Assembly: GCA_001778375.1 (NCBI GenBank) | Contig: MFGV01000018.1 | Location: forward strand, 47,022-111,021 | Length of the DNA: 64,000 bases | Reading direction: 5' to 3' | DNA from: Candidatus Firestonebacteria bacterium RIFOXYD2_FULL_39_29 | Lineage (GTDB): Bacteria > Oederibacteriota > D2-FULL-39-29 | Part shown: positions 1-64,000 of the stretch, piece by piece | Numbering within the stretch: position 1 is the stretch's first letter | How the letters are laid out: the number at the start of each line of letters is the position of its first letter | Program-made: the position numbers and the translations under genes | The notes under the pieces: generated by a model | The model's input: the letters and a program-made list of their open reading frames with translations, nothing else | Database searches by the model: none | Told to the model about the DNA's origin: nothing

Positions 1-134
1 ACCAGTCCGCAATAACAGCATTTACCTATATCAAATATTCTCGAAGAAAACAAATAGTACTCTTTTACCCTTAAAATATTTTTAATTTCATTATGTTTGC
101 ATAGATTACAAGAAATACGTACCATTCAATCTCC

Positions 135-1118
135 TCACAATACTCCAATATACCTCAAAAACTCCTTTAAAAGCAATCCAAGCAATCTTAATCTAGCATA
201 TATTTTAAAATAAACATAAGATATTTTAGATTTTGAAGCGTTCCGCAAGATAGAACATTCCTTTTTCGAACCTTCTTCAATTATGCTTAATATCTTATTA
301 GCACGTATCTCGTAAGTATACTCAGATAAAACCAATTCCTGCCCAACTTTAGCAATTCTTTCTCGTTCTTTAACATTCTTTAAATAATAATCAATTAACT
401 CCATCAACGTATTCTCGTCATAATAAATCAAATTTTTTTTATCTTCAAATAATTCATCCTGCCCGTTGCTAATTTTCTCCGTGAGCAGAAGAGTACCGGC
501 AGCCATAACTTCAAACACCCTCATATTTAAATCACCTTTCGCCGCAATGTTTACAGCTATTTTTGATTGACTATAAACTTCTGATATTTTCGAAAAAGGA
601 ACAGACGATTTAAAATCATTCATTTTATATTTTCTTGAAAGCTTTTCTAATAAAATACTGCGTTTTGACTTTGCAGCACCCAAATGACCAACAAAACCAA
701 TATCATATATTCTATCCAATTTTAATTCTTTATGAATATCCTGATCACATGCAAGCGGCAACCAAAACACATTTTTATTTCCCAATATTTTAAATTCTTC
801 AATATAGTCTTTTTGCGCAATAAATATATAATCAAAGAATTTAGATACTTCCCTTCTTATCTTCAAATCTATATGGACATCAATCAAATAACATACCGTA
901 GGGCAATCTAATTTTTCTATACCCCGCGGTAAAATAAAAAGGCCATCAATATATATAAATACATCCGGTTTCGATGACAATTTGCTTATATATTGATTTA
1001 TATCTGGGCAATTTTTATTATCCCCAATATAGCTTACGTTATGTCTTTTTTCAAAAGCTTTTTTAAAATAATTACCGGTAGTGTTTATAGATTCACCATA
1101 AGCCAACAGAATATTCAT
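135..1118 (-). CDS. Glycosyltransferase, GT1 / CgeB-like (Glyco_trans_1_2-type C-terminal domain)
   Basis: 327-aa ORF. C-terminal region (...SKIAVNIAAKGDLNMRVFEVMAAGTLLLTE...) matches the conserved C-terminal half of CgeB-like GT1 transferases. It lies at the distal end of a polysaccharide locus. Confidence 0.45.
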   Translation of the reverse strand: MNILLAYGESINTTGNYFKKAFEKRHNVSYIGDNKNCPDINQYISKLSSKPDVFIYIDGLFILPRGIEKLDCPTVCYLIDVHIDLKIRREVSKFFDYIFIAQKDYIEEFKILGNKNVFWLPLACDQDIHKELKLDRIYDIGFVGHLGAAKSKRSILLEKLSRKYKMNDFKSSVPFSKISEVYSQSKIAVNIAAKGDLNMRVFEVMAAGTLLLTEKISNGQDELFEDKKNLIYYDENTLMELIDYYLKNVKERERIAKVGQELVLSEYTYEIRANKILSIIEEGSKKECSILRNASKSKISYVYFKIYARLRLLGLLLKEFLRYIGVL

Positions 1119-1153
1119 CCGAGCTGTTCTCCTTATTAAACAAACACATCATC

Positions 1154-2914
1154 CTATATTATTTTATCCCATAATACATTTTTTGAATTCTTCAGATAAT
1201 AGAGTTTTTCTCCGTCCATAATTTTCAAAATATAATTCATCCCCATAATGCTTTTAGCTTCCGCTTGATTTTTCCATAATTGAGCAATAACATCCGGCCT
1301 TTGCTTCCCTACAGAATATTGATAGTCCCACTTAAGATGTCCAGGATAAAATTTTTTATATACAGGAACATCCTGTAAAATATGCATTTTTTCTCTTGCT
1401 ATTTTCTTGTCGTTTTTTCCCAATAAATCTACGCTATATCTTTCCGAAAAATACGGAATAGAGCCTGCCCATACAACTGCAATTTTGGCTTCTTTGTTCG
1501 TTGTCTCTTTTATATTATTTGCTATTGATACCATTCTAACACTATCAATTGCATAATAATTCTCACCACACAAAATCAGATCTTTCAGAGAATCTATCCC
1601 ATTAAAAGAATTAATTCTAATTGTTAGCATTAAAATTAATAACATATAAAATACAACTATTTTATTTTTCAATAAATGTCCCAATTGTCTCGTATTTAAG
1701 AATATGCAGCCTAAAATAAGCACGCAAAGCAAAAACATGGCAACAGGGATATACCTCGTAGTTTGACCCCATAATGCCCAAGCATAAGCCTCACTATACC
1801 AGCTACAGACAATAATCAATAGTATAACCCAAAGAAGCTTTCTTGCTTTACTTCTCCAGATAATGGGCTTACCTCTAATATATTTTTCCAGTATTTTCGT
1901 TAAAAAATACATACTACCGGAAAGAAAAATAAATAATAATGGCATGGCAACTGAAATATATCTATTTGCACCGCCCCAGTTATCCCACGCATCCCCTCCG
2001 ACATAAATACTATATGCCATAACTGATAGAATAGGCCAAAGCAATAAATGCATTTTATTTATCCAAAACTTGCGTGACACTATTATACAGGCTATACAAA
2101 CTAGCAATCCAAATTTCAGTATAAACACCAGATAATAAAACAGTCCTCTAAGCAATCTTAAATCTACTGGAAAACCGGTCATTTTCAAATAATAAGTATT
2201 TGGGAATATTTCGCCATAATACAAATATCTTAAGCTTGTCTGAACAGCTGCAAATGTAACTATTATCAGTGATGCCCTCAACAAACTACTTATCCTTTTT
2301 TCTTTTAATATTAAACAACCGGTCAAAATCAAAGCAAAAGCCGGCACAATGAAATCAATCCGAATAAATGTGCCAATACCCAGCAATAATAAATATTTAT
2401 AATCTTGCTTGTCTTTTTCTATTGAAACAAGTAATAAATAAACCGAACAACAAAGCGTTAAAGTCAGTAAACTGACTTCCATTCCACTCAAAGACCACAT
2501 TATTGATGGAAGATAAAAGGAAAACAATACACAGGCACCAAAAGATATGTAAGTATTTTTAAATATCTTGTCTGATATTTTTTTTATAATGAGAATATTA
2601 AGGACTGTAAATATTGCCCCGCTTAATTGAACAAATAGCGATATTTTCTCTTTAGTTACATGAAAAATATGAAAAATACTCATTAAGACGACCCAAAGCG
2701 GGTTTGTAAACCCTTCAACCAGCTCTCCCTTATTCCATACAAGACCATTTCCATTTGCCAAATTCTCGGCAAACCTCATTGAGATCATCGCATCATCAAA
2801 TAAAACAAAATATCGAATATTATTAGCAATAAAACTTGTATTAAAGATATAACAAATCTGGTAAAAAACAACTACCAGAATTAACATCAAGAACATTTTA
2901 TTCGCTTTGTTCAA
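1154..2914 (-). CDS. Polytopic membrane protein, GT-C-fold glycosyltransferase-like (ArnT/PMT-like)
   Basis: 586-aa ORF with >10 predicted TM helices. An acidic DD motif sits in the first extracytoplasmic loop (FVLFDDAMISMRFAENLANG), as in GT-C enzymes. It is adjacent to the GT1 and Wzx genes. Confidence 0.35.
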   Translation of the reverse strand: MNKANKMFLMLILVVVFYQICYIFNTSFIANNIRYFVLFDDAMISMRFAENLANGNGLVWNKGELVEGFTNPLWVVLMSIFHIFHVTKEKISLFVQLSGAIFTVLNILIIKKISDKIFKNTYISFGACVLFSFYLPSIMWSLSGMEVSLLTLTLCCSVYLLLVSIEKDKQDYKYLLLLGIGTFIRIDFIVPAFALILTGCLILKEKRISSLLRASLIIVTFAAVQTSLRYLYYGEIFPNTYYLKMTGFPVDLRLLRGLFYYLVFILKFGLLVCIACIIVSRKFWINKMHLLLWPILSVMAYSIYVGGDAWDNWGGANRYISVAMPLLFIFLSGSMYFLTKILEKYIRGKPIIWRSKARKLLWVILLIIVCSWYSEAYAWALWGQTTRYIPVAMFLLCVLILGCIFLNTRQLGHLLKNKIVVFYMLLILMLTIRINSFNGIDSLKDLILCGENYYAIDSVRMVSIANNIKETTNKEAKIAVVWAGSIPYFSERYSVDLLGKNDKKIAREKMHILQDVPVYKKFYPGHLKWDYQYSVGKQRPDVIAQLWKNQAEAKSIMGMNYILKIMDGEKLYYLKNSKNVLWDKII

Positions 2915-2980
2915 ATATTCTCCTTAGTAATTAATTTAGTATTTTAATCAACTTTTAAATATATAATTTCAACTATTCTA

Positions 2981-4498
2981 TCATAACCACCTGACAATAA
3001 AGGCACTAAACGGGTGAAGACTTAACAGAAGCTTCTTATCACTTTCAGAAAAAAGAAAAAGAATTTTGCAAAACAGCATTATTAAACCAACATAAACAAC
3101 AAAACTTATACCTAAACTATATATTCCTCCAGCCTCCAAATAACTTATAATGAACAAGCTACAAATCGAGCCCACCAATACTTTTATAGAAAATACCAAC
3201 GGATAAAATTTCCGAACATTCATAGAAACTACTATAAACTCAATAAATTGCGTTATTATCACAGAAATGCAAAAAGCCAGAATTGCACCTACTGCGCCTA
3301 AATATGGCACTAAAATAAATACCAAACCGATATTTATAACACCGCATACAACTCGAATTACAAGTACCTTTTTCTCTTGCCCCACCGTGTAAAGAGTATT
3401 TGTAGCCAAATGTGTTAACGCCAGGACTCCCAACGCACTAAACATTGTATAAATCTGAACCAGCTGCACACTGGGCAGATATTTCTCTCCTAACACAACC
3501 ATTATTATAGGATGCGCAAACCACCCTAAAAATAATATAACAGGTATCAGAGTTATTATTAACATTTTAGCTAATCCATTAATTATTTTGCTTAAACCTT
3601 CTTTTCCATGTTTCGAACTAACTTCTGAAAGAATTGGCAAAAATATACCAGCCAAAGCAGAGATAAAAATACCGGGTAAATATCCAAAAAGCAATGCTGT
3701 GGAGTAGTATCCGACCTGCAAAGTATCTTTTAACAAAGCTCCTAATAAGAGAATGTTAATCTGTCCATTTATCAAAAATGTAGAAAGATTTATAAGCCAA
3801 ATATAAAAACCAAATTTTAATATCTCATTATTCATTGTTTTATCATACAGTGGTTCTATTTGCACAGGGGAACGTTTATAAATCATCAGTCCCATGAACA
3901 ATATAAACACAACAGAAAACAGAAATGACCATAAAGCATACAAAAGGGAAGGTGTAAACAACAAGAATAGAGATCCTACCAATACTAATCCGAATACTTG
4001 TGAAATTGTTTTAATTATGGTAAGCTCGCGTATCTTCAATAGCGAAGTAAAATATGCCAGTACCATATCTCTTAATCCTATAGACAGCAAAATACCTACA
4101 ATCAAAAGGCGGTAGCTTAAGAAAGCTTTTTCCGAAAAATAGTCAGAAAAAAAAGAATCTGCAAAATACACCATAACAGATATAACCAATAATATTGCAA
4201 ATCGTATTATTAATAGATTTTTATATAGATTATGCATTTTCCCGTAAGATTCAGCTCTATTAAGCTGCGGAACAAACTTGTTCAAAACAGATTCAAAACC
4301 AAACGAAAAGAAAAGAAGCAAGGTGGCGGCAAAAGTCATTATTAGATTATACGTTCCATATGTCTTCGGACCAAGAGTCCGCCCTACAATTATCGAGAAA
4401 CAAGCGGCAAGACCAAATTCTAATATTTTGTTAATATAATTCCACGCCATTCCTTTGGCAATTCTTATATTTAAATGTTCTTCCTTTATATTATTCAT
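2981..4498 (-). CDS. wzx: Polysaccharide biosynthesis protein / Wzx-type flippase (MOP superfamily)
   Basis: 505 aa and highly hydrophobic with ~12-14 TM segments. The N-terminus (AKGMAWNYINKILEFGLAACFSIIVGRTLGPKTYGTYNLIMTF) is typical of the O-antigen flippase family. It sits next to Wzy-like and Wzc genes. Confidence 0.6.
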   Translation of the reverse strand: MNNIKEEHLNIRIAKGMAWNYINKILEFGLAACFSIIVGRTLGPKTYGTYNLIMTFAATLLLFFSFGFESVLNKFVPQLNRAESYGKMHNLYKNLLIIRFAILLVISVMVYFADSFFSDYFSEKAFLSYRLLIVGILLSIGLRDMVLAYFTSLLKIRELTIIKTISQVFGLVLVGSLFLLFTPSLLYALWSFLFSVVFILFMGLMIYKRSPVQIEPLYDKTMNNEILKFGFYIWLINLSTFLINGQINILLLGALLKDTLQVGYYSTALLFGYLPGIFISALAGIFLPILSEVSSKHGKEGLSKIINGLAKMLIITLIPVILFLGWFAHPIIMVVLGEKYLPSVQLVQIYTMFSALGVLALTHLATNTLYTVGQEKKVLVIRVVCGVINIGLVFILVPYLGAVGAILAFCISVIITQFIEFIVVSMNVRKFYPLVFSIKVLVGSICSLFIISYLEAGGIYSLGISFVVYVGLIMLFCKILFLFSESDKKLLLSLHPFSAFIVRWL

Positions 4499-4589
4499 TA
4501 TTTTTCGTTTCCTTTTCTTTATCTGATCGTATTTTCATTTATTGACAAAAACACTATTTATATCCTGCAATATCAAATCTACTATTATT

Positions 4590-5957
4590 TCAGTGAAGCT
4601 TTACATCGATGTTTTTAGAACTTTCCCTATATAATACAGCAACCAACGCCGATAAAAACCAGAAAGGTTCCATAACTCTTACGATAATAAAAGTATTCGC
4701 GGTCAGAGCGTGAAATAAAAGTGCAATGAAAGAAACGGAAAATCCAAAAGCAATTGATTTTGTAAACTCAGTCTGACATATTTTGTACGTCTTGTAGCCC
4801 ATTTTGTAAATGGCAAAAACCATCCAGCAAAACAATGCAAACCCGATAATGCCAACTTCGCCAAGCACTGTAAAATATTGACCGTCAATAAAACTTACTC
4901 CGGTCACACCATAGCCGGTAAGCAGATGCTTTGGAAGCTTCACTGTTACGAGATTCTTCCAGCTCTCAATTCTGGCCATACTTGATTCATCAAAATTAAC
5001 TTTTCCCGCTCCTGTGTCTATCTGCCTGCCTTGAAAGGTTTCACGCACCCGTTCGGTAATGTTTGCAGGGAGAATCAAAGGCACAATGACAACCGCCGCA
5101 AGTAATACTAAGAAATACGTTAACCTGTTTTTTTTAGTTAGAAACAGAGTAAACAGAATCATTATCCCAAATGCGATATAGGAAGCTCTGGACAATGTTT
5201 GCCAAAAAGGCGGCATAATAAAAGCAAAACCCGCCAACGCAAGAAGTTTTTTTATCTTATTTTTATAGTTTAATATGACAGCTGTGAAAATCGCCAACGC
5301 CATAATAAAATAGCCGCCTAAACTAGCAGGTTCACCGGCAGTTGCCACAACCCCGATCGGATCTTCAAAAGGCGCAGTTATTCTTTGGCCTGAGCCAAGC
5401 TGAGTATAACCATAAGCAGTTACAATAACCAGTGTTACAAGCGCTGCAAAGAGATAGCGCTTCACTTCCTTTTCATCTTTTACGACGTTGCTGACCATGA
5501 AATAGATCAGAAAGTATTCAACATACTTCAATACGTAGAAAAACCCCTTTACAAAATTTACATCTCCGATAATTACTCCTTTCAGGGTAAAAACAACACA
5601 CGCTAAAGTATAAGCTACAACAGGGACATTTAAGGGTGAGCTTTTCAGAAGACCTGTTGTTTTATCTATAGCTATTTTTGCAAACCAGGCAAAGAATACT
5701 ATAATGAGAATAAAATCATCAACTCTCAAGACAACATCCCGTCCGGGAACAGAAGCAAGCTTGATTTCCGGGGAGAGCATCATGGAAAAAACAAGAATAT
5801 AAATTCCAAACTCTATTCTGAAAAATGCGATTATTCCGACTAACAGTCCGAGGATTATACCGAGCAAGACACCTGAGTTGGCTTGAGGGATTAAAAAGGC
5901 GATAAAGAGGGCTATCAGAGCAAATACTGCAAAAAAAACCAGCTTATACTTAGCCAT
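4590..5957 (-). CDS. O-antigen ligase / Wzy-like polymerase family membrane protein
   Basis: 455-aa polytopic membrane protein with a large periplasmic loop late in the protein, an architecture shared by O-antigen ligases and Wzy polymerases. It is part of a Wzx/Wzy/Wzc/Wza gene set. Confidence 0.45.
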   Translation of the reverse strand: MAKYKLVFFAVFALIALFIAFLIPQANSGVLLGIILGLLVGIIAFFRIEFGIYILVFSMMLSPEIKLASVPGRDVVLRVDDFILIIVFFAWFAKIAIDKTTGLLKSSPLNVPVVAYTLACVVFTLKGVIIGDVNFVKGFFYVLKYVEYFLIYFMVSNVVKDEKEVKRYLFAALVTLVIVTAYGYTQLGSGQRITAPFEDPIGVVATAGEPASLGGYFIMALAIFTAVILNYKNKIKKLLALAGFAFIMPPFWQTLSRASYIAFGIMILFTLFLTKKNRLTYFLVLLAAVVIVPLILPANITERVRETFQGRQIDTGAGKVNFDESSMARIESWKNLVTVKLPKHLLTGYGVTGVSFIDGQYFTVLGEVGIIGFALFCWMVFAIYKMGYKTYKICQTEFTKSIAFGFSVSFIALLFHALTANTFIIVRVMEPFWFLSALVAVLYRESSKNIDVKLH

Positions 5958-7803
5958 CTTTGGGGTCTTTCTTTTCTTCTCTGTAGTATCTGGAACTGTA
6001 ATAATAACTGCCGTAATGCGGCATCATTTTAATGTTAACATCGTTCAGAACTATGCCGAGAATATTGGCATGAACATTATCCAGCTGGGATTTCGCGCGC
6101 CTTAAGGCAAGTTTGGAAGTACGGCCTGCTTGATATATAAGTACAACGCCATCAACTTTTGAAGCAAGTATAGTGGAATCCGCAAAAAGAAGGACAGGAG
6201 GGCAATCAAAAATAACCAGATCAAAATTTGCTTTAAGTTCCGTAAGTAAATTATCAAGACTCGCGGAACTTATAATATCAACCGGGTTTGTGTACATTCT
6301 GCCGCAGGTAATGATCTTCAGGTTCTCAATCCCGGGAACTTTAATAATATTATCCAGTTTGAGCCCGCTCATTAAAATATCGGAAGTCCCTTTAAGCGCT
6401 TCTTTCCAGGTAATATTCCCGAGTAAAACATCGGAAAGCCCGTTTTCCCTCGGAAGCCCGAATATCTTATTTATAGAAGGCCTTCTTAAGTCCGCTTCCA
6501 CCAGCACCACCTGCATGCCTGCTTCTGCCGAGGAAAGAGCATAATTAATAATTGAAAAGGTCTTACCTTCCGCAGGACCAGAGCTTGTAAAAATCAATGA
6601 TTTATTTTTATTTTTAGCCACCATGAAAGAGATATTTGTCCTAAGAGTATGATACGCTTCGACAAGTACTGACTTCGGAGAGTACCAGAGTATAAGATGT
6701 CTTTTTAAATAAGCGTCTTTATCTTTTTTCTTAAACAGGCGTCCCAGCAGTCCGCCTTTTTTTTCCAATTCGTCCGTGGCTTTGGGAATTATTCCGACAA
6801 CAGGAAGACCAATAAAGCTTTCCAGATCCTCAACCGAGCCGATAGTGGTATCAAGACTTTCCATGAAAAACGCCGCCACCGAGCCTATTATTATACCGAG
6901 AAGCAAACCAATTATCATATTTAACTGTTTATTCGGCCTTAGAGGATATTTTGCCGCCATGGCTTTGTTTACAATAGTCGAAGTTTCGACTTTTCCGGCT
7001 TCAGCTATTTCAGCTTCCTGATATTTGGTCCTGAGATTATTGTAGAGGGATTCATTAATAGAAACTTCCCTGCTGAGTCTTATAAGCTCACTATCCTGTT
7101 CCGACAGGTCTTTTATTTTTTCTTCCACGTACTTTATCTCTTCTTTTTTCTTTTGTACTTCCGGGTGCTCTTCCGTATACTGGCGCTTTAGCGCAGAAAT
7201 CTGGGAATTAAGTTCAATAAGCTTACTGGCATAGGCCTGCGCCATACCCGAGATACCGCCTTTGGATTTAAAAACTTTTAAGCTGTCTTCCGCCTTGAAA
7301 AGTTCCTTCTCCTGCTGTGCCAGCTGTATCTGAATGTATTTTTTCTGCTCTTTTTCTGCCTTGCTTTTTTCTTCAAAACTCTTTTCTATATAGCATTCCG
7401 CAATGGCATTCACGAGCATAGCGGCTACTTCTGCTTTATCAGAATAACCGGTAATCTGTATCATATTGGAATAACCGATTTGCTCCACCTCCAGCTCCCC
7501 CATAACATCCATGACGCTTTTATTGGATCTGGTTTTTATAAGAGCTCTTCTTATCACATCTTCACTCTTAACTATTCTGATTTCCGAGCCGATTGTATCC
7601 ACGCCCATACTTGGCATCATCATATTATTTTCCGGCACACCTATTTTAATAGAAGAACTTGCCTTGTAGACTGCCTTTTGCAGGTCGGTAAAAATATAAG
7701 TGGCAACCAGAAGAACAATAGAAGTGAAAAGTATAATATATTTATGCTTAGTTAACGTACGCCAGTAATCGTATATTGTCAGCTCTTCTGTTTCTATGAC
7801 CAT
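5950..7803 (-). CDS. wzc: Polysaccharide co-polymerase / BY-kinase (Wzc/GumC-like: chain-length determinant plus CpsD-like tyrosine autokinase)
   Basis: The N-terminal TM, long coiled coil and second TM are Wzz-like. The C-terminal P-loop ATPase has a Walker A (TSSGPAEGKTFSIINYALSSA) and Walker B (VVLVEADLRRP), and a Tyr-rich tail (YGSYYYSSRYY) ends the protein. The ORF track starts at 7839, but a strong RBS (GGAAGGAG) precedes the Met at 7803, and the upstream Met codons lie inside an inverted-repeat element. I therefore propose the start at 7803. Confidence 0.7.
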   Translation of the reverse strand: MVIETEELTIYDYWRTLTKHKYIILFTSIVLLVATYIFTDLQKAVYKASSSIKIGVPENNMMMPSMGVDTIGSEIRIVKSEDVIRRALIKTRSNKSVMDVMGELEVEQIGYSNMIQITGYSDKAEVAAMLVNAIAECYIEKSFEEKSKAEKEQKKYIQIQLAQQEKELFKAEDSLKVFKSKGGISGMAQAYASKLIELNSQISALKRQYTEEHPEVQKKKEEIKYVEEKIKDLSEQDSELIRLSREVSINESLYNNLRTKYQEAEIAEAGKVETSTIVNKAMAAKYPLRPNKQLNMIIGLLLGIIIGSVAAFFMESLDTTIGSVEDLESFIGLPVVGIIPKATDELEKKGGLLGRLFKKKDKDAYLKRHLILWYSPKSVLVEAYHTLRTNISFMVAKNKNKSLIFTSSGPAEGKTFSIINYALSSAEAGMQVVLVEADLRRPSINKIFGLPRENGLSDVLLGNITWKEALKGTSDILMSGLKLDNIIKVPGIENLKIITCGRMYTNPVDIISSASLDNLLTELKANFDLVIFDCPPVLLFADSTILASKVDGVVLIYQAGRTSKLALRRAKSQLDNVHANILGIVLNDVNIKMMPHYGSYYYSSRYYREEKKDPKDG

Positions 7804-7828
7804 TAAGGCTCCTTCCATAAAGATATTT

Positions 7829-8040
7829 ACAATTGACAATTTAATGTAGTATTATTTATAAAACCACCTAAAACTATTGTTACACGTAGCACGTTACTCA
7901 GGTTATCAGCCCAGGTGGATTTCGCAAAGGACTCATGGTTTTACATATAAACCTTTGCTCAACTCCCTCACTGTTTTTCACAATTTGGCGGGGCTTTTTC
8001 CCGCCTTCATTAAATTGTCAATTGTAAATCGTAAATTTCT
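7829..8040. mobile_element. TIR-flanked intergenic cassette (MITE-like) 1
   Basis: Left arm ACAATTGACAATTTAATGTAGTATTATTTATAA and right arm TAAATTGTCAATTGTAAATCGTAAATTTC are inverted repeats. The interior carries 60-bp element copy A, a GC hairpin GGCGGGGCTTTTTCCCGCC, and the TTCATTAAATTG motif. Confidence 0.45.
7908..7967 (+). repeat. 60-bp intergenic repeat element, copy A
   Basis: CCCAGGTGGATTTCGCAAAGGACTCATGGTTTTACATATAAACCTTTGCTCAACTCCC, consisting of a palindromic head (CCAGGTGG) plus a 7-bp stem GCAAAGG/CCTTTGC around a ~25-nt loop. Confidence 0.7.
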
Positions 8041-8049
8041 TTTCTGCGC

Positions 8050-8733
8050 TTACCTGAAAAGCAGTATTATCGTTACTACTGTTGATGCAAGGTAGACCGT
8101 CGGCATTACATTATTCAAAAACCAGTTCCAGCCGGCCACACCTTTTTGCGGAACATAAACTATATCATCGGGTTTAAGTTGAATATCCTTCTTCAGCTCG
8201 CCTTTTGTTATTACATCTTCCATGTTCACTTCTAATATGGTTCTCTTATCTCCCGTGCCCCTGAATACTTTTACCTGAGATAGCTCGGCTTCTATTGAAA
8301 AGCCGCCCGCTAAAGATACCAGTTCAAGCACGGTAATACCGTCACGGTAATCATAACTTCCTGAACCTTTTGCCTGCCCCATGACATAAACCTTGCGCTT
8401 GCCGAATTCTTTCAATGTTACTGAAACCACTGGTTTTGTAACGTATTTTTCATATTCTTTTTCAATTCTGCTAGAAAGCTCTTTCAAGGTTATCCCTGAG
8501 GCCTGGATTTCACCTATAAGTTTTAATGTTATCTTACCATCACTTTGCACCTGCACTTCTTTGGAAAGATCGTCGGTGGGAGTAATTACAATATTTAATG
8601 TATCTCCGGCTTTAATAGTGTAGGTCGTAAAGCTTTTATTAAAATCCGAAGAAATGTCTTTTGCACTCTGAGCCACTGCTGACGTTACAAACAGCAGCGA
8701 AATTAGAACTAATAATTTTTTCATCATAGTCAT
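8050..8733 (-). CDS. wza: Polysaccharide export protein, Wza-like (Poly_export + SLBB domains)
   Basis: A signal peptide (MTMMKKLLVLISLLFVTSAVAQS) is followed by a Poly_export-like motif (YTIKAGDTLNIVI) and beta-grasp repeats. It is adjacent to wzc. Confidence 0.55.
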   Translation of the reverse strand: MTMMKKLLVLISLLFVTSAVAQSAKDISSDFNKSFTTYTIKAGDTLNIVITPTDDLSKEVQVQSDGKITLKLIGEIQASGITLKELSSRIEKEYEKYVTKPVVSVTLKEFGKRKVYVMGQAKGSGSYDYRDGITVLELVSLAGGFSIEAELSQVKVFRGTGDKRTILEVNMEDVITKGELKKDIQLKPDDIVYVPQKGVAGWNWFLNNVMPTVYLASTVVTIILLFR

Positions 8734-8930
8734 CTCCTTCTAAATTCGATTCCACTTCCGCCAGTTATATTTGGCGGATCTCTCGTAGAGATTACAAAGC
8801 TACAGGATTCCACTGATACAAACACCAGACACTGGATCCCCGATAAAAACACTCGAGGATGACAAAAACACATCACGAAAGCTTATAGCAAGTTTTTGTC
8901 ACTTTCTTCCCTTTCTGCACTTGCTTCTTC

Positions 8931-8990
8931 CGCCTAGGCGGATTTCGCAAAGGGTTCATGGTTAGATATTTATACCTTTGCTCAACTTGC
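8931..8990 (+). repeat. 60-bp intergenic repeat element, copy B
   Basis: CCGCCTAGGCGGATTTCGCAAAGGGTTCATGGTTAGATATTTATACCTTTGCTCAACTTGC. Confidence 0.7.
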
Positions 8991-9026
8991 TGTGCCTCTG
9001 CGCATCTGCTCTTCCGAGCATCTGTT

Positions 9027-10157
9027 TCACTCAGTCCACCATTTGTGCATGGAAATTTCCATAAGACCTTTTTTATCAAGCCCTGAAAGTTTATCCTCGT
9101 CTACTGCGTCACTTATTTGTGTCATGGCGTTTTCCAGTAAATTCACATACTGCGGCTTCTCCTGATATACTCCGTCTCTGTCAAAAATAACTTCTACTAC
9201 CGGACGGGTCGGGAATTTTTTATTTGCCTTGATTACAAAGCCTATTTGACCGCTGTTAAGACGCACATAACTTCCGGGCGGATAGATAGACAGTTCTTCT
9301 ATTAATTTTTTCACCACAGAATGCTCGAAAACTTCGTCAGAGGACCGTATGAACATTTTAAGCACCTCATGAGGAAGCTTCCTCTCCCGAAGTTTGCGGG
9401 GATGGGACAGACCTTCATAAATATCAACAAGACCTATTACCTTTGCCATTTCGTTAAGCTCTTTAGTATCATAAATACTGCCCGCAAAATCCTTTGTCTG
9501 TATCTGCTCGTAAATTTCCCTTGTAAGCCTCTCATTGTCGCGCTGTTTTATGACTCCTTTTGTCAAATCAATATGTGTCCCGCCCCAGGCTTCGTGAAGC
9601 AACGCAGACGTTCCAAGAAAGAGTGATTTCTCTTTTGAATAAGTAAGACCCAGCCCTAGTCGAATTGCAAGAATACAAGTATTAGACAAATGAGAATACA
9701 TCGTATTATCATTTGTAGTTTTTGCAGTCAAAACAAGAAGTTCATCATTACCTTTTTCAAGTTCTTCCAGCACCACCTCTACTACGTTTTCCGCGCTGCT
9801 TTTTACCTCAGCAAAATCACCTTTGCCATTCAGGGCTACAGTTTCCCGAGAAAAATTTATAAGCATTTTATAGGTACTTAAAGCCCGTTTTTTTTCGGCA
9901 TCTTTACGAAAAGGAGAAATTACAGTTTTATTTTCCACAATCCTTTGAGGAACTTCTATTTCTTTTTTAGGTTCACCGGAAACAACAGGAGTAACGGGAG
10001 AACCACAAGGTACCGAAGAGCACAGTCCTTTCTCAATGAGAGGACTTTTGAATATGCTCGTACCCGGCGGTTTTAACTCAGGGACCAAAGGCACAGTTTC
10101 CACAGGCGGTTCAACCGGCTTCGGCGGTCCCTTGGGCATTATTTTCGATAGTTTCAT
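9027..10157 (-). CDS. Hypothetical protein with a Pro-rich N-terminus and a degenerate HD/HD-GYP-like region
   Basis: 376 aa. The segment ...LHEAWGGTH...VDIYEGLSHPRKLRERKLPHEVL... resembles the C-terminal D-x-[FY]-[DE]-A-L...R-x-Y motif region of HD-GYP domains. A clean metal-binding HD dyad is not evident. Confidence 0.25.
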   Translation of the reverse strand: MKLSKIMPKGPPKPVEPPVETVPLVPELKPPGTSIFKSPLIEKGLCSSVPCGSPVTPVVSGEPKKEIEVPQRIVENKTVISPFRKDAEKKRALSTYKMLINFSRETVALNGKGDFAEVKSSAENVVEVVLEELEKGNDELLVLTAKTTNDNTMYSHLSNTCILAIRLGLGLTYSKEKSLFLGTSALLHEAWGGTHIDLTKGVIKQRDNERLTREIYEQIQTKDFAGSIYDTKELNEMAKVIGLVDIYEGLSHPRKLRERKLPHEVLKMFIRSSDEVFEHSVVKKLIEELSIYPPGSYVRLNSGQIGFVIKANKKFPTRPVVEVIFDRDGVYQEKPQYVNLLENAMTQISDAVDEDKLSGLDKKGLMEISMHKWWTE

Positions 10158-10177
10158 AAAACCCCACTGAAAACAAA

Positions 10178-10205
10178 TTACTAAGTACTAATGACTACTA
10201 ATTAT
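10178..10205. repeat. Solo copy of the cassette-2 type inverted-repeat arm
   Basis: ATTACTAAGTACTAATGACTACTAATTATT resembles the TIR arms of cassette 2. It lies just past the stop of ORF 9027..10157. Confidence 0.35.
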
Positions 10206-10435
10206 TGAGGTTATTATATACATTATAACAACCTCAAACAGTTTTACTTACTATATTATATACAATATCAATTACATTAACAATTCCAAAATTTGTCCAA
10301 AAGCACCTTTTGGACTGATGGCACAGATCTTAACCGCGATGACACAGATATAACCTATTTATTCTTCTATTTTTACTCAAATATCTTATCAACGCTTCTT
10401 TTTCGAGTTTCAAATTTCTAATTTCGAGTTTATAC

Positions 10436-11545
10436 TTACTCTACTTTCCTTCCCACTCTCATAAGGACAACTATTATTCCAAATATCAGGACAGCCTGAA
10501 AAAGTAATAACAGAGCTTCTTTCTCTGATGCACGGGTCAAAGCCAGAGCTGAAAGCCCCAGAATTAGATTTAACACGTAAAGAAAAATCACCGTCGCCTT
10601 CTGAGAGAATCCGATATGCATTAAACGGTGGTGAAAATGGTCTCTACCGGTAAACTCTATCCACTCTCTTAAGGTAGAGACAGAACCGTTTTTAATTCTG
10701 GAGATGGTCGTATAAAGCATGTCAAATATTGGAATTCCCATAATAAGTACAGGCATTGCCACACCTATCATGACATTATTCTTATCCCATACTCCAATAA
10801 TGGAAAAACTTGCAAGAAGGAAACCGATAGTTGACGAACCGGAATCACCCAAAAATATTTTGGCAGGCTTAAAATTAAACAGAATAAATCCGATAGAAGC
10901 CCCGAGAAAGGCCAGAAGAAGATATGAAAGTTCAAGCTGTCCGGATATATATATTATTGCAAAAAAACCGAGTCCTGAGACAATCCCGAGACCCGCAGCC
11001 AGACCATCGACCCCGTCAAGAAAGTTAACCGCGTTAATTATACCTACTACCCAAAATACGGTCAGAAGATAATCAAAAAAGACAGAACCCGGAAATTCAG
11101 GAATGACGGTAATATAGACTCCGGATATTATCAGGATAATAACAGCAACCACCTGAGCCCCAAGCCGGAGAAAAGCAGAATTGCTTTTTATATCATCCAG
11201 GAACTCCGCTGCGAAGACAAGTACCAGCCCGGACAAAAGGCCTATGACCTCTTTAGGAAAATGATAATTCCTCCCGACTGCAATAAGAAAAGCAAGAAAT
11301 ATTGCCAGCCCTCCGATTCTCGGTATCGGCTTTAAATGAATCTTTCTGTCATTTGGAATATCAAGGATACTAAATTTAAATGCAACTTTGATCGCGAGAG
11401 GGGTAAATATTACGGCAAGAAGAAAAGCAAGAAGCAGAACATAGATGCTTCTGAGATTGTTAGCATAAAACCAGGTTCCGCCAAACGGCATTAAAAGATA
11501 AAGAGCGCCTGCTCCAGCAGAGAAATACAGTATTTTTTTTATCAT
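10436..11545 (-). CDS. wecA: UDP-GlcNAc:undecaprenyl-phosphate GlcNAc-1-phosphate transferase family (WecA/TagO, GT4 MraY-like)
   Basis: 369 aa with ~10-11 TM segments. Diagnostic motifs are present: NAVNFLDGVDGLAAG, and DD..D-type loops (FLGDSGSSTIGF, LDD). Confidence 0.75.
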   Translation of the reverse strand: MIKKILYFSAGAGALYLLMPFGGTWFYANNLRSIYVLLLAFLLAVIFTPLAIKVAFKFSILDIPNDRKIHLKPIPRIGGLAIFLAFLIAVGRNYHFPKEVIGLLSGLVLVFAAEFLDDIKSNSAFLRLGAQVVAVIILIISGVYITVIPEFPGSVFFDYLLTVFWVVGIINAVNFLDGVDGLAAGLGIVSGLGFFAIIYISGQLELSYLLLAFLGASIGFILFNFKPAKIFLGDSGSSTIGFLLASFSIIGVWDKNNVMIGVAMPVLIMGIPIFDMLYTTISRIKNGSVSTLREWIEFTGRDHFHHRLMHIGFSQKATVIFLYVLNLILGLSALALTRASEKEALLLLFQAVLIFGIIVVLMRVGRKVE

Positions 11546-12159
11546 CTAAACTTTGTCAGCTCCAGCCTTAGAGGCATAAAACCCTCGGCGTATTTTACCC
11601 GGTTTTGAACTCCGCGAAATATCGCATTAGCTTCCGCATTTTTTAAAATGCTAAGTCCGGGAACTTTTGTTTTATGAACCTGCGAAGAATGCGCCTTCAA
11701 GAGCTCGAACTTGCGATTTATTACGGAAGTTATATTAACATAAGCTACCGGTAAAAACTCAATAGAGGAAGGCACTTCATAAAAAAGCACATTTTTTTGA
11801 TATCTGGCAGCTGTTACAACCGCCGTCGAAATATTACGATGGTCCTGATGCGTATCATTATTATAAGGTACAAAAATAATATCTGGTTTTATTTTAGTTA
11901 TTTCTCTTTCCATAATCTGGATCAGTTCTCTATTTAACTCCACTCTTGTATCTATTAAACCGCCCCAGTGCAATTTTGCATGCAAAATCTTTGCGACTTT
12001 ATCCTGTTCTTTTATTCTTTTTCCCGAATCACCGCCGGCCTGCCCCCGGGTCATTATCAAAAGATTAATATCATATTTTTTTTCTTTTGCAATGAGCAAA
12101 GCGCCGCCGCAACCAATCTCTATGTCGTCAGGATGAGGACCTATTGCGAGTATACGCAT
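11542..12159 (-). CDS. PIG-L/LmbE family N-acetylglucosaminyl deacetylase
   Basis: N-terminal signature ILAIGPHPDDIEIGCGGAL plus a downstream HQDH. It overlaps the wecA start by 4 nt, suggesting translational coupling. Confidence 0.7.
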   Translation of the reverse strand: MRILAIGPHPDDIEIGCGGALLIAKEKKYDINLLIMTRGQAGGDSGKRIKEQDKVAKILHAKLHWGGLIDTRVELNRELIQIMEREITKIKPDIIFVPYNNDTHQDHRNISTAVVTAARYQKNVLFYEVPSSIEFLPVAYVNITSVINRKFELLKAHSSQVHKTKVPGLSILKNAEANAIFRGVQNRVKYAEGFMPLRLELTKFR

Positions 12160-12394
12160 AATAACTCCTTTGAAATAACGCTTTTCCTTTGTTTGCCTGC
12201 ATAAATTCGAAACTCTAAACAGAAAATAACTAAGGTCTAAGCACTAAATTCTAAACAAACAAAATATACTTAATAACTAAATCTTAAACAAAATCGTTGA
12301 ATTTATACCAATAATCCTATTTTCAATCTTCAATTCGCAAGATCTTTTCACTTTACAAACTTTAAAAACCTTACAAACCTTATAAACTTTCAGT

Positions 12395-13201
12395 TTAATC
12401 CGCTCCGCCTAATGAATCTATCGCTTCCTGCACTACAAACATATCTATCTGCGGGAGTGTTTTACCGTACGCTACCATAAGAGCCATATCGCAAATCTGA
12501 TTAATTCTTCTCGGGATTCCACCTGAACGAAGATACAAGAGATTAATGGCATCCGCAGTAAATATTTCCTTTGTCGCACCTGCTACTTTCATCCTATATT
12601 TTATATAATCCGCCGTGTTTATTGAACTTAAAGCATCGAGGTGGTAACGCATCGCTATTCTTTGCGACAATTGTTTATTAGATTCAAGTTTCTCCCGAAG
12701 TTCCGGCTGACCTATTAAAAGTATCGTTACCAGAAATTTATCTTCGAGCTGGATATTAAGAAGCAGTCGAATTTCTTCAAATACCCTAACATCTTCTATC
12801 GTATGCGCCTCATCTATTACAATTACAGTCTTCTTCTTGTCTCTCCAGTTATTTGCAATGAGCCTTTCAAGCGTAATAAGGATATCTGATTTTCTGACAG
12901 GAAGTTCGGGCGCTCCCAGGTTATGAGCTATCAAACGAAGCAAATCAATATCTTCCACTCTTGGATTGGTAATGAAAGCCACTCTATAAATATCTTTTTC
13001 CAGCTCCATATTAAGAGCACGGGAAAGAAGCGTCTTACCGCAGCCAAAAACTCCTGTTAAGAGCCCCAGCCCTTTTTCTTCACGAACTACATAAAGTAAG
13101 CGGGAAAGCGCTTCTTCATGCTGAGGAGAAAGATAAAAAAATGCCGGATCCGGCGTATTCTCAAAAGGTTTTTTCTGTAATTTCCAATAATCTAAATACA
13201 T
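12395..13201 (-). CDS. ExeA-like AAA ATPase
   Basis: Walker A (LLTGVFGCGKTLL) and Walker B (VIVIDEAHTIE) with a C-terminal helical region. This family is commonly associated with secretion and polysaccharide loci. Confidence 0.5.
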   Translation of the reverse strand: MYLDYWKLQKKPFENTPDPAFFYLSPQHEEALSRLLYVVREEKGLGLLTGVFGCGKTLLSRALNMELEKDIYRVAFITNPRVEDIDLLRLIAHNLGAPELPVRKSDILITLERLIANNWRDKKKTVIVIDEAHTIEDVRVFEEIRLLLNIQLEDKFLVTILLIGQPELREKLESNKQLSQRIAMRYHLDALSSINTADYIKYRMKVAGATKEIFTADAINLLYLRSGGIPRRINQICDMALMVAYGKTLPQIDMFVVQEAIDSLGGAD

Positions 13202-13220
13202 GATTTCCTTTGAAAAGAAA

Positions 13221-13358
13221 ATTGACTAAGTACTAATGACTATTGACTATTTATGGTAAGAGGAAAACAGCCTCCTCCAATATTTAATTTTTTCTTAAAT
13301 AGATGCGGCGAAAGCTCTTTTTCGCCTTCATTAAATAGTCATTAGTCACTAGTAATTA
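13221..13358. mobile_element. TIR-flanked intergenic cassette (MITE-like) 2
   Basis: Left ATTGACTAAGTACTAATGACTATTGACTA and right TAAATAGTCATTAGTCACTAGTAATTA are inverted. The interior has hairpin GGCGAAAGCTCTTTTTCGCC followed by TTCATTAAATAG. Confidence 0.45.
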
Positions 13359-13730
13359 TTTTTTATTTCCTATCGATGTCATCATCGCAGTCTTTATATA
13401 TTTAAAATCAAACGGCTTAAAGATGCAGTCGTAAGCCCCAAGCCTGAAAGCAGAAACCACTCTTTCCGCGTCCCTGAAAGCAGTAATCATTATCACAGGT
13501 ATTCCCGGGTTTATTTCTTTAATATTCTTAAGTACTTCTATACCGTCAATGTCCGGAAGTTTAATATCCAAAAAGACGAGAGTGGGCTTTATTTCTTTAA
13601 ATTTCGTTATCGCATCACGTCCGAGTTTTGCTATATCCGTCTCGTATCCCTCTTTTTTGAGAAATATCGTCAAAACATCGCATATATCCTGTTCGTCATC
13701 AACAACTAGTATCATAATAGGCTCCTTCAC
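13356..13730 (-). CDS. Single-domain response regulator (CheY-like receiver)
   Basis: 124 aa. It has the acidic pocket (VVDDE), the phospho-acceptor context (FLDIKLPDIDGIEVL), and a conserved T/K region. Confidence 0.7.
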   Translation of the reverse strand: MKEPIMILVVDDEQDICDVLTIFLKKEGYETDIAKLGRDAITKFKEIKPTLVFLDIKLPDIDGIEVLKNIKEINPGIPVIMITAFRDAERVVSAFRLGAYDCIFKPFDFKYIKTAMMTSIGNKK

Positions 13731-13992
13731 AATCGTAAATTAGAAGCACTAAATTCGTCCGTTTAAAGCGAGATCTCGCCGTAGGCGGAAAACTCGAAAC
13801 TCGAAACAAAACCGATAAAAATACAAGGAGCTAAACGTTAGAAATAGACCTTTTTTTTCTGTTCTTGCTTCTTTTACTTCTTCTACTTCCCCTGCTTTCC
13901 TTGCTTCTTATTGATTTTAACAAAGTTTTCCAAAAAATGCAATATATATCAGCATTTTTACAATATTCAGGGTTTACTTATGTCCGTTTCAT

Positions 13993-14763
13993 TTAATACT
14001 TTCCGATGCTTCCGGTTTTTCCGGCGTGTTTGACTGCAAGTTTAAAAGCATAAAAGGCAGCAGGCAAAACAACTATAGAAAATATTAAAAGGAACATAAT
14101 GCTTGACTGCGGCGACCAGGAAAGAGAACTTTTAAAGCCAAACCCGATACGGATGAGTTCAAGAGCATGTGTTATTGGATTTAGCAATGAGAGTTTAAGA
14201 AGCCAGCCGGAGAGAACGCTGACCGGGAAAAACACACCTCCCAGCAGAGTAAGAGCTGCATTTAAAAGAAAATTTATGGGATCACCTCTTTTAAAAGCCA
14301 TTATAAATGAAGCTGAAATGATTCCCAGTGCAGCCAGGGAAAAAAGCCCCAGAACAACACCGGAAAGCAGCAGAAATAGATTTATTTCACCCGGTAGCGG
14401 AATAAAAAACAAAGCCCCAAGATAGATAACTGTTTCCAGAAACCCATAAACCAACGGGTATGAAACCACTCCGGAAAGAAGGCTGAAATTACTCTTTGAA
14501 GAAAGAAACAAGCTTTCCATTGTTCCATAGAGCTGTTCTTTTCTTAGCCCCTCCGAAAATGCATTCAGCGGGACAAGCAGTAAATTTGCAAAAATAATCC
14601 CGAGGAACACCGACAAAAAGAAGGCACCGCTTTTTTCAAGCCAGAAGCCCATAAAGTAAAATATGGAAAGATACAGATACATACCGGCCAGCTTTAAAAT
14701 AAAAGCCAGCTTATAATTTTTCTCTATCCGAAAATCCCTTTTAATAAATGCCCGCGCACTCAC
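13993..14763 (-). CDS. ABC-2 type transporter permease
   Basis: 256 aa with 6 predicted TM helices. It overlaps the start of the downstream ATPase gene by 4 nt. Confidence 0.45.
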   Translation of the reverse strand: MSARAFIKRDFRIEKNYKLAFILKLAGMYLYLSIFYFMGFWLEKSGAFFLSVFLGIIFANLLLVPLNAFSEGLRKEQLYGTMESLFLSSKSNFSLLSGVVSYPLVYGFLETVIYLGALFFIPLPGEINLFLLLSGVVLGLFSLAALGIISASFIMAFKRGDPINFLLNAALTLLGGVFFPVSVLSGWLLKLSLLNPITHALELIRIGFGFKSSLSWSPQSSIMFLLIFSIVVLPAAFYAFKLAVKHAGKTGSIGKY

Positions 14764-15389
14764 AGACCCAGCTCCCTGACCTTGTATTTTATGCCTCTAA
14801 AATCTGTTTCATTGTGCGTTGCAATTATGATGGTATTTTTATTTTTAAGCAGAAGCTTGAGCAGCTCGATAAATATTTTTTTTGCCGTTTTATCCAGACC
14901 CTTTAGCGGCTCATCAAAAAGACATATATCCGGATGATGTATCAATGTTTTAGCAATAGAAATTCTTTGCTTCATGCCAAGAGAACAGTTCTCGACAGGA
15001 AAATCAATATAGCTCTCCATTTTCAGACGTTCACTCAGTTTTTCGATACGATCTGAAATAGTTTTAGCATCCACATTGTAAAGTTCTGCAAAAAATTCCA
15101 GATTCTGTCTGCCCGTCAATTTAAAATATAAAGCTCGCTCCTCTGCACCTAAATAGCCAATCTCTCTTCTTGCCGCCGCCGGAGACAAGCCGTTTAGCAC
15201 TACTTCCCCTTTATCAGGGATAAGAAGACCTGATATTATTTTCAGAAGAGTGGTTTTACCCGAACCGTTTTTGCCGGTAAGAAGAAGCAGTTCGCCCGGC
15301 TTTACGGTAAAAGATAAAGACCGGAAAACAGAAAGCTTTTCCTTTCCCTTCTTGAAACTTTTCGATATTTTGATTACCTTAACGGACAT
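14760..15389 (-). CDS. ABC transporter ATP-binding protein
   Basis: Walker A (LLTGKNGSGKTTLLKIISGL), an LSGG-like signature (CSLGMKQRISIA) and Walker B (ICLFDEP). RBS AAGGATGG precedes the start. Confidence 0.7.
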   Translation of the reverse strand: MSVKVIKISKSFKKGKEKLSVFRSLSFTVKPGELLLLTGKNGSGKTTLLKIISGLLIPDKGEVVLNGLSPAAARREIGYLGAEERALYFKLTGRQNLEFFAELYNVDAKTISDRIEKLSERLKMESYIDFPVENCSLGMKQRISIAKTLIHHPDICLFDEPLKGLDKTAKKIFIELLKLLLKNKNTIIIATHNETDFRGIKYKVRELGL

Positions 15390-15400
15390 AGGCCATCCTT

Positions 15401-15577
15401 AGTATTGACAATTGACGATTTACGATTGACAATTTAATGTAGTATTATTTATAATGCACTTGTTAAATTAGCTTTACAAGTTCGTGATATTAAATTCAAT
15501 TCGGCGAATCGTTTCATTTCGCCTTCCTAAAATTGTCAATTGTAAATCGTCAATCGTAAATTTCATTTGATTAAGTA
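15401..15577. mobile_element. TIR-flanked intergenic cassette (MITE-like) 3
   Basis: Left TTGACAATTGACGATTTACGATTGACAATTTAATGTAGTATTATTTATAA and right TAAAATTGTCAATTGTAAATCGTCAATCGTAAATTTC are inverted, and the left arm is shared with cassette 1. The interior hairpin GGCGAATCGTTTCATTTCGCC is followed by TTCCTAAAATTG. Confidence 0.45.
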
Positions 15578-16390
15578 GTCCTTAATCATCTTAAACTTCA
15601 GACTCCAGGTATCGGCTATTAATACAGGAATGAGGTAGCCGTAGAAAGCAGACCTTTTATCGTATTCTATTTTTAAAGCCGACTCCAGATTATATTTGAT
15701 CAGTTTATCCGCAAGCCCTGTACTTATATTATACTTTAATCCTATGTTGTTTTGCCAAAGTTTACCGCAGAGCTCTACGGGTAAAAACACAGCTCGGAAA
15801 ACCCCTTTTTTCTTTGCGAGGGTTTCTACTTTTTCCATGTTAATTCTCTTGGTCTTTAAAAACTCATTAATATCAACGAGTTTTGAGATATCGTAAAAAG
15901 AATGGGTCATGGAAGCATGCAGACAAAGATGGAGCAGATTATATTCGCAATTCAGAACTCTAACTTTTTGACCTCCGATTTTCACCTTTGCCGTATGTAA
16001 AAGTAACTCTTCGACCGGCAAAATATTTTTCAGCACTCCCAGTTCGCCGGCCAGCTCCACTTCAAGCCCGTTTACATCAGTCATCACGGTCACAGTTTTG
16101 TTAGATTTTTTCTTATCTTCCCTGAAACCCTCTTCATACAGGGACCGGACGGCTGCCAAACTGTCTTTTTCCGCCACAATAATATCTATATCGCTCAAAT
16201 ATCTGGCACCCGCGGGATAAATATCAAAAGCAAGGTAACCACCCTTTAATACCGCGTAATTTATTTTTTTATTATTTAAAGCCTTTACTATTTTCGGGAA
16301 CTTCCTTTGGAAATACAGGAACCGGTTTTTCTCCCTCTTTTTTAACTTCTCCAAAACCAGGCGGTTTTTTCTGCTGATACGTAGATTCAA
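15563..16390 (-). CDS. Putative nucleotidyltransferase (uncharacterised NTP-transferase family, NTP_transf_5-like)
   Basis: 275 aa. N-terminal region (...YAVLKGGYLAFDIYPAGARYLSDIDIIVAE...) has the G-x(n)-R-x-x-x-D-[IL]-D pattern of minimal nucleotidyltransferases. Confidence 0.3.
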   Translation of the reverse strand: MNLRISRKNRLVLEKLKKREKNRFLYFQRKFPKIVKALNNKKINYAVLKGGYLAFDIYPAGARYLSDIDIIVAEKDSLAAVRSLYEEGFREDKKKSNKTVTVMTDVNGLEVELAGELGVLKNILPVEELLLHTAKVKIGGQKVRVLNCEYNLLHLCLHASMTHSFYDISKLVDINEFLKTKRINMEKVETLAKKKGVFRAVFLPVELCGKLWQNNIGLKYNISTGLADKLIKYNLESALKIEYDKRSAFYGYLIPVLIADTWSLKFKMIKDYLIK

Positions 16391-16548
16391 AGTTTTAACC
16401 GCTTTTGAAATATAAAAACCAAGCCAGTGCGCTTCAGCCAGAGCAATTATTTTTTTCCAGGCAAGCTTGTGCGGCTTACAACCGCCCGGTAGTTCCGGTT
16501 TTGACAGAACAAAGGTATCTATGGCAAACTTCTCTTCTTTGAGTATCT

Positions 16549-18666
16549 TCAGCTCCCCTTCTTTAGTTTTTCCAGATATTTTAAAGCAATCTTGTTCGAC
16601 GGGTCCAGACCAAGAGCTTTTTCAAGTTCAAGCTCCGCCAATTTGGCCTTTCCCTGTTTAAGATGAAGCACAGCCAGCCCTATAAGCGCGTTTATATTTC
16701 CCGGCTCCAGTTCAAGACCTCTGCACAAATTATATTCCGCTTTTGCTAGATCGCCTTTTTCTGACTGTACAACACCCAGATTAGTATAAGCTTCGGCAAA
16801 ACCGGGCCGCATTGAGACCGCTTCTTTAAAATAGTTTTCAGAGGCTGCAAAGTTCTTCTGTTTATATGAAGCAATACCCGCGCTTAACAACGTAAACGCA
16901 TTTTTATATTTCCCCGCAAAATCCAAGGCTTCGCGGTAAAGCCCTGTTTCTGTAAGCTTTCTTGAGACATTCCCCGTAAAATAATCCAGTTCTCCCGCTC
17001 TTTCCGCAGAAAGGAGAAAGTATTTGACGGCCCGGTCTTTATCTTTAAGGTTATTATAATACTCCGCCCGAAAATAGAAGTATTGCGCGGAAAGATCCCG
17101 GAGAAGATAATCGCTAAATTTTTCTATTTTATCAAAATCCCCGTATGAAGACCAGAGCCGGTCTATTTCCGTTTTTCCGGAAGCCGGTCCTTCCGCAAGA
17201 TACAGCACACCTTTGGGTACAGAAGCAATACCTGAGTTCGAGAGATAACTTCCGAGCGTAAAATATGTTTTTCCCGGAAAATTCCGGAGAAGATCCATTT
17301 GCACGGTACTTCTTACGCTGTTTTTTTCAACGTCAGAAAGCCGTACAAAGTCCTCTCCATAAATATTCTTAAAAATACAACCGATGTCATCATAGATAAA
17401 GAGATCAGTTCTGAGTTTTTCAACTTTATTAAGATATACCAGGGGAAACATGATATTGTCGCCGTAGCAAAAGAGCAGGGAACCTTCAGGCAGGGTCTTA
17501 AGTACATTTACATTAAAATTATACGCAAGTTCTGTTTTATCTAAACGCGCAGTATTTACGCCGGAGACCGCAACCGGAAGAAGGAATACGGAAAAAATAA
17601 GTAATGCCGGTAATTTGTTTTTCTCATAGAGAAAAACAAAGCCGGCAAACACAAGGATGGCTATACCCAGAAAGGACAGCATGCAGAAAACTTTAAATGT
17701 TTCAATATTTTTGTAATCCGTATCCGTGTTAAGTACCAACAGAAGAATTAGACCTGAAAAAACCAGAAAAATAACGGGTAAGAGTAATATGTTCTTCTTT
17801 TTATACAGGCAATAAACCCCTAGAACAGCTGCCAGAAGGAAAGCATAATATTCTTTGAACACCAGTTCAAAAAATACCGCTATTTCTGCAAACGCGCGGT
17901 TAAAAGAAAAAGCATTTGCGGTTAACGCCCCGTACTGTCCTCTGACTATATGATATACCGTTCTTTCAATGTTATGCGGATTACCCCAGTTAATCAGTGG
18001 ATTTGCAGAAGCCCTTACAGGCAAATACAAATACAGAGCTCCCGCAACCATAACCGTTATCACGGAAAAAACCAGAGTTTTTATAAACCAACCGTCTTTC
18101 CTGTCCGTTATGATCAAATAAAACACAACCGGCACCAGAAAAAGTGACGTATGATGATTGGCAAGCGCCAGTCCCATAAAAAGACCCGCCAAATATAGAA
18201 ACCTGATATTTTTTTTATAGGAATATTTTAAGACTGCAATTAATAAAAGAACTGCAAGAAAAGCGTTAAGCGTGTAGATCCCCCCCTTGGCCTGCAGGGC
18301 TTGCGAAAAATATACGGTTCCTAAAGCAAGCGTGACCGAGGAAAATAGTGCAGGGAGCGCATATTGCCTGCTAAAAAGAGAATTAAGCAGAATAAATAAT
18401 ACCGTACAGGCGAGGGAACCAAAAAATACCGCCATAATATTAACCCGGAAAGCGATACTTGCCAGAGGCAGAAACGTGAACAGTTTGCCAAGAAGCGTAA
18501 AAAGCGGATACCCCGGAGGATGCGCAATCCCGAGTCCGTAGCAGGCGGTTATCAGCTCACCTGAATCACCCACATAAACCGTAGGGCAGACAAAGGGCAA
18601 AAATACAGTCAATGTAATAAAAAAAACAAAAACTGCGGTATACTTAAAATATTTGACTCCCATCAA
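16549..18666 (-). CDS. DUF2723 (TMEM260-like GT-C glycosyltransferase-family) membrane protein with C-terminal TPR repeats
   Basis: N-terminal signature VYVGDSGELITACYGLGIAHPPGYPLF is characteristic of DUF2723. About 11 TM helices follow, then 4-5 TPR motifs (AEAYTNLGVVQSEKGDLAKAEYNLCRGLELEPGNINALIGLAV...). Confidence 0.6.
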   Translation of the reverse strand: MMGVKYFKYTAVFVFFITLTVFLPFVCPTVYVGDSGELITACYGLGIAHPPGYPLFTLLGKLFTFLPLASIAFRVNIMAVFFGSLACTVLFILLNSLFSRQYALPALFSSVTLALGTVYFSQALQAKGGIYTLNAFLAVLLLIAVLKYSYKKNIRFLYLAGLFMGLALANHHTSLFLVPVVFYLIITDRKDGWFIKTLVFSVITVMVAGALYLYLPVRASANPLINWGNPHNIERTVYHIVRGQYGALTANAFSFNRAFAEIAVFFELVFKEYYAFLLAAVLGVYCLYKKKNILLLPVIFLVFSGLILLLVLNTDTDYKNIETFKVFCMLSFLGIAILVFAGFVFLYEKNKLPALLIFSVFLLPVAVSGVNTARLDKTELAYNFNVNVLKTLPEGSLLFCYGDNIMFPLVYLNKVEKLRTDLFIYDDIGCIFKNIYGEDFVRLSDVEKNSVRSTVQMDLLRNFPGKTYFTLGSYLSNSGIASVPKGVLYLAEGPASGKTEIDRLWSSYGDFDKIEKFSDYLLRDLSAQYFYFRAEYYNNLKDKDRAVKYFLLSAERAGELDYFTGNVSRKLTETGLYREALDFAGKYKNAFTLLSAGIASYKQKNFAASENYFKEAVSMRPGFAEAYTNLGVVQSEKGDLAKAEYNLCRGLELEPGNINALIGLAVLHLKQGKAKLAELELEKALGLDPSNKIALKYLEKLKKGS

Positions 18667-18737
18667 TCAGGCTTTCCCTTTTTTCTTGAGTTTCTCCGGA
18701 TAGAGATTGTTTTCCCCGTTAACTTTAATCCAAGCAC

Positions 18738-20450
18738 TTATTTTACAGTAAATCTGCCGGAATGTTTACTGTTGATCTCATAAATGTACCTGCCGGCAGA
18801 CACCGTATTCCCCGAGCTGTCTTTTCCGTCCCACACTTTAACATTATTTAAGACTTTGACTAAATCTCCGGAAATAGAATATATCCTGATGATAGAATTA
18901 TCCGGAAAACCGGAAAATCTTAAGGGTTCCTTCACTAAGTCCACAATATCCTTTTCCACTCCAACCGTATTTTCTTCTTTTGCTGTCCTTTCCGCCTTAG
19001 AGATTGGCGGACTGCCCGCCAAAGAACCGGCGGACAGGCTATGCACTTTCCCTTTTTTATTTCCTTTTTTTTCTGCGTTTTCTGTAATTCCTGCACCTGC
19101 TTTTCCTGCTTCACTTGCTGCCCCTCCCAGTCTCGCCGTAAAGGAAATTCTGTGCGTAACCCCGAGATCCCCGAAAGGAACAAAAGCATAATCAAGCTGG
19201 TAGTCTGAAATCCGGATTCCAATCCCCGCCGTCAGACCGGACAGTTCCCCCAGTTCATTACCGTTAAATCTATAACGATATCCAATCCTTGGAAAAAGAA
19301 GATTATCATAATTATATTCCAACCCTGCCGAGAACTTTGTAAAGTTATCAATCGGCTGATTAATATCAAAATCTCCGGTGAGATTAACCTCGGGAATTTT
19401 AAATCCAACCCCTACTTTAATATTTAGCGGCAACCAGTAGGAGGTTTCCCGTATAGAAAGATGCGGTCCAAAGTTTTGTATTACCATTCCAATGTTAACA
19501 TTTGGAACAATCTTATAAATTGCGCCGACATCTAAAGCAATTGTAAAACCGCCGTATATATCAATGCTTTCATAGACACCTTTAATATTTGCACCAAGTG
19601 TCCAGGATTCATCCAGCTTTGACGAATATGAAGCAACAGCCAGGATATCATAAGCCCCAAATGTTCCTTCCGGCAAAGAAGGACCGTCCTCCGGATTTTC
19701 CATAACCGTACGCCTTTCTATCCCTGCTAAATACAAGCCTCCCAGGGAAAAAGCACAAACACTCTTTGCATCAAGGCGAAGCGCGGCGGAAGCATATTCA
19801 TACCTGATATCCTGAAACCATTCGGTATGCATAGCTGTAAACTCATTACTTGTCAAATTATTCAATCCTGCCGGATTCCAATAAACAGCATAGACATCAT
19901 CCGCAATACCCGCATAGGATTCACCCATTCCGATAGCACGCGCACCCAAGCCTATTTTAAGGAAAGAAGCTGAGGTCTTGCCGGCATTGGGGTGAATCTC
20001 GGCAGCAAAAACAGTAGAAACAGCAAGTACAGCAGAAACAGCTAAGAACAGAATAAAAAAGGAATTATTTGTTTTTTTAATATACTGTCGTTCTTTGACG
20101 GCAGCCATTAAGGAACAAATCATCTTCCAAATCTCATCACAAAGATTAACAAGCTCATCATGGATATTTTCTTCAACAAGACTCTTCTCAAAAGCAAAGT
20201 CAAGTAAATACCTTACCTCTGCCGACGATCTCATAGATACATTCAAAAACTGAACAAATTCTTTCGGATGCAAAGCAGCATTGCCTTCAGCAATGTTTGT
20301 AGGAACAGACAAAGCCGCCCGACGCAACTGGCTAGTAAGGTCAAACATATATTTCCTCGGAAACTCATCTGTAATATCGTAAACCTTTAAAGCCAGACTA
20401 TGTGCTTTTACCCATACTTTCAACTTTCTGTAATCATTAGCATTTCCCAT
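18738..20450 (-). CDS. Four-helix-bundle protein (TIGR02436-like) fused in frame to a PorV/FadL-like outer-membrane beta-barrel with C-terminal sorting-type domain
   Basis: Residues 1-~110 match the four-helix-bundle (23S rRNA intervening-sequence protein) family (KAHSLALKVYDITDEFPRKYMFDLTSQLRRAALSVPTNIAEGNA...). From Met110/115 a signal peptide (KKTNNSFFILFLAVSAVLAVSTVFA) begins. The barrel signature FLKIGLGARAIGMGESYAGIADDVYAVYWNPAGL is shared with ORF 61644..62555. A C-terminal FlgD/T9SS-like beta-sandwich ends the protein. It may be two genes, 20108..20450 and 18738..~20120. Confidence 0.5.
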   Translation of the reverse strand: MGNANDYRKLKVWVKAHSLALKVYDITDEFPRKYMFDLTSQLRRAALSVPTNIAEGNAALHPKEFVQFLNVSMRSSAEVRYLLDFAFEKSLVEENIHDELVNLCDEIWKMICSLMAAVKERQYIKKTNNSFFILFLAVSAVLAVSTVFAAEIHPNAGKTSASFLKIGLGARAIGMGESYAGIADDVYAVYWNPAGLNNLTSNEFTAMHTEWFQDIRYEYASAALRLDAKSVCAFSLGGLYLAGIERRTVMENPEDGPSLPEGTFGAYDILAVASYSSKLDESWTLGANIKGVYESIDIYGGFTIALDVGAIYKIVPNVNIGMVIQNFGPHLSIRETSYWLPLNIKVGVGFKIPEVNLTGDFDINQPIDNFTKFSAGLEYNYDNLLFPRIGYRYRFNGNELGELSGLTAGIGIRISDYQLDYAFVPFGDLGVTHRISFTARLGGAASEAGKAGAGITENAEKKGNKKGKVHSLSAGSLAGSPPISKAERTAKEENTVGVEKDIVDLVKEPLRFSGFPDNSIIRIYSISGDLVKVLNNVKVWDGKDSSGNTVSAGRYIYEINSKHSGRFTVK

Positions 20451-20536
20451 ATACCCCGCCCTTGTTTTTTTCTAAGTTCCTAATCTTTTCCTTTTCTTGC
20501 TGTATTTACTGTTCTTGCTTTGTTTGCTGTACTTGC

Positions 20537-22786
20537 TTAATGCACCACGGCCATCTTCTTCGTGACATATTTTCTTTCACCATTAACTTTTGAGATAGCT
20601 TGGAGTTTGAAGATATAGACTCCGCTGGCATAGTCCTTAATGTTCCACGGGATGTCAACCCCATTCCCACCGAAACCGTTTCCTTTTAATTCTGCTACAA
20701 TCTCGCCCGCGATATTAAATACGGACACCGTAATATCCGCATCCGCGCCGAGATAGCATTTAAAATAAGTAATATCACCGAGCGCAGGATTCGGGTAAAC
20801 ATATACCGTATCTTTATTTATAAGTTCCGCAACACCAGGTTTATACTCGAAGATCCTATAAACTGAAAAGTGAGAGACCGTTGCAATCACATAATTCTCC
20901 TCGGTATTCGGTTTGGAAGTATTTACCACACTCCACTTCAATTTTGACGTATCCCAGACCGCAATTCTTAGATTTGTTTCTGATTTCCCCGCCACTTCAA
21001 CATCCGCGTAAGGGATTTTTATAGTTACTTTTTGTTTAAAAACAGCATTCGCAGCTTTCGTAAGAGTAAAGGATCTTGCAACCTCCGTCGGCGTAAAATT
21101 AGACGGGTAAGCGGAATTTGCATAGACCACAGGTTTATCAATAGTCACCGTATCATCTTCTGTCAAAGCTCCGGGGTCGAAAACAACTTCCGTACCGTCC
21201 GGAGAAGTTACAGTACCTCCGATTGCGGCACTTATTGTACCGGCAGTTATCACGTTGTTAATGAAAAACCCTATGATTGCCCTGCTATTTAAGGAAGTGC
21301 CGTCATCCACGGTAAGCCGCAGTTTATACTCCCCCTCAGGGAAGCCGCTCGTTACAAGACTCACGAGGTTATTAACCGCAGGCAGCGTTGTGCTCTCGCC
21401 TGCTTTTACCCAGGCAGCGGTATTGCCCAGGCTGTACTCTACGGTATATTTATTGAACTGCGCATTTTCTATTACACCCTTTAGCATTACCTGCCCTTTT
21501 ACGGTCGCGCCGTCTTCCGGATAAGTAATTGCAGAAACTTTTGCTGCTTTAAAAGCGTATAGTGTCCCGTCCCCGGTTTCTCCGCAACCCACATAAACCC
21601 AGCCGTTTGCAACCGCCGGGGTAGAGAGTATAGGAGCTTCAACCGTTTTAGTTTCCAGAATATCACCATTAATATCAACTGCATAAAGTTTACCTTCAGT
21701 AGACCCGGCATAAATAACTCCGTTTGCCACAACAGGAGTGGAAACAACACCGGTGGTAGAGGCATTGCCGAGAGGAACAGGTGCCATATTTGTAACCCCG
21801 CTTGAATTCAAAGAATATAGTTTTGCAGGTGTGATTCCGCTGACAAAATATATTGAGCCTTCCGCCTCAGTAATAGAAGATACCAGCGTAGGCAAAGCAG
21901 GCGCCGAACCAAAATCGTTTAAAACCCAACCCGGCTTTGGAGTCCCGTCGCTATTAAGTAAGAGCGCATGAACTTTTCTATCATCGTTTCCTCCTGCAAA
22001 ATAAACGACGTTACCGTCATTTGAGACACAGGGTGTCGCAAGAAATACCCCGCCCGCAGTCGGAAAGAACCATTTCACCTCTCCTGAATAAGCATCAAGC
22101 GCGTACAAACACCCGTCATTGGCCCCGACGTAAACAACACCGTTATATACCGCCGGCGAAGAGTAACTGTACTGCCCGATGGGTTTTGTCCAAGCCATAG
22201 ACCTTGTTGAAAGATTAAAACAATAGATGTATTTATTGGGATAACCTGTTGCGCCGTACATATTGCCGTTATAAATAACAGGAGAAGCACAATCGGTACT
22301 GCCAATATTATAAGTCCATTTAATTTCTCCGGTTTCGGCATCAAACGCATAAAGATTACCGTCCTGGGAAATGACATATATCCTGCCTGCATCCGCCAGA
22401 GGTGAAGAAACTATTTTGCCATCTGTTGAATACTGCCACTTTACTTCGGCGGTCAGTGAATCAGCCGTCATAGCATACACATCACCGGCATCATTGGCGA
22501 AGTACACCGCCCCGCGATAAACTATAGGCGAAGAAACTATTGCACCCTGTGTTGTGTAAGACCATTTCAAGGTAAGAGCCGGATAGGCCTGTTCAGTAAC
22601 CGCCCCCGACCGCTTTGAGTCCCGCTTGAAAGCCCGGAAATCAGCAGAAAAAGCAGAAGAAGCAAGGAAAGCACAGAAAGAGAAAACAGCAAGGAAAGCA
22701 AATACAGAAAGAAAATGTTTAAAAATAGATTTCTTTCTAAAATCTCTTAAACTTTCATTTAGTTTTTTCTTCATTTTGATCTCCAT
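20537..22786 (-). CDS. Secreted PQQ-like beta-propeller protein with Ig-like middle region and T9SS-type C-terminal sorting domain
   Basis: Signal peptide is followed by repeated PQQ/BamB-like blades (GAVYFANDAGDVYAM, GRIYVISQDGNLYAFDAETGEIKW, GVVYVGANDGCLYALDAYSGEVKW). The C-terminal ~80 aa (VYPNPA...SGVYIFKL...KKMAVVH) resembles Por_Secre_tail. Confidence 0.6.
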   Translation of the reverse strand: MEIKMKKKLNESLRDFRKKSIFKHFLSVFAFLAVFSFCAFLASSAFSADFRAFKRDSKRSGAVTEQAYPALTLKWSYTTQGAIVSSPIVYRGAVYFANDAGDVYAMTADSLTAEVKWQYSTDGKIVSSPLADAGRIYVISQDGNLYAFDAETGEIKWTYNIGSTDCASPVIYNGNMYGATGYPNKYIYCFNLSTRSMAWTKPIGQYSYSSPAVYNGVVYVGANDGCLYALDAYSGEVKWFFPTAGGVFLATPCVSNDGNVVYFAGGNDDRKVHALLLNSDGTPKPGWVLNDFGSAPALPTLVSSITEAEGSIYFVSGITPAKLYSLNSSGVTNMAPVPLGNASTTGVVSTPVVANGVIYAGSTEGKLYAVDINGDILETKTVEAPILSTPAVANGWVYVGCGETGDGTLYAFKAAKVSAITYPEDGATVKGQVMLKGVIENAQFNKYTVEYSLGNTAAWVKAGESTTLPAVNNLVSLVTSGFPEGEYKLRLTVDDGTSLNSRAIIGFFINNVITAGTISAAIGGTVTSPDGTEVVFDPGALTEDDTVTIDKPVVYANSAYPSNFTPTEVARSFTLTKAANAVFKQKVTIKIPYADVEVAGKSETNLRIAVWDTSKLKWSVVNTSKPNTEENYVIATVSHFSVYRIFEYKPGVAELINKDTVYVYPNPALGDITYFKCYLGADADITVSVFNIAGEIVAELKGNGFGGNGVDIPWNIKDYASGVYIFKLQAISKVNGERKYVTKKMAVVH

Positions 22787-22894
22787 TTTTTTACTTTTCA
22801 GCTGCTTTTTCTGTATCTACTGTTGGTGCTTTACTTTCTGTTTTTGCTTTACCTGCTTTTCCTGTCCTTGCTGTCTTTGCTTTACTTGCTTCTT

Positions 22895-24060
22895 TTACTG
22901 TATCTGCAGTGCGTACACTTTTCCGTCAGTTGAAGTAAATGTAATATTTGTATACTCTCCAAACCCGTCATCCCAGCCGCCAAGAACTGGCATTGCTTTC
23001 ACGGCAGCGCCGGTAGTCACAGGCCAGCCGCTTCTGAGAATACCGTCAGAGGCAGAGATACAATAACACCTTCCGTCATCACTTCCGAAATAAACCCACC
23101 CGTTATAAACGATAGGTGAAGATTTTATCGCCCCGGCGGTTGTAAACTCCCATATCGGTGTTCCGGTTTCACCGTTAATCTTGTACATCTTTCCGTTATT
23201 TGCGCCGAAATAAAGCGCTTTTGGAGACTCCCAGGCCCAATAAAACGGAACCGTTTCAATGGCGCTGCCTATATTATAATTACCGTCTTCCTGACCACCA
23301 CGATTCTTCCACCCGTCAGGGATTAACGTAAGATTTACGGAAGAGCGGCAATACATCTTTCCATCAGTTGAGGGTATGAAGAGATTATTTGAGGCTCCAA
23401 ATTGGTATCCGCCGTCAATAAACGGAGAGGACTTTATGCTTGAACCGGTAGTCAGCGTACTCAAGACCTGTCCGTTTACCGTGTTTACTCTGTATAAAGA
23501 ACCCCCTTCAGAGCCTATCCAGCAGGAGCTTACACCCGGAGTAAACTCATCAACAGCTGCCGAGCCGGTCAGATTCCCGGAAATCGCCGTGCTGGTATCC
23601 CAAATAACACTTCCGGTAGCATCGTCTATTTTGAAAAGTTTACCGTTCGCGGCCCCGATATAAATACTTCCGCCGGTCATAATCGGCTCTGCCTTTACAA
23701 CCGCGCCAAGATTAATCGTCCACCCTCCGGTTGTCGTTCCGGAAGTACCCTGATCTTTTATCTTATAGATGTAGCCCGCGTCATTAGCGATATAAATGAA
23801 GGTATTACCGTTTTCCATGGTAACCTGCGGGGCAGAACTAATAGCGCCTGTTGTTTCAAAAGGCACCGTCCATTTAGCGCTCCCGTCATTATTCAGAGCA
23901 TACAGTTTTCCCGCGGAGGAACCCATAAACAGGCCCTGCTCTGTGTCCCTGTTGATTGCGACAGGACTCGTAATCTGTTCGTTAACCGCCGTTGCTACAG
24001 TAGCAGGATATTGCGAGTCAACAGGAGGCGGCGCGGGAGCAAACACCGTAACACCGGTCG
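22895..24060 (-). other. C-terminal PQQ-like beta-propeller of the giant protein
   Basis: Blades GKLYALNNDGSAKW, GYIYKIKDQG, GKLFKIDDATGSVIW, GSLYRVNTVNGQVL, GKMYCRSS, GKMYKINGETGTPIWEF, GRCYCISASDGILRSGW, GKVYALQIQ. There is no T9SS CTD at the extreme C-terminus. Confidence 0.55.
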
Positions 24061-27000
24061 AAGAAACAGGGGCTGAAGCAGCCGTAGCCTGCGTAACATC
24101 ATAATAAGCATCCCTCAAGTAAATATCAGCATCCACAATTGCTTTAAAAGAATTCGGCGAAGCCGCACCGGCATTTGTGGTAAGTTCAGCAACTACAAAA
24201 TACACTGCGCTTGTTCCTTTCTGTATCGTTGCTTCACTTCCGTCAGGAAGAGGCACATTCATTGTCAAAACTCCGCTTCCGTCAAGGGATATGGAACTGT
24301 TCTGAACCGCGGCAAGAACATCCGTATCAAAAGCGGGTTCATAACTTCCGGCAACGCCCGTATTCGCGTTGTCCCTGAATATACTGACGCTCTCAAACAA
24401 CCCCTGCGCCCCGGCAGTAGAAAGGAGAGTTCCGCCTCCATCCGTGAATTTAACATTTACCGATGTCAGTTCTATATTATTCCCCCACGCAGGGCTGGTA
24501 CTCGTCACCGTAATTTTAAGGAGCGCGATCTTTTCGCTGTTATTCGCACTTCCGTTAACGGGAGCGGTATCAGAAACAACTCCGGTGGGTATTGAAGCAT
24601 CATAGGTTATGGCGCTGTTTACAACCTGAGCCGGCGCGCCGTCAGCCGTATCGCTATTGAGTATTAACTTATACGTCGCACCGTCAACTATCTTATTTCC
24701 TTCTATATCGGTGATTACCGCGCCGGAAACTGTCACTGTTTGCGGAGCTGTTACCGCAGTATTAAAACCAAGATCAGAAAGCCTGAACACATGAGGAGAT
24801 TTAGTATCCGTATTTCCGCCGGTCTTGACAAACCATAAAGTATCATTAACCCCGTCGGAAGAATTCTCGCCCAGAGTGATACTTATTTTAAAATTCCTTG
24901 AAATATTTATGGTTGGAGAGCCAAAAGTATTCGCCAAAACCTGAGTTCCCGCACTATTTCGCCGCCCTTCTGTCGGTGTCGCGAAACTTCCAAAGTCACT
25001 GTTATCAACATTTGTATCAACCCCGTTTCTGCCCAGAGTATTCGGAGCAGAAAGACCGCCCGCAGCAGAATTCGCATATAGAACCAGTGTTCCTGTATAA
25101 TCATAATAGACAGAAGGCGTTCCGGACTGCCAGGTCGCCCTGTCTTCCACCTGGCCCGAAGCATTTTCGAGAGCAACAAAATCCGCCGATGAGGTAAGGC
25201 CGTTCGTTGTTCCAAAGGAGTTCTCATATGTAAAGCTGTTTGCCCCGGTATCCGTACTGCTGTTATCCACCGCGGCAAAAGAACCCGCGTCTATATTTCT
25301 GGTAAAAGTAAAATGTTTCCTGTAGGGATTATTTCCGGAAACGGACTGAGAACCTCTTAATATGTATCCGGCAAGCGTCACCGCCGTGCCTCCTGTATTA
25401 TTTAACTCAATAAATTCATCCGCAAGCTGATGATATGAGATCTCATTTATTTTCACGGTACCGGTGACCGCATTAAGCGCGTTTTGAGTCGGCGTCGGAT
25501 CTTTCTCAAGATAATTACTGCCGTCAGAGATTCTTGCAAAAGAAATATCTGATGCGCCTGCAGTAAAGGCGGGCCACTGCACTACATCAATCTGAGTATT
25601 TGAATTATCTTTAAGTTTCACGTATCTAATATTATTCCCGTCCAAATTCGACGAAACGCCGAGTGTAAGTACACTGCCGTTTGTGACGGTAACTCCGGCA
25701 CTTCCTGTCCACACCGCTACATCCGTTCCGGGGCTTGCTATAGTTCCGCTGTTATAAACCAGAGTCCAGCCGCTCAAACCGACATCACTGCCGGTGTCAT
25801 TATAAAGTTCAACCCAGTCCGCGCCTGCTGAAGCTCCGAGCGAATAAACCTCATTAATATGTATATTACCCGTCTGCGGCAAGCAGGACGGATTGTTTGA
25901 AAGAGCAGAATAATTATTGGCCTTATCTTTTGTTTTAATTGCAAAATAATAGGTTACTCCGGGTGTTAAACCCGACAGATATCTTGTCTCCTCTGCGGCG
26001 GCTGTTACCGGCACCCAGGTATTCGGGTAATCTGTTGCATTTTCAAAATCAGTATCATTGGCAATCGGACTTGTCGAATATCTCACTATATACGACCCTG
26101 CTGTATTGTCCGCAGAAACCCCGTTATCTCCGGGAGCAGTCCAGGTAAGTTTTACCTGTCCCCGGGACACTCCCGGCACCGCGGTAAGATTTGTCGTATT
26201 TGAAGGAGCCACCGTGTCTTTTCTTATATAGAAAGCATCCGTAGTCAAAGTGGTCAAGCCCGCATTGTCATACCCTCTTGCCGATACGTAGTTTGTTCCT
26301 TCTGCCAGAGCCGACCAGGCAACAGTCCAGTTTGTCGTGTAAGTCGAGGCATTTATTGACGAAGCAATATTTGTCCAGGCCACAAGATTTGTCCCTGTCA
26401 TTCCGGTGGCAGAATAAACCGTATACTGAACATTATTAAGCAGAGAGGTTGCATCCGAAAAATCAACATTATAGGAGGTACCTGCAGCGTTTCGCCAGGC
26501 TGTATCACCGGACTGATTATTGGTAATCACCGGAGCCACGGTATCTTTTTTTACATAAAACTTATCGGCTTCAATAACGTTATTGCCCGCACCGTCTACT
26601 ATTTTAACGGAAATATTATTTACACCCTCCTGTAAAGCCGTCCAGACTGCGGAAGGAAGAGCCCAATCGGTTGTATAACTGTTATTATTTATTCCGGATA
26701 CCGCATTTGTCCAGTCAGAAAGAAGCGAACCTGTCATGCCGGTTCCTGAATACACTTTCACCTGGTTGTAAGCTAAAAGCGAACCACCTGCATCCGAGAA
26801 ATCCACATTATAGGTGCCATTATTTGAAGTTCTCCACGTATCATCCCCTGCCTGATTATCGGTCATACCCGGCGGATTCGTATCATGCATATCCAGACAC
26901 ATATTCGCGCATCTGTATAAAGAATCTGAAGCTCCGGCATTATGTACAGTCCCGCCGGTCCAGGCAGAGCCCGTCCAATTCCTGGAAGCAATGGTTGCTG

Positions 27001-30000
27001 ATTCATCTATACCAACAGCCGTCATCTTGTTCTGATTCGGATCCGGCTCAAGCTGAACCCAGCGTATATGGTTAGACCAGTCATAAGTATCTTTCGGTGC
27101 CGCAGCCGGAGTAGCAGACCAGCCGCCCGCAGAAGTCCACGTAATATAACTAAGTTTTGTTGAAGTAAAATCCACGGCAACCGCAACTGCTTTGCCGCTG
27201 CTTTTTTCAAAAGCAACATCAGCTCTAAATCCGTCAGACGGTTCCATCGTAGTATCCGCCGCAGGAAGCGCGCCCCACGCAGCGCCGGTCCAGACGCAGA
27301 CATCCCATCTTGAAGAACCCGAGAGTGAAGCAAAAGCAATATTGTTTGAGGACGACGCCGTATCAGAAGCAATTCTTATCCAGTTAGCCGTCGACGCAAT
27401 GTTAGGCCCAGTTCCCTGAGACGCAAGCCATATCGAACCGTTCCACTGATCATACGTTGTTCCTGTACCGGCACCCCAGATTACCATACATTTACCCGAG
27501 GTATTTTCCCAGGCAATATCAAAGCATTGTTTACTGTTAACCGCGGCCGCAGTCGAAAGGGTTTTACCGTTACCCCATACAGAACCGCTCCATCTTAAAG
27601 CATAAATATCGGAATTAGCATCCAGAGTCGCAAGCATTATTTCCGCAGTTCCGCTTCTTTGTTTCAATCTCACCCAGTAAACTATACCTGTAGTCCCGGC
27701 ATCATACGTAGTTTCATTCGTCCAGGAGGTACCGTCCCAAATCCTGTAAGCTATCTCATTTGAAGCCGCACCGGTAGAGTAAACCACCATACATCTTCCC
27801 GTTGTCTGTTCATACGCAATATCAAAACCTCTATAAATGCTGTTATTTGAGCCGATGCCCGAGACATTCCATTGAGTCTGCCAGGAGTTTGTCAAACCGT
27901 CATATTTTAAGACAGACATAGTGCCGCCGCTGGAAAGAACCCCTGCCATTTTCTCATTCCTGAAAACAGGGCAGGGTTTTGTAATCACCCATCTTATGGT
28001 AGCCGTAGCCGCCGTAGCAGTCTGCTCGCTGCCCCATGCCGACCCGCTCCAGAGTTCATACTTTGGATTTGTTAAACTTCCCGAGCCGTAAATGATAACC
28101 CCTGCCGCCGCACCGGGAGCTCCGGAAACCGCTGAAGGGGAATTGCCGTAGGTTCCTGTATTTGGGACTTCATCATAAGCTCTTATTGCAAAATAATACG
28201 TAGTACTCGGAGTTAAACCCGAAACCGTCCTGTTTTCTGTAACCCCGGCATTAACCGGTGTCCAGGATTGACTATAGGTAGTCGCCGCATTCCAGGTTGC
28301 CAGATTCGTCACAGGAGTGGGTGCATATTTAACAGTGTACCCTCCGTTCGGCGGAGCCTGCAAGTTAATGCCTGTCCCATTGTCCCCGGGCGCAGTCCAG
28401 GAAAGATTTACCTCTCCCGCATAATCTCCGGTAACCGCAGACAGGCTTGTTATCTCTGACGGCGCAGTAACATCAGCACCGGTAGTTCCCGAATTACCCG
28501 TAAGATTTGAAACACCTCCCAAACTTCCCGCTTTATCAACCGGTTTTATAGCAACGTAATACAAAGAGTTTGCATTAAGTCCCGTTATACTCCTCGTTTC
28601 CGTACTTCCTCCCGCAACAAAACTTGCCCAGGAGTGAGTATAAGTAGAAGCCGCATTAAAGTCCACATCAGTCCCCGAAAAGTTCCCCTGCGCGGAGGTT
28701 TTATATTTTACCGAATAATTGCTGACAGTTCCCGAAGCAGCATCATCCCCCGGAGCTTTCCAGGAGAGATTTAAAATACCTTCCGCTCCCGTAGAAACCG
28801 AAAGATTAGTGATAGCCGACGGCGCTGTTGTGTCCTTGTTTATATAGAAGACATCATTTTGCGATACGGCATTTGTCAGATTATCGTAAGCTCTGACAGA
28901 AACATAATTAACACCCTCCTGCAGTGCCGCAAAATCCACCGTAAAGTTAGTCGTGTAAGTAGCGGCATTCAGTCCGGTTGCGATATCCGTCCAGTCCTTT
29001 CTGATGCTTCCCGTCTGCCCCGTCGCAGTTGTTACTTTATACTGCACATTGTTCAGAAGAGAACCGTTGTCGGTGAAATCTACATCATAAAGTGTCCCGG
29101 CCGCATTCCTCCAGGCCGTATCCCCTGTCTGGTTATTGGTAATTGTCGGTCCCTGGGTATCTTTTTTTACATAGAACACGTCGTTTTGCTGTTTCGTATT
29201 TCCGGAGTTATCGTAAACCCGGACCGAGACATAATTCGTACCTTCGGACAAAGCGGTGAAATCCACAGTCCAGTTTGTCGCATAAGACCCGGCATTTATT
29301 CCCGAGGCAATATTCGTCCAGGCTTTAATAGTCGAACCGGTAAGGCCGGTTCCGGAATATACGGTATACTGCGCGTAAGAGAGCTGTGAACCGCCGGCAT
29401 CAGTGAAATCAACATCGTATACGGTTCCCGCAGCACTCCGCCAGGTATTATCACCGGCCTGATTATTGGTAACTACCGGTAAAGTAGAGTCTTTCCTTAC
29501 ATAAAACACATCGTCAGAAGTAATAACTCCGCCTGCATTATCATAAGCTCTGACGGAAACGTAATTACTCCCGTCAGCAAGCACGTTATAATCAACACTC
29601 CAGTCTGTCGCATACGAAGAAGCATTTATTCCGGTCGCAATATTGGTCCAGTCCTTTATAAGGGTGCCTGTTTTTCCTGTCGCCGAGTACACCGCATACT
29701 GCGCATACGAAAGGTTGGAGTTCCCCGTATCAGAGAAATCTACATTATACACAGTCCCGGCAGTATTTCTCCAGGTATTATCACCTGTCTGATTATTGGT
29801 AAAAGAAGGCGCTAGCGCATCTTTCTTGACATAGAAAGCATCCGTAAGAACAGTTGAAGAAGTCTGATTATCGGAGATCCGTACAGAGACATAATTTGTC
29901 CCGTTTTGAAGGGCAGCAAAATCCACCTGCCAGTCGGTCGTATATGTCGAAGCGTTTATTCCGGAAGCAATCGCTGTCCAATTTTTAAGCTGACTGCCTG

Positions 30001-45000: not shown

Positions 45001-48000
45001 CCGAAATATAATTCACGCCAATCTGGCAGGCGGAAAAATCTATCGTAAAATCCGTAGTATAGGTGGAGGCGCTAACCGTGTTTGCAATATTTGTCCAGTT
45101 CTTAAGCTGCGAACCGGTAAGACCTGTTCCGGAGTAAACCGCATACTGAATATTATTGAGTAAAGAGGCCGTGTCCGAAAAATCCACATTATAGGTTGTC
45201 CCGGAAGAAGCTCTCCAGGTATCGTCCCCCGTCTGGTTATTGGTAACTAAAGGAGGAACCGTATCTTTCTTCACATAAAACACATCATTCTGGGAGGCGG
45301 TATTTCCCGCGTTATCATAAACACGGACGGAGACATAATTGATTCCCTGCTGGCAGGTACCGAAGTCAATGATCCAATCCGGGTTATAGTCAGTGGAATT
45401 AATAGAAGATGAGAAAGTAGTCCAGGGCTTAATCTGGGTTCCGGTCTGCCCCGTTGCAGAATATATCGTATACTGAACATACGAGAGCTGCGAAACTGCG
45501 TCGGAGAAATCCGTATTATAAACGGTACCCGCGGTGGTCCGCCAGGTATCATCTCCCGTTTGATTGTTAGTGATCCCCGGAGCCACGCTATCTTTCTTTA
45601 CATAAAATACATCATTTTGAGAAACGGTATTTCCCGCATTATCATAAGCGCTTACCGAGACGTAATTCGCTCCCTGCTGTAACGAAGCAAAATCCAGTTG
45701 CCAGTCGGTTGTATATGCTGAGGCATTTATTCCCGTTGCAATATCTGTCCAATCTTTAAGCACGGTACCTGTCTGGCCCGTAGCCGCACACACTTTATAC
45801 CGGACGTTACTTAAGAGCGCGCCACCGGTTTCAGAAAAATCAACATTGTAAACAGCACCTGCCGCAGCTCTCCAGGTATCATCCCCCGTCTGATTATTCG
45901 TAACACCCGGCGCAGATGCATCTTTCTTTATATAAAACACATCATTTTGAGAAACGGTGTTGCCCGCGTTATCATAAACTCTCGCGGACACATAATTCGT
46001 TCCCGCGACAAGAGATGCAAAATCCACCTGCCAGTCCGTCGTATAAGTAGTAGCATTTATTCCGGTTGCAATATTTGTCCAGTCCTTTAAAACCGTCCCG
46101 GTTTGTCCTGCCGCAGAACACACCTTGTACTGAACGTTGTTAAGAAGAGAGGTTGCATCCGAGAAGTCCACATTGTAAACCGTACCGGCCTCCGATCTCC
46201 AGGTATCATCGCCCAGCTGGCTTACCGTTATCGCCGGATTAGCTATATCTTTTTTCACATAGAATACGTCATTTTGCACCGCATTATTGCCTACGGTATC
46301 ATAGGCTCTTACAGAAACATAGTTCGTCCCTTCCTGTAAAGAAGAATAGTCCACCTGCCAGTTGGCTGAATAAGAAGAAGAGTTGATCCCCGTCGCAATA
46401 TTAGTCCAGTCCTTAAACTGCGAGCCGGTCCGGCCTGTAGCGCTATAGACAGTGTATTGAACATTATTTAAAAGCGAACTTGCGTCGGTAAAATCCACAT
46501 CGTAGGAAGTTCCAGCCGAGGTACGCCAGGTATTATCACCTGTTTGGTTATTTGTAAAACCGGGAGCAGTTGTATCTTTCTTTACATAGAAGACATCGGT
46601 TTGCGAAACGGTATTTCCTGAATTATCATATGCTCGGACCGAAACATAATTCGTCCCCTGCTGTAAAGATGCGTAATCCACCTGCCAGTCTATGGTGTAA
46701 GTAGCGGCATTTATTCCCGCTGCTATATCTGTCCAATCTTTCAGAACTGTTCCCGTCTGACCTGTTGCGGCGCACACCCTGTACTGGACATTATTAAGAA
46801 GCGAGGTCGCATCAGAAAAATCAACATTATATGTCGTCCCGGAAGCTGCACGCCATGTATCATCCCCGGTCTGGTTGTTTGTTATTCCCGGATTTACACT
46901 GTCTTTCTTAACATAGAACACGTCATTTTGAGAGAAAGTATTTCCCGCATTATCATAAGCCCTGACCGAAACATAATTTGCTCCCGCTTGTAAAGAGGCA
47001 TAATCCACCTGCCAGTCAGTTGTATAAGTAGTCGCGTTTATTCCCGTTGCAATATTAGTCCAATCCTTAAGAACTGTTCCGGTCTGACCTGTTGCTGAAC
47101 ATACTTTGTACTGAACGTTACTAAGAAGCGAGGTCGCATCAGAGAAATCTACATTATATGTTGTCCCTGAGGCGGCTCTCCAGGTATCATCGCCTGTCTG
47201 ATTATTTGTTACTCCGGGATTACCCGTATCCTTCTTCACATAGAACACATCATTTTGAGATACGGTATTTCCCGCATTATCATAAGCCCTGACCGAAACA
47301 TAATTACTCCCCTGCTGTAAAGACGCGTATGCTACCTGCCAGTCAGTTGTGTAAGACGCCGCATTTATATTTGTTGCTATTGTCGTCCAGGTGACCAGCT
47401 GCGAACCGGTCAACCCCGTTGCGGAATAAACAGCGTACTGCGCATAATTTAAATTCGCTCCGCCTGCATCAGTAAAGTCCACATTATATGTTGTTCCCGA
47501 GGCAGCTCTCCAGGTATTATCCCCCGTTTGATTGTTCGTTACTCCGGGATTACTTGTATCTTTCTTTACGTAGAAAACATCGTTTTGTGCCAGCGTGTTT
47601 CCCGTATTATCATAGGCTCTTACCGAAACATAATTCGTCCCCTGTTGTAAAGACGCATAGTCCACTTGCCAGTCGGCAGTATATGTGGCAGCATTAATAT
47701 TGGTCGCTATAGTTGTCCAGGTAACCAGCTGCGAACCGGTCTGGCCCGTAGCAGAATACACGGTATACTGAACATAATTTAATAGCGAGGTCGCGTCGGA
47801 GAAGTCCACATTGTACGTCGTCCCCGCTGCGGCCCTCCAAGTATCATCTCCGGTCTGGTTGTTTGTTATCCCGGGATTCCCTGTATCTTTCTTCACATAG
47901 AACACATCATTTTGAGAAAAAGTATTTCCCGAATTATCGTACGCTCTTACCGAAACATAATTCGTCCCCTGCTGTAAAGACGCGTACGCTACCTGCCAAT

Positions 48001-50938
48001 CCGTTGGATAGGAAGCTGCATTTATATTTGTAGCAATGGTGGTCCAGGTAACCAGCTGTGACCCGGTCTGTCCGGTTGCAGAGTAGACGGTGTACTCCGC
48101 ATAATTCAAAAGCGATGTCGTATCCGTGAAATCCACATTGTAAGCCGTCCCTGCAGCGGACCTCCAGGTATTGTCCCCTGCTTGATTATTTGTCACACCG
48201 GGATTACTTGTATCCTTCTTTACATAGAACACATCATTTTGCGAATAAGTATTTCCCGCGTTATCATAAGCTCTTACCGAAACATAATTCGTCCCCTGCT
48301 GTAAAGACTCATACACTACCTGCCAGTCGGTGGTATAAGAAACCGCATTAATATTTGTTGCTATTGTTGTCCAGGTGACCAGCTGCGAACCGGTTTGCCC
48401 GGTAGCAGAGTAGACGGTGTACTCCGCATAATTCAAAAGCGATGTCGTATCCGTGAAATCCACATTGTAAGCCGTCCCTGCCGCGGACCTCCAGGTATTG
48501 TCCCCTGCTTGATTATTTGTCATACCGGGATTACTTGTATCCTTCTTTACATAGAACACATCATTTTGCGAATAAGTATTTCCCGCGTTATCATAAGCTC
48601 TGACGGAAACATAATTCGTTCCCTGCTGCAAGGATGCGTAAGCCACCTGCCAGTCGGTGGTATAAGAAGCTGCATTTATATTTGTGGCTATTGTTGTCCA
48701 GGTAATCAGTTGAGAACCGGTTTGTCCGGTAGCAGAGTAGACGGAGTACTGAACGTAATTTAAATTCGCCCCGCCGGCATCCGTAAAGTCCACATTATAG
48801 GTTGTCCCTGAGGCCGCTCGCCAGGTATTATCCCCGCCCTGATTATTCGTCACACCGGGTATCGTTGTATCGCAGCCAATATCGGCAGCTGCTTCAGCAT
48901 TAGGTGTTGAAGTCGGATAAGAAACCCACGGAGAACTCCCATTTGCGCCGGTAACTCTCGCCTGCCAGTGATATACATTTCCTGTGGCAAGCGTTACGGT
49001 CACCGAACCCGTTACCGTAGATCCTGAAAAAGCAACACCGGTTCCGGTAAAATTCGCAGTTCCGGTAAAAGAAGTACCGACAGGCTTTATCTCCACCTGA
49101 GGTATTAAAGTTTCGCTTGCGAGCGGTGAGTCCATAGTAAATCTCATAACTGCTGTTGTTTCATTCGTATATTCCCCGGTTGTAAGTACTGTACTTCCAT
49201 TTGCTTTATATTGAACTAATGAAACAGGCGGTTTGGGCGGAAAGAAATATGAATATGTCCCGTTAAATACGCTTCCAAATGATGCCGCATTAGCGTTTAT
49301 GGAATAATTTGCAATAGCAGAAGTTGTTGCCTCAGTTATTTGCCCTGCATTTTTATATACCACGGAATCCCCGTGGGTTTCTGTATTTGTCCTGTGCGAA
49401 ACTGTCTGCGTGCTTGTGGAATTTATCCCCTGTGTTGTCGTATAGTCACCCGTCGTCGAATTGCCGCCGGAAACCGTTCCCTGAGTAATTTCGGCTCTTA
49501 AACCTGCATTTCTTAACGTGAGAGTACCGTTATTTGTACTGTACCAATACGGGAACCAGGTATTGAATGTCTGGTTGGAGGAGGTATTAAAACCGTCAAC
49601 TGACTGACCTGTAAAAATAGAGTAACTATTTGTAAACTTTTTACTTTCTCCGGTATAGTTATAAGTAATAATGAGTTCAACGCCGTATCCTCCTGCTCTT
49701 GCATTATCGCCAAAAGTAATAGATACCGCATCCCCGCTGCTAAAATTCACTTTTTGTTCGGAAAGATCGTGGAGGAAACTAAAACCTGAAACTTGTGCGG
49801 CAGTCACAACCATACTATACGCTCTTTGAGTTACACCAAAGCCTCCGATTGCGGAATCCAGCACGATATTCGAGGCCGTGGTATTATCATAATTACCAAA
49901 TATCAAGGCGTAGATTCTTGAAACCGACACACCCTCTTCTTCCAGATAAATATTATCAGAAACACCTGCTCCGGCCCCGCTTACAAGCTGCCCCAAGATA
50001 TAGCGTACCGTTTTAGTTTTAGTCGCAGAATTGTTATCGCATTCATAAGTAACAACACATTCACCGGAAAGCATATTCAAACTGTTCTGAGTCCAGGTAA
50101 TATCCAGCGACTGATTTGAATTTATGGTAAAACCGGTTAATCCCGTGTTTCCCTGATGATCGAGAAATTTAAAATCATACGAATCTTTAAGTCCGCCGTC
50201 CAGGATATACGTTGAAGAGCCGGAACCCTGCCCTGTAATCTTTACATTCAAACTTCCATCCGTAGTTGAACCGCCGGATTGTCTGTAACCCCTGACTTCA
50301 AACCACTGCTGTCTTACTACAACATTGCTGTCCGCAATATCCGCACGGTAAGAATAAGCTTTGGTCTGCGCGCCCAGAGCTGAAGTTGCCGCAGCAATAT
50401 TAACGTCATAATACAAAGGAAACCTTACCGTTTTTATTTGTATTGAAAAAGTATCATCATATTCATAGGTAATATAAAGTTTTAAAGAATGCCCGTTTAT
50501 AGTAGGACCCGTCACCGTTACCGATGCGGTATACTGTTGGTTGGTTAAAGCAGTAATTGCAGTGGTTACATCCGCTTTTGCATAAAATCTTGAGGCCTCA
50601 CCGGTGGGAAAAAGATATGTTCCTGTTATCGGATCTCTAACCGTGCTTGCAGAAGCTCCGGCATCAAAATTAATATCAAGTCCGGTAATATTCGCGCTTG
50701 TTGAAAGAACTCCTTCAAATTCAAGCCAGGCGCTCCGGATTGTTCTTGTTGTTTCCGGAATGTAAACATTTACGGAAGAAGGCGTCCACGCCGCGCCGCT
50801 GGCAACATTGGTTGCGCTATAATACGAACCAAAACTGTATTCAATAGTTTTAATTCTCGTTCCAGCAAATGAAGTTGCCGCGAGAATCAGTGCAAGCACC
50901 GCCGTCCTGCTAAATATGGTTAACATTTTTCTCATCAT
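22895..50938 (-). CDS. Giant (9,347-aa) secreted repeat-rich surface protein: N-terminal domain, 56 tandem ~109-aa repeats, two FN3+W-blade supermodules, LTD domains and C-terminal PQQ-like propeller
   Basis: Single uninterrupted 28,044-nt ORF with N-terminal signal peptide (MMRKMLTIFSRTAVLALILAATSFAG). The 327-bp periodicity is visible directly in the DNA and protein. Identified by motif: FN3-like (VSWTAPGDDG...YYVAIKAYD), LTD-like (INEVYSLGASAGADWVELYNDTGSDVGLSGWTL; VKINEISYHQLADEFIELNNTGGTAVTLAGYIL), and PQQ blades at the C-terminus. Confidence 0.8.
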   Translation of the reverse strand: MMRKMLTIFSRTAVLALILAATSFAGTRIKTIEYSFGSYYSATNVASGAAWTPSSVNVYIPETTRTIRSAWLEFEGVLSTSANITGLDINFDAGASASTVRDPITGTYLFPTGEASRFYAKADVTTAITALTNQQYTASVTVTGPTINGHSLKLYITYEYDDTFSIQIKTVRFPLYYDVNIAAATSALGAQTKAYSYRADIADSNVVVRQQWFEVRGYRQSGGSTTDGSLNVKITGQGSGSSTYILDGGLKDSYDFKFLDHQGNTGLTGFTINSNQSLDITWTQNSLNMLSGECVVTYECDNNSATKTKTVRYILGQLVSGAGAGVSDNIYLEEEGVSVSRIYALIFGNYDNTTASNIVLDSAIGGFGVTQRAYSMVVTAAQVSGFSFLHDLSEQKVNFSSGDAVSITFGDNARAGGYGVELIITYNYTGESKKFTNSYSIFTGQSVDGFNTSSNQTFNTWFPYWYSTNNGTLTLRNAGLRAEITQGTVSGGNSTTGDYTTTQGINSTSTQTVSHRTNTETHGDSVVYKNAGQITEATTSAIANYSINANAASFGSVFNGTYSYFFPPKPPVSLVQYKANGSTVLTTGEYTNETTAVMRFTMDSPLASETLIPQVEIKPVGTSFTGTANFTGTGVAFSGSTVTGSVTVTLATGNVYHWQARVTGANGSSPWVSYPTSTPNAEAAADIGCDTTIPGVTNNQGGDNTWRAASGTTYNVDFTDAGGANLNYVQYSVYSATGQTGSQLITWTTIATNINAASYTTDWQVAYASLQQGTNYVSVRAYDNAGNTYSQNDVFYVKKDTSNPGMTNNQAGDNTWRSAAGTAYNVDFTDTTSLLNYAEYTVYSATGQTGSQLVTWTTIATNINAVSYTTDWQVVYESLQQGTNYVSVRAYDNAGNTYSQNDVFYVKKDTSNPGVTNNQAGDNTWRSAAGTAYNVDFTDTTSLLNYAEYTVYSATGQTGSQLVTWTTIATNINAASYPTDWQVAYASLQQGTNYVSVRAYDNSGNTFSQNDVFYVKKDTGNPGITNNQTGDDTWRAAAGTTYNVDFSDATSLLNYVQYTVYSATGQTGSQLVTWTTIATNINAATYTADWQVDYASLQQGTNYVSVRAYDNTGNTLAQNDVFYVKKDTSNPGVTNNQTGDNTWRAASGTTYNVDFTDAGGANLNYAQYAVYSATGLTGSQLVTWTTIATNINAASYTTDWQVAYASLQQGSNYVSVRAYDNAGNTVSQNDVFYVKKDTGNPGVTNNQTGDDTWRAASGTTYNVDFSDATSLLSNVQYKVCSATGQTGTVLKDWTNIATGINATTYTTDWQVDYASLQAGANYVSVRAYDNAGNTFSQNDVFYVKKDSVNPGITNNQTGDDTWRAASGTTYNVDFSDATSLLNNVQYRVCAATGQTGTVLKDWTDIAAGINAATYTIDWQVDYASLQQGTNYVSVRAYDNSGNTVSQTDVFYVKKDTTAPGFTNNQTGDNTWRTSAGTSYDVDFTDASSLLNNVQYTVYSATGRTGSQFKDWTNIATGINSSSYSANWQVDYSSLQEGTNYVSVRAYDTVGNNAVQNDVFYVKKDIANPAITVSQLGDDTWRSEAGTVYNVDFSDATSLLNNVQYKVCSAAGQTGTVLKDWTNIATGINATTYTTDWQVDFASLVAGTNYVSARVYDNAGNTVSQNDVFYIKKDASAPGVTNNQTGDDTWRAAAGAVYNVDFSETGGALLSNVRYKVCAATGQTGTVLKDWTDIATGINASAYTTDWQLDFASLQQGANYVSVSAYDNAGNTVSQNDVFYVKKDSVAPGITNNQTGDDTWRTTAGTVYNTDFSDAVSQLSYVQYTIYSATGQTGTQIKPWTTFSSSINSTDYNPDWIIDFGTCQQGINYVSVRVYDNAGNTASQNDVFYVKKDTVPPLVTNNQTGDDTWRASSGTTYNVDFSDTASLLNNIQYAVYSGTGLTGSQLKNWTNIANTVSASTYTTDFTIDFSACQIGVNYISVRVYDYSTQSTTLTDAFYLKKDTTVPVITNNQTGDDTQRSSPGTTYNVDFSDAGGSLLSYAQYAVYSATGLTGSQLKTWTNIASGINASTYTADWEVDFGALNPGATNYISTRVYDSAGNSAQTNDVFYVIKAANLPTVTDNQTGDNTWRTSNNGTYNVDFASTSGANLGYFQTKVTSLSSQGGSVIQDWTTVVTNIGALNYTDNWAILASTWAALAEGVNNVSVRVYDTSGSPNMTEVSDVFFIKKDTVNPSATNNQAGDTAWRSASGTTYNVDFSDATSLLNNVQYIVYSATGQTGSLIKNWTDIAAGISSSSYTTDWTVDFASLSAGTNYVSVRVYDYASSTTVITDAFYIKKDATAPLITNNQSGDDTWRAASGATYNVDFSDAGGSLLNNVQYSVYSGTGQTGTLIKGWTDIATGINASSYDTNWQADFASLQQGLNYISVRAFDNATGTTVLTDSFYVKKDTVAPEITNNQTGDDTWKDAAGTLYNVDFSDSQSLLKSAEYAVYSGTGQTGSLLKGWTLIADNINASTYTGNWAVDFSSLSEGLNYVSVRSTDNNTNQSSLTDAFYIKKDTAGPVITNNQTGDTTWRAGPGTSYDVNFTDNFSLLSNVQYSVWTATGQTGTNAKTWTDIAVNINNAAYTGNWQVDFTALQNGENYVSVRAYDALGHVTTLTDAFFIRKDVGSPAITNNQLGDNTWRNAAGTAYNVDFNDIGNALLDRAEYSIYSATGKTGSLLKNWTVIASGINASSYTANWQVDFTALQQGTNYVSVRVYDNAGNSSALDDVFYILKDVTSPAFTNNQTGDTAWRSSAGTVYDLDFSDAGESKLSYAEYTVYSQTGLTGTPVISWTLIASLIDLNSFTTNWTVDFASLAEGTNYLSVKLHDYSTNTTTLTDAFYVKKDTLGPGITNNQTGDNTWRNTAGTSYDVDFADPGSLIAYMQYSVYSATGQTGTQLKDWTNIAASVNAATYTTNFTVDYMSLQQGTNYVCVRAYDNIGNTTLLKDAFYVKKDTVSPSAAASSPTNSSTLTFNVAFSSSDSPSGIDYVRLYYTSSNGAPYTWTSYGDFTTSPVAFTASAASVYGFRAVAFDLAGNTDETNPPSSSTGPESSTVVDLTAPSILNSQAGDNTWRNTAGTAYDVNFTDAGSSNLNYAEYTVYSGTGQTESQLVTWTTIATNINTASYTTNWQVNYSSLQQGINYVSVRVYDNAGNSAVLTDAFYVKKDVTVPSVTNNQTGDNTWRSAAGTVYNVDFSDNGSLLASAQYAVYSGTGLTGSTIIGWTNIASAINASTYTVDWSVDFASLSSGTNYVSVRVYDNAGNPETLTDAFYVKKDVTVPSVTNNQAGDNTWRSAAGTVYNVDFSDAGGSLLAAAEYSVWTATGRTGIMNKDWTAVASGINASSYTTDWAVDFTSLSQGSNYVSVRITDNAGGSLISEDVFYVKKDSTNPSITNNQTGDNTWRSINDGVYDLDLSDTGGALLSQVETKVYSGTGQTGSLMKDWTIQLSGLNVSSYTSNWGLDASTWSALQQGVNYITVKVTDNAGNSQSLTDAFYIKKDTAAPSITNNQSGDDTWRASAGTTYNVDFSDSGALLSYVQYKVCSATGQTGSVLKDWTDIASGINASSYTSDWTLDFASLLQGTNYVSVRAYDLIGNNSSLNDVFYVKKDSTAPASVTNFAASTGLEGEINVSWTAPGDDGASGTPSGYLVKLKTSGNFTGTDNDFNSAAAYSQSWGASSAGSSENHVLTGLTPALTYYVAIKAYDKAGNYGAISNLTGNFALTGSDTTAPSAITNLNAVTGDYPGQVILTWTTPGDNGSSGNLQSPANGGYTIKYSVSGQINNDTDWGNATTYAQNFVPEPAGTGESRVLSMPLSNTTYYFAVKAYDEVPNTSGLSNSSSATSGMPGAAAGVIMYGDSTNAAPRYMNWTGSAWDPQLNASNATGSIRWVAVKSCPVVRNEKIAGVLSSDGTLSILRWNGQTSTWTTEFTNTGIGSVNNIYRGFDVAYERSTGDCVVVYSKGTTTNEIGCRVWNGSVWANETTVELATTGIVRWVRLEPKTGAETLALATLDANSDIYAMIWNGSSFANGKTLTASASIATRQCYDIAWETTSGNCMIVFGDGNTPMYDYWNGNSWLAVQGAAPDTASTLNWVRLAADTKPGSNNIAFASHDGSADWNTCIWNGSAWGALPAEDSTMAASTYRCADVAWEKDSGKAVFVAVDASATQFSYITWTSGGWSTTPSVAPKDTYIWPSVLRIMSLYSDPNTNKMTLVGLDTNGNIKSRNWTGSAWVGGTAHNTAASDAAYECFGVAFDKHDITPPSIINNQAVDNTWRTSNNGSYNVDFSDAGGSLLSYFQVKVWSSTGQTGTMLADWSTAASGIAGSSYTANWALPAGVWTAMQQGINYVSVRVYDGVGNTAESADVFYVKKDTSSPVLTNNQTGDNTWRTSAGTSYNVDFSDTTSLLNTVQYIVFSGTGQTGTTIVTWTNIASGINASAYTADWQVDFAALAQGTNYVSVKAADYAGIITTTNDVFYVKKDTQAPAVANNQAGDNTWRTASGTAYNVDFTDSGNSLLNYAEYSVWSGTGQTGSQLKTWTSIATNMSTLTYTSDWQVDFTALQQGTNYVSVRVYDNAGNTGSSNDVFYIKKDTGNPGIVNNQLGDNTWRTAAGTSYDIDFNDSTSLLSSAQYIVYSATGQTGATVITWTNIATGINAGTYTSNWQVDFASLQQGSNYVSVRVYDNSGNTVSLTDAFYIKKDTANPTFTNNQTGDNTWRTAAGTTYNVDFADTGNSLLANAQYSVYSSTGMTGSTIIGWTDIASSINSSSYTTDWTVDFNTLAQGTNYVSVRVYDNAGNTNSLPDAFYVKKATQVPVITNNQTGDNTWRIAAGTAYNVDFSDAGGSLLNTASYSVYSGTGQTGSMLKNWTAIAASINASSYSIDWTVDFTSLQEGINYISVKVTDNAGITTTLQDAFYVKKDTANPVVSNSQLGDDTWRNTAGMTYNVDFSDTTALLENAQYAVYSGTGLTGSQLKDWTNIASGINLNSYTANWSVDFTALQQGSNYISVRVYDKAGNTASLNDAFYIKKDTTTPGVTNNQTGDAAWRNVSGTTYNVDFTDSGNSNLSYVEYSVYSATGRTGTQVIDWTTVATSINADSYTTDWSAAFSSLLNGTNYVSVRVFDNAGNSVISDDVFYINKDTSVPAAVNNQAGDNAWQSSAGKMYDVDFTDAGGSKLSYAEYSVWTATGQTGSNLKVWTTLASGINSNSYTSDWSLDFASLQQGTNYVSVRVYDYAGSTAATSDVFYVKKDVSKPAVSNNQLGDNTWRSTAGTLYNVDFTDSGSSLLNNVQYKICSATGQTGSVLKDWTNIASGINSNSYTSDWAIDFTALAEGANYVSVRVYDNAGLTDYSNDVFYVKKDITVPSYTNNQAGDNTWRSASGTLYNVDFSDAGGSDLSYAEYTVYTATGLTGVQVKTWTTISTNINASSYSTDWQTDFASLYEGVNYISVRAFDSAGSSVTLADAFYVKKDTAGPVITNNQTGDTSWRTAAGTTYNVDFIDNFSLLNNTQYKVCSATGQTGSVLKDWTDIAAGINAAAYTADWTVDFTALQQGTNYVSVRAYDNKSNYTGTTDAFYIKKDTTNPGVANNQLGDDTWRKQAGTTYNVDFSDNQSGLSYSEYAVYSATGKTGSNLVTWTTIATNINSSSYTTDWQVNFSALQNGINYVSVRVYDNTGYTAEVVDAFYVKKDTSAPSITDNQTGDDTVRSAPGTVYNIDFSDTGNSLISYMQYAVYNGTGLQGTNVIPWTDIATGVNASTYTDDWQVNFGALEQGVNNYVSVRVYDNAGNSAQSNDLFYIKKAIGLPSVVDNQTGDDTWRKTNTGSYNIDFLSGSGVNLSYFQVKATSAPNQGGSVYADWTNIATSINSTSYYSDWTLPAGVWNALGEGVNYISVRIYDVASNNTVTDDVFYVKKDTVNPGVTNNQAGDNTWRGSAGTAYNVDFSDSGSTLSSVQYSVYSATGQTGSQLKDWTNIASGINSSSYTTDWTVDFTALQQGTNYVSVRAYDSAGNSITSQDVFYVKKDGAVPGVTNNQTGDDSWRSASGTAYNVDFTDAGGSNLSYAEYAVYSGTGLTGSQIKNWTTIASGINVSSYTTDWQVDFASLSEGTNYVSVRAYDNAGNQVQANDAFYVKKDTINPGITNNQTGDDTWRGSSGTAYNVDFTDNGSLLNNAQYAVYSATGLTGSLVKTWTNIVTGINASSYTTDWQVDYASLSEGTNYVSVRVYDNNTNSTVVTDAFYVKKDTQGPVITNNQAGDDSWRKQSGTAYDVDISDSSSLINNLQYSVWTATGQTGSSLKDWTNIAAGINATAYNSNWVVDFSVLQEGTNYVSVRAYDYVGNTSSLTDAFYIKKDVTNPQIANQQAGDDTWRNEAGTVYNVNFTDSGNSNLSYAEYRVYSGAGSTGSLVKDWTTIAAGINAASYTTDWQVDYAALLEGSNYVSVRVYDNAGNTENQQDAFYVKKDVTVPGVTNNQTGDDTWRSAAGTVYNVDFTDAGNSGLSFVQYKIYSATGMTGSVLKDWTSIAAGINSNSYTTDWSVDFSALQEGTNYISVKAVDNAGSSVTVSDAFYVKKDVTVPGVTNNQTGDNTWRAASGTAYNVDFTDTGNSNLSYAQYRVYSGTGLSGSLVKDWTNIATGINAATYTTDWQVDYAVLLQGFNYVSVRAYDNAGSSTGATDVFYVKKDTAGPVITNNQTGDDTWRKAAGTLYNVDFSDAGSLLNNIQYKITSATGQTGVVLKDWTNISASINASTYTTNFTIDFGALSDGFTYVSVRAYDNLSNASVTNDVFYIKKDVLVPEITDSQAGDDTWRSSSGTTYNINFSDLGESNLSYFQYTVYSNAGLAGTMIKDWTTVASSIDAASYTTDWQVDFASLQQGTNYVSVRVYDNALNTAQTNDVFYVKKDTSGPVITNNQTGDDTWRSASGTVYNIDFTDTNSLLNNAEYAVYSGTGLSGSQLKNWTAIASGINASTYTTDWQVDFAALQNGTNYVSVRISDNQTSSTVLTDAFYVKKDALAPSFTNNQTGDNTWRNTAGTVYNVDFSDTGNSNLSYAQYAVYSATGKTGTLIKDWTNIATGINASSYATDWSVDYNVLADGSNYVSVRAYDNAGGVITSDDVFYVRKDSTLPVVTNNQAGDNTWRSAAGTVYDVDFTDAGGSQLSYAQYTVYSGTGLTGSTIKAWTNIASGINAGSYATNWTVDFTALSEGTNYVSVRVYDNSGNTKQQNDVFYVKKDTQGPTITNNQTGDTAWRNAAGTLYDVDFTDNGSLLNNVQYKVTTATGQTGSIRKDWTDIATGLNAATYTTNFTVDFAALQEGVNYVSVRAYDNLTNAVSQNDVFYINKDTTAPSAITNLSVSTGAEGILNLSWKAPGDDAASGTVSNYSVKYKTSAQGNFSGTDVDFNAASTYTHSWASFVAGGSTETRSITGLNANSLYYVAIKPVDKAGSLGGVSNLTGNSGTTGADVTAPSEITSLSAVTGDYAGEVNLSWTAPGDNGTGINLQAPPNGGYTVKYAPTPVTNLATWNAATTYSQSWTPVNAGVTENRTVSGLTPSTTYYFAIRAYDEVPNTGTYGNSPSAVSGAPGAAAGVIIYGSGSLTNPKYELWSGSAWGSEQTATAATATIRWVITKPCPVFRNEKMAGVLSSGGTMSVLKYDGLTNSWQTQWNVSGIGSNNSIYRGFDIAYEQTTGRCMVVYSTGAASNEIAYRIWDGTSWTNETTYDAGTTGIVYWVRLKQRSGTAEIMLATLDANSDIYALRWSGSVWGNGKTLSTAAAVNSKQCFDIAWENTSGKCMVIWGAGTGTTYDQWNGSIWLASQGTGPNIASTANWIRIASDTASSSNNIAFASLSGSSRWDVCVWTGAAWGALPAADTTMEPSDGFRADVAFEKSSGKAVAVAVDFTSTKLSYITWTSAGGWSATPAAAPKDTYDWSNHIRWVQLEPDPNQNKMTAVGIDESATIASRNWTGSAWTGGTVHNAGASDSLYRCANMCLDMHDTNPPGMTDNQAGDDTWRTSNNGTYNVDFSDAGGSLLAYNQVKVYSGTGMTGSLLSDWTNAVSGINNNSYTTDWALPSAVWTALQEGVNNISVKIVDGAGNNVIEADKFYVKKDTVAPVITNNQSGDTAWRNAAGTSYNVDFSDATSLLNNVQYTVYSATGMTGTNLVAWTNIASSINASTYTTNWTVAWSALAEGTNYVSARGYDNAGLTTLTTDAFYIRKDTVAPSNTTNLTAVPGVSRGQVKLTWTAPGDNGVSADNTAGSYIVRYSTSPIANDTDFENATDYPNTWVPVTAAAEETRYLSGLTPGVTYYFAIKTKDKANNYSALSNNPSCLPQTGNIHINEVYSLGASAGADWVELYNDTGSDVGLSGWTLVYNSGTIASPGTDVAVWTGSAGVTVTNGSVLTLGVSSNLDGNNIRYVKLKDNSNTQIDVVQWPAFTAGASDISFARISDGSNYLEKDPTPTQNALNAVTGTVKINEISYHQLADEFIELNNTGGTAVTLAGYILRGSQSVSGNNPYRKHFTFTRNIDAGSFAAVDNSSTDTGANSFTYENSFGTTNGLTSSADFVALENASGQVEDRATWQSGTPSVYYDYTGTLVLYANSAAGGLSAPNTLGRNGVDTNVDNSDFGSFATPTEGRRNSAGTQVLANTFGSPTINISRNFKISITLGENSSDGVNDTLWFVKTGGNTDTKSPHVFRLSDLGFNTAVTAPQTVTVSGAVITDIEGNKIVDGATYKLILNSDTADGAPAQVVNSAITYDASIPTGVVSDTAPVNGSANNSEKIALLKITVTSTSPAWGNNIELTSVNVKFTDGGGTLLSTAGAQGLFESVSIFRDNANTGVAGSYEPAFDTDVLAAVQNSSISLDGSGVLTMNVPLPDGSEATIQKGTSAVYFVVAELTTNAGAASPNSFKAIVDADIYLRDAYYDVTQATAASAPVSSTGVTVFAPAPPPVDSQYPATVATAVNEQITSPVAINRDTEQGLFMGSSAGKLYALNNDGSAKWTVPFETTGAISSAPQVTMENGNTFIYIANDAGYIYKIKDQGTSGTTTGGWTINLGAVVKAEPIMTGGSIYIGAANGKLFKIDDATGSVIWDTSTAISGNLTGSAAVDEFTPGVSSCWIGSEGGSLYRVNTVNGQVLSTLTTGSSIKSSPFIDGGYQFGASNNLFIPSTDGKMYCRSSVNLTLIPDGWKNRGGQEDGNYNIGSAIETVPFYWAWESPKALYFGANNGKMYKINGETGTPIWEFTTAGAIKSSPIVYNGWVYFGSDDGRCYCISASDGILRSGWPVTTGAAVKAMPVLGGWDDGFGEYTNITFTSTDGKVYALQIQ
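24950..25880 (-). other. Two lamin-tail-domain (LTD)-like modules
   Basis: INEVYSLGASAGADWVELYNDTGSDVGLSGWTL and VKINEISYHQLADEFIELNNTGGTAVTLAGYIL fit the LTD pattern I-[NT]-E-[IV]...[DE]-[WF]-[IV]-E-L-[YN]-N...[VL]-x-L-[SA]-G-[WY]-x-L. Confidence 0.5.
26905..28850 (-). other. Supermodule copy 2: two FN3-like domains plus the W-blade domain (paralogous to 38060..40010)
   Basis: Colinear with copy 1: ...NLSWKAPGDDAASG...YYVAIKPVDKAGS..., LQAPPNGGYTVKY...YYFAIRAYDEVPN..., then YELWSGSAWG, VLKYDGLTNSW, YRIWDGTSWT, ALRWSGSVWG, YDQWNGSIWL, DVCVWTGAAWG, YITWTSAGGWS, SRNWTGSAWT. It ends ...CLDMHD. Confidence 0.65.
28850..38060 (-). repeat. Tandem array C: repeats 27-54 (28 units)
   Basis: Same 109-aa consensus. 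W-variant repeats are at unit 27 (NWALPAGVWTAMQQG) and unit 41 (DWTLPAGVWNALGEG). Confidence 0.7.
38060..40010 (-). other. Supermodule copy 1: two FN3-like domains plus a ~430-aa domain with eight W-N-G-S-x-W blades
   Basis: FN3 motifs (INVSWTAPGDDGASG...YYVAIKAYDKAGNYG; VILTWTTPGDNGSSG...YYFAVKAYDEVPN). Eight spaced motifs follow: YMNWTGSAWD, ILRWNGQTSTW, CRVWNGSVWA, AMIWNGSSFA, YDYWNGNSWL, NTCIWNGSAWG, YITWTSGGWS, SRNWTGSAWV. It ends ...AFDKHDI. Confidence 0.65.
40010..41650 (-). repeat. Tandem array B: repeats 22-26
   Basis: Five consecutive 109-aa units with the same consensus. Repeat 25 is a W-variant (NWGLDASTWSALQQG). Confidence 0.7.
41650..41975 (-). other. Divergent ~105-aa beta-sandwich/FN3-like domain interrupting the repeat array
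   Basis: Translated segment SPSAAASSPTNSSTLTFNVAFSSSDSPSGIDYVRLYYTSSNGAPYTWTSYGDFTTSPVAFTASAASVYGFRAVAFDLAGNTDE does not follow the repeat consensus. Confidence 0.5.
41975..48870 (-). repeat. Tandem array A inside the giant gene: repeats 1-21 of the 327-bp/109-aa unit
   Basis: Protein repeats 1-21 share the consensus NPG[VI]TNNQ[TA]GD[DN]TWR..AGT.YNVDF[ST]D....L....Y.VYS.TG.TGS.L..WT.IA.GINA..YT.DW.VD[FY]..L..G.NYVSVR.YD..GN.....DVFYVKKD. Approximately 46200..48870 the DNA copies are near-identical. Confidence 0.75.
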
Positions 50939-51212
50939 ACAATATTATATACCATCTCCCATATTACAGTAATTATACAACATTTTTTGTACTCTGTAAT
51001 GTATTTTTTTAAACATTGGTCAATATTAGATTACACCTTAAGTTTGCAGGGTTTTACTGAATTAAGTATGACGGGAAGCAGGGGAAGTAAAAGAAGCAAA
51101 TACAGTAGAAGAAGTAGAGGAAGTGCAATCAACAAAAGAAGAAAAGAACTGATTTTTAATAGGATTTTTACTGAATGGCTTTCGTAACTTTTATTACTTC
51201 ATTTTCTTCATC

Positions 51213-51270
51213 CGCCCAGGTGGATTTCGGAAAGAAAAGTTGTTAGATATTTAGACTTTCCTCAACTCCC
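51213..51270 (+). repeat. 60-bp repeat element, copy C (giant-gene leader)
   Basis: CCGCCCAGGTGGATTTCGGAAAGAAAAGTTGTTAGATATTTAGACTTTCCTCAACTCCC. The 3' flank (ATTCCTTTGCTTCTTTTACTTCATTTACTT) is shared with copy D. Confidence 0.65.
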
Positions 51271-51509
51271 ATTCCTTTGCTTCTTTTACTTCATTTACTT
51301 CGTTTTCTGCATTTGCTTCACTTGCTTCCTTCCTCAGCTTCTCCTCGGGAATCCCGTGCAGGAGGGCTGCTTGATAGGCCCTGCATTGCATTTCCCGCAG
51401 GCAAGGGTGGAGGTTTCAAATATTTTTTGCGATTTTAAAGCAGGTTTTTGATATTTTGTTTTTTTAAGCTTCTTTTTTTTTCTCATTTTGCCACCTTATC
51501 CCGATTTTT

Positions 51510-51568
51510 CCGCCTAGGCGGATTTCGCAAAGATTTATGGTTTGATATTTAGACTTTCCTCAACTCCC
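51510..51568 (+). repeat. 60-bp repeat element, copy D (giant-gene leader)
   Basis: CCGCCTAGGCGGATTTCGCAAAGATTTATGGTTTGATATTTAGACTTTCCTCAACTCCC. Confidence 0.7.
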
Positions 51569-51647
51569 ATTCCTTTGCTTCTTTTACTTCATTTACTTTT
51601 TCTGCTTTGCTTGCTTCCCCTACTTCTCTTTTCCCACTTTCATCATC

Positions 51648-51705
51648 CACCCAGGTGGATTTCGCGAAGACTTATGGTCTGATATTTAGACTTCGCTCAA
51701 CTTTA
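51648..51705 (+). repeat. 60-bp repeat element, copy E (overlaps 3' end of peptidase ORF)
   Basis: CACCCAGGTGGATTTCGCGAAGACTTATGGTCTGATATTTAGACTTCGCTCAACTTTAC. Confidence 0.6.
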
Positions 51706-52085
51706 CTCACTACATGCATAATTTTATTATACATGTTCTCTTCTACTACACCAATTATATCACTTTTATTTATTTTATGCACTACCGAATCCTTAGAATC
51801 ACCTTCAACTGTGATCAGACCTGTTTTATTGTTCATTCCCGTTATTCTATGTATCAAGAACCATGACCGTGTTTTATAGCAGATAATAGATCCTACTTTC
51901 ACTTGTTTAGAATTTATAATTTTGATCTTAGAATTCGCCCTGATAGTCGGACTCATTGACCCGCCAAACACTTTAATACGAATACTTCCTTTATTTATTA
52001 TTTCATCAGCTATTATATCTCGAGCTATTTTTTTATTCACCCCTGGGAAATCCCCCATGAAGCAAATAGGTCGGTGTCCGGTCAT
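51672..52085 (-). CDS. S24/S26-family serine peptidase-like protein (LexA/signal-peptidase fold; Ser-His variant)
   Basis: 137 aa. VFGGSMSPTIRANSKIKIINSKQVKVGSIICYK...FLIHRITG...ITVEGDSKD matches the G-[DG]-S-M-x-P-T ... [KH]-R-[IV] ... GD pattern. His replaces the usual general-base Lys, as in SipW/Sec11-type enzymes. The last ~10 codons overlap a copy of the 60-bp repeat element. Confidence 0.4.
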   Translation of the reverse strand: MTGHRPICFMGDFPGVNKKIARDIIADEIINKGSIRIKVFGGSMSPTIRANSKIKIINSKQVKVGSIICYKTRSWFLIHRITGMNNKTGLITVEGDSKDSVVHKINKSDIIGVVEENMYNKIMHVVSKVERSLNIRP

Positions 52086-53236
52086 TAGATCACCGGAATT
52101 GTGAAGATAAACCTGCTGCCTTTCCCAAGCCCGTCAGATTCTGCCCAGAGTTTTCCTTTGTGAAGTTCTATTATTTTCTTGCAGATCGCGAGTCCAAGCC
52201 CGAAGCCCGCTTCCAGTTTTTTTAGGTGCTGATCCACACGGTAGAACTTGTCAAATACTTTTTGAAGATTTTCTGCGGCAATGCCTTTTCCGTTATCTTC
52301 CACAACAACTTTAATATCATTTTCGGATTTCTCAGCCCAGACACATACTTTCCCGTTCTCCGGAGTATATTTTACGGCATTCGTTACAAAATTAACAACG
52401 ACCCTGCCTATCTGGTCCATATCTCCTTTGAAAAGCAGCTTTTCACAGTCATATTTTTGCCCGGACAAAGAAGTTCCCATCACCACTTCAATATTCTTAA
52501 GACTTGCAACCGGTTTCACCGTGACAGGAATATCATCCATTATCTCCGGCATTTTAATATCCGTTATTTTTAATTCCCAGAAACCGGATTCCATTTTGGC
52601 AAAATCCAGAAGATTATCAATTAACTTTCTAATCTTATCCGCATTTCGACTTATCATCTTCAGGAGTTTTTGATTTTCCTGTGAATTATTCTTAATAAGC
52701 GTTTCTTCATCAACACCCTCGTCATCCATAAGCAGCTGAATTGCTCCGGAGATAGAAGCTAAAGGAGTTTTAAGTTCATGTGAAACTATGGAAAGAAATT
52801 CGTCCTTCAGCTTATCCATCTGCTGCAAAGATATAACCTGAGATTTTAGCTTCTTTGTTTCACAAGCTTTTATTATAAGCGCTATAAGCTGATCAATATT
52901 ATACGGTTTATGTATAAAATCAAAGGCACCCTTTCTCAAACTTTCAATAGCTGTTTCCATGGTACCAAAACCAGTTGCCATTATTACCTCTATTCCCGGT
53001 TTCATTTCTTTCACTTTACCAAGAACTGTTATCCCGTCCATTTCAGGCATTTTAATATCGGAAATAATAACATCAACATCCTCTTTTTCCGCTTTTTCAA
53101 CGCCAAGTTTACCATTCGCAGCTGTTAAAACATTGTAACCTTCATTCATAAGTGTAAATGAAAGCATTTCCCTTAAATCCTGTTCATCATCAATTACTAA
53201 AACCGTCCATTTTTTATCCACCTGTTCTCCTTTCAT
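52085..53236 (-). CDS. Hybrid response-regulator/histidine kinase (N-terminal receiver + HisKA + HATPase_c)
   Basis: Receiver (LVIDDEQDLREML...ISDIKMPEMDGITVL...KPYNI), then the H-box (SIVSHELKTPL), and N/G boxes (NAVKYTPENGKVCV; DNGKGIAAENLQKVFDKFYRVD; GFGLGLAICKKIIELHKGKLWAES). Confidence 0.7.
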   Translation of the reverse strand: MKGEQVDKKWTVLVIDDEQDLREMLSFTLMNEGYNVLTAANGKLGVEKAEKEDVDVIISDIKMPEMDGITVLGKVKEMKPGIEVIMATGFGTMETAIESLRKGAFDFIHKPYNIDQLIALIIKACETKKLKSQVISLQQMDKLKDEFLSIVSHELKTPLASISGAIQLLMDDEGVDEETLIKNNSQENQKLLKMISRNADKIRKLIDNLLDFAKMESGFWELKITDIKMPEIMDDIPVTVKPVASLKNIEVVMGTSLSGQKYDCEKLLFKGDMDQIGRVVVNFVTNAVKYTPENGKVCVWAEKSENDIKVVVEDNGKGIAAENLQKVFDKFYRVDQHLKKLEAGFGLGLAICKKIIELHKGKLWAESDGLGKGSRFIFTIPVI

Positions 53237-54487
53237 TTACGGATTACTTTGCTCTGTTTTCTGAGGTTCCGCCTGTGTAATCGGCAGTTTAACAACAATG
53301 TTTGTTCCCTTATCCATTTCACTGATGATTTGAATTGTTCCGCCATTTCTAGTAATTATTCCATGACACAAACTCAGTCCCAGGCCTGTACCTTTGCCTA
53401 CGTCTTTTGTGGTAAAAAACGGTTCAAAAATATGATGCTTTACGTCCTCCGACATTCCTTTTCCTGTATCCGCGACGGATATTTCGATACATTCATCAAG
53501 CTGTTTTGTGGTTATAGTTATTATCCCGCCTGAGGGCATAGCATCAACGGCATTGTTACATAGGTTCACAATAACCTGCTGTATCTGATTTTTATTCGTC
53601 AATATCTGCGGCACCTGACTATACTTTTTTGAAACCTCCACATTTTTAACCTTTGACCAGGCCTGTACCAGGGTTAACGCCTGATCAATGGCTTCATTGA
53701 TATCAATATTTTCTTTCTCAAGTTTCTCTGTTCTCGAAAACGCCAGCAGATCACTGACTATCTTTTTGCACCTTCCCGTGGCATTCTCAATTGACTTAAG
53801 CGGTTTGTACATTGGATCATCTTCTTGTACTTTCTTCAGTATAGCCTGAGAATAACCGAGTATAATAGTAAGAGGATTATTTATTTCATGCGCGACACCT
53901 CCGGCTAATTGCCCGACAGCCGCCATTTTTTCGCTTTGACGCAGCTGTTTACCGGTAGATTCAAGCTTGCTTATTGCCTCATTTAGCTTCGCATTCTTTT
54001 CTTCAAGCTTCTCATATACATGATCCATCTCCATATCCAATGCTGCTCTCATAGTATTATCCTGGAAGAAAAACACCACTCCTGTTATTTCTTTCTGCGC
54101 GTTTTTTACCGGCCCGCCAATAATATTTAATCGCAGTTTAGAAGTTTTCAATTCGGTTTCTTTTACAATGTTTTCTTTTTCCCCCTTCAAAATAGAGTCA
54201 ATAATATCTTCCAGTTCCGCTTTAGCTATGACATCTTTGCTCTCCACGGCTTCAGACAAACCTACCAATCTTTTAAACGAAGCATTAATAAAAAGAATGT
54301 TTTTCTTTACGTCAAATATTATCTGACCAACACCCAGGGCTTCCAGCGTTTCGACACCCTTCATGAATTTTACAAGCTTAGGAAGGATTTCCTCATTGAT
54401 TATTTTTTTCATCTGGAAAGGAGTAATATTATCCGAGGTGAACCCGTGTTTTTTTAACCCTGAGTCAACGATCGCTTTTGCAAACAT
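53237..54487 (-). CDS. Cytoplasmic sensor histidine kinase with PAS-like N-terminal region
   Basis: No TM segments. H-box (VAHEINNPLTIILGYSQ), N-box (NLCNNAVDAMPSGG), and G-boxes (DTGKGMSEDVKHHIFEPFFTTK; GTGLGLSLCHGIITRNGGTIQIISE). It sits directly upstream of the hybrid kinase. Confidence 0.7.
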   Translation of the reverse strand: MFAKAIVDSGLKKHGFTSDNITPFQMKKIINEEILPKLVKFMKGVETLEALGVGQIIFDVKKNILFINASFKRLVGLSEAVESKDVIAKAELEDIIDSILKGEKENIVKETELKTSKLRLNIIGGPVKNAQKEITGVVFFFQDNTMRAALDMEMDHVYEKLEEKNAKLNEAISKLESTGKQLRQSEKMAAVGQLAGGVAHEINNPLTIILGYSQAILKKVQEDDPMYKPLKSIENATGRCKKIVSDLLAFSRTEKLEKENIDINEAIDQALTLVQAWSKVKNVEVSKKYSQVPQILTNKNQIQQVIVNLCNNAVDAMPSGGIITITTKQLDECIEISVADTGKGMSEDVKHHIFEPFFTTKDVGKGTGLGLSLCHGIITRNGGTIQIISEMDKGTNIVVKLPITQAEPQKTEQSNP

Positions 54488-54574
54488 CGGATTAACAAGA
54501 GCAATTTTCGAAATTATATTATTGTATAATTCGTTTCCTATAAAACCCCCTGTAAATTTTCGAATTATTATGGT

Positions 54575-55276
54575 TTACTTTGCGCCGTCAAAAAGCTCCG
54601 GATGTTTTACTTTATAATCTTCGATATAACCGTCTATCTTCCCGGGATAGCCCATGATAAAACGGCAATATTTATCTCCTTTTGCCCTGCATAATATTTC
54701 CTTTGCAACCAATTCTATTCCAAAACTAACCTCGCACCATCCTGCGGAATATCCTGAATTCATAAAACAAACACAAATATTAGAAGATTTTTTCATGGAA
54801 ACCCAGGAATCAGCTTCAAAGGACTGCGGATGATCATATATGAGATAAAAATTTTCATCCGGAGACGGCTTGCTTTCTTCAAAAATATCCACATAGGCCC
54901 AGCCTGAATACGCAAAATGTATAGGGCCTGAAGATAATTTTGCAATCGGATCTCTTACATCCATGGATTTATGAAATGCTTTTGCATCAGCTCGCCCTAT
55001 CGACCGAGCAATATCATAGAGGATACTGCCTGTTGCCTTATTCGCTTCTATTTCTTCCAGCCCCGGGTAAAGAGTTTTGATAAATTCAAAAAATTCCACT
55101 GACATGGATGACGCCCGGAGCAATATATATCTTTCCCCTCCGATTGTTATTATTCCTTTGGCAGGATTTTCTTCGCGTAAACTGAAATACTTTTTTACAT
55201 ATTCCGCTGCCTTCTCAAACAACGGCTCCATTGCTTGTGGCACTTTTACTGTTGAAATAGTCATACCCACCCCCAA
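54575..55276 (-). CDS. Hypothetical protein, possibly V4R/XylR-N-like ligand-sensing domain protein
   Basis: 233 aa and soluble, with weak resemblance to V4R hydrocarbon-binding sensor domains (ITIGGERYILLRASSMSVEFFEFIKTL...). Low certainty. Confidence 0.2.
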   Translation of the reverse strand: MGVGMTISTVKVPQAMEPLFEKAAEYVKKYFSLREENPAKGIITIGGERYILLRASSMSVEFFEFIKTLYPGLEEIEANKATGSILYDIARSIGRADAKAFHKSMDVRDPIAKLSSGPIHFAYSGWAYVDIFEESKPSPDENFYLIYDHPQSFEADSWVSMKKSSNICVCFMNSGYSAGWCEVSFGIELVAKEILCRAKGDKYCRFIMGYPGKIDGYIEDYKVKHPELFDGAK

Positions 55277-55498
55277 ATAATCGACATTTAAAATAAATTA
55301 ATTGTATACCTTTTCAATATTCCTAGTTTACCATGCGCTTATACTCAAGAAGATACATGAGTTTATTGAAACCTATTGTAATTTTAACCTAAAAAGAGCC
55401 TATTATTCAACAAAAACCTGTCAAATAATACCAATTTTCAAACAATAATATTTGATGTTTCCAATACTCTTTTTCATCATTCGCTGCCATCGCTCAAT

Positions 55499-55560
55499 CC
55501 GCCCAGGCGGATCTTGCAAAGGGTTTATGGTCAGATATTTATACCTTTGCTCAACTCCCC
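55499..55560 (+). repeat. 60-bp repeat element, copy F (between rSAM gene and V4R-like gene)
   Basis: CCGCCCAGGCGGATCTTGCAAAGGGTTTATGGTCAGATATTTATACCTTTGCTCAACTCCCC. Confidence 0.7.
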
Positions 55561-56579
55561 TTCTTTACCTGCTTTCGCAGGGCTGCCATTTCACATGCGG
55601 ACTTTGATTTCCCGTACAAACTTCCGTTTTCAAGCATAGCCAGACCGGGACACCTGTTACAATAACGGATATCTTTACAAATTACGCATTCTTTCAAGTC
55701 TTTAAGTTTCATGTTCCGTATTTTTTTTAGCACCGCGGAACTTTTCCATATTTCTTTAAAAGTTTTCTTTCTTAGATTTCCGGCAGAAAGCGGAATCTGC
55801 AGACAGGAGAGAACATCGCCGTAAGGATTTATAGCTACAAAGTTTTTACCGGCAGAGCATATAACATTTTTCTCAAGATATTTACTTGAATAGCGCCAAA
55901 CTGCGCAATGCTGCCTTACTACTTTTTGCAAAACATCATTTCCAATTTTTCCCCGGGTGTTTTCTGTACTTCCGTCATTTTTTGGCGCTATAACAGGGTC
56001 AAAAAGCATTTTAAAACCATTCTTTTTGGCAAATGCAGTTATTGCTTTTTTCTCCGGGTAATTAGACATCATAAGAGGAGTTTTAATCCTGGCACATATC
56101 CCGGCCTTTTTAATTTCTTTCAGCGCTTTCATAGTTTTATAAAACGAACCTTTAACGCCGGTAATTTCGTCGTGTACTTTTGCTTTTAAAGAGTAAAGAC
56201 TGGCACTTATCTCATTAATATTCAACAATTTAAGTTTTTTAATTCTTGAAGGAGTTAAGAGAGTGGCATTAGTCAGAATAGTCACCGCAAATCTTTTTTC
56301 CACGGCATATTCAAGTATTTCAAACACATCTTTTCTCAAAAATATCTCCCCGCCCGTAAATGCCAGGAAAAGACATCCCTCTTCCGCCAGTTGATCAAGA
56401 ACCTTTTTCACCTCACCAGTTGTCAGTTCCCTTTCTCCACTTTCCCCACTTTTTTCACTCTGCCCTCCGGGCAGATAACAATGCGAGCATTTCAAATTAC
56501 ACCTATAAGTTAATTCAATCATAGACCAGGCTGGAATATTATTTTCTTCGGTTATTATGGCAAGTTCAGCTTCTAGCAT
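55551..56579 (-). CDS. Radical SAM / SPASM-domain peptide-modifying enzyme
   Basis: CxxxCxxC cluster (ELTYRCNLKCSHCY), a glycine-rich SAM motif (LAFTGGEIFL), and a C-terminal Cys-rich SPASM region (C..C...C.CxxC: SCLQ...CVICKDIRYCNRCPGLA). Confidence 0.75.
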   Translation of the reverse strand: MLEAELAIITEENNIPAWSMIELTYRCNLKCSHCYLPGGQSEKSGESGERELTTGEVKKVLDQLAEEGCLFLAFTGGEIFLRKDVFEILEYAVEKRFAVTILTNATLLTPSRIKKLKLLNINEISASLYSLKAKVHDEITGVKGSFYKTMKALKEIKKAGICARIKTPLMMSNYPEKKAITAFAKKNGFKMLFDPVIAPKNDGSTENTRGKIGNDVLQKVVRQHCAVWRYSSKYLEKNVICSAGKNFVAINPYGDVLSCLQIPLSAGNLRKKTFKEIWKSSAVLKKIRNMKLKDLKECVICKDIRYCNRCPGLAMLENGSLYGKSKSACEMAALRKQVKKGS

Positions 56580-56833
56580 TTTTGAATTATTTTCCCGGCA
56601 AGAAGCTCCCTAATAAAAGCAACAACATCTTTTTCTGCCCTGACCTCGGAGATATCGTATTCCGACGCAAGTTTCTTTACCATACTGTTTTCAGCGGTAT
56701 TCTTTACTAACAATTTGAAAAGAAAAGTTCCGGTTGAATTTAATTTTACCAATTTCATCTTTTCCGGCTGAACGATATAATAACTGTTCTTGATCAACCG
56801 TGCCGCCACACCGCTTTTTATTTTATACGCCAT
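56573..56833 (-). CDS. PqqD-family peptide chaperone (RRE-type) protein
   Basis: 86 aa. The pattern (YYIVQPEKMKLVKLNSTGTFLFKLLVKNTAENSMVKKLASEYDISEVRAEKDVVAFIRELLAGKII) fits PqqD/RRE (L-x-L-N-x-[ST]-[GA]...[IL]-W...[DE]-[IV]...F-[IL]-x-x-L...G-[IL]-I). It overlaps the rSAM gene start by 7 nt. Confidence 0.5.
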   Translation of the reverse strand: MAYKIKSGVAARLIKNSYYIVQPEKMKLVKLNSTGTFLFKLLVKNTAENSMVKKLASEYDISEVRAEKDVVAFIRELLAGKIIQKC

Positions 56834-57516
56834 AAAACTCTCCAGAACCCCGTTTTTTTGAACTCCAATATGTTTTTTTCCACCGAGCTGATGAAATCAT
56901 AGCTCAACCCGGCTATCTTTTTCTCCGGCTTAAAGAGTATAACATTTCTTAAGAGCTTTGCCCACGCCCTCTCCGTTGCAATTGGTTTTAAAGCATTTTC
57001 CCGAGCTTGTTTTAGAAATAAAAGCTTTGGACTGCCAGCACTTTTATTCGTTCCCCCGCCTTTCATCAGTCCCATAAACGGAGTTCCATAAAGCTTCCAG
57101 CTTTTCCCCACCTTTCTTACTGCAACTATCTCATCACTTAAGACAACTCCGCATTTTCTACTGGCTTCCGCCACCGTAGTTTTACCCGCTCCGCTTATCC
57201 CCGTGAATATGTACCCCTTCCCCCGTGAAATAACCCCGGAAGCATGCAAGAAAAACCCGTTATGTTTCAGTAGTAAAGAAGAGTAAGTAAGCCGGAGAAA
57301 CGTGTCAAACGCATACTTATTGGGAAGTCCTTTGTAAACAAGAGTTATTTTAGCCGGAGTATTTTTAAGTGAAAACTCTTTATACCTTTTCTTTAGGATT
57401 TTGAAAAACGCTGTCTGATATTTTTCAGCTAGAGCGATACTACTGCCAACCCCGGCAATACACAAGTACAGCATTCTTTCACGTTTAATACCATTTTCCT
57501 TCATAATTATTTTCAT
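56818..57516 (-). CDS. HPr-kinase-related (HprK C-terminal domain-like) P-loop protein
   Basis: FFLHASGVISRGKGYIFTGISGAGKTTVAEASRKCGVVLSDEIVAV matches the HprK C-domain P-loop (LHA..V...G.G.L[IF]TG.SG.GKS..A..L...G..L.SD[DE]). This family recurs next to PqqD/radical-SAM genes in RiPP-like cassettes. Confidence 0.6.
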   Translation of the reverse strand: MKIIMKENGIKRERMLYLCIAGVGSSIALAEKYQTAFFKILKKRYKEFSLKNTPAKITLVYKGLPNKYAFDTFLRLTYSSLLLKHNGFFLHASGVISRGKGYIFTGISGAGKTTVAEASRKCGVVLSDEIVAVRKVGKSWKLYGTPFMGLMKGGGTNKSAGSPKLLFLKQARENALKPIATERAWAKLLRNVILFKPEKKIAGLSYDFISSVEKNILEFKKTGFWRVLWRIK

Positions 57517-58424
57517 AATTTTAGTGCTTTACCCAGTTTGGCAAGGGCCTTTTTATGTTTCACCTTATCCATCTTATTAATATTTTCAAGTTTCCACTTT
57601 ACCCCCGGAAGCTCTTCTACTCCATCAACATCCAGTAATTCCCACACCGGAGCGCCGCTTTTAAATGATATTAAAAACTCTTTCTCCTTTGATGTAAGTT
57701 TTTCATTAATTTCTTTAACTATTATTTTCCTGTACTCAACAAGTTCAGAATATTTAACATCCGGCACCATACCGGAAAATTCATTATCAAATACGAGTTG
57801 CATGTCGCTCAGATTTGGCGCCAATAGTTCCGCCATAGGGCGATTATGACTAATTAGATACACAATAAACGCCTTGCGCACTTGTTCGGTAATCCCTTCG
57901 TTTTTCAGGAGAAGCATTGCATCGAATATGTCGCGTGGATGCTGCCTGTCAAGCGCGGCACATAATTTCGAGCCAAATGTCTCAGCAAATGATAATACCT
58001 TAACAGATGTAAATCTTCCAAAAACTTCTACGGCTTTATCACACAAGGGCCTTTCTTCGCATTTATATATTGCCCCACGTATAGTTGTACTTGTTTCTAT
58101 TTTTATTTCCACATCATCTTCTTTTATATATAGTTTTGTAATAAGATTACCGCCAACTTTGTATTCTTTAATATTAACTGTTTTAATATTGTTTTTAATC
58201 CGGCGAGAAATATCAAGGAAACTATCATTAATGGCTGTTAGTGTTTCATTCCTTGGATAAATTTTGGTATATGTTAAATCTATGTCTACTGAATACCGGG
58301 GCATGTTTCTATAGAAGAAGTTTATCGCCGTTCCTCCACGCAATGCGAATTCTGTATCAAGAAATATATGTGGAAGGATTTTCATAAGCAGTTCGACTTG
58401 CCTATGGTAAATATTAGTAGTCAT
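57513..58424 (-). CDS. Nucleotidyltransferase, AbiEii/AbiGii-toxin family (DUF1814-like)
   Basis: N-terminal hallmark FALRGGTAINFFYRNMPRYSVDIDLTYT is the minimal NTase G-x-x-hh motif plus the D-I-D catalytic pair typical of AbiEii. It overlaps the HprK-like gene by 4 nt. Confidence 0.6.
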   Translation of the reverse strand: MTTNIYHRQVELLMKILPHIFLDTEFALRGGTAINFFYRNMPRYSVDIDLTYTKIYPRNETLTAINDSFLDISRRIKNNIKTVNIKEYKVGGNLITKLYIKEDDVEIKIETSTTIRGAIYKCEERPLCDKAVEVFGRFTSVKVLSFAETFGSKLCAALDRQHPRDIFDAMLLLKNEGITEQVRKAFIVYLISHNRPMAELLAPNLSDMQLVFDNEFSGMVPDVKYSELVEYRKIIVKEINEKLTSKEKEFLISFKSGAPVWELLDVDGVEELPGVKWKLENINKMDKVKHKKALAKLGKALKL

Positions 58425-59235
58425 GGTCTTGCTCCCCTTCAGGAACCACTATTTTATATTTTGAATTATAATGCCCCTTATCTGCAAGCTTTCTTTTACC
58501 GGAGCCAAAAGTTACCCTGCTGAGGTCTAAATACTTTACACAAGGAAGATTATGTTTCTCCGCCAAATACATAAACAAGCGTTTTGCTTTGACTGAAGTA
58601 CATCTTTCTAAAAGTGTTTGGACTAAGTTAGGCCGTAAGTCAAATAAACCGGATATTATGTGGTCCATCTCTCCAAAACTGCCGTTATATTGATAATCAT
58701 AGCAATACTCTAAAGCAGCTCTTTCCCTGGAAGAGATATTTAATTCATAATTTCCAAAATTATGTTTTACAAACCCTATATCATCGCAATTTTGAAGAAA
58801 ATTTGTCATAGTATATTTATACTTCTGATTCCAGTTATAGGTTTTAAACCACTTAGGTAATTTCCGGTGAGCAGGCCCAAATAATTTGACTTCCACAACA
58901 CTTGGATCATTTGGTATGTATTGAGCGGCGCCTTTCATTGCTAAAGCAGTTTTGCCTCCGGGATGAACGAGCAGTTTCAAATAGGTTTGAAGAGCATAAA
59001 CACCACCGCTCCAATCAACCCTATCTCCGGTTTTTATAAACGCACCAGGCCCTAGCCGTTTTAACCAGTTGCTTCTAACATAGGCATTTGCCAAAGAAGG
59101 ATATACACCTGCACTTTCAAGTGAGCATGACAGGGATACAGTATTACTCGGCCATGACTGGAGCAACTGGTTTATTATTGTTCCATTATTAGTATTCATA
59201 CTATGCATATTAGCACTATAATAAACTTTTGTCAA
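58414..59235 (-). CDS. Hypothetical protein, possible AbiEi-like antitoxin/regulator partner
   Basis: 273 aa, encoded immediately upstream of and overlapping (11 nt) the AbiEii-like gene, which is the canonical AbiEi-AbiEii order. The N-terminal region (SLANAYVRSNWLKRLGPGAFIKTGDRVDWSGGVYAL) is weakly AbiEi-like. Confidence 0.3.
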   Translation of the reverse strand: MTKVYYSANMHSMNTNNGTIINQLLQSWPSNTVSLSCSLESAGVYPSLANAYVRSNWLKRLGPGAFIKTGDRVDWSGGVYALQTYLKLLVHPGGKTALAMKGAAQYIPNDPSVVEVKLFGPAHRKLPKWFKTYNWNQKYKYTMTNFLQNCDDIGFVKHNFGNYELNISSRERAALEYCYDYQYNGSFGEMDHIISGLFDLRPNLVQTLLERCTSVKAKRLFMYLAEKHNLPCVKYLDLSRVTFGSGKRKLADKGHYNSKYKIVVPEGEQDHDY

Positions 59236-59348
59236 CTCAAAGGTTTATATTTGTGCTGATTTGCATAGTTTTTATGGACATATACGCACAATAATGAACT
59301 ATTAAATTAAGTCCGATAGTAAGATCAAAAACTCATTTCCAATGATTT

Positions 59349-61367
59349 TTACAGCCGCACCGGCATCATGATCATGGGGATTCCCATGTAGTAGAATTTC
59401 CGTTGTATTGCAAACACCGTATAATTGTGGAGCCATCTCGCCATAAATACTTCCTCGGGAAATACCAGCTGGCCTCCGAAGAAAATAGCACCGGGATATT
59501 TTCTAAGTATCTCAGGAGCCGCTCCGGAAACTTCGCTTACGGGGTCAACGCCGGTTAAAGCAACGCCTTCCGCGAATGAACCGGTTGAGCGGATATAATT
59601 AACATATTTATTTACATCCTCTTTTACTTTAATTTTAAGTTTATCAATCTCCTCTACTCCCTTAAATGCGCCGCTATCAACTATACCGACCTGAATAATA
59701 ACGAAATTCTTATACAACCCTTTGAAGATCCGTGAAATATTTAATAATGTGTGCAGGCCTAACCCGTTAAAACCATTCACTAATACTACAGCCGTCTTTC
59801 CGTTTTTAATATATTTCGGAGTGCTTGCCGTTGCTGCAGGTTCAGAACTGTCAACCGTGGGCATTACGGAAAGCACCAGGCTATCCAGGCGGTTCAATAT
59901 ATTTTTCGTATTATTGTAATGCTTTCTTATGAGCAGGGCGATTATCATAAAGCCGGCTGTTATTGTTAAAGTTATCCAGCCTCCCTCATAAAATTTTACG
60001 GTTATGACCGTGACAAGAATTGAAAAAGTAAGGACGAGACCTATACCGTTCAAAGCAAATTTCCTCTTCCACTTTTTTTCAGTTTTTCGTTCTTTCCACC
60101 AGTGCCTGACCATTCCAAGCTGTGAAAGCACAAATGTGATAAAGACATTAATGCTATAAAGAACAACAAGGAGTGTCACAGAACCCTGACTGAAATATAA
60201 GACAAGCAAAGAAGCACCACCCATCAGTAAAATCCCATTTTGTGTAACTAAGCGATCGGAGAGCATTGTAAACCGGGAAGGGAGCCACCTGTCCACAGCC
60301 ATATTCGCAATGACTCTCGGACCGTCTATGAAACCCGCCTGTGCGGCAACAAAAAGTATAGCTGCTTCCGATATGAGAGTGATCAGGAGCAATGTGTACC
60401 CCAGCGTCCCTGTCCCGAATATTTTTCCGAAAAGCACGGCGTTTAATGTCTTATTCGGTTCAGGAGTTACATTATACAGAAGATAAGCCACCAGAAGGCC
60501 GGTAACTACAAGAGCAAGAGAAATTGCCATATAAAGCATGGCTCTTTTTGCCGTTTTTACTTTCGGTTCACGAAGAATTGAAACCCCGTTGCTGACCGCT
60601 TCAATACCCGTATACGTTCCGGCACCCATACTATAGGCCCGAAGCAGGATAACACTGAGGCCAAAGAAACCGAGCTGGCCAAACGAAGTTTTAATATCAG
60701 CTCCCGTATTCACGGCTACTGAAGCAAGGTTTGAGCTGTGAGAGAAAATAGCATAAACTATAACAACAGCATGGGTGATAACAAAAACAAGAAATATCGG
60801 TAAAAGGATAAGTATTGATTCTTTCACTCCACGCAAATTCATAACGGTAATCAATACTATTAAAAAAGCGGCGAACCCCAATTTTAAATATTGCCACTCA
60901 GCAGGAAGAAAACTAAAAATAGCGTCTGCCCCGCTCGCTATCGATATAGTAATGGTCAGAACATAATCGATTATCAGAGCAGAACCTGCAGCCATACCGG
61001 CAAAAGGTGACAAAAGTTTTGAAGCTACTACATATCCCCCGCCGCCTGACGGAAAGAGTTCTACTATCTGCGAATAACTGGCGCTGATTATAGCGATCGT
61101 GATAGCCGAAGCAAGTCCGATAATTACAGCCAGATATACGTGCCCCTGCAAGGCCTTAAAAGCTTCTTCCGGACCATAACAGGCGGAGGAAAGCCCGTCC
61201 GCACCGAGTCCCACCCACGCAAAAAAAGCAATCAGGGCAAGATTATGAAATACGCCCTTTTCTTCGGGGTTCTTAGCTTTACCTATAATAATATTTTTAG
61301 CTTTTCGGAACAACCCGTGATTTTCCGTATCTCTTATGTCATCAAACACTTTTTTCGACATTGTCAT
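59349..61367 (-). CDS. APC-superfamily permease with cytoplasmic C-terminal domain, KimA-like (K+ or amino-acid transporter)
   Basis: 672 aa, with ~12 TM helices followed by a ~170-aa soluble domain. The N-terminus (NLALIAFFAWVGLGADGLSSACYGPEEAF) is typical of the APC/KimA family. RBS AAAGGAAG precedes the start. It is preceded by a structured leader with terminator. Confidence 0.55.
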   Translation of the reverse strand: MTMSKKVFDDIRDTENHGLFRKAKNIIIGKAKNPEEKGVFHNLALIAFFAWVGLGADGLSSACYGPEEAFKALQGHVYLAVIIGLASAITIAIISASYSQIVELFPSGGGGYVVASKLLSPFAGMAAGSALIIDYVLTITISIASGADAIFSFLPAEWQYLKLGFAAFLIVLITVMNLRGVKESILILLPIFLVFVITHAVVIVYAIFSHSSNLASVAVNTGADIKTSFGQLGFFGLSVILLRAYSMGAGTYTGIEAVSNGVSILREPKVKTAKRAMLYMAISLALVVTGLLVAYLLYNVTPEPNKTLNAVLFGKIFGTGTLGYTLLLITLISEAAILFVAAQAGFIDGPRVIANMAVDRWLPSRFTMLSDRLVTQNGILLMGGASLLVLYFSQGSVTLLVVLYSINVFITFVLSQLGMVRHWWKERKTEKKWKRKFALNGIGLVLTFSILVTVITVKFYEGGWITLTITAGFMIIALLIRKHYNNTKNILNRLDSLVLSVMPTVDSSEPAATASTPKYIKNGKTAVVLVNGFNGLGLHTLLNISRIFKGLYKNFVIIQVGIVDSGAFKGVEEIDKLKIKVKEDVNKYVNYIRSTGSFAEGVALTGVDPVSEVSGAAPEILRKYPGAIFFGGQLVFPEEVFMARWLHNYTVFAIQRKFYYMGIPMIMMPVRL

Positions 61368-61386
61368 CTTCCTTTGAGACTTTTTA

Positions 61387-61415
61387 CAAAAAAAAATGTC
61401 AGGGAGAACTCGCCG
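61387..61415 (-). terminator. Rho-independent terminator (riboswitch expression platform) upstream of the KimA-like gene
   Basis: On the minus strand: GTCAGGGA-CGGCGAGTTC-TCCCTGAC followed by TTTTTTTTT. The permease RBS/ATG follows ~20 nt downstream. Confidence 0.6.
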
Positions 61416-61419
61416 TCCC

Positions 61420-61567
61420 TGACGTTGTTCTTCCTCTTTTCATGAGCTTACGAGGTTAGCTGTCGGGCTCGGGCTTGCGCCCTAGAAAACTTTCCATTCG
61501 CCCCAATCCCGTTTCCGGGAACTTCCTGGTTTCCCCGCTTCTGCGCTACATCCGCAGCATTAAGCAT
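61420..61567 (-). ncRNA. Candidate cyclic-di-AMP (ydaO/kimA-type) riboswitch in the 5' leader of the KimA-like transporter
   Basis: Minus-strand RNA ...GCGCAGAAGCGGGGAAACCAGGAAG...CCGGAAACGGGAUUGGGGCGAAUGG...GGGCGCAAGCCCGAGCCCGAC... contains counterparts of ydaO-class blocks (ACGGGGA-RCC, GGGGUGAAUCC-like, ACGCAAAGCCCGGG-like). It is bracketed by a sigma70-like promoter and an intrinsic terminator directly before a KimA-like gene. Confidence 0.4.
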
Positions 61568-61574
61568 GTACTTA

Positions 61575-61603
61575 AATTTAACACCATTGCAAATATTTGT
61601 CAA
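61575..61603 (-). promoter_or_regulatory. Sigma70-like promoter for the riboswitch/transporter transcript
   Basis: Minus strand: TTGACA-aatatttgcaatggtgt-TAAATT (17-bp spacer). Confidence 0.45.
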
Positions 61604-61643
61604 TATGGATTATGGGGTTTGGAATAATGCTTTCTAAGGGGTT

Positions 61644-62555
61644 TTAAAATTTTAACAACAAAGAAAGCTGGTGTGTGTTTCCCAGATCATTGAAAGGAAC
61701 AAAAGCATAGTCGAGCAGGAAACTTTTCCATCCGATACCGAGGCCGGTTGTAAGTCCCGCCAGGGTTCCGAGATCCTTTGCTGTGTCGGTCCTGAAGCCT
61801 GCTTTCGGGCTTATACTGAATTCCCCGAAGACACAGGTATATTCGGCACCAAAGTGCAGATTAGCGGTTGTCTCGACCGGGAAATTAATATCCGCGCCCA
61901 ATAACAAGGCCTTGTCGAAAAGTTTACAACCCAGTCCGATACCGATATTGAACGGCAGATTATCCGCTTCATTTACAAAACTTATCTTCGGCCCCAAATT
62001 TTGCACACAGGCTCCGGCTGTCAGTTCTTCCGTTATTTTATATTTAATACCCGTATCTCCGGCAAAACCAAGAGCATATTTGTTGTCAATGTTCTGGCTT
62101 ATCAACTTCACGCCCCCGCCTATGGATAATTTTTCGTCAAGCCGGAAAGCATAAGCAACGTCAACAACCAGGTCATAAGCGCCAAACAAACCTTCGTAGG
62201 AGGATGTATCGGCACTTCTTCTTTCCAGATCGTTCAAATATAGATAAAGCACATATCCGCCTAAATAATTATTTTTATCCAGGGGCTGGGCATAGCTCAA
62301 CACTTCGTACCTGATATTTTGCAGCCATTCGCTATGCATCGCCATAACCTGGGTTTGCTTAATTTCCACCAAACCCGACGGGTTCCAGTAAAGGGAGTTC
62401 ACGTCATCTGCAAGACCGACAAACACCTCTCCCATACCGATAGGCCGCGCTCCGATCCCAAGCTTAAGGAAAGCCGCTCCGGTCGTCCCGGTCTCCGCAC
62501 CGACCCAGGCCGCGCACAAACAAACCGCGAGTATGTATGCCGCTATTTTCTTCAT
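61644..62555 (-). CDS. PorV/FadL-like outer-membrane beta-barrel protein
   Basis: Signal peptide, then AFLKLGIGARPIGMGEVFVGLADDVNSLYWNPSGL, the same signature as in ORF 18738..20450. It ends in an aromatic residue (F), as outer-membrane barrels typically do. Confidence 0.5.
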   Translation of the reverse strand: MKKIAAYILAVCLCAAWVGAETGTTGAAFLKLGIGARPIGMGEVFVGLADDVNSLYWNPSGLVEIKQTQVMAMHSEWLQNIRYEVLSYAQPLDKNNYLGGYVLYLYLNDLERRSADTSSYEGLFGAYDLVVDVAYAFRLDEKLSIGGGVKLISQNIDNKYALGFAGDTGIKYKITEELTAGACVQNLGPKISFVNEADNLPFNIGIGLGCKLFDKALLLGADINFPVETTANLHFGAEYTCVFGEFSISPKAGFRTDTAKDLGTLAGLTTGLGIGWKSFLLDYAFVPFNDLGNTHQLSLLLKF

Positions 62556-62702
62556 ATCATTCCTTTAAGTCTCCGAATGCCGTTAAACGTTTCACGTTGT
62601 CATGTTACTCACGTTCTATACCAATGTGTTATTATTTATTTTTTTCCTTTCTCCACTTAACTTTCTGTTTTTGCTGTTCTTCCTGTCCTTGCTTTGTTTG
62701 CT

Positions 62703-63983
62703 TCACTTAATGACTGCCATTTTCTTTGTTACCTTCTTTGTCTCTCCTGTTACCTTATCTTTTGCGGTTATTTGATAAATATAGACGCCGCTGGCAATTT
62801 TCTCATTCAGGTTGTTTGTACAGTTCCAGTCATACCTATACACCGGAGATCCTGTCTTATCAATCTCACTGTCTGTGATCGTTCTTATGAGTTCCGCAGC
62901 CAGGTTAAATACCTTTATTTCTGCTTCCATATTTGCATAACCGGAGGTGAACTTAAATGTTGTGACACCGCCGCTTATCGGATTCGGGAAGTTGTAAACC
63001 ATTTCTTCCTGTAACGCCTCTACGGCAAGGTTTATTGTCACCTTTTCCCCTTTATGCACCGTCAGCTGCTTATTTGAAACTTCAATATCCCCGTAAAAAC
63101 CTTTTACGGCATAATTTCCGGAGAGCAAATTGGGTATTTTGAAATTACCGTTTGCATCCGGCTCTATTCTTATCATTTTCCTGCTCCCCTGCCACAATTC
63201 CACCGCCAGTGCCTGACCGCTGATACTCATGGCTTTACCCGGAGCCTTTGCCAGAGCATATTTTTTGGCAAACTGAAGCGGCACTACACCCGAGATCTCA
63301 CCCAGGGAATAGGTGACGGCTATTTGAAAATCCATGTTATTTATTGTTTCTGTTGTCGGCTGGAAGGCGCTGCTTATATAACCTTCCAGGGTCTGAGCCG
63401 AAGCCAAAATTGAATATTCTCCCGCCGTTATCGCGGAAATACGGTACTTTCCGTCTACATCGGTTGTTCCCGAAGCAAGTAGCACCTCGTTTAGTTTCAA
63501 TTCAACACTTACCGCGGCGATCGGCAGATTGTCCGGTGTTGTGACTTTTCCGGCTATCAAATTCATTACCGTGAACTTAGAAGGACTTGTTGCCGTACCG
63601 ACACCGGTTGTTATTTTAATATCATAAATTCCGGCGGGCAGACCCAAAGGAACCACGGCACCGCTTATTACCGTATTTGAAATACCGGCTCCGCTGTAGT
63701 CCATGTTTGTATCGGAAGGCATAGTCGCTATTTTTATTGACTGCACATTAGAAGAACTCCCGCCTCCAAAATACCCTGTTCCGGAAATTGTAATTGTAGT
63801 TGTATAAATATTGTAACCAAGCAGAGGTTCTATCACGGAAATAACCGGAATGGGAGGATTTACGGTAATCACAGGGCTTACACTTAAAGTGTAGACCGAA
63901 CCCTGATCCGCAGCGGTTATTGACGCTGTTCCCGCCGTCATAAATGTTACATTAAACGTCTTCGTTCCTGCGGCTAAGAACAA
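62703..63983 (-). CDS. Secreted Ig-like/CarboxypepD_reg-like multidomain protein with T9SS-type C-terminal sorting domain (N-terminus outside window)
   Basis: The ORF runs from 63983 with no start codon, so it is likely partial. Beta-sandwich segments are present (GKVTTPDNLPIAAVSVELKLNEVLLASGTTDVDGKYRI). C-terminal NFPNPI...SGVYIYQITAKDKVTGETKKVTKKMAVIK matches the Por_Secre_tail-like CTD seen in ORF 20537..22786. Confidence 0.5.
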   Translation of the reverse strand: MFLAAGTKTFNVTFMTAGTASITAADQGSVYTLSVSPVITVNPPIPVISVIEPLLGYNIYTTTITISGTGYFGGGSSSNVQSIKIATMPSDTNMDYSGAGISNTVISGAVVPLGLPAGIYDIKITTGVGTATSPSKFTVMNLIAGKVTTPDNLPIAAVSVELKLNEVLLASGTTDVDGKYRISAITAGEYSILASAQTLEGYISSAFQPTTETINNMDFQIAVTYSLGEISGVVPLQFAKKYALAKAPGKAMSISGQALAVELWQGSRKMIRIEPDANGNFKIPNLLSGNYAVKGFYGDIEVSNKQLTVHKGEKVTINLAVEALQEEMVYNFPNPISGGVTTFKFTSGYANMEAEIKVFNLAAELIRTITDSEIDKTGSPVYRYDWNCTNNLNEKIASGVYIYQITAKDKVTGETKKVTKKMAVIK

Positions 63984-64000
63984 GGGCGCCGGCTCCGTAT

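Follow-up and report, generated by a model that had tools for sequence, protein, structure and literature searches.

A family of small non-coding hairpin-and-heptad repeats in the gene gaps of Candidatus Firestonebacteria

The REP/BIME/REPIN elements of Proteobacteria are mobilised by RAYT, a HUH Y1 transposase, and the roles proposed for them are mRNA 3'-end protection and attenuation. The Correia (NEMIS) elements of Neisseria exhibit fixed 26-bp terminal inverted repeats (TIRs) and a TA duplication. Tandem heptanucleotide repeats, represented by the cyanobacterial STRRs, include GGGAATC in Xanthomonas and GGGGAYT in Nostoc; these heptamers are intergenic, lie near the neighbouring ORF and vary in length and sequence between related genomes (PMC4692102).

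Here, we analysed a 64-kb stretch of DNA, hereafter the window, from Candidatus Firestonebacteria, an uncultivated phylum. The cassettes that it contains genuinely belong to a family of small non-coding repeats located in gene gaps. REP/BIME is their nearest analogue, and they are built differently from both REP and MITE.

Cassettes, half-units and their distribution

An earlier note described three TIR-flanked cassettes, namely C1 (7829-8040), C2 (13221-13358) and C3 (15401-15577), as well as an arm at 10173-10197. All are present, far beyond chance. When the arms were compared computationally, all three cassettes exhibited inverted arms (25-39 nt, 77-96%; Table 1). The left arms of C1 and C3 are indeed nearly identical base for base (37 nt in common, 97%), and the '60-bp element' of C1 is a 59-nt repeat (7906-7964 versus 8929-8987, 83% identical). 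The hairpin/tail motif CGCCTTCMTWAAAWWGTCA occurs exactly three times in the window, always on the + strand (0.27 expected), a 20-nt arm word four times (0.05 expected) and a TGACTAA-type arm word five times (0.09 expected), and six heptad arrays of at least three units were found in the window versus none in 100 shuffles. The motif TTCMTTAAAWTG, which had been attributed to all three cassettes, is exact in C1, and C2 and C3 each carry it with one mismatch.

An nhmmer profile trained only on copies from outside the window matched the + strand at 7982-8037, 13302-13363 and 15498-15566 (E 5.5e-16 to 1.5e-14). The profile also recovered the left unit of C2 (13285-13217, - strand, E 3.7e-9), the C3 and C1 left arms and, at E 0.038, the solo arm (10197-10173); it detected no further hairpin units or TNGTMAW arms in the 64 kb. 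TRF reported a period of 7 at 8011-8037, 10176-10197, 13221-13251, 13336-13358, 15404-15434 and 15530-15562, the arms being head-to-tail 7-nt units in intergenic DNA, as in tandem heptamer SSRs. Rfam 15 covariance models gave nothing meaningful at E<5 between 7700 and 16000; the sole match in the window is a c-di-AMP riboswitch (61429-61576).

The building block is a half-unit, which opens with a GC hairpin and continues with the tail TTCATTAAA, an arm of 28 nt made up of four degenerate heptads, and finally TTTCTTTT, a T-rich run. The hairpin (GGCG..CGCC, 18-21 nt overall) exhibits a 6-7 bp stem, a T-rich loop and conserved flanks (AAWWTY on the 5' side and the tail on the 3' side), with compensatory changes in the stem: base pair 5 is G:C in 27 copies, A:T in 11, T:A in one and C:G in one. 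The heptad consensus is T-N-G-T-M-A-W, with T1, G3 and T4 essentially invariant. Among the 124 heptads that are free of forcing by the search pattern, G3 never changes, T1 and T4 change once each, and positions 2, 5 and 7 are free. The right arm comprises exactly four heptads in 34 of the 46 copies, and the arrays in 374 kb usually consist of four heptads (n=62), less often of three (n=12) or five (n=2).

Half-units are arranged in three ways: as a single half-unit, as an outward inverted pair (arm-hairpin...hairpin-arm, as in C2), or together with a promoter-like module and variable cargo (C1 and C3). Many copies are one-armed, or their left end belongs to an unrelated repeat type (9-mers, CACGTTA heptads), and the order of the heptads differs among copies. 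No position-wise covariation was observed between left and right arms (permutation p = 0.94 within the TAGT flavour), which share their 'flavour' only, and counts of G:U versus A:C pairs did not indicate a functional strand.

Table 1 Coordinates of the cassettes and associated features in the window
Feature	Position	Strand	Description and evidence
wzc start	ATG 7803; SD 7809-7816		
C1 inverted arms	7825-7849/8005-8029		25 nt, 96%
C1 left arm	7824-7846	-	gene strand: tail ACATTAAA, heptads TTGTCAA TTGTAAA, toward wzc start; nhmmer 7846-7824, E 0.0034
C1 promoter-like site	7833-7862	+	TTGACA-N18-TATAAA; faces hairpin, antisense to genes
C1 P-module	7843-7855	+	AATGTAGTATTAT; conserved, within promoter-like site
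C1 interior	7877-7902	+	ACGT-type heptads TTGTTACACGTAGCACGTTACTCAGG; sequence
C1 cargo	7906-7966	+	59-nt dispersed element with two small hairpins; 83% identical to 8929-8987
C1 right half-unit	7987-8043	+	nhmmer E 5.5e-16, pattern match, heptad parse
C1 right half-unit, parts	7987-8005; 8006-8014; 8015-8035; 8036-8043	+	hairpin GGCGGGGCTTTTTCCCGCC; tail TTCATTAAA; three heptads; TTTCTTTT
Solo-arm unit	10173-10237	-	hairpin 10237-10205, TAATTAG, heptads TAGTCAT TAGTACT TAGTAAT 10197-10177
Sigma-70-type promoter	10255-10283	-	TTGTTA-N17-TATAAT; upstream of solo-arm leader; promoter scan 10/12
C2 inverted arms	13214-13244/13334-13364		31 nt, 77%
C2 left half-unit	13222-13277	-	nhmmer 13285-13217, E 3.7e-9, full-length model match
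C2 left half-unit, parts	13277-13260; 13249-13222	-	gene strand: hairpin, tail TTACCATAAA; heptads TAGTCAA TAGTCAT TAGTACT TAGTCAA
C2 right half-unit	13307-13358	+	nhmmer E 1.7e-15
C2 right half-unit, parts	13307-13326; 13336-13356	+	hairpin GGCGAAAGCTCTTTTTCGCC, tail TTCATTAAA; heptads TAGTCAT TAGTCAC TAGTAAT
C3 inverted arms	15404-15442/15523-15561		39 nt, 85%
C3 left arm	15405-15432	+	four heptads; nhmmer, sequence
C3 sigma-70 consensus	15426-15455	+	TTGACA-N18-TATAAT; 12/12; P-module inside at 15436-15448
C3 right half-unit	15503-15568	+	nhmmer E 1.5e-14
C3 right half-unit, parts	15503-15523; 15533-15560	+	hairpin GGCGAATCGTTTCATTTCGCC, tail TTCCTAAAA; four heptads; T-rich flank
Related module	62580-62641	-	gene strand: P-module AAATAAATAATAACACATTGG, then AACGTGA-type heptads

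A scan of 185,579 species genomes with the exact pattern GGCG-N9-15-CGCCTTCMTWAAAWWGTCA, a strict pattern that biases the sample to one hairpin-and-tail type, returned 17 loci, of which 16 belong to two Candidatus Firestonebacteria MAGs and one, a chance match, lies in a Chloroflexota coding region. Metagenomes yielded 43 more loci with the pattern and viral contigs none. The suggested membership of the cassettes in a dispersed, multi-copy family is borne out by these counts, with 14 matches in a single Firestonebacteria MAG and 46 distinct copies overall after de-duplication of genomes and metagenomes. The window itself is from Firestonebacteria, and an orthologue of its wzc at 88% identity is assigned to this phylum. 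The elements measure 57-212 bp and are spread over many unrelated loci and contigs, where near-identical copies can be found, for instance the hairpins of loci L001 and L014, loop included.

It might be argued that ordinary promoters and terminators converged on one consensus in an AT-rich genome, where GC hairpins are generic in spacers and TTGACA and TATAAT are normal promoter words. However, loops, tails, heptad arms and flanks are nearly base-for-base alike at unrelated loci, most hairpins are in the wrong orientation for the flanking genes, and the motif is wholly absent from the other intergenic spacers of the window. As judged from the sequences, the identity between copies largely refutes such convergence, which we regard as extremely improbable.

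Position at gene junctions and mode of spread

The cassettes occupy the gap from the stop codon of one gene to the Shine-Dalgarno (SD) sequence of the next. As had been noted, every long ORF with a protein-family match in the window is on the minus strand. C1 lies at the wza-wzc junction, and its right half-unit ends 6 nt from the wza stop codon (8050-8052). One of the cassettes had been proposed to supply upstream in-frame ATGs that lengthen the wzc ORF by 36 nt; this is not the case, as the extension begins at a TTG (7839) in the left arm, and the in-frame ATG at 7818 is outside this arm and overlaps the wzc ribosome-binding site. At the response regulator (RR)/AAA_22 junction, 20 nt lie between the left half-unit of C2 and the downstream AAA_22 ATPase start (13201), and the final right heptad of C2 overlaps the RR stop codon (13356-13358). 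At the ABC ATPase/NTP_transf_5 junction, the left arm of C3, read on the gene strand, stops 15 nt short of the ABC ATPase start (15389), and the NTP_transf_5 stop codon (15563-15565) is 2 nt past the right arm.

The solo arm is no orphan: it is sense-oriented and carries a hairpin of its own (10205-10237). In the 5' UTR of the gene at 9027-10157, it lies 19 nt ahead of the ATG (10157). The orthologous locus L018 exhibits an arm of another flavour at the same place (1105-1132) and retains the upstream sigma-70-type promoter (10255-10283) as TTGTTT-N17-TATAAT. The related promoter-like module at 62580-62641, which exhibits another heptad flavour and is beyond the range of the earlier note, is upstream of a PorV-like gene (61644-62555), does not comprise a GGCG hairpin and corresponds to the left parts of L004, L049 and L027. 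The ACGT-type heptad flavour of the C1 interior is also found in these three loci, in L050 and at 62580-62620 of the window. The 59-nt element is a dispersed element separate from the hairpin-arm family, with other copies at 55498-55556 and in L003, L012, L016, L018, L048, L050 and L063.

In about 27 copies of the family, an antisense stop codon lies at most 25 nt from the end of the arm, and in six a sense ATG with an SD follows it by approximately 17-24 nt; relative to the genes, about 34 right arms are antisense and 10 are sense. wza and wzc are 246 nt apart in the window but only 32 nt apart in L020 and 3 nt in L021, in which the RR and AAA_22 genes overlap, and the L018 wza-wzc junction contains different modules. 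In more distant orthologous loci, nothing occupies these junctions, or the genes overlap there, so that the cassettes resemble insertions. Between filled and empty sites, the C-termini of wza and RR do not change, and the flanking proteins are intact.

This small, non-coding, multi-copy family with insertion polymorphism could be expected to represent classical MITEs, i.e. IS deletion derivatives that a DDE transposase mobilises in trans by recognising their TIRs. The inverted arms of C1-C3 and of TAGT-type copies, the filled and empty orthologous junctions, and the near-identity of copies at unrelated loci are consistent with such an origin. Nevertheless, this interpretation, which had been put forward in the earlier note, is poorly supported because of the lack of target-site duplications, transposase and arm-to-arm covariation, and because many copies are one-armed or exhibit unrelated left ends. 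Inspection of the flanks of more than 20 copies revealed no direct duplication, and the conserved flanks AAAAGAAA/TTTCTTTT are inverted, not direct. The 64-kb window encodes neither a transposase nor a RAYT gene, no transposase was recognisable in the collected loci, and a tblastn search of 510 kb for an IS200-like gene, a weak test with an approximate IS200 TnpA query, gave noise only. Instead of TIRs conserved among copies and matching those of an autonomous IS, for which no partner was found, the arms are degenerate four-heptad arrays with variable unit order. Moreover, orthologous cassettes are 83.9% (L006/L039) and 87.5% (L004/L049) identical, whereas third-codon-position identity in the flanking genes is only 0.49-0.64. 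Such conservation, well above that of synonymous sites, argues against decaying transposon remnants. We thus consider a classical MITE origin very doubtful and cut-and-paste transposition unlikely. The family may rather have spread by a route that leaves no target duplication, such as REP/RAYT-like or IS200/IS605-like single-strand transposition, or array recombination.

The same difference in identity (84-88% versus 49-64%) suggests constraint, and where orthologous arms diverge, they do so only at the variable positions of the heptads or through a one-heptad shift, the four units being kept. This comparison of sequences suggests that the cassettes are kept by selection, although part of the high conservation could stem from gene conversion or concerted evolution among copies rather than from host function.

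Predicted function

As claimed in the earlier note, the hairpins are not ordinary terminators of the flanking genes: no U-tract follows them on the gene strand, where the subsequent sequences are AAATTG, GCATCT and GAATTG, unlike in intrinsic terminators. A U/A-rich tail is found opposite the gene strand in about 34 of 44 copies. A terminator scan called no + strand site and, on the minus strand, only C2 under lenient settings, with a good U-tract on neither strand. When the operon strand is folded, the arms of C1, C2 and C3 form 22-30 bp stems (z-scores -5.5 to -7.7).

The cassettes are probably co-transcribed with the operon and could act as intercistronic punctuation at the RNA level. The hairpin would block decay, induce pausing or terminate transcription weakly, and the fixed-length AU-rich arm would maintain a distance of about 37 nt between it and the flanking stop codon or SD; the arm may also constitute a four-register binding platform. 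The occurrence of half-units in both orientations relative to the genes is hard to fit with one simple RNA function.

The left module of C1 and C3 is predicted to be a strong sigma-70 promoter, firing toward the hairpin and antisense to the operon; that of C3 is the sole perfect match in 9.6 kb in a promoter scan. Sigma-70-type promoters are also observed in this organism upstream of the riboswitch and at 10283-10255. The predicted outcome would be a short RNA delimited by the hairpin, or promoter activity in both directions, with the downstream gene served as well. C1 and C3 could, in principle, be small antisense RNA genes on the + strand, consisting of a promoter, an RNA of about 70-150 nt and a hairpin terminator, with this RNA base-pairing to the operon mRNA between its cistrons. 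In addition to the two promoter sequences, both directed toward the hairpin, the P-module AATGTRKTATTAT is kept in about 12 copies, several of which exhibit an extended -10 (TGnTATTAT), and UUCAUUAAAU follows the hairpin on the + strand. However, the interior is not conserved between C1 and C3, its structure is unremarkable (z = -0.5) and Rfam matches are absent; in L002 and L003, the promoter adjoins the hairpin and leaves no space for an RNA body, and C2 and other two-hairpin copies are promoterless, with interiors down to 23 nt. Antisense RNA genes thus appear unlikely.

The position-specific conservation of the heptads and their fixed number of four would also fit the protein-binding palindromic units evoked in the earlier note. 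The arms would then be operator- or iteron-like DNA sites bound by a regulator, a nucleoid protein or a recombinase that marks the limits of gene cassettes in variable loci, this polysaccharide cluster among them. The seven half-units and arms of the window all lie within 8 kb of the EPS cluster, and C3 is on one side of an ABC-transporter gene pair that is absent from the syntenic L021. Nevertheless, a 7-bp period does not hold successive sites on one helix face, there is no recombinase or integrase nearby, and the copies are scattered across many unrelated loci and contigs. The tightly fixed distances between arms and stop codons or SD also point to the RNA and translation level, which makes DNA-level binding arrays rather improbable. 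As a whole, the cassettes are best explained, with somewhat better than even confidence, as a lineage-specific modular repeat family that acts as RNA-level operon punctuation and spread without target duplication.

Comparison with known repeat systems

Like REP/BIME, the cassettes are short extragenic hairpins with a conserved single-stranded tail, present in many copies per genome as singlets and palindromic inverted doublets, between co-directional or convergent genes inside operons and with no target-site duplication. In contrast to REP, every hairpin carries a 28-nt four-heptad arm and a T-rich run, no GT[A/G]G-type tetranucleotide adjoins it, some copies comprise promoter and cargo modules, and the host belongs to a different phylum. 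The resemblance to Correia elements lies in the size (about 100-200 bp), the inverted ends, the location at gene junctions, the promoter-like sequences and the long stems in read-through transcripts, which are only predicted for the cassettes. Unlike in Correia elements, there is no target-site duplication, and the arms are variable, sometimes one-sided and without left/right covariation. IS200/IS605-derived PATEs share subterminal hairpins, no requirement for TIRs and no target duplication with the cassettes, but their left and right ends are asymmetric and their target is a tetranucleotide. Finally, the arms and STRR-type repeats both consist of tandem 7-nt units concentrated in intergenic DNA (PMC4692102). 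STRR-type arrays are G-rich, near-perfect and variable in length, whereas the cassette arms are AT-rich, degenerate at three positions, almost always composed of four units and physically coupled to a hairpin.

A modular repeat family specific to Firestonebacteria

The three cassettes, C1 to C3, and a solitary arm lie in a minus-strand gene cluster for polysaccharide export and biosynthesis, in its upstream half (see the table). The earlier note had described them as a family of hairpin cassettes flanked by terminal inverted repeats, either MITEs or protein-binding palindromic units, and the observation itself stands, minor corrections apart. A repeat finder recovered the inverted arms (25 nt, 96% in C1; 39 nt, 85% in C3; 31-52 nt, 75-77% in C2), the near-identity of the left arms of C1 and C3 (37 nt at 97%), and the copy in C1 of what had been called a 60-bp element, a 59-nt element common to 7906-7964 and 8929-8987. 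In pattern searches, the arm words and the hairpin-plus-tail motif were confined to this region and far exceeded shuffled expectation. The 36-nt extension of the wzc ORF is, as had been proposed, spurious and produced by the cassette.

Coordinates of the cassettes, genes and other features in the window
Feature	Coordinates	Strand	Remark
Wzy_C	4590-5957	-	
wzc-like GNVR/AAA_31	5950-7803	-	
C1 cassette	7829-8040		between wza and wzc
C1 promoter	7833-7862		TTGACA-N18-TATAAA
59-nt element	7906-7966		
wza-like Poly_export	8050-8733	-	
59-nt element	8927-8990		
Unknown protein	9027-10157	-	
Solitary arm	10173-10197		between GT4 and unknown protein
Promoter	10283-10255		TTGTTA-N17-TATAAT
Spacer block	10300-10345		
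GT4	10436-11545	-	
PIG-L deacetylase	11542-12159	-	
9-mer array	12350-12390		
AAA_22 ATPase	12395-13201	-	
C2 cassette	13221-13358		between RR and AAA_22 ATPase
CheY-like receiver (RR)	13356-13730	-	
9-mer array	13850-13910		
ABC-2 permease	13993-14763	-	
ABC ATPase	14760-15389	-	
C3 cassette	15401-15577		between NTP_transf_5 and ABC ATPase
C3 promoter	15426-15455	+	12/12 consensus
NTP_transf_5	15563-16390	-	
TMEM260/TPR glycosyltransferase	16549-18666	-	
bAvd-like/PorV-like ORF	18738-20450	-	9- and 18-nt arrays at 20003-20051, 20115-20143
9-mer arrays	20451-20536, 22787-22894		
9347-aa ORF	22895-50938	-	327-nt tandem repeat x10 at 45589-48859
59-nt element	50939-51671		three copies
59-nt element	55498-55556		
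AbiEi/AbiEii pair	57513-59235	-	
Amino-acid permease	59349-61367		
c-di-AMP (ydaO) riboswitch	61429-61576	-	68 bits
PorV-like gene	61644-62555		
Third P-module	62580-62641	-	AATGTGTTATTAT on + strand
9-mer array	62658-62702		

When the exact pattern GGCG-N9-15-CGCCTTCMTWAAAWWGTCA was scanned over 185,579 genomes, one per species, 17 loci matched, 16 of which belong to Candidatus Firestonebacteria: 14 over 13 contigs of RIFOXYA2_FULL_40_8 and two in a second MAG. The remaining match is due to chance, being located inside GC-rich Chloroflexota coding DNA without any other feature. The same scan gave 43 loci in JGI metagenomes and no copy in viral contigs. After de-duplication, 46 distinct true copies remained. 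All compared loci come from genomes other than that of the window, and no record matches the wza protein of the window exactly. The window nevertheless belongs to Firestonebacteria: its wzc has orthologues of 93, 88, 77 and 67% identity, the 88% one being named Candidatus Firestonebacteria. A profile HMM trained on non-window copies only recovered the three right half-units of the window (E 5.5e-16 to 1.5e-14), the left half-unit of C2, the left arms of C1 and C3, and the solitary arm; it found no further unit over the 64 kb. Rfam, at gathering and permissive thresholds, held no fitting family for the cassettes, and searches of the literature brought up no work on repeats of Candidatus Firestonebacteria. 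To our knowledge, REP, BIME, MITEs and similar small intergenic repeats have been characterised in few bacterial groups only. This candidate phylum, known solely through metagenomes, possesses a repeat system of its own, made from an unusual module of a hairpin and exactly four degenerate heptads. With 16 of the 17 genome matches inside the phylum, the cassette pattern is a clean signature by which its contigs can be recognised in metagenomic data.

When the copies are aligned, the half-unit, rather than the whole cassette, emerges as the conserved module. It comprises, in order, about 6 nt of AAWWTY, a hairpin of the form GGCG(N)...(N)CGCC (18-21 nt), the tail TTCATTAAA, the heptad arm and a T-rich run. 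The hairpin exhibits compensatory changes, with stem pair 5 being G:C (27), A:T (11), T:A (1) or C:G (1), and its loop is T-rich on the + strand (58% T); the counts of G:U versus A:C pairs gave no indication of the functional strand. Every arm in the window is a period-7 array according to Tandem Repeats Finder. Among the 46 copies, 34 have a right arm of exactly four heptads. Within 374 kb of non-redundant sequence, 62 arrays have four units, 12 have three and two have five, while two-unit arrays number 22 vs 12 expected by chance.

The heptad consensus, derived from the 124 heptads left free by the search pattern, is T-N-G-T-M-A-W. The G at position 3 never changes and the T at positions 1 and 4 changes once each, followed by A at position 6 (107 heptads); position 2 is A (60), C (35) or T (29), position 5 is C (70) or A (54), and position 7 is mostly A (56) or T (60). 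Two flavours are observed, TAGTCAx/TAGTACT in C2 and the solitary arm and TTGTCAA/TCGTAAA in C1 and C3, and mixed arrays also exist. The possibility that the arms, read in reverse complement, are arrays of -35 boxes was rejected, as the key G of TTGACA falls at a variable heptad position.

Half-units combine in several ways. TAGT-type cassettes, including C2, comprise two outward half-units (arm-tail-hairpin ... hairpin-tail-arm) separated by an AT-rich interior of just 23-41 nt in most copies, which leaves no room for promoters. The second type comprises a right half-unit and a promoter-like module (P-module, consensus TTAATGTRKTATTAT). Its left array is either of the same flavour as the right one, as in C1 and C3, or quite different (9-mers AAGTCCATA, heptads CACGTTA or TGATAAC), in which case the copy has no terminal inverted repeat. 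About ten copies are solitary half-units. The cargo is variable and consists, in C1, of ACGT-type heptads and the 59-nt element, which is a dispersed family in its own right, present six times in the window and at loci L003, L012, L016, L018, L048, L050 and L063 of other genomes. Its gene-strand sequence is GAGTTGAGCAAAGG...CCTTTGCGAAATCCGCCTAGGCGG and includes two small hairpins; the element is found in either orientation with respect to genes and matches no Rfam family. A third P-module, with AACGTGA-type heptads and without GGCG hairpin, lies upstream of a PorV-like gene, beyond the region described in the earlier note.

Flavour is common to the left and right arms of one element (p = 0.0006 by permutation). 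When only TAGT-flavoured arms are considered, corresponding heptads agree at their variable positions no more than heptads of unrelated elements do (p = 0.94), and the idea that the arms are selected for pairing was dropped. The inverted-repeat appearance arises because each arm is an array of one and the same degenerate unit, and is not the product of pairing selection or of recent inverted duplication. Should the operon mRNA read through the cassettes, stems of 22-30 bp are still predicted to form between the arms in each of C1, C2 and C3 (z = -5.5 to -7.7).

Precise insertion and conservation of the cassettes

Comparison of orthologous junctions shows that the cassettes were precisely inserted into gaps between stop codon and SD and are absent from more distant orthologous junctions. 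The wza-wzc junction measures 246 nt in the window, with C1; 234 nt in L018 (93%), with different modules (an inverted 59-nt element, TTACGGG heptads and no GGCG hairpin); 32 nt in L020 (77%); and 3 nt in L021 (67%). The RR-AAA_22 junction, which carries C2 in the window and is not covered in L018, is made of 78 nt of 9-mer arrays in L020, and the two genes overlap in L021. As the C-termini of wza and RR are identical at filled and empty junctions, insertion took place exactly 3' of the stop codon, and truncation of these upstream genes with a stop supplied by the arm was rejected. Formerly compact operons, with junctions of 0-30 nt, have thereby acquired structured spacers of 140-250 nt.

The cassettes are unlikely to be classical MITEs, since they have no true terminal inverted repeats and no target-site duplication was found at any copy inspected. 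No transposase is encoded in the window, and a weak tblastn test for IS200-like genes in the sequence of the other loci, with an approximate TnpA query, gave only a spurious weak match in a CarboxypepD_reg/T9SS protein. Arm pairs 0.4-3 kb apart bounded no convincing autonomous element or ORF. The outer flanks, conserved as AAAAGAAA ... TTTCTTTT, face each other as inverted copies and form part of the element itself. Integron attC sites were rejected as well: there is no integrase, there are no R/L core sites, and the copies are scattered over many contigs.

Other changes are observed around these junctions. The ABC transporter pair, bounded in the window by C3 and an array-rich spacer (13731-13992), is absent from the syntenic L021 (1603-3052), where NTP_transf_5 is directly followed by the response regulator. 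The second Firestonebacteria MAG carries at L019 (880-1370), in place of the gene upstream of wzc, a sequence whose translation, judged by eye, looks like an integrase-core fragment of the IS3/IS481 type; if this is true, the same junction was struck by different mobile DNA across strains.

Conservation of the cassettes exceeds the synonymous rate in the two orthologous pairs from different genomes that were compared with their flanking genes. Cassette identity is 83.9% for L006/L039 (22-nt indel included) and 87.5% for L004/L049, vs identities at flanking third codon positions of 0.52-0.53 and 0.49-0.64, respectively, and the hairpin and arm parts reach 90-97% in 60-nt windows. Where orthologous arms differ, they do so at variable positions or through a one-heptad shift, and four units are still present (TTGTCAA TCGTAAA TTGTCAT TTGTCAA in L004, TTGTCAT TTGTCAA TCGTAAA TCGTCAA in L049). 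In a third pair, L012/L035, the left part is replaced and the hairpin unit is kept. This conservation is more in line with purifying selection, or with strong concerted evolution, than with selfish DNA in decay and, being well over the neutral rate, indicates that the cassettes probably do something.

Position, promoters and possible function

About 27 copies have the outer end of their right arm no more than 25 nt away from an opposite-strand stop codon; the stop codon is itself inside the arm in a few metagenome copies and, in the window, at C2, where it belongs to the receiver gene. Six copies have the arm some 17-24 nt 5' of a same-strand ATG, with the SD in between, and left half-units and P-modules nearly always adjoin the SD of the gene toward which they point. 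The arms beside gene starts in the window (wzc, AAA_22 ATPase, ABC ATPase and the gene at 9027-10157) are all sense-oriented, 15-26 nt from the ATG. The cassettes mark operon sub-boundaries.

The solitary arm lies in a 5' UTR, downstream of a promoter that is conserved in L018, where an arm of the other flavour occupies the same place; position 2 differs in all three aligned heptads, while T1, G3 and T4 are kept. Upstream of this promoter, the window and L018 (925-965) have in common a conserved spacer block, ATCTGTGTCATCGCGGTTAAGATCTGTGCCATC, with a direct repeat of ATCTGTGnCATC and then a CCAAAAGGTGCTTTTGG hairpin; this block is a possible operator of the wza-wzc operon.

The promoters of this organism are of the sigma-70 type, as judged from the conserved promoter above and from TTGACA-N17-TAAATT before the c-di-AMP riboswitch; this riboswitch precedes an amino-acid permease, and a canonical T-run terminator comes after it. 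The C3 promoter is the sole perfect consensus promoter in 9.6 kb. In C1 and C3 the -35 is the innermost heptad, and several P-modules elsewhere exhibit an extended -10, TGnTATTAT. The predicted promoters of C1 and C3 face the hairpin, antisense to the operon. At L002 and L003 the promoter directly adjoins the hairpin, and L009, L061 and the solitary arm exhibit the order promoter-hairpin-tail-arm-SD ahead of a real gene. C1 also contains a promoter-like site on the gene strand (GTAACA-N17-TATAAA) and, as the AT-rich -10 is near-symmetric, a bidirectional promoter also serving the downstream gene is possible.

Neither strand of the hairpins makes a good canonical terminator. Where genes converge (L006/L039, L007), a transcript arriving from either side would last meet a hairpin with the U/A-rich tail and the arm behind it. 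We infer that the cassettes act as operon punctuation at the RNA level, in which the hairpin would be a barrier or weak terminator and the 28-nt arm a fixed spacer or platform, with C1 and C3 possibly adding an inward or bidirectional promoter. The arm has a 7-nt register, exactly four units and three or four fixed positions in each, and in its TAGT flavour reads UAG-N4 four times, the spacing of HutP-type antiterminators. It is possible, though rather unlikely, that the arm is a dedicated binding platform for a multimeric or multi-domain nucleic-acid-binding protein, with the half-units being genome-wide protein-read operon punctuation, or else that the half-units are the ends of a new Firestonebacteria-specific HUH-mobilised element.

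Junction arrays in these genomes and known repeats

Periodic arrays also occur apart from the hairpin units. Purine-rich 9-mers lie directly 3' of stop codons at five places in the window and at L020 junctions, and T-rich heptads (CTTGTnn) precede the SD in both. These arrays are a general junction grammar in these genomes, of which the cassettes are the most elaborate case.

Several further genes of the window were also observed. A single 9347-aa ORF, with T9SS sorting domains in neighbouring genes, probably encodes a giant repetitive surface protein. Another ORF carries a 23S_rRNA_IVP/bAvd-like four-helix-bundle domain (aa 8-111) in frame with a PorV-like outer-membrane protein; tandem arrays separate its two parts, and it may be two genes whose spacer array has no stop codons by chance. 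An AbiEi antitoxin and AbiEii nucleotidyltransferase toxin pair (type IV TA, abortive infection) is also present.

Intergenic heptamer repeats whose function is unknown are over-represented in Xanthomonas, Nostoc and Calothrix (PMC4692102). The nearest known analogue of the cassettes is REP/BIME; as the motif flanking the cassettes differs from that of REP/BIME, membership in this group is not claimed.

Follow-up and report, generated by a model that had tools for sequence, protein, structure and literature searches.

A single open reading frame of 9347 aa spans 28 kb in a genome of Candidatus Firestonebacteria. Does it represent a real gene, is its architecture peculiar to it, and what could such a protein do? 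Giant proteins are reported to be enriched in Elusimicrobiota, yet uncharacterised there (PMC11573180; bioRxiv 10.1101/2023.11.21.568195). We analysed the stretch of 64,000 nucleotides that contains the gene (the window). An earlier note on this DNA had described a surface protein with a composite architecture and a previously undescribed repeat. We found that the ORF is genuine and complete, and that it belongs to a conserved family of giant secreted proteins, present in Firestonebacteria, Elusimicrobiota, and related phyla.

The giant gene and its repeated unit

The gene lies at 22895..50938 on the minus strand, as do all the features located below. In the ORF listing of the window it is one frame with an ATG start. 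Its translation contains a sole stop codon, the terminal one, and none within the 28 kb. The earlier note had recognized this frame and its signal peptide, leaving the strand unstated. Residues 5-26 form the only strongly hydrophobic segment of the protein (the only Kyte-Doolittle segment above 1.6), followed by SFA|GT. The predicted signal peptide covers aa 1-26 (50861..50938; MMRKMLTIFSRTAVLALILAATSFA|G). Homologs carry an equivalent hydrophobic leader and then a conserved mature N-terminus, TR[IV]KT[IV]E[YFW], right after the predicted cleavage site. Hydrophobicity and homologs together place the probable cleavage there. The protein would be exported across the inner membrane through this putative cleavable Sec signal peptide.

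Beyond the leader, the hydrophobicity scan of the whole protein found no membrane-spanning segment. The Pfam scan gave no recognisable enzyme domain and no hydrolase, peptidase, or toxin domain. The only families above threshold were those already named in the earlier note: fn3 (53.0 bits, cutoff 25), LTD (72.9, cutoff 34.3), and PQQ_2 (51.8, cutoff 27.6). The protein is acidic (pI 4.3), and Ser plus Thr make up 23% of it. An Rfam scan of the upstream intergenic region returned a single sub-threshold chance match.

Most of the protein consists of one repeated unit. With an HMM derived from units 1-8, exactly 56 units were detected, the number counted before, each of 109-115 aa and with E-values from 2e-31 to 3e-66. 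They are arranged in four blocks. Units 1-21 occupy aa 696-2998 (41945..48853), units 22-26 aa 3101-3651 (39986..41638), units 27-54 aa 4299-7374 (28817..38044), and units 55-56 aa 8025-8246 (26201..26866). The alignment consensus, xTNNQTGDxTWRxAAGTxYNVDFSD...NYVSVRxYDNAGN...DVFYVKKDTxxP, agrees with the pattern read earlier from the sequence.

The unit had been called unassignable to any named family, and at threshold this holds. No single unit reaches a family cutoff in Pfam or NCBIfam. The nearest curated family is Big_13 (PF19077), which matches 12 of 56 units at E<=0.01 (best E 3.4e-4). In a joint scan, three units reach 25.5 bits, below its gathering cutoff of 27. Three units together score 29.7 bits with Glucodextran_B (cutoff 27), but no single stretch is significant, and an OmpL47-type match stays at 24.5 bits, below its cutoff of 40. 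These domains share with the unit an Ig-like sandwich with a C-terminal 'YvsvrayDnAGN' hairpin, where the weak matches fall. In contrast, the N-terminal half of the unit (NNQxGDxTWR...YNVDF) is without counterpart in them. Searching PDB sequences with three units, and again with the profile of all 56, yielded nothing significant (OmpH at E 0.08 is a chance match). Structure comparison gives a two-sheet sandwich, in line with the fold proposed in the earlier note. The unit is predicted to fold as a generic immunoglobulin-like beta-sandwich, which is a structural class and not family membership.

A repeat array of this length might be collapsed, expanded, or chimeric in the assembly and by chance stay in frame. 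Units 1-10 are the most alike (neighbours 65-90% identical in nucleotides), and units 1-5 are mutually 76-90% identical, so short reads could misassemble their number. The count of 21 in the first block is without cross-validation, and the homolog P0008 has 19 there. Nevertheless, the units on average share 62% of their nucleotides, 60% of their amino acids, and only 42% of third codon positions. The longest exact repeat in the array is 78 bp. These values indicate old duplications under purifying selection. Moreover, the frame is uninterrupted, and independent MAGs show the same order of modules and the same counts of 5, 28, and 2. Considering the strong synonymous-site divergence and the unit counts matching an ortholog, an assembly artefact is highly improbable.

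Module order and the giant-protein family

The mature protein begins with a head of tandem ~140-aa sandwiches (aa 27-560, 49259..50860), uncatalogued and resembling jelly-roll or carbohydrate-binding (CBM) domains. It starts with TRxKTxEY right after the signal peptide, a motif also found in P0008, P0013, P0014, and P0029, and it is 37-45% identical to the family N-termini. The CBM resemblance comes from fold comparison, with a moderately confident structural model and generic fold matches. Jelly-roll matches in BFVD were discarded for their low TM (0.1-0.2). Stand-alone relatives of the head occur on phage-like and archaeal contigs. PHROGs gave no matches for the head and these relatives, save a head protein adjoining one relative. 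Next comes a ~135-aa domain of no family (aa 561-695, 48854..49258), kept at the same place in P0008, P0013, P0014, P0029, and L005. Its pattern YHWQARV...G.SPW suggests an FN3-like beta domain.

A single-copy divider of 102 aa (aa 2999-3100, 41639..41944; weak Big_3_2 match, E 0.01) separates the first two blocks of units. It occupies the same place in P0008, P0157, P0158, P0012, and P0010, always followed by 5 units. The third block is flanked by two paralogous inserts of 650 aa, which are 58% identical over their whole length. Insert 1 has an FN3 pair (aa 3652-3880, 39299..39985; fn3 32.9 bits, cutoff 25) and a Trp-rich module (aa 3881-4298, 38045..39298). Insert 2 has an FN3 pair (aa 7375-7605, 28124..28816; fn3 43.5 bits) and a second Trp-rich module (aa 7606-8024, 26867..28123), identified by W-x-G-type motifs and by its similarity to insert 1. 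Neither the inserts nor the divider appeared in the earlier note.

The first Trp-rich module has no match in the Pfam scan. It consists of ~8 repeats of ~50 aa ending in W-x-G-x-x-W; six W-x-G-x(1-3)-W/F motifs were detected by pattern and two more repeats by eye. This arrangement suggests an uncatalogued 8-bladed propeller. Its stand-alone homologs are 30-37% identical, and 33 of 49 such relatives have a hydrophobic N-terminal segment. Many present class III or type IV pilin-like motifs (GFSVLEVILAAAIF, RGLSNII, KALSPVIG, AGLEYIL). These N-termini indicate that the module sits on surface appendages in those proteins.

The C-terminal part follows the last two units. It contains an FN3 and two lamin-tail domains (aa 8247-8650, 24989..26200; the LTD score comes from 2 stretches) and then an X region of no family (aa 8651-8990, 23969..24988). 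The X region has no Pfam match and is present in every full homolog C-terminus. The protein closes with a PQQ/BamB-like beta-propeller (aa 8991-9347, 22898..23968; besides PQQ_2, Beta-prop_ACSF4 at 119.5 bits) and terminates within the last propeller strand, and 8/8 homolog C-termini end alike. Scanned at E<=0.01, the terminal 2101 aa match neither Por_Secre_tail nor TIGR04183 nor any other NCBIfam model for the type IX secretion system (T9SS). The absence of a T9SS C-terminal domain (CTD), noted before, is thus confirmed.

Is this architecture peculiar to the protein? A word-indexed search with the unit profile returned only 6 fragments, but the near-uniqueness that this suggested was overturned by an exhaustive search, which found the unit in 1,059 cluster representatives. 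Among the unit-bearing proteins are giants of 4,000-8,000 aa from MAGs of Firestonebacteria, Elusimicrobiota, Endomicrobiia, and Omnitrophota. NCBI already contains a dozen homologous giants from MAGs, annotated as hypothetical, LTD-containing, or PQQ-propeller proteins. The family is therefore already sequenced but uncharacterised. The repeat is 'previously undescribed' only in the sense of uncurated.

Domain maps of 10 homologs show one shared order: head, units, divider, 5 units, FN3-FN3-propeller, units, FN3-FN3-propeller, 2 units, FN3, two LTDs, X region, and PQQ propeller. The architecture is a grammar conserved across the giant family, not an idiosyncratic composite. We define the family here by P0007, P0008, P0012, P0014, P0016, P0029, P0157, and P0158. 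The window protein shares their N-terminal head, module order, and conserved neighbours (the downstream ones in L007 only). The count of 2 in the last block is kept in 8 homologs. The Firestonebacteria ortholog P0007 also has 28 units between its two propellers, and the last 400 aa of the window protein are 56% identical to it. Head, unit, divider, inserts, and the FN3-LTD-LTD-X-PQQ end are all shared, in the same order, with, for example, MEK6647536.1, PKN02033.1, HBA59975.1, MEF3280437.1, and MBN1824066.1 (Firestonebacteria and Elusimicrobiota MAGs). Compared with these, the window protein is complete and, at 9347 aa and 56 units, longer than any other found here. In many Elusimicrobiota homologs a second ~95-aa domain type, 'YYWRVRA.D.AGN', is interspersed; the window protein has none of it. 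The earlier note had looked to the FCB group and Omnitrophota for comparison. Instead of FCB, the lineages that matter are Firestonebacteria and Elusimicrobiota, and Omnitrophota contributes one partial homolog by label.

Neighbouring genes

The downstream gene (20537..22786) encodes a PQQ-like propeller with a T9SS type-A CTD (Por_Secre_tail 32.2 bits, cutoff 27; TIGR04183 28.7, cutoff 23), as had been pointed out. Its propeller and the C-terminal propeller of the giant are paralogs (26% identity, E 1e-10). An exact look-up of this neighbour among the contigs of the collection gave no match. It is followed by an ORF at 18738..20450, whose N-terminal part is a four-helix bundle (23S rRNA IVP) and whose aa 159-439 form a PorV/PorQ-family outer-membrane barrel (NF033709, 191 bits, cutoff 90). 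In the Firestonebacteria MAG locus L007 (single-protein scan), the giant gene is likewise followed by the CTD-propeller (53% identity) and the PorV barrel (74%). This downstream synteny comes from that one other genome. An NTP_transf_5 nucleotidyltransferase and an ABC-2 transporter (ATPase and permease; 13993..16390) are also kept in L007, at 59-66% identity and in the same order. In total, the window holds two genes of the PorV family and two for CTD-bearing cargo.

Upstream, a ~50-aa Lys-rich/Cys peptide (MRKKKKLKKTKYQKPALKSQKIFETSTLACGKCNAGPIKQPSCTGFPRRS, 51334..51486) has no NCBIfam match, and homologous peptides stand beside the same genes in L005 and L006. Farther out lies an S24/S26-like peptidase of 137 aa (51672..52085; GGSMSP...HRITG; Peptidase_S24 22.4 bits). 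Its match to the archaeal-type signal peptidase I TIGR02228 is 31.4 bits (cutoff 51.85), and that to SipW is weak. GG[SC]M.P and F[LM]HR are its conserved motifs. In L005 and L006 an ortholog directly precedes the giant gene, and in P0013 and P0029 the two form an in-frame fusion. Farther upstream are a radical SAM/SPASM protein (55551-56579), a PqqD-like chaperone (56573-56833), and an HprK-related protein (56818-57516). L005 and L006 likewise have PqqD followed by rSAM/SPASM on the upstream side of the giant gene.

By analogy with SipW and TasA, the peptidase could be the dedicated signal peptidase of the giant. We set this aside for two reasons: inspection found no clear N-terminal transmembrane segment, and the gene always travels with rSAM/PqqD and the peptide. 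It is more likely a putative leader peptidase of the adjacent Cys peptide. Regarding O-glycosylation of the Ser/Thr-rich protein by a nearby TMEM260/PMT-like transferase, the link is weak, as the syntenic Firestonebacteria locus lacks this gene.

A surface fibre and its alternatives

The best explanation of these data is a long adhesive cell-surface fibre docked at the outer membrane, to which we give a probability of about 0.55. Around 65 beta-sandwich domains (56 Ig-like units, FN3, divider, and LTDs) would form a long, acidic, Ser/Thr-rich rod. An Ig-like domain is ~4 nm long, so the predicted rod would measure a few hundred nanometres. Two Trp-rich propellers would interrupt it, with the CBM-like jelly-roll head as N-terminal cap and the PQQ/BamB-like propeller as C-terminal cap. 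The head and the internal propellers may be binding modules, and the Ig-like array a spacer of conserved length. Judging by domain types and analogy, an adhesive role is the most likely one.

In this model the C-terminal propeller would lie proximal to the cell, although this polarity could be reversed. It would dock to the outer membrane through the co-conserved CTD-propeller, held by the PorV/PorQ-like barrel. PorZ and PorQ, the attachment pair of the T9SS, might offer a precedent. Here, a CTD-bearing beta-propeller precedes a PorV/PorQ-family barrel, with a weak match to the CTD region of PorZ (24.5 bits). Nevertheless, the equivalog cutoffs for PorZ and PorQ are far from reached, the propeller is of the PQQ/BamB type, and an anchoring role for the giant is conjectural. 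The docking of propeller onto propeller is pure inference.

Other adhesins resemble the protein in part. The giant RTX adhesins of type I systems (LapA, SiiE, MpIBP) have a tandem Ig-like extender rod that separates a ligand-binding end from a retention module at the opposite end. The window protein would likewise be a long tandem Ig-like rod with putative binding modules. However, it has a Sec-type leader and neither a HemolysinCabind or other RTX match nor a type I signal. No type I secretion genes adjoin it; the sole nearby ABC transporter is ABC-2/DrrA-like. PilY1-like propeller adhesins and large minor pilins of type IV pili offer another comparison. The pilin-like N-termini of the stand-alone Trp-rich propellers suggest a surface-binding role such as a propeller at the pilus tip has. 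Unlike them, the propeller here is embedded twice in a giant polypeptide without a pilin segment, and the likeness to PilY1 is one of putative role.

Two alternatives retain the long fibre and change its place or its export. Released from the cell, it might be a scaffold of an extracellular matrix or sheath and cross-link, through the CBM-like head and the propellers, the exopolysaccharide of the adjacent EPS locus into a mesh of biofilm or capsule. The strand of the giant gene also carries, 10-22 kb downstream, a Wza/Wzc/Wzy/Wzx/glycosyltransferase cluster and a PEP-CTERM-associated-type ATPase, and the protein itself lacks a membrane anchor. But the synteny of these genes is without support elsewhere (L007 stops short of the region), and the conserved CTD-propeller and PorV pair points to outer-membrane attachment. 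We regard the scaffold as unlikely. The SprB-type gliding adhesins of Bacteroidota are giant, Sec-exported surface filaments of repetitive beta-sandwiches. The window protein resembles them in size, leader, and build, and the PorV-family and CTD cargo genes nearby would fit secretion through the T9SS, as for its neighbour. Conversely, it belongs to a different repeat family, it shows no CTD match in its last 2101 aa, all 8 compared family members end in the last propeller strand, and no PorP/SprF-type gene was seen adjoining it. This makes an SprB-type adhesin improbable.

The earlier note had also mentioned predation, as proposed for the giants of Omnitrophota. The source belongs to related phyla where giant genes are common, and the partial homolog labelled Omnitrophota goes in the same direction. 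Nevertheless, those giants are described as mostly membrane-anchored and multi-enzyme, whereas the window protein has its one hydrophobic segment and no enzyme or toxin domain. Nothing was found to support the association, and an effector attacking prey or cell walls seems very doubtful.

A broader reading of the docked fibre would join it with the CTD-propeller and PorV, and with the cassette of rSAM, PqqD, Cys peptide, peptidase, and ABC transporter, in one conserved surface-appendage system of Firestonebacteria and Elusimicrobiota. The 1-MDa fibre would be exported and docked by a new propeller-to-propeller route. The rSAM-modified peptide would act on the PQQ-like propellers or on fibre deployment, as a ligand, cofactor, or signal. 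We consider this a long shot.

Giant proteins are unusually common in Elusimicrobiota and neighbouring candidate phyla and essentially uncharacterised, and this locus provides a complete reference member of one family. It defines the module order and three domain families without curated models: the 109-aa Ig-like unit, the jelly-roll head, and the Trp-rich propeller. The conserved partner genes and module order open concrete experiments on binding, anchoring, and secretion. If the protein is merely another long adhesin, the practical value would be a better annotation of roughly a thousand database clusters. The protein shows no type-A T9SS CTD, RTX or type I features, or autotransporter barrel. 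If the fibre truly reaches the surface with no such signal for crossing the outer membrane, an undescribed route of export or attachment would be indicated.

The giant reading frame and its repeat unit

The giant gene (22895..50938, minus strand) is, as the earlier note had described, a single open reading frame for 9347 aa. It has an ATG start and no internal stops. Its product has a mass of 998 kDa, a pI of 4.3 and 23% Ser+Thr. Residues 5-26 form the sole strongly hydrophobic segment. Their sequence, which ends SFA|G, resembles a Sec signal peptide, in agreement with the signal peptide first proposed.

Searched with an HMM made from its first eight units, the giant protein yields exactly 56 copies, each 109-115 aa long, with per-unit E values from 2e-31 to 3e-66. 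Both this count and the alignment consensus reproduce those of the earlier note; mean column identity is 67%. The units form four blocks: 21 at aa 696-2998, 5 at aa 3101-3651, 28 at aa 4299-7374, and 2 at aa 8025-8246. In the C-terminal part, Pfam places the expected fn3, two LTDs and a PQQ_2/BamB-like propeller, and neither Pfam nor NCBIfam finds a T9SS-type C-terminal domain (CTD). The earlier observation was right in every particular. It missed a single-copy 102-aa divider domain and two paralogous 650-aa inserts (58% identical), each consisting of FN3-FN3 and a Trp-rich module of ~420 aa.

A variant unit subtype of 113-115 aa (…SNNG.YNVDF…F/VQ.KV.S…W.LP..VW.AL…) occurs as units 14, 25, 27, 41 and 55 (aa 2118-2232, 3430-3542, 4299-4411, 5838-5950 and 8025-8137). 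Each propeller insert is directly followed by one variant unit, and homologs have the subtype at matching positions.

The units share on average 62% identity in DNA and 60% in protein. Their third codon positions are 42% identical, which is near saturation. The closest pair, units 2 and 3, reaches 90% in DNA, and the longest exact repeat within the 28 kb measures 78 bp. Therefore, the duplications are old and kept by purifying selection; they are neither a recent expansion nor a product of the assembler.

As previously claimed, the unit falls outside the named families of the curated models. No single one of the 56 reaches a family threshold in Pfam or NCBIfam, and PDB searches by sequence and by profile found nothing. 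Big_13 matches the C-terminal hairpin weakly in 12 units (best E 3.4e-4). Three units scanned jointly give 29.7 bits for Glucodextran_B (cutoff 27), with no stretch significant individually, and 25.5 bits for Big_13 (cutoff 27). The OmpL47-type score is 24.5 bits against a cutoff of 40. AlphaFold2, run on the 56-unit alignment, confidently predicts an all-beta sandwich (pLDDT 93.8), in line with the Ig/FN3-like fold that had been guessed.

A family with one module order

A word-indexed homolog search with the unit returned six fragments only. An exhaustive HMMER search covered 1.84 billion cluster representatives. It yielded 1,059 proteins at E<=1e-3 and 211 at E<=1e-30, including proteins of 4,000-7,200 aa that carry as many as 44 units. 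According to cluster look-up, the unit-bearing matches are deposited MAG proteins, so the repeat is undescribed only in that no curated model covers it. They include MEK6647536.1 from Candidatus Firestonebacteria (annotated 'PQQ-binding-like beta-propeller repeat protein'), HBA59975.1 and PKN02033.1 (7,997 aa) from Elusimicrobia, MEF3280437.1 and MBN1824066.1 from Elusimicrobiota and Endomicrobiales (both 'lamin tail domain-containing protein'), and a partial protein from Omnitrophota, RKY30446.1.

We placed the unit HMM and the other modules of the window protein on ten homologs. All ten share one order: signal peptide, jelly-roll head, ~135-aa domain, n1 units, divider, 5 units, FN3-FN3-propeller, n2 units, FN3-FN3-propeller, 2 units, FN3, two LTDs, the conserved X region (aa 8651-8990) and PQQ propeller. 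The complete C-termini stop in the final propeller strand in 8 of 8 cases, none with a CTD. The composite architecture is therefore a family trait. The modules of the earlier note are thus present, and their combination is not special to the window protein.

No member longer than the window protein was found, and no other one here has both ends intact as well as both propeller inserts. For its C-terminal 400 aa, the closest relative in the species-representative genome set is Candidatus Firestonebacteria MAG JAPLKO010000009 (51% identity), in which the downstream genes are syntenic. Over the last 400 aa, identity to the Firestonebacteria ortholog P0007 is 56%. The source is thus most likely a relative of Firestonebacteria and not a member of the FCB group.

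Giant proteins are reported to be enriched in Elusimicrobiota and related phyla, without functional assignment (PMC11573180; bioRxiv 10.1101/2023.11.21.568195; PMC12057145). In the Omnitrophota catalogue, giants are mostly TM-anchored multi-enzyme or Pfam-repeat proteins (10.64898/2026.06.07.730766). PMC11573180, 10.1101/2023.11.21.568195 and 10.64898/2026.06.07.730766 do not describe this family, its unit or its grammar, and word searches of the three for lamin-tail or PQQ-propeller domains came back empty. Likewise, neither of the two papers returned by our literature search on Firestonebacteria or Elusimicrobia giant proteins or adhesins contains the term lamin tail domain.

Globular modules and neighbouring genes

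The head (aa 27-560) has no match in Pfam, NCBIfam or PHROG. It contains repeated ~140-aa segments, each ending '...ITYEYD', and its model shows three well-defined jelly-roll sandwiches (pLDDT 74, pTM 0.82). Beyond the family N-termini, the head has about 38 relatives at 19-28% identity. These are stand-alone proteins of 540-710 aa, the majority 630-710; most begin MATRxKTVEY, with no leader. Two have mapped neighbours (locus L003, 8001-9902; locus L001, 8001-9629). One stand-alone relative lies in a phage-like gene string, where its neighbour is a PHROG head protein and a 1376-aa protein comes after it. Another is on an archaeal contig, with genes for RNA polymerase Rpb subunits nearby.

In the Trp-rich module, a ~50-aa repeat with W-x-G-x-x-W at its end occurs about eight times; six copies were found by pattern and two by eye. 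We read it as a putative 8-bladed propeller. Its 49 stand-alone relatives, some from Bathyarchaeia, are mostly 500-720 aa, with a few shorter fragments, and are 24-39% identical (most 30-37%). A strongly hydrophobic N-terminal segment is present in 33 of them, and many carry type IV pilin-like class III signal motifs (GFSVLEVILAAAIF, RGLSNII, KALSPVIG, AGLEYIL). These two features place the stand-alone module on pilus-like surface appendages. There it is the globular part of proteins with type IV pilin-like N-termini, in bacteria and archaea; Pfam annotation of this family is almost nil.

Upstream of the giant gene lie genes for an HprK-related protein, a PqqD-like chaperone and a radical SAM/SPASM protein, in this order; two histidine kinases and a V4R regulator are encoded there too. 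The HprK-related/PqqD/rSAM genes have just upstream of them an AbiEii/AbiEi type IV toxin-antitoxin pair (57513-59235, minus strand). A 137-aa S24/S26-like peptidase (51672-52085, minus strand) has its best match, below cutoff, in archaeal/ER-type signal peptidase I. It has no obvious membrane anchor. Orthologs conserve F[LM]HR, and in GG[S/C]M.P the putative nucleophile is Ser in three and Cys in two of the window, the Elusimicrobia HGW-1 locus (L005), the Endomicrobiia MAG locus (L006) and the giant homologs P0013 and P0029. In P0013 and P0029 the peptidase reads in frame with the giant protein.

A Lys-rich/Cys peptide of ~48-50 aa is encoded at 51334-51486 (minus strand), at 7433-7582 in L005 and at about 1590-1740 in L006, where it is uncalled as a gene. 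The three are clearly homologous: a K-rich leader is followed by KIFETxxLACGKCxAG...C...S*. It has no NCBIfam match and appears to be a RiPP precursor that is not yet catalogued. The string PqqD, rSAM/SPASM, peptide, peptidase also stands just upstream of the giant gene in L005, which it directly adjoins, and in L006, where AAA_22 fragments and a 23S rRNA IVP gene intervene. It looks like a RiPP-type cassette travelling with the giant gene, and may act on the fibre, on the peptide alone or on the propellers.

The 730-bp gap between the peptidase and giant genes contains three direct-repeat copies (51178-51702) of 90-118 nt, 68-83% identical, each with the near-palindrome TCCACCTGGG(C/T)GGA. 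The repeat has no Rfam match; it may be regulatory or a repetitive extragenic element.

The next gene after the giant (20537-22786) encodes a PQQ-like propeller, 26% identical to the giant's own propeller. As the earlier note reported, this gene carries a CTD (Por_Secre_tail), which the giant lacks. Further downstream are a PorV/PorQ-family barrel (191 bits, cutoff 90), NTP_transf_5 and an ABC-2 transporter. A Firestonebacteria MAG locus (L007) keeps all four, with syntenic genes 53-74% identical. The ORF at 18738-20450 (minus strand) fuses a 23S-rRNA-IVP/four-helix bundle (aa 1-120) to the PorV-family barrel (aa 159-439). L007 has the PorV part alone, and in L006 an IVP gene of its own immediately precedes the giant gene; the fusion probably represents two genes or a misplaced start. 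A second PorV/PorQ-family barrel (175 bits) lies at 61644-63983 (minus strand) with a cargo that has a CarboxypepD_reg domain and matches Por_Secre_tail below threshold (24.9 bits, cutoff 27). Therefore, cargo followed by its own PorV-like barrel appears to recur in this genome.

A TMEM260/PMT-like GT-C glycosyltransferase with C-terminal TPRs (16549-18666, minus strand) adjoins the Ser/Thr-rich fibre operon. Its association may be incidental because it is missing from L007. An exopolysaccharide (EPS) locus (135-13201, minus strand) encodes a Wza-like exporter, GNVR/Wzc-like kinase, Wzy, Wzx, glycosyltransferases and a PIG-L deacetylase. Its ATPase resembles the XrtA/PEP-CTERM-associated ATPase (224 bits, under the 324.5 cutoff). 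Over positions 1-4000, GC drops to 0.31.

A proposed surface fibre

The giant protein is real, conserved, Sec-exported and non-enzymatic, and is built of beta-sandwich domains and three kinds of globular module. We slightly favour (about 0.55) a long surface fibre with a binding head and propellers and C-terminal docking. The Ig-like array would be a spacer, with a length that is conserved because the unit counts are. Binding would fall to the CBM-like head and the two pilin-type propellers. The C-terminal propeller would lie nearest the cell and dock onto the co-conserved CTD-propeller/PorV pair. The model for this analogy is the PorZ-PorQ pair; the PorZ match is far below cutoff. For the passage across the outer membrane, the giant itself offers no type A CTD, RTX/T1SS feature or autotransporter barrel.

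A scaffold of the EPS matrix is the strongest competitor, although an improbable one. A T9SS adhesin resembling SprB is less credible still, as the giant has no type A CTD. We give slightly less weight again to a predation effector, the protein being non-enzymatic. That the array is an assembly artefact is very hard to sustain. P0007, from an independent assembly, also has 28 units between two propeller inserts; the 5 units after the divider recur in several homologs, and the 2 before FN3-LTD in eight. The cross-checked counts are these 28, 5 and 2, while the 21 of the N-terminal block was counted in the window only, its units 1-10 being most alike.

The observation in the earlier note is confirmed, and its interpretation partly supported. 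The giant protein is a complete new member of an uncharacterised family that was already sequenced. In kind it is a variant of the known giant Ig-repeat surface fibres. It is set apart from them by its module set, by having no known outer-membrane secretion signal and by its conserved partner genes.

Follow-up and report, generated by a model that had tools for sequence, protein, structure and literature searches.

Hairpin motifs near a giant gene of Candidatus Firestonebacteria as probable copies of a short, dispersed mobile repeat

Introduction

The insertion sequence IS608 is strand-specific, carries subterminal hairpins, has the cleavage sites TTAC and TCAA and neither gains nor loses DNA (PMC3201880). 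One dimer binds both of its hairpins, which are 19 and 10 nt from the cleavage sites (PMC3201880). Rickettsia palindromic elements (RPEs) are palindromic repeats that insert in frame in protein genes and are translated as surface loops (PMC10969869). REP and REPIN sequences (Enterobacteria, Pseudomonas), which are moved by RAYT transposases (Y1 HUH) whose genes usually have the repeats on either side, and MITEs (Correia/NEMIS, ERIC, Nezha) are further families of small repeats. STRR sequences are short tandemly repeated repetitive heptamers of heterocystous cyanobacteria.

The window analysed here is a stretch of 64,000 nt from the genome of Candidatus Firestonebacteria bacterium RIFOXYD2_FULL_39_29. 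Six motifs of 60 bases within it are probably copies of a dispersed, non-autonomous mobile repeat of about 56 bases, which forms two hairpins and is specific to Candidatus Firestonebacteria. As far as Rfam, the literature and BLAST against plasmids and phages show, the repeat family is without an earlier description, in agreement with the original prediction that no described element matches. It is treated here, by analogy, as a functional counterpart of REP, PATE and RPE-type elements.

The element has in common with the IS200/IS605 ends and PATE the absence of terminal inverted repeats and of target duplication; it resembles them less clearly in its hairpins near both ends, a single structurally meaningful strand and insertion beside a short specific sequence. 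Its right end, TCAA, equals the right cleavage site of IS608 (PMC3201880). It differs from IS200/IS605 and PATE in that it is only 55–56 nt long with hairpins unlike each other; its boundaries abut the hairpin feet instead of lying 19 and 10 nt away as in IS608, and its conserved flank is mainly 3′ (CTYSC), whereas IS200/IS605 elements have a fixed 5′ tetranucleotide.

Like REPs and REPINs, the element is short, extragenic, multi-copy, hairpin-forming, lineage-specific, enriched behind genes and non-coding. Unlike REPs, it has no conserved GTAG-type 5′ tetranucleotide (the flank logo gives T-Y-(A/T) only), and where a REP has a single imperfect palindrome, it has two hairpins and a long conserved loop. 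Its copies are mostly single and co-oriented, in contrast to the inverted doublets of REPINs. The likeness to RPEs lies in a copy in frame in a radical SAM gene (L073; L numbers denote sites outside the window), but only 1 of 57 sites is of this kind, whereas RPEs are about 100–150 bp long, frequently intragenic and of the Rickettsia lineage, and the sequences are unrelated. MITEs are likewise small, non-autonomous and of high copy number, and one subfamily of the element lies inside a true MITE; the 56-nt unit itself, unlike a strict MITE, lacks both terminal inverted repeats and target-site duplications, and only its 290-bp carrier has terminal inverted repeats. The resemblance to STRR in size and location concerns the intergenic 7-nt and 9-nt arrays that flank the element as apparent insertion hosts, not the element, and the sequences are unrelated.

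Results

Copies in the window

A covariance scan of the whole window, with filters off, yielded six copies scoring 64–85 bits, all on the + strand, as had been predicted for the 64 kb. The next-best matches in the window reached at most 16 bits and were the palindromic hairpin read backwards, and the chance expectation of the motif in the window was 0.00 in pattern searches. All copies are antisense to their neighbours because all long ORFs of the window are on the − strand. The statement that all are intergenic is limited by three facts: copies E and F each overlap an ORF end, and an unannotated 50-aa ORF lies between copies D and C.

Copy A (7906–7962, 63.9 bits with model R1) is the most diverged, has hairpin 1 as TCAGCC/GGTGGA with the loop TACATATAAAC, and is located between a Wzz/GNVR kinase gene and a Poly_export gene. 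The orthologous gap in L067 contains the element in the opposite orientation. Copy B (8929–8985, 82.3 bits) is a long variant (GCAAAGG...CCTTTGC) placed 40 nt behind the stop of ORF 9027–10157, with a CT-rich 9-nt array (8899–8927, + strand, detected with TRF) immediately 5′ of it; its orthologous gap in L073 is 44 nt long and holds no copy. Copy F (55498–55554, 75.2 bits) is also a long variant, with the linker GGATCTTG. A radical SAM/SPASM ORF ends in the GCTCAA of this copy, and its TGA stop (55551–55553, − strand) is the TCA of GCTCAA.

Copies C, D and E lie upstream of the giant gene. A long inverted repeat separates the small peptide ORF from the giant-gene promoter, and copy C (51211–51265, 77.2 bits), with stem 2 as GGAAAG/CTTTCC and a G.T pair in hairpin 1, is in its apical part. 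Copy D (51509–51563, 84.7 bits) is a chimera whose 5′ half is of the GCAAAG type and whose 3′ half matches copy C exactly, the identity extending over 54 nt of flank; the C.C mismatch in its stem 2 is due to this chimeric origin. Copy E (51646–51700, 83.6 bits; stem 2 GCGAAG/CTTCGC, hairpin 1 CCACC/GGTGG) provides the final 10 codons and the stop of an S24-like ORF (51672–52085). These copies had been described as tandem, with a sub-duplication of about 300 bp. The sub-duplication is present (118 nt, 51211–51328 against 51509–51626, 83% identical, period 298), but the copies are not in tandem, being spaced by 298 and 137 nt. The contig L074, identical in other respects, lacks copy D together with 240 nt. 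Recombination between copies gave rise to both this 298-bp indel and the chimeric copy D.

Structure and covariation

The unit, as bounded by the comparison of filled with empty orthologous sites, is 55–56 nt long and runs from TCCRCC to GCTCAA with the layout 5′-TCCRCC-YAGG-GGYGGA-TTTC-GCAAAG-(conserved loop of 20–22 nt, TTAWGGT..GATATTTAKAC)-CTTTGC-TCAA-3′. The two hairpins differ from one another, and the termini TCCRCC... and ...GCTCAA are not complementary, so that terminal inverted repeats are absent. The predicted pairing of a palindrome with a stem around a conserved AT-rich loop was recovered, with a stem of 5–7 bp where 7 bp had been given.

Covariation across copies, proposed earlier as a check, was found in both stems. 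Pair 8-15 was GC in 29, AU in 10, GU in 9 and AC in 0 copies; pair 24-56 was CG in 39, GC in 5 and AU in 1; and pair 25-55 was AU in 40 and GC in 8. The covariation score was matched by 0 of 500 shuffles, and slid controls were all far lower. At L001, L047 and L055 the pairing of stem 2 is kept through a change from GCAAAGG/CCTTTGC to GAGAAAAAG/CTTTTTCTC. G.U exceeded A.C on the element strand by 13 to 3, and this strand folded better than its complement in 46 of 54 unique cores (−15.7 against −13.4 kcal/mol). By its G.T intermediates and its better folding, one strand stands out as structured. Hairpins of single-stranded DNA on one strand are a criterion of IS200/IS605 elements (PATE); here the hairpins are dissimilar and stand at the very ends, and the data fit DNA or RNA alike. 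Loop and linker are conserved in addition to the stems, even in copies outside the pattern selection.

Several other features were sought in the unit and rejected. An inner loop stem GTCT/AGAC showed no consistent covariation in the alignment. A small ORF from the loop ATG stops after 2 codons in copies D and E, and the MITE-borne variant lacks this ATG. No sigma-70 promoter met the scan criteria on either strand of the element, the hexamers being poor and the spacing wrong by eye, and a sigma-54 promoter was rejected on reading the sequence because of unfit GG/GC spacing. No intrinsic terminator was found on either strand in 50800–51800, where a U tract is absent; the sequence after hairpin 1 is ATTTCG on the + strand and rich in A and G on the − strand. 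No tRNA or tmRNA relic was found by ARAGORN. GCTCAAC fits the RYYYAAC of an integron attC site, in which complementary RYYYAAC and GTTRRRY core sites bracket the hairpin, but element and flank contain no complementary GTTGAGC.

Distribution

A pattern scan of the genome collection gave 29 loci, 23 of them in Firestonebacteria MAGs. Hairpin 1, which was absent from the search pattern, was present in all 23 of these and missing in the other 6. A metagenome scan gave 42 further loci. Covariance model R1 produced about 84 strong matches, which were reduced to 57 non-redundant sites in Candidatus Firestonebacteria MAGs, representing several genomes, and related metagenome contigs. Fifty-five of the 57 sites are extragenic or touch gene ends only, and 1 is in frame within a gene. 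Viral, plasmid and phage collections gave zero matches (BLAST for plasmids and phages). The sole match of Rfam 15 over the window was a c-di-AMP riboswitch at 61429–61576, outside the element; nothing credible was obtained from Rfam in 50900–51760 at E up to 10. Searching the text of the literature for the motif strings returned chance matches in unrelated papers only.

Insertion sites

Filled and empty orthologous sites differ by precise insertion of the exact unit, with no target duplication, at 5′-TYA^CTY(S)-3′. Three junctions only are clean: GCTTTT^CTTCGC (L005 against L039), CCTCA^CTTTAC (copy E against L075, where the orthologous S24 gene has the clean empty site GTGAGTAAAG^TGAGGAAAG) and TTATTCA^CTTTAC (L007 against a paralogous flank in L048). 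The site L012 also has an empty orthologous gap, in L033. The flank logo reads T at −3, Y at −2 and A/T at −1, followed by C T Y S C; the left part, T-Y-(A/T), occurs in about 85% of sites, and conservation is stronger on the right, in C-T-Y-S-C. Insertion is mostly in CT-rich 9-nt satellite arrays behind genes, and the 9-nt arrays that trail many stop codons in these genomes recurrently carry the insertion motif on their CT-rich strand. The in-frame copy in the radical SAM gene of L073 stands beside a 9-mer array common to all three orthologues.

One subfamily lies inside a 290-bp MITE with 24-bp terminal inverted repeats (L008, L018 and others), copies of which occur both with and without the unit. 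The empty junction of this MITE differs by about 10 nt and is not clean, so it was not counted as an empty site. Between L003 and L037 the core is identical at 63 of 64 positions, adjacent coding DNA at about 80%, and the non-coding flank is unalignable. The prediction of a REP-like structured element is supported by the multi-copy, lineage-wide and mostly extragenic occurrence of the unit, its stem covariation and its insertion polymorphism.

Region upstream of the giant gene

The copies had been proposed as leader and controller of the giant gene. This was not borne out: they lie upstream of a conserved promoter-like box and flank a separate, conserved 50-aa gene, copy number at the locus varies in relatives, and the same element adjoins dozens of unrelated genes. 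Copy number is 3 in the window, 2 in L074, 1 in L075 and 0, with a decayed relic, in L077. The promoter-like box ATTACA-17-TATAAT (50972–51000, − strand), about 35–60 nt from the giant-gene ATG and downstream of all three copies, is kept in L075 and L077, and the proximal 95 nt of the giant gene, promoter-like in character, are conserved while copy number varies.

The 50-aa ORF (MRKKKKLKKTKYQKPALKSQKIFETSTLACGKCNAGPIKQPSCTGFPRRS; 51334–51486, − strand) lies outside the element. Its homologues are 85% and 68% identical, with the same position in L075 and L077, and an element copy stands behind it in both the window and L075. Copy C has a counterpart at the same place in L075 and none in L077. 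The 3′ flanks of copies C and D contain CT-rich 9-nt arrays on the + strand, with the units TTCATTTGC (51272–51328, 6.3 copies) and TTCATTTAC (51570–51598), respectively. The first forms one arm of an inverted repeat whose partner is a GA-rich 9-nt array at 51083–51140 (+ strand; all three detected with TRF). These arms, 51083–51140 and the copy C flank array, form a long hairpin on the − strand RNA with a fold z of −3.7; the counterpart in L077 reaches z = −5.5 without any element. The three copies would be passengers in a repeat-rich spacer that also holds the small peptide gene and the long hairpin. Knowledge of giant-gene control is left unchanged by the finding.

Discussion

Conserved loop and linker and orthologous copies that look maintained are also expected of a host-useful RNA or a protein-binding element. 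The element, perhaps with the 9-mer arrays, might accordingly be retained because its transcribed hairpins act for the host, which may coexist with mobility. Candidate roles are protection of upstream mRNA 3′ ends, as by E. coli REPs, the marking of a processing site, and, when the element strand is read together with the C/U-rich, G-poor 9-mers that follow, a Rho stop of antisense transcription. The element is antisense in 30 of 39 gaps between co-directional genes, with its 3′ end and the stop codon of the upstream gene separated by a median of about 40 nt. This placement, the conservation of sequence beyond the stems, the compensatory evolution at apparently orthologous copies (L001/L047/L055; copy C against L075), the recurrent copy behind the peptide ORF and the better folding of the element strand all speak for such a role. 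The better-folding strand, however, is antisense to most genes, so the form carried by the mRNA is the weaker one, and 10 of 55 unique copies have A.C mismatches in it. Neither strand has a U-tract terminator or a promoter, orientation is flipped at one orthologous gap, close relatives differ in presence and absence of the element while neighbouring genes are unchanged, and 9-mer arrays exist without it. A host function of the RNA is on balance considered unlikely.

The original prediction of a clustered regulator-binding site is far less probable. In this reading a regulator or nucleoid protein would bind TCCGCCTAGGCGGA, the palindrome, and the conserved loop as duplex sites, and the three copies upstream of the giant gene would set its expression. 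The palindrome is a perfect one of 14 bp in several copies, three copies lie less than 770 bp upstream of the giant gene, and genes for two-component and V4R regulators are nearby. But symmetric positions co-vary (G-C to A-T via G.T), and such compensatory substitution preserves pairing and not a recognisable double-stranded sequence with a base-specific contact surface. The locus has 3, 2, 1 or 0 copies in relatives with the promoter-like 95 nt conserved, the copies are mostly at 3′ ends of unrelated genes, and one is within a coding region.

The copies might also be small RNA genes of one family, read from the + strand and antisense to the operons around them. Strand-specific G.U pairs and the several paralogous copies, as some small RNA families have, favour this reading, but it is highly improbable and found no support: there is no conserved upstream promoter (5′ flanks are unrelated except for being T-rich), no terminator and no Rfam match even at E = 10, and copies sit within a MITE, in frame inside a gene and in either orientation.

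The mobile repeat, which is the preferred reading, would move via a single-stranded DNA intermediate of the HUH type. A trans-acting enzyme that recognises the hairpins would cleave 3′ of TYA/TCAA, like the HUH transposases (IS200/IS605 TnpA, RAYT, IS91); the model for this analogy is IS608 (PMC3201880). If the target motif lay on the antisense strand of the 3′ arrays, the antisense orientation of about three quarters of the copies in co-directional gaps, and of all six in the window, would follow. In a tblastn search, IS608 TnpA and E. coli RAYT had no match in about 0.6 Mb, a small part of each genome, which is a weak test. An ORF between inverted copies in L059 was considered as a transposase and rejected, as it encodes a SIS-domain sugar isomerase. 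The dissimilar hairpins, the cut sites abutting their feet and the small number of clean junctions also count against the mobile reading.

Two further readings are put forward only tentatively and are both doubtful. The 56-nt unit may be among the shortest self-contained bacterial transposable units, served by an enzyme not recognisable as IS200/IS605 or RAYT and homing to TYA^CTY in 9-nt arrays; or element and arrays may together have been domesticated as a module shaping transcript ends throughout Firestonebacteria, including those in the spacer between a RiPP-like peptide gene and the giant gene of 9,347 aa.

The family adds to a candidate phylum known from metagenomes only an interspersed repeat that is well defined by its exact boundaries, its target motif and a covariance model. 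Repeats of this kind break assemblies, and here a gene is lost with the 298-bp indel; gene callers are misled by them, with ORFs extended into elements and the 50-aa peptide gene missed; and they can pass for regulatory leaders, as with the copies at the giant gene. The precise, duplication-free and strand-specific insertions point to a candidate single-strand DNA transposition system in the phylum. With its in-frame copy, the radical SAM enzyme adds a second, independent case to in-frame insertion as known from Rickettsia palindromic elements.

A point against the proposed movement comes from base composition: on the + strand, GC skew stays negative over the whole window, where it is inseparable from gene orientation. 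Should the genes lie on the leading strand, the structured strand would serve as its template, contrary to the rule for IS608.

Element copies in the window

The repeat, a 55-56-nt two-hairpin unit running TCCRCC...GCTCAA, was matched six times on the + strand of the window, against 0.00 matches expected from shuffles (reading of 50700-52000; searches with ≤3 mismatches gave five, then six). The copies lie at 7906-7962 (A), 8929-8985 (B), 51211-51265 (C), 51509-51563 (D), 51646-51700 (E) and 55498-55554 (F). A scan of the whole window with R1, the covariance model built from the element, was run with filters off and yielded six matches (64-85 bits), every one on the + strand; the remaining matches (≤16 bits) were only the palindromic hairpin 1 read on the opposite strand. 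All long ORFs of the window are on the - strand, including the 9,347-aa ORF at 22895-50938 (the giant gene), so that every copy runs antisense to its neighbours. Pattern search, R1 scan and ORF map thus bear out the six antisense + strand copies of the original prediction. Its description of all copies as intergenic does not hold for E and F, each of which runs into the final codons of an upstream gene; in copy F, the TCA of GCTCAA doubles as the radical SAM ORF's TGA stop. Ahead of the giant gene, the three copies had been called tandem and are instead spaced by 298 and 137 nt. The sub-duplication of about 300 bp noted there is real (118 nt, 51211-51328 versus 51509-51626, 83% identical, period 298). 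Copy D is a chimera whose 3' half, together with 54 nt of flanking sequence, is identical to that of copy C.

Anatomy and fold

Alignments and folds resolved hairpin 1, (A)TCCRCC-YAGG-GGYGGA(T), a TTC linker, hairpin 2, GCAAAG(G)-N20-22-(C)CTTTGC, and a 3' tail, TCAA(C). Covariation was scored in 48 unique cores, in which pairs 8-15, 24-56 and 25-55 were unconstrained by the search patterns. Pair 8-15 was GC in 29 cores, AU in 10, GU in 9 and AC in 0; pair 24-56 was CG in 39, GC in 5, AU in 1 and other in 3; pair 25-55 was AU in 40 and GC in 8, with 0 mismatches. Stem covariation across copies, the check suggested with the original prediction, was present, its score being reached by 0 of 500 shuffles. 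Pairing was 94.9% in the true register versus 20-54% in slid controls. On the element strand, 13 G.U were counted versus 3 A.C in the model-based alignment (one of the three A.C was a false hit), and this strand folded more stably than its complement in 46 of 54 unique cores (-15.7 versus -13.4 kcal/mol). The structure of the element is under selection, on one strand. The G.U excess and the better folding identify the window's + strand, antisense to the genes, as the structured one. The structured molecule may be RNA or single-stranded DNA, which fit the data alike.

Distribution and classification

A genome collection was scanned with a pattern that defined the linker and loop only. It returned 29 loci, 23 of them from three Candidatus Firestonebacteria MAGs. 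Hairpin 1 was found in 23/23 of these although absent from the pattern; it was missing from the other six loci (Bacteroidota, Sporosarcina and others), which were rejected as chance matches. A metagenome scan gave 42 further loci. On 0.53 Mb, R1 produced ~84 strong matches, including diverged copies that the patterns missed, with more in later context loci; 57 sites remained after removal of duplicate contigs. The element was not found in IMG/VR, plasmids or phages, and a text search of the literature found the motif strings in no relevant paper. The window was placed in the Firestonebacteria lineage on the basis of synteny with Firestonebacteria contig JAZDIO010000154 (~78% nucleotide identity) and of its S24-like protein, which shares 65% identity with a protein assigned by name to Firestonebacteria. 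The element is a dispersed family of this one phylum.

Rfam contains no family for the element, whether at gathering thresholds or with E as high as 10, no tRNA-like gene lies in it, and neither strand carries a promoter-like site. It failed the defining tests of an integron attC site and of an intrinsic terminator (no terminator-like site, either strand), lacks the terminal inverted repeats and target duplications of a strict MITE, and is not a REP by definition, there being no GTAG at the element. It works like REP and PATE elements, and like RPE elements in one case only (PMC10969869). The REP-like reading originally offered is supported by the dispersed multi-copy hairpin family, covarying stems and insertion variation. 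The element is a small interspersed hairpin repeat, of a kind not previously described in this phylum.

Filled, empty and inverted sites

Window copies were compared with loci from the scans (L-numbers). Between L005 and L039, whose flanks are 84% identical, exactly TCCGCC...GCTCAA is inserted at GCTTTT^CTTCGC with no duplication. At copy E, the L075 S24 gene reads GTGAGTAAAG^TGAGGAAAG and the window carries the 55-nt unit at the caret. L007 and a paralogous flank copy in L048 give the junction TTATTCA^CTTTAC. The gap that holds copy B is 294 nt long, and its 44-nt counterpart in L073 is empty; a copy in L012 and its 9-mer array are both missing in L033. In L067, the orthologue of window 7006-8674 at 81% identity, the copy-A gap holds a copy in inverted orientation. 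In L073, a copy and GA-rich 9-mers are translated in frame in a radical SAM enzyme directly past the CxxxCxxC motif; the orthologues of the window and L075 have a 9-mer array at that place without the element. The element moves: several orthologous or paralogous pairs differ by its presence. Flanks over 57 sites have the consensus T-Y-(A/T) / element / C-T-Y-S-C.

Twelve identical copies lie inside a ~290-bp MITE-like carrier with 24-bp terminal inverted repeats (AAGTGGAGTTTCCCTATTTTCTGT ... ACAGAAAACAGGCAAACTCCACTT). The carrier occurs with the unit in L008 (~70-300), L018 (4410-4720), L028, L010 and L006, and without it in L064 (2021-2181), L062 (1260-1419) and L012 (2748-2909). A second palindromic repeat family, GTCCACCTTCGGTGAGATCTCGCCTGAAGGCGGAT with centre GAGATCTC, was seen within some MITE copies and in intergenic gaps (L005 ~2330-2365, L010, L018, L026, L045, L067 ~1000-1045); a related GGCGGATCTCTCGTAGAGA motif lies upstream of the Poly_export gene at window ~8755-8800.

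Satellite arrays and orientation

Tandem arrays of CT-rich 9-nt units such as TTTACTTGC adjoin ~40% of copies. They also occur in element-free intergenic gaps at window 20494-20537, 12350-12390, 13868-13889, 62661-62690 and 22827-22895, the last just past the giant gene's stop. Read on the sense strand they are GA-rich, and they fill many gaps right behind stop codons. The TYA^CTY target motif is a sub-string of their CT-rich strand; array orientation would then dictate element orientation, which would place the element antisense behind genes. In gaps between co-directional genes 30 copies were antisense and 9 sense; 7 lay between divergent genes (mostly MITE-borne) and 4 between convergent genes.

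The window array at 8899-8927 is also of the CT-rich 9-nt type, and related GA-rich 9-mers are in frame in a loop of the window radical SAM enzyme (56431-56452). A second satellite class has a 7-nt period (ATTGACA / AAATTGT types; window 8011-8037, 10176-10197, 13221-13251, 13336-13358, 15404-15434, 15530-15562), and another 7-nt type (CCGTAAC/CCGCTAC) adjoins sense-oriented copies in L011, L015, L016 and L067. These 7-nt satellites recall the STRR heptamers of cyanobacteria.

Mechanism of movement

Family status, boundaries, absent duplication, target motif and strand asymmetry were observed directly. Movement is inferred to proceed by single-strand DNA transposition with an HUH-type enzyme acting in trans, since the element resembles IS608, which is top-strand-specific, has subterminal hairpins and is cleaved 3' of TTAC and TCAA with DNA neither gained nor lost (PMC3201880). 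Counted against this, the two hairpins of the element are unlike each other, its cut sites abut the hairpin feet, and the structured strand is the C-rich one. Tblastn of ~0.6 Mb with IS608 TnpA and E. coli RAYT sequences, a weak test, found no transposase. Loop conservation, and compensatory changes between copies that share a locus, favour a possible host-level RNA role, as an antisense insulator or in REP-like protection of 3' ends, which could coexist with mobility; strand asymmetry, the orientation flip and presence/absence variation among relatives speak against that role.

Upstream region of the giant gene

The original prediction took 50939-51705 as a leader through which the element might control the giant gene. 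This region is not a leader, and such control is unsupported: copy number at the locus is 3 in the window, 2 in L074, 1 in L075 and 0 in L077 (where a decayed relic is left), while the 95 nt nearest the giant-gene ATG, including ATTACA-17-TATAAT at 51000-50972, are conserved in L075 and L077. Upstream of this promoter-like box, GA-rich/CT-rich 9-mer arrays form a long imperfect inverted repeat (51083-51140 versus 51272-51329). Its RNA fold has z = -3.7, and z = -5.5 for the element-free L077 counterpart (2005-2215). The repeat lies directly behind a peptide ORF and could act as a terminator, an attenuator or a processing hairpin.

That unannotated ORF of 50 aa (51334-51486, -; MRKKKKLKKTKYQKPALKSQKIFETSTLACGKCNAGPIKQPSCTGFPRRS) has a ribosome-binding site and homologues 85% and 68% identical; differences from L075 are mostly synonymous. 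The order S24/S26-like peptidase, 50-aa peptide, giant gene is always kept, and in L075 the S24 ORF runs in frame into the peptide ORF. Because HprK-like/ScmC-like, PqqD and radical SAM/SPASM genes are nearby, the ORF is a plausible candidate RiPP precursor. L074, a contig from JGI sample 3300009296, differs from window 50880-51760 only by a clean 298-bp indel (window 51215-51616) that removes copy D and the entire peptide ORF; this fits recombination between direct repeats and a real population variant, or possibly a repeat-induced assembly artefact.

The order PqqD, radical SAM/SPASM, S24-like peptidase, giant gene is found in the window (51672-57516), L073, L075, L077 and an Endomicrobiia/Elusimicrobiota MAG (L072), whose giant protein is 43% identical at the N-terminus. 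That the order recurs in this MAG suggests a functional link between the giant protein and the peptide-maturation cassette. A Pfam search of the window protein's first 1,000 residues found no domain. At 45589-48859 the giant gene is internally repetitive, with a 327-nt (109-aa) unit in ten tandem copies, 75% matching. Elsewhere in the window, a c-di-AMP riboswitch (ydaO/yuaA type) was detected at 61429-61576 (-), with 68 bits versus a gathering score of 38, upstream of the ORF at 59349-61367.

Follow-up and report, generated by a model that had tools for sequence, protein, structure and literature searches.

A candidate RiPP-type maturation cluster pairing lasso-like leader recognition with a radical-SAM/SPASM enzyme, and its distant precursor gene, in Candidatus Firestonebacteria

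Three overlapping genes on the minus strand of a Candidatus Firestonebacteria contig raise the question of which peptide, if any, their products modify. The preliminary description of this locus read them as a RiPP-type maturation cassette composed of an HprK-related kinase, a PqqD-like protein, and a radical-SAM/SPASM enzyme, with no evident precursor, a 19-codon open reading frame (ORF) as the only small frame in the vicinity, and a two-component system, a peptidase, and a giant gene as unusual context. Here, we analyzed the surrounding 64,000 nucleotides (the window, whose positions are used throughout) together with related loci (denoted by L numbers), with cluster components mapped in 20 loci. 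We consider it likely that the trio supplies the core enzymes of a RiPP-type maturation cluster that comprises at least five genes, probably eight, and that in this genome appears, from comparison with relatives, to be split into three pieces (Table 1).

Table 1 Features of the cluster and its surroundings, in window positions.
Feature	Position	Strand	Details
ScmC-like HprK/PEPCK-fold P-loop protein, putative peptide Ser kinase	56818..57516	minus	232 aa
PqqD-family leader-binding protein (RiPP recognition element), predicted	56573..56833	minus	86 aa; Pfam PqqD E 8.7e-14
Radical-SAM/SPASM enzyme, without fused recognition domain	55551..56579	minus	342 aa; Pfam Radical_SAM 1.7e-24, SPASM 5.1e-10
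Copy F of two-hairpin 60-70-nt repeat	55498..55567	minus	overlaps radical-SAM stop codon
Lineage-specific insertion between radical-SAM and peptidase genes	52085..55276	minus	domain calls
V4R/XylR_N sensor protein	54575..55276	minus	within insertion
PAS histidine kinase	53237..54487	minus	within insertion
Receiver-histidine kinase hybrid	52085..53236	minus	within insertion
Small soluble S24/S26-type peptidase, putative leader peptidase	51672..52085	minus	ER/archaeal-type signal-peptidase-like, Ser/His
118-nt direct repeat, upstream copy (includes element copy D)	51509..51626	minus	ends 11 nt before precursor ribosome-binding site
Precursor peptide, MRKKKKLKKTKYQKPALKSQKIFETSTLACGKCNAGPIKQPSCTGFPRRS	51334..51486	minus	50 aa; conserved beside cassette; Shine-Dalgarno AAGGTGG at 51491..51497
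118-nt direct repeat, downstream copy (includes 60-bp element copy C)	51211..51328	minus	83% identical to 51509..51626
NTP_transf_5 nucleotidyltransferase, probable tailoring enzyme	15563..16552	minus	Pfam PF14907 4.7e-32
ABC exporter ATPase	14760..15389	minus	Pfam ABC_tran 1.4e-28
ABC-2 permease of exporter	13993..14763	minus	Pfam ABC2_membrane 7.6e-11

The three genes are real and overlap as first described, the ScmC-like and PqqD genes by 16 nt and the PqqD and radical-SAM genes by 7 nt, with the caveat that the first product resembles HprK only weakly in sequence: it scored 25.6 bits against TIGR04355 (cutoff 200) and 16.4 bits against TIGR04352 (HprK_rel_A, cutoff 200), gave no match to the HPr kinase/phosphorylase equivalog TIGR00679 (19.5 of 240 bits for its L018 orthologue), and is labelled “ScmC (weak)” (PF27840) in precomputed Pfam annotation. 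Since a profile search of solved structures returned only P-loop and PEPCK fragments, a fold search was needed, and this assigned a PEPCK/HprK-like fold, so that both the HprK C-terminal-domain fold and a P-loop are present. Catalytically, the protein carries the motif H-x14-G-x2-G-x-G-K-[ST] (H91, G106, G109, G111, K112, T113), with the spacing from H91 to T113 identical to that of the lasso-peptide kinase BsfK (PMC10368454). Its metal-binding pair is D128-E129 instead of D-D and sits nearer by one residue.

The PqqD gene holds the same position in the domain maps of all relatives examined, and the best NCBIfam matches of its product are the lasso-peptide PqqD chaperones NF033530 and NF033536 (32–34 bits, under the cutoffs). 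Nine orthologues from four phyla share without exception the CX3CX2C motif (C27, C31, C34) and the seven SPASM cysteines (C241, C259, C298, C301, C307, C310, C329) of the radical-SAM protein. The RiPP-type reading of the cassette is supported by this combination of PqqD, radical-SAM/SPASM, and HprK-related P-loop proteins and is claimed by no curated family; indeed, no cluster component reaches any curated family cutoff. As candidate identities for the radical-SAM system, SynChlorMet, GeoRSP, ACGX, mycofactocin, PQQ, WgkB, AlbA, SkfB, and PapB all fell below cutoff.

Across relatives in Firestonebacteria, Acidobacteriota, Nitrospirota, and Proteobacteria, the trio always stands beside a small S24/S26-type peptidase and a peptide of ~50–60 aa, in a gene order permuted between phyla, which speaks for a functional link beyond mere inheritance of a common gene order. 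The peptidase, initially taken as context, is a conserved member of the cluster. It has a Ser/His motif and a signal-peptidase fold, with the nucleophile Ser in GxSM and the general base expected of clan SF, and its start may alternatively lie at 52058, as in a public gene call. Peptidase and precursor form a single-frame ORF in L001, L005/6, and L013.

In the window, the precursor gene is found 4 kb downstream of the trio, beyond the segment covered by the preliminary description, so the report of no evident precursor holds upstream and fails overall, for a precursor conserved in at least four phyla. The peptide is 65–79% identical to small ORFs that follow the peptidase gene of L001–L006 and 38% identical to its L009 counterpart. 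Synonymous differences (10–14) exceed non-synonymous ones (3–8) over the 33 codons compared, showing purifying selection on the gene. A precursor profile detected a single ORF of this kind next to the ScmC-like gene of L009–L018 (E 1e-9 to 1e-4) and, in the window, the listed gene as its sole match, with no second copy. The profile also retrieved 6073 protein clusters of 45–74 aa; none of these >6000 clusters is named, and there is no Pfam or NCBIfam model for the precursor. The best 120 of the 6073 without exception end in Ser (120/120) and place YxxPx[LFIMV] at a constant 18 residues ahead of the CGK Cys (120/120), and in 116/120 that Cys is preceded by ALA or ALS, which fits the small residues at −3/−1 of type I signal peptidases. 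The core consensus, C-G-K-[VIL]-x-x-T-Q-x-x-C-x-x-N-R-K-N-S, is nearly invariant in the homologue set, with other core Ser/Thr positions varying. Such conservation is unusual for an antimicrobial RiPP, and a cofactor or signal would fit better. The window peptide itself carries a lasso-type YxxPxL leader motif (Y12-Q-K-P-A-L17), the conserved C30 and C43, an additional C33, and the terminal Ser (S50) that recurs in every one of 14 precursors collected by hand from four phyla. Two further frames of 33 and 46 aa ending ...KEAKEWELRKV (50939..51671) were rejected as translations of the 118-nt repeat and not genes.

Genomically, the first break in the cluster is the block of sensor and histidine kinase genes between the radical-SAM and peptidase genes, which is absent from L001–L006 and L021–L023, loci whose peptidase gene overlaps the radical-SAM gene or lies close behind it; the two-component genes can thus stay as context, being a lineage-specific insertion. 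The second break comes after the precursor, where the giant gene and three others precede the nucleotidyltransferase and exporter genes (13993..16552) that in L001 lie directly behind the precursor. The giant gene is likewise found behind the precursor in L005 but is missing there in L001, and BLAST found no match between the window giant protein and large cassette-adjacent proteins of other phyla. The nucleotidyltransferase is probably a tailoring enzyme of the same cluster, with 67% identity over 329 aa to the L001 gene directly after the precursor and with NTP_transf_5 genes near the cassette in L012, L014–L017, and L024. PsmN/BsfN-type lasso nucleotidyltransferases presumably belong to the same family, PF14907. 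Pairs of kinase and nucleotidyltransferase are found in phosphorylated lasso-peptide clusters (PMC6993621, PMC10368454). The exporter genes, in a comparison that rests on L001, keep the L001 order immediately after NTP_transf_5.

The nucleotidyltransferase gene has no canonical start codon before 16390 and lacks one at its conserved N-terminus; with the cluster also fragmented, part of the pathway may be decaying in the window genome. The two-hairpin repeat, or 60-bp element, occurs six times in the window, and copies are found at the same place behind the radical-SAM gene in L021–L023 and at the same site behind the precursor in L005/6; the two copies of the 118-nt repeat bracket the window precursor gene. 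The element had no Rfam match beyond a chance-level sroH, RNAalifold supported its second hairpin only, and a simple terminator scan of the minus strand (50900..59400) found none.

From these comparisons, we infer a phosphorylation site, a crosslink type, and a cleavage site for the precursor, and propose the following pathway. The PqqD protein would bind the leader through YxxPxL (Y12–L17), as lasso-peptide B1 proteins do, and the ScmC-like protein would phosphorylate the side chain of the invariant S50 on the leader-bearing precursor, whose phosphate the nucleotidyltransferase may then decorate. In lasso-peptide systems, HprK homologues act on the linear precursor, whose C-terminal Ser they phosphorylate in a reaction that the recognition protein speeds up (PMC8498205, PMC6993621, PMC10368454). 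The radical-SAM/SPASM enzyme would install at least one crosslink, most plausibly a thioether, at C30, C43, and here also C33; the signal-peptidase-like protease would cut off the leader at (T/A)-L-(A/S), directly in front of Cys30; and the ABC-2 transporter would export a product of ~21 residues. Several features speak against this explanation: HprK-family models match the ScmC-like protein only weakly, and it has D-E instead of D-D; the best model matches of the radical-SAM protein are heme enzymes, although far under cutoff; the core is more conserved than is usual for an antimicrobial RiPP; and the cluster is fragmented in this genome.

How do other readings of the locus fare? That the trio is an orphan cassette, its enzymes lacking a local substrate or using the 19-codon ORF (MMKKSIGNIKYYCLKIGII, 55421..55480), is barely credible. 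The ORF is present as described, contains a Cys, and sits directly behind the radical-SAM gene, 17 nt after the 60-bp element copy, but as a substrate it fails: it has no Shine-Dalgarno or other ribosome-binding site, is not conserved in L021–L023 despite the kept flanking element, and falls in an intergenic region that L001–L006 lack, their peptidase gene overlapping or abutting the radical-SAM gene. Relatives with a first gene 77% identical to that of the window have the same element after the radical-SAM gene, followed by sequence unrelated to the ORF, and small ORFs are common locally (16 frames with 20 aa or more within 800 bp). Set against a strongly conserved precursor 4 kb downstream, the orphan reading is brought close to refuted by these comparisons, and the RiPP reading is unharmed by the finding of a clear precursor. 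Very improbable, too, is that the radical-SAM/SPASM protein is a cofactor or tetrapyrrole enzyme and the small ORF unrelated to it, even though the heme enzymes NirJ2 (160 bits) and AhbD (153 bits) are its top NCBIfam matches. These scores reach ~30% of the 500-bit cutoffs, with the peptide maturases WgkB, MftC (120 bits, cutoff 265), and AlbA close behind; the gene always comes after the PqqD gene and, in one phylum after another, accompanies peptide and peptidase; the window ORFs scanned include no heme or siroheme genes; and the peptide maturases SkfB, CteB, PqqE, and SuiB are its closest relatives of solved structure. Because NirJ2 and AhbD lie far under cutoff and peptide maturases score nearly as high, the enzyme therefore does not, by its sequence, appear to group with a non-RiPP clade, an outcome that the preliminary description had named as fatal to its reading.

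Two other readings keep the cluster and differ in what it makes. The product might be a conserved intracellular cofactor or signal, comparable to PQQ or mycofactocin, instead of an exported bioactive peptide, which we regard as somewhat unlikely. PqqD, radical-SAM/SPASM, and peptidase genes are the layout of the PQQ and mycofactocin pathways and recur here, the core is nearly invariant over thousands of homologues, unlike hypervariable bacteriocin cores, and sensor and kinase genes are inserted in the operon; against this, L001 has an ABC-2 exporter behind the cluster, with a syntenic counterpart in the window, partner oxidoreductases are not evident, and the Firestonebacteria cores are noticeably unlike those of Acidobacteria. 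Alternatively, with cluster and precursor unchanged, the ScmC-like protein might leave the C-terminal Ser alone and phosphorylate another Ser/Thr (e.g., for elimination and Cys addition), or might serve the radical-SAM step as an ATP-dependent scaffold or chaperone. Both variants could account for the departure of the D-E pair from D-D and for the low sequence similarity to proven kinases, and a different target would suit the further Ser/Thr residues in the core and the lasso kinase BsfK, which phosphorylates core Ser3 and not the C-terminus (PMC10368454). We nevertheless consider this reading improbable, given a terminal Ser in 120/120 best homologues and 14/14 hand-collected precursors amid variable other positions, and a frequent pairing with NTP_transf_5 that mirrors PsmK/PsmN, which acts on the terminal Ser (PMC6993621).

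A more far-reaching reading, to which we assign a probability of roughly 0.45, is that the locus represents a very large, unnamed RiPP class with >6000 precursor clusters, mainly in soil Acidobacteriota, in which lasso-type recognition and C-terminal Ser phosphorylation (with phospho-glycosylation or nucleotidylation possible) would occur together with crosslinking by a radical-SAM/SPASM enzyme and leader removal by a signal-peptidase-like protease, and in which the near-invariant core of ~18–21 residues suggests a conserved physiological role, for example as a cofactor, signal, or surface-related factor, rather than that of a variable antibiotic. A literature search on the system, including PF14907 and HprK with radical SAM/SPASM, found no paper describing it, with most subscription journals outside its scope. 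If the proposed pathway is right, modules of two RiPP classes act on one peptide, the leader, recognition protein, kinase, and nucleotidyltransferase of lasso peptides and the radical-SAM chemistry of sacti- or ranthipeptides, joined by a soluble signal-peptidase-like leader protease as a third unusual element. The family is abundant among uncultured bacteria of soil and groundwater, and the unusual conservation of its core makes one ask whether it has a housekeeping function; the complete parts list (precursor, four enzymes, exporter) opens the system to heterologous expression. For annotation, the lesson is that the precursor of an “orphan” cassette can be kilobases away where lineage-specific insertions split the cluster.

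Among known systems, the SynChlorMet (Scm) cassette (TIGR04248–TIGR04251; ScmC, ScmD, ScmE, ScmF) has the same C-D-E order of HprK-related, PqqD-like, and radical-SAM/SPASM genes, and the weak Pfam annotation places the first window gene in its ScmC family. However, the ScmC model TIGR04249 gave no match to the window protein at E ≤ 0.01 (31–42 of 125 bits for relatives), ScmD and ScmE scores (19.5 of 100 and 93.7 of 400 bits) leave the window proteins outside those families, and the second radical-SAM protein, ScmF, is absent, with a single radical-SAM gene in the window and every related locus. SynChlorMet is itself defined by database models only, and our literature search found no paper on it. 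The clusters of phosphorylated lasso peptides (paeninodin PadeK, pseudomycoidin PsmK/PsmN, Bradymonas BsfK/BsfN) share the YxxPxL leader with its fixed spacing to the core, a PqqD protein encoded on its own, the HprK-type kinase motif, the C-terminal Ser of the precursor, and the accompanying nucleotidyltransferase and ABC exporter. Neither a lasso cyclase (Asn-synthetase homologue) nor a transglutaminase-like B2 cysteine protease occurs in the scanned window ORFs or the domain lists of related loci; in their place, the window has the radical-SAM/SPASM enzyme and the signal-peptidase-like protease, and its core has conserved Cys and no ring-forming Asp/Glu at position 7–9. Two loci considered as lasso comparators, L019 (Anaerolineales) and L020 (Cohnella), proved to be neither clean cassettes nor lasso clusters.

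Sactipeptide and ranthipeptide maturases (AlbA, SkfB, CteB, PapB) share a PqqD-like element and radical-SAM/SPASM action on Cys peptides, as predicted here, but their recognition domain is usually fused, whereas it is a separate protein in the window, and those systems have no kinase and use leader peptidases of other families; thioethers in the window product are putative. With mycofactocin (MftA/B/C/E) and PQQ (PqqA/D/E/F), the cluster shares a small peptide, a PqqD chaperone, a radical-SAM/SPASM enzyme, a dedicated peptidase, and a strongly conserved C-terminal region on which, in the window presumably as well, the chemistry centers; those pathways have no kinase and peptidases of other families, whereas the window cluster has an exporter and no cofactor-dependent enzymes nearby. 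Finally, the window peptidase falls below all curated cutoffs for soluble S26 proteases (the NiSOD protease SodX, SipW/Sec11-type signal peptidases, SipA) and, unlike these, appears dedicated to a RiPP-type cluster, where it is sometimes fused to its presumed substrate.

The three overlapping minus-strand genes of the preliminary description are real, and its RiPP reading was right, with a PqqD protein, a radical-SAM (rSAM)/SPASM enzyme and a conserved precursor all present. They belong to a conserved gene set with five core members, namely precursor, S24/S26 peptidase, ScmC-like P-loop protein, PqqD and rSAM/SPASM enzyme, for which an NTP_transf_5 nucleotidyltransferase and an exporter are frequent accessories, and this set is complete in the window yet split in three pieces.

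Core, accessory and intervening genes of the window
Feature	Position	Strand	Remarks
ScmC-like P-loop protein	56818..57516	-	232 aa
PqqD-family protein	56573..56833	-	86 aa; 16-nt overlap; Pfam 8.7e-14
Radical-SAM/SPASM enzyme	55551..56579	-	342 aa; 7-nt overlap; radical SAM 1.7e-24, SPASM 5.1e-10 (Pfam)
S24 peptidase	51672..52085	-	same peptidase and small-ORF pair as in relatives
Precursor ORF	51334..51486	-	50 aa, MRKKKKLKKTKYQKPALKSQKIFETSTLACGKCNAGPIKQPSCTGFPRRS; comes after peptidase
Giant gene	22895..50938	-	9347 aa; largely tandem units of ~110 residues
PQQ-propeller protein with T9SS sorting tail (Por_Secre_tail)			between precursor and nucleotidyltransferase
570-aa protein			between precursor and nucleotidyltransferase
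TMEM260-like/TPR protein			between precursor and nucleotidyltransferase
NTP_transf_5 nucleotidyltransferase	15563..16552	-	PF14907 4.7e-32; 67% identity to gene of related locus L001
ABC ATPase	14760..15389	-	ABC_tran; comes after nucleotidyltransferase
ABC-2 permease	13993..14763	-	ABC2_membrane

HprK-related models match the ScmC-like protein weakly (TIGR04355 at 25.6 bits, where the cutoff is 200; TIGR04352 at 16.4), and the protein and all its homologues carry PF27840 'ScmC' in the precomputed Pfam annotation; the closest named homologue is P0007, from a Candidatus Firestonebacteria genome (77% identity). The motif residues of the lasso kinase BsfK are H148, G163, G166, G168, K169, S170 and D186-D187 (PMC10368454). 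Residues H91, G106, G109, G111, K112 and T113 of the ScmC-like protein are spaced exactly as the first six of these, and D128-E129 replaces D186-D187, shifted by one position. In the rSAM enzyme, whose nearest solved relatives are SkfB, CteB, PqqE and SuiB, the CX3CX2C motif and all seven SPASM cysteines are invariant, and no recognition domain is fused to it. Upstream, an AbiEi/AbiEii type IV toxin-antitoxin pair (57513-59235, minus strand) lies between a transporter and the cassette, with the AbiEii stop overlapping the start of the ScmC-like gene; at the corresponding site (4702-6148), locus L007 carries such a pair with a different AbiEi family (AbiEi_4). The transporter (59349-61367, 672 aa, amino-acid-permease family) is syntenic with the cassette in L007 and in the related locus L005, and is preceded in the window by a c-di-AMP (ydaO-type) riboswitch (61429-61576, minus strand, 68 bits).

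The order in six related contigs is ScmC-like, PqqD, rSAM/SPASM, S24 peptidase (118-164 aa) and a small ORF, which reads MKKILKKKEKYEKPKIKSQKIFETATLACGKCYSGPIYQPACSSYPRNS in L002-L004, ...KYEKPALKSQKIFETSTLACGKCNSGPIKLPSCKGSQGKKS in L001 and ...KYEKPALKSQKIFETSTLACGKCKPGPIVQPSCTGFPKKS in L005/6. The window precursor shares 65-79% identity with these small ORFs, and its ATG has AAGGTGG four bases ahead. Among four orthologues, 10-14 of 33 precursor codons differ synonymously versus only 3-8 non-synonymously, so the frame is under purifying selection; the earlier reading that there is no precursor is wrong. A 19-codon ORF offered as a possible substrate is present at 55421..55480 but is not the precursor, and a profile of five precursors has no other match within the window. 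The peptidase, formerly treated as mere context, is part of the system, recurring beside the cassette in relatives; it lacks a hydrophobic anchor and keeps the GxSM, HR and GD motifs. Peptidase and precursor share a single stop-free frame in L001 (2705-3199), L005 (5107-5877), L006 (3809-4579) and the Acidobacteriaceae MAG locus L013 (5021-5707), with the peptidase first in Firestonebacteria and the precursor first in L013; the L005 ORF has no canonical internal start ahead of its precursor part. A 118-nt direct repeat (51211-51328 and 51509-51626, 83% identical) flanks the precursor gene on both sides, and its translation yields spurious small ORFs ending ...NEVKEAKEWELRKV.

Scanning species-representative genomes with the ScmC-like alignment gave loci in Acidobacteriota, in Nitrospirota, in a Thermomonas MAG and elsewhere. 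In each of L009-L018 the five-precursor profile found a single small ORF next to the ScmC-like gene (E 1e-9 to 1e-4). The five components recur in these distant loci in permuted order: precursor, peptidase, ScmC-like, PqqD, rSAM in Acidobacteriota and Betaproteobacteria, and PqqD, rSAM, precursor, ScmC-like, peptidase in Nitrospirota. With a 14-sequence precursor profile, 6073 clusters of proteins 45-74 aa long were retrieved, every one annotated 'hypothetical' and none with a Pfam domain. The ScmC-like profile matched 20322 representatives at E<=1e-3, of which 717 reached E<=1e-30; this is an old and widespread system. The Acidobacteriaceae locus L012 has two precursor genes (905-1144 and 5074-5307) with identical cores. 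Nine loci from Acidobacteriota and Proteobacteria encode, directly ahead of the precursor, homologous secreted proteins 600-900 aa long (including L010 2740-4842, L011 2005-4746, L015 2492-4870, L024 2112-4205 and L025 4831-6895), which have no Pfam match and no similarity to the window's giant protein; in L024 the stop of this gene overlaps the precursor start, and the protein is a possible sixth member of the conserved set. Mutually homologous proteins of ~1250-1300 aa adjoin the ScmC-like gene in L018 (144-4061, Nitrospirota) and L019 (6999-10727, Anaerolineales), the latter with a Peptidase_C25 domain.

Among the best 120 of the 6073 precursor clusters, a C-terminal Ser and a YxxPx[LFIMV] motif occur in all 120, the Tyr lying exactly 18 residues ahead of the Cys in an invariant C-G-K, and 114 have two Cys; from that Cys on, the segment reads C-G-K-[VIL]-x-x-T-Q-x-x-C-x-x-N-R-[KR]-x-S. 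Firestonebacteria precursors contain one more Cys, the third (CGKC), and their spacer is longer. Lasso-peptide leaders carry a conserved recognition motif, YxxPxL, at positions -17 to -12 (PMC10368454). By that spacing, the window core would begin at A29. The Cys is preceded by A-L-A or A-L-S in 116/120 homologues and by T-L-A in the window precursor. Type I signal peptidases prefer small residues at -3/-1, which these tripeptides fit, and by this rule the cut would come between A29 and C30, so that the two predicted core starts are one residue apart.

Structurally, the first split is an insertion: only in the window are the rSAM and peptidase genes separated by 52085..55276, which encodes a V4R/XylR_N protein, a PAS histidine kinase and a receiver-kinase hybrid. 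In the related loci L021-L023, a 60-bp element also found in the window comes after the rSAM gene, and the peptidase gene comes next. The two-component genes earlier described as context are an insertion specific to the window's lineage. The second split separates the precursor from the nucleotidyltransferase and exporter by four other genes; in L001 these follow the precursor directly, as NTP_transf_5, ABC ATPase and ABC-2 permease, and the genes beyond the window exporter are syntenic with those downstream in L001. Homology of the NTP_transf_5 gene to that of L001 reaches 16552, yet there is no ATG, GTG or TTG before 16390, so the gene has either an unusual start or lost ~55 N-terminal residues. 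Six distant loci also have NTP_transf_5 genes close to the cassette. An orthologue of the giant gene follows the precursor in L005 (6285-9455; first 1057 aa 84.6% identical). Type IX secretion-related genes occupy 18738-20450, 20537-22786 and 61644-62555 (minus strand), encoding a fusion of a 23S-rRNA-IVP domain with a PorV-like region, the PQQ-propeller protein with Por_Secre_tail and a PorV-like protein.

The element itself is a 60-70-nt repeat with six minus-strand copies in the window (7906-7975, 8929-8998, 51211-51280, 51509-51578, 51646-51715 and 55498-55567) and others in L001 (1771-1836), L021 (4207-4269) and L005 (5931-5997). It comprises two hairpins, the first with compensatory changes among copies (GCAAAGG/CCTTTGC, GGAAAG/CTTTCC, GCGAAG/CTTCGC, GCGAAGG/CCTTCGC) and the second reading TCCGCC-NN-GGCGGA; no Rfam family was found for it. 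The L001 copy is inserted in frame in an intact rSAM gene, adding ~38 residues after CX3CX2C, which recalls Rickettsia palindromic elements.

Functionally, HprK homologues of lasso clusters phosphorylate the C-terminal Ser side chain of the precursor before leader removal, depending little on the remaining precursor sequence; the PqqD-type B1 protein speeds up this phosphorylation, and a nucleotidyltransferase of the cluster adds hexose onto the phosphate (PMC8498205, PMC6993621, PMC10368454). We posit that PqqD would bind the YxxPxL leader and the kinase would phosphorylate Ser50, a phosphate that the nucleotidyltransferase may decorate; the rSAM enzyme would then crosslink the peptide at its conserved Cys, most plausibly through thioether chemistry, before the peptidase cuts off the leader next to Cys30 and the ABC-2 system exports the product. 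With its very conserved core, the product may have a cofactor-like or signalling role.

Among known systems, Haft's SynChlorMet cassette (ScmC-ScmD-ScmE-ScmF) is closest in layout; neither the window nor its distant relatives reach its equivalog cutoffs, and ScmF is absent. The likeness to lasso-peptide clusters would lie in recognition and phosphorylation, but their cyclase and B2 protease are absent here; sacti- and ranthipeptide systems resemble it in the rSAM step, and PQQ and mycofactocin in overall layout. Because no equivalog cutoff is reached, no NCBIfam or Pfam model covers the precursor, and a search of one paper library returned nothing on the SynChlorMet cassette name or the combination of kinase and rSAM enzyme, we file the window system as an RRE-dependent rSAM/SPASM RiPP system, one member of a large uncharacterised family.
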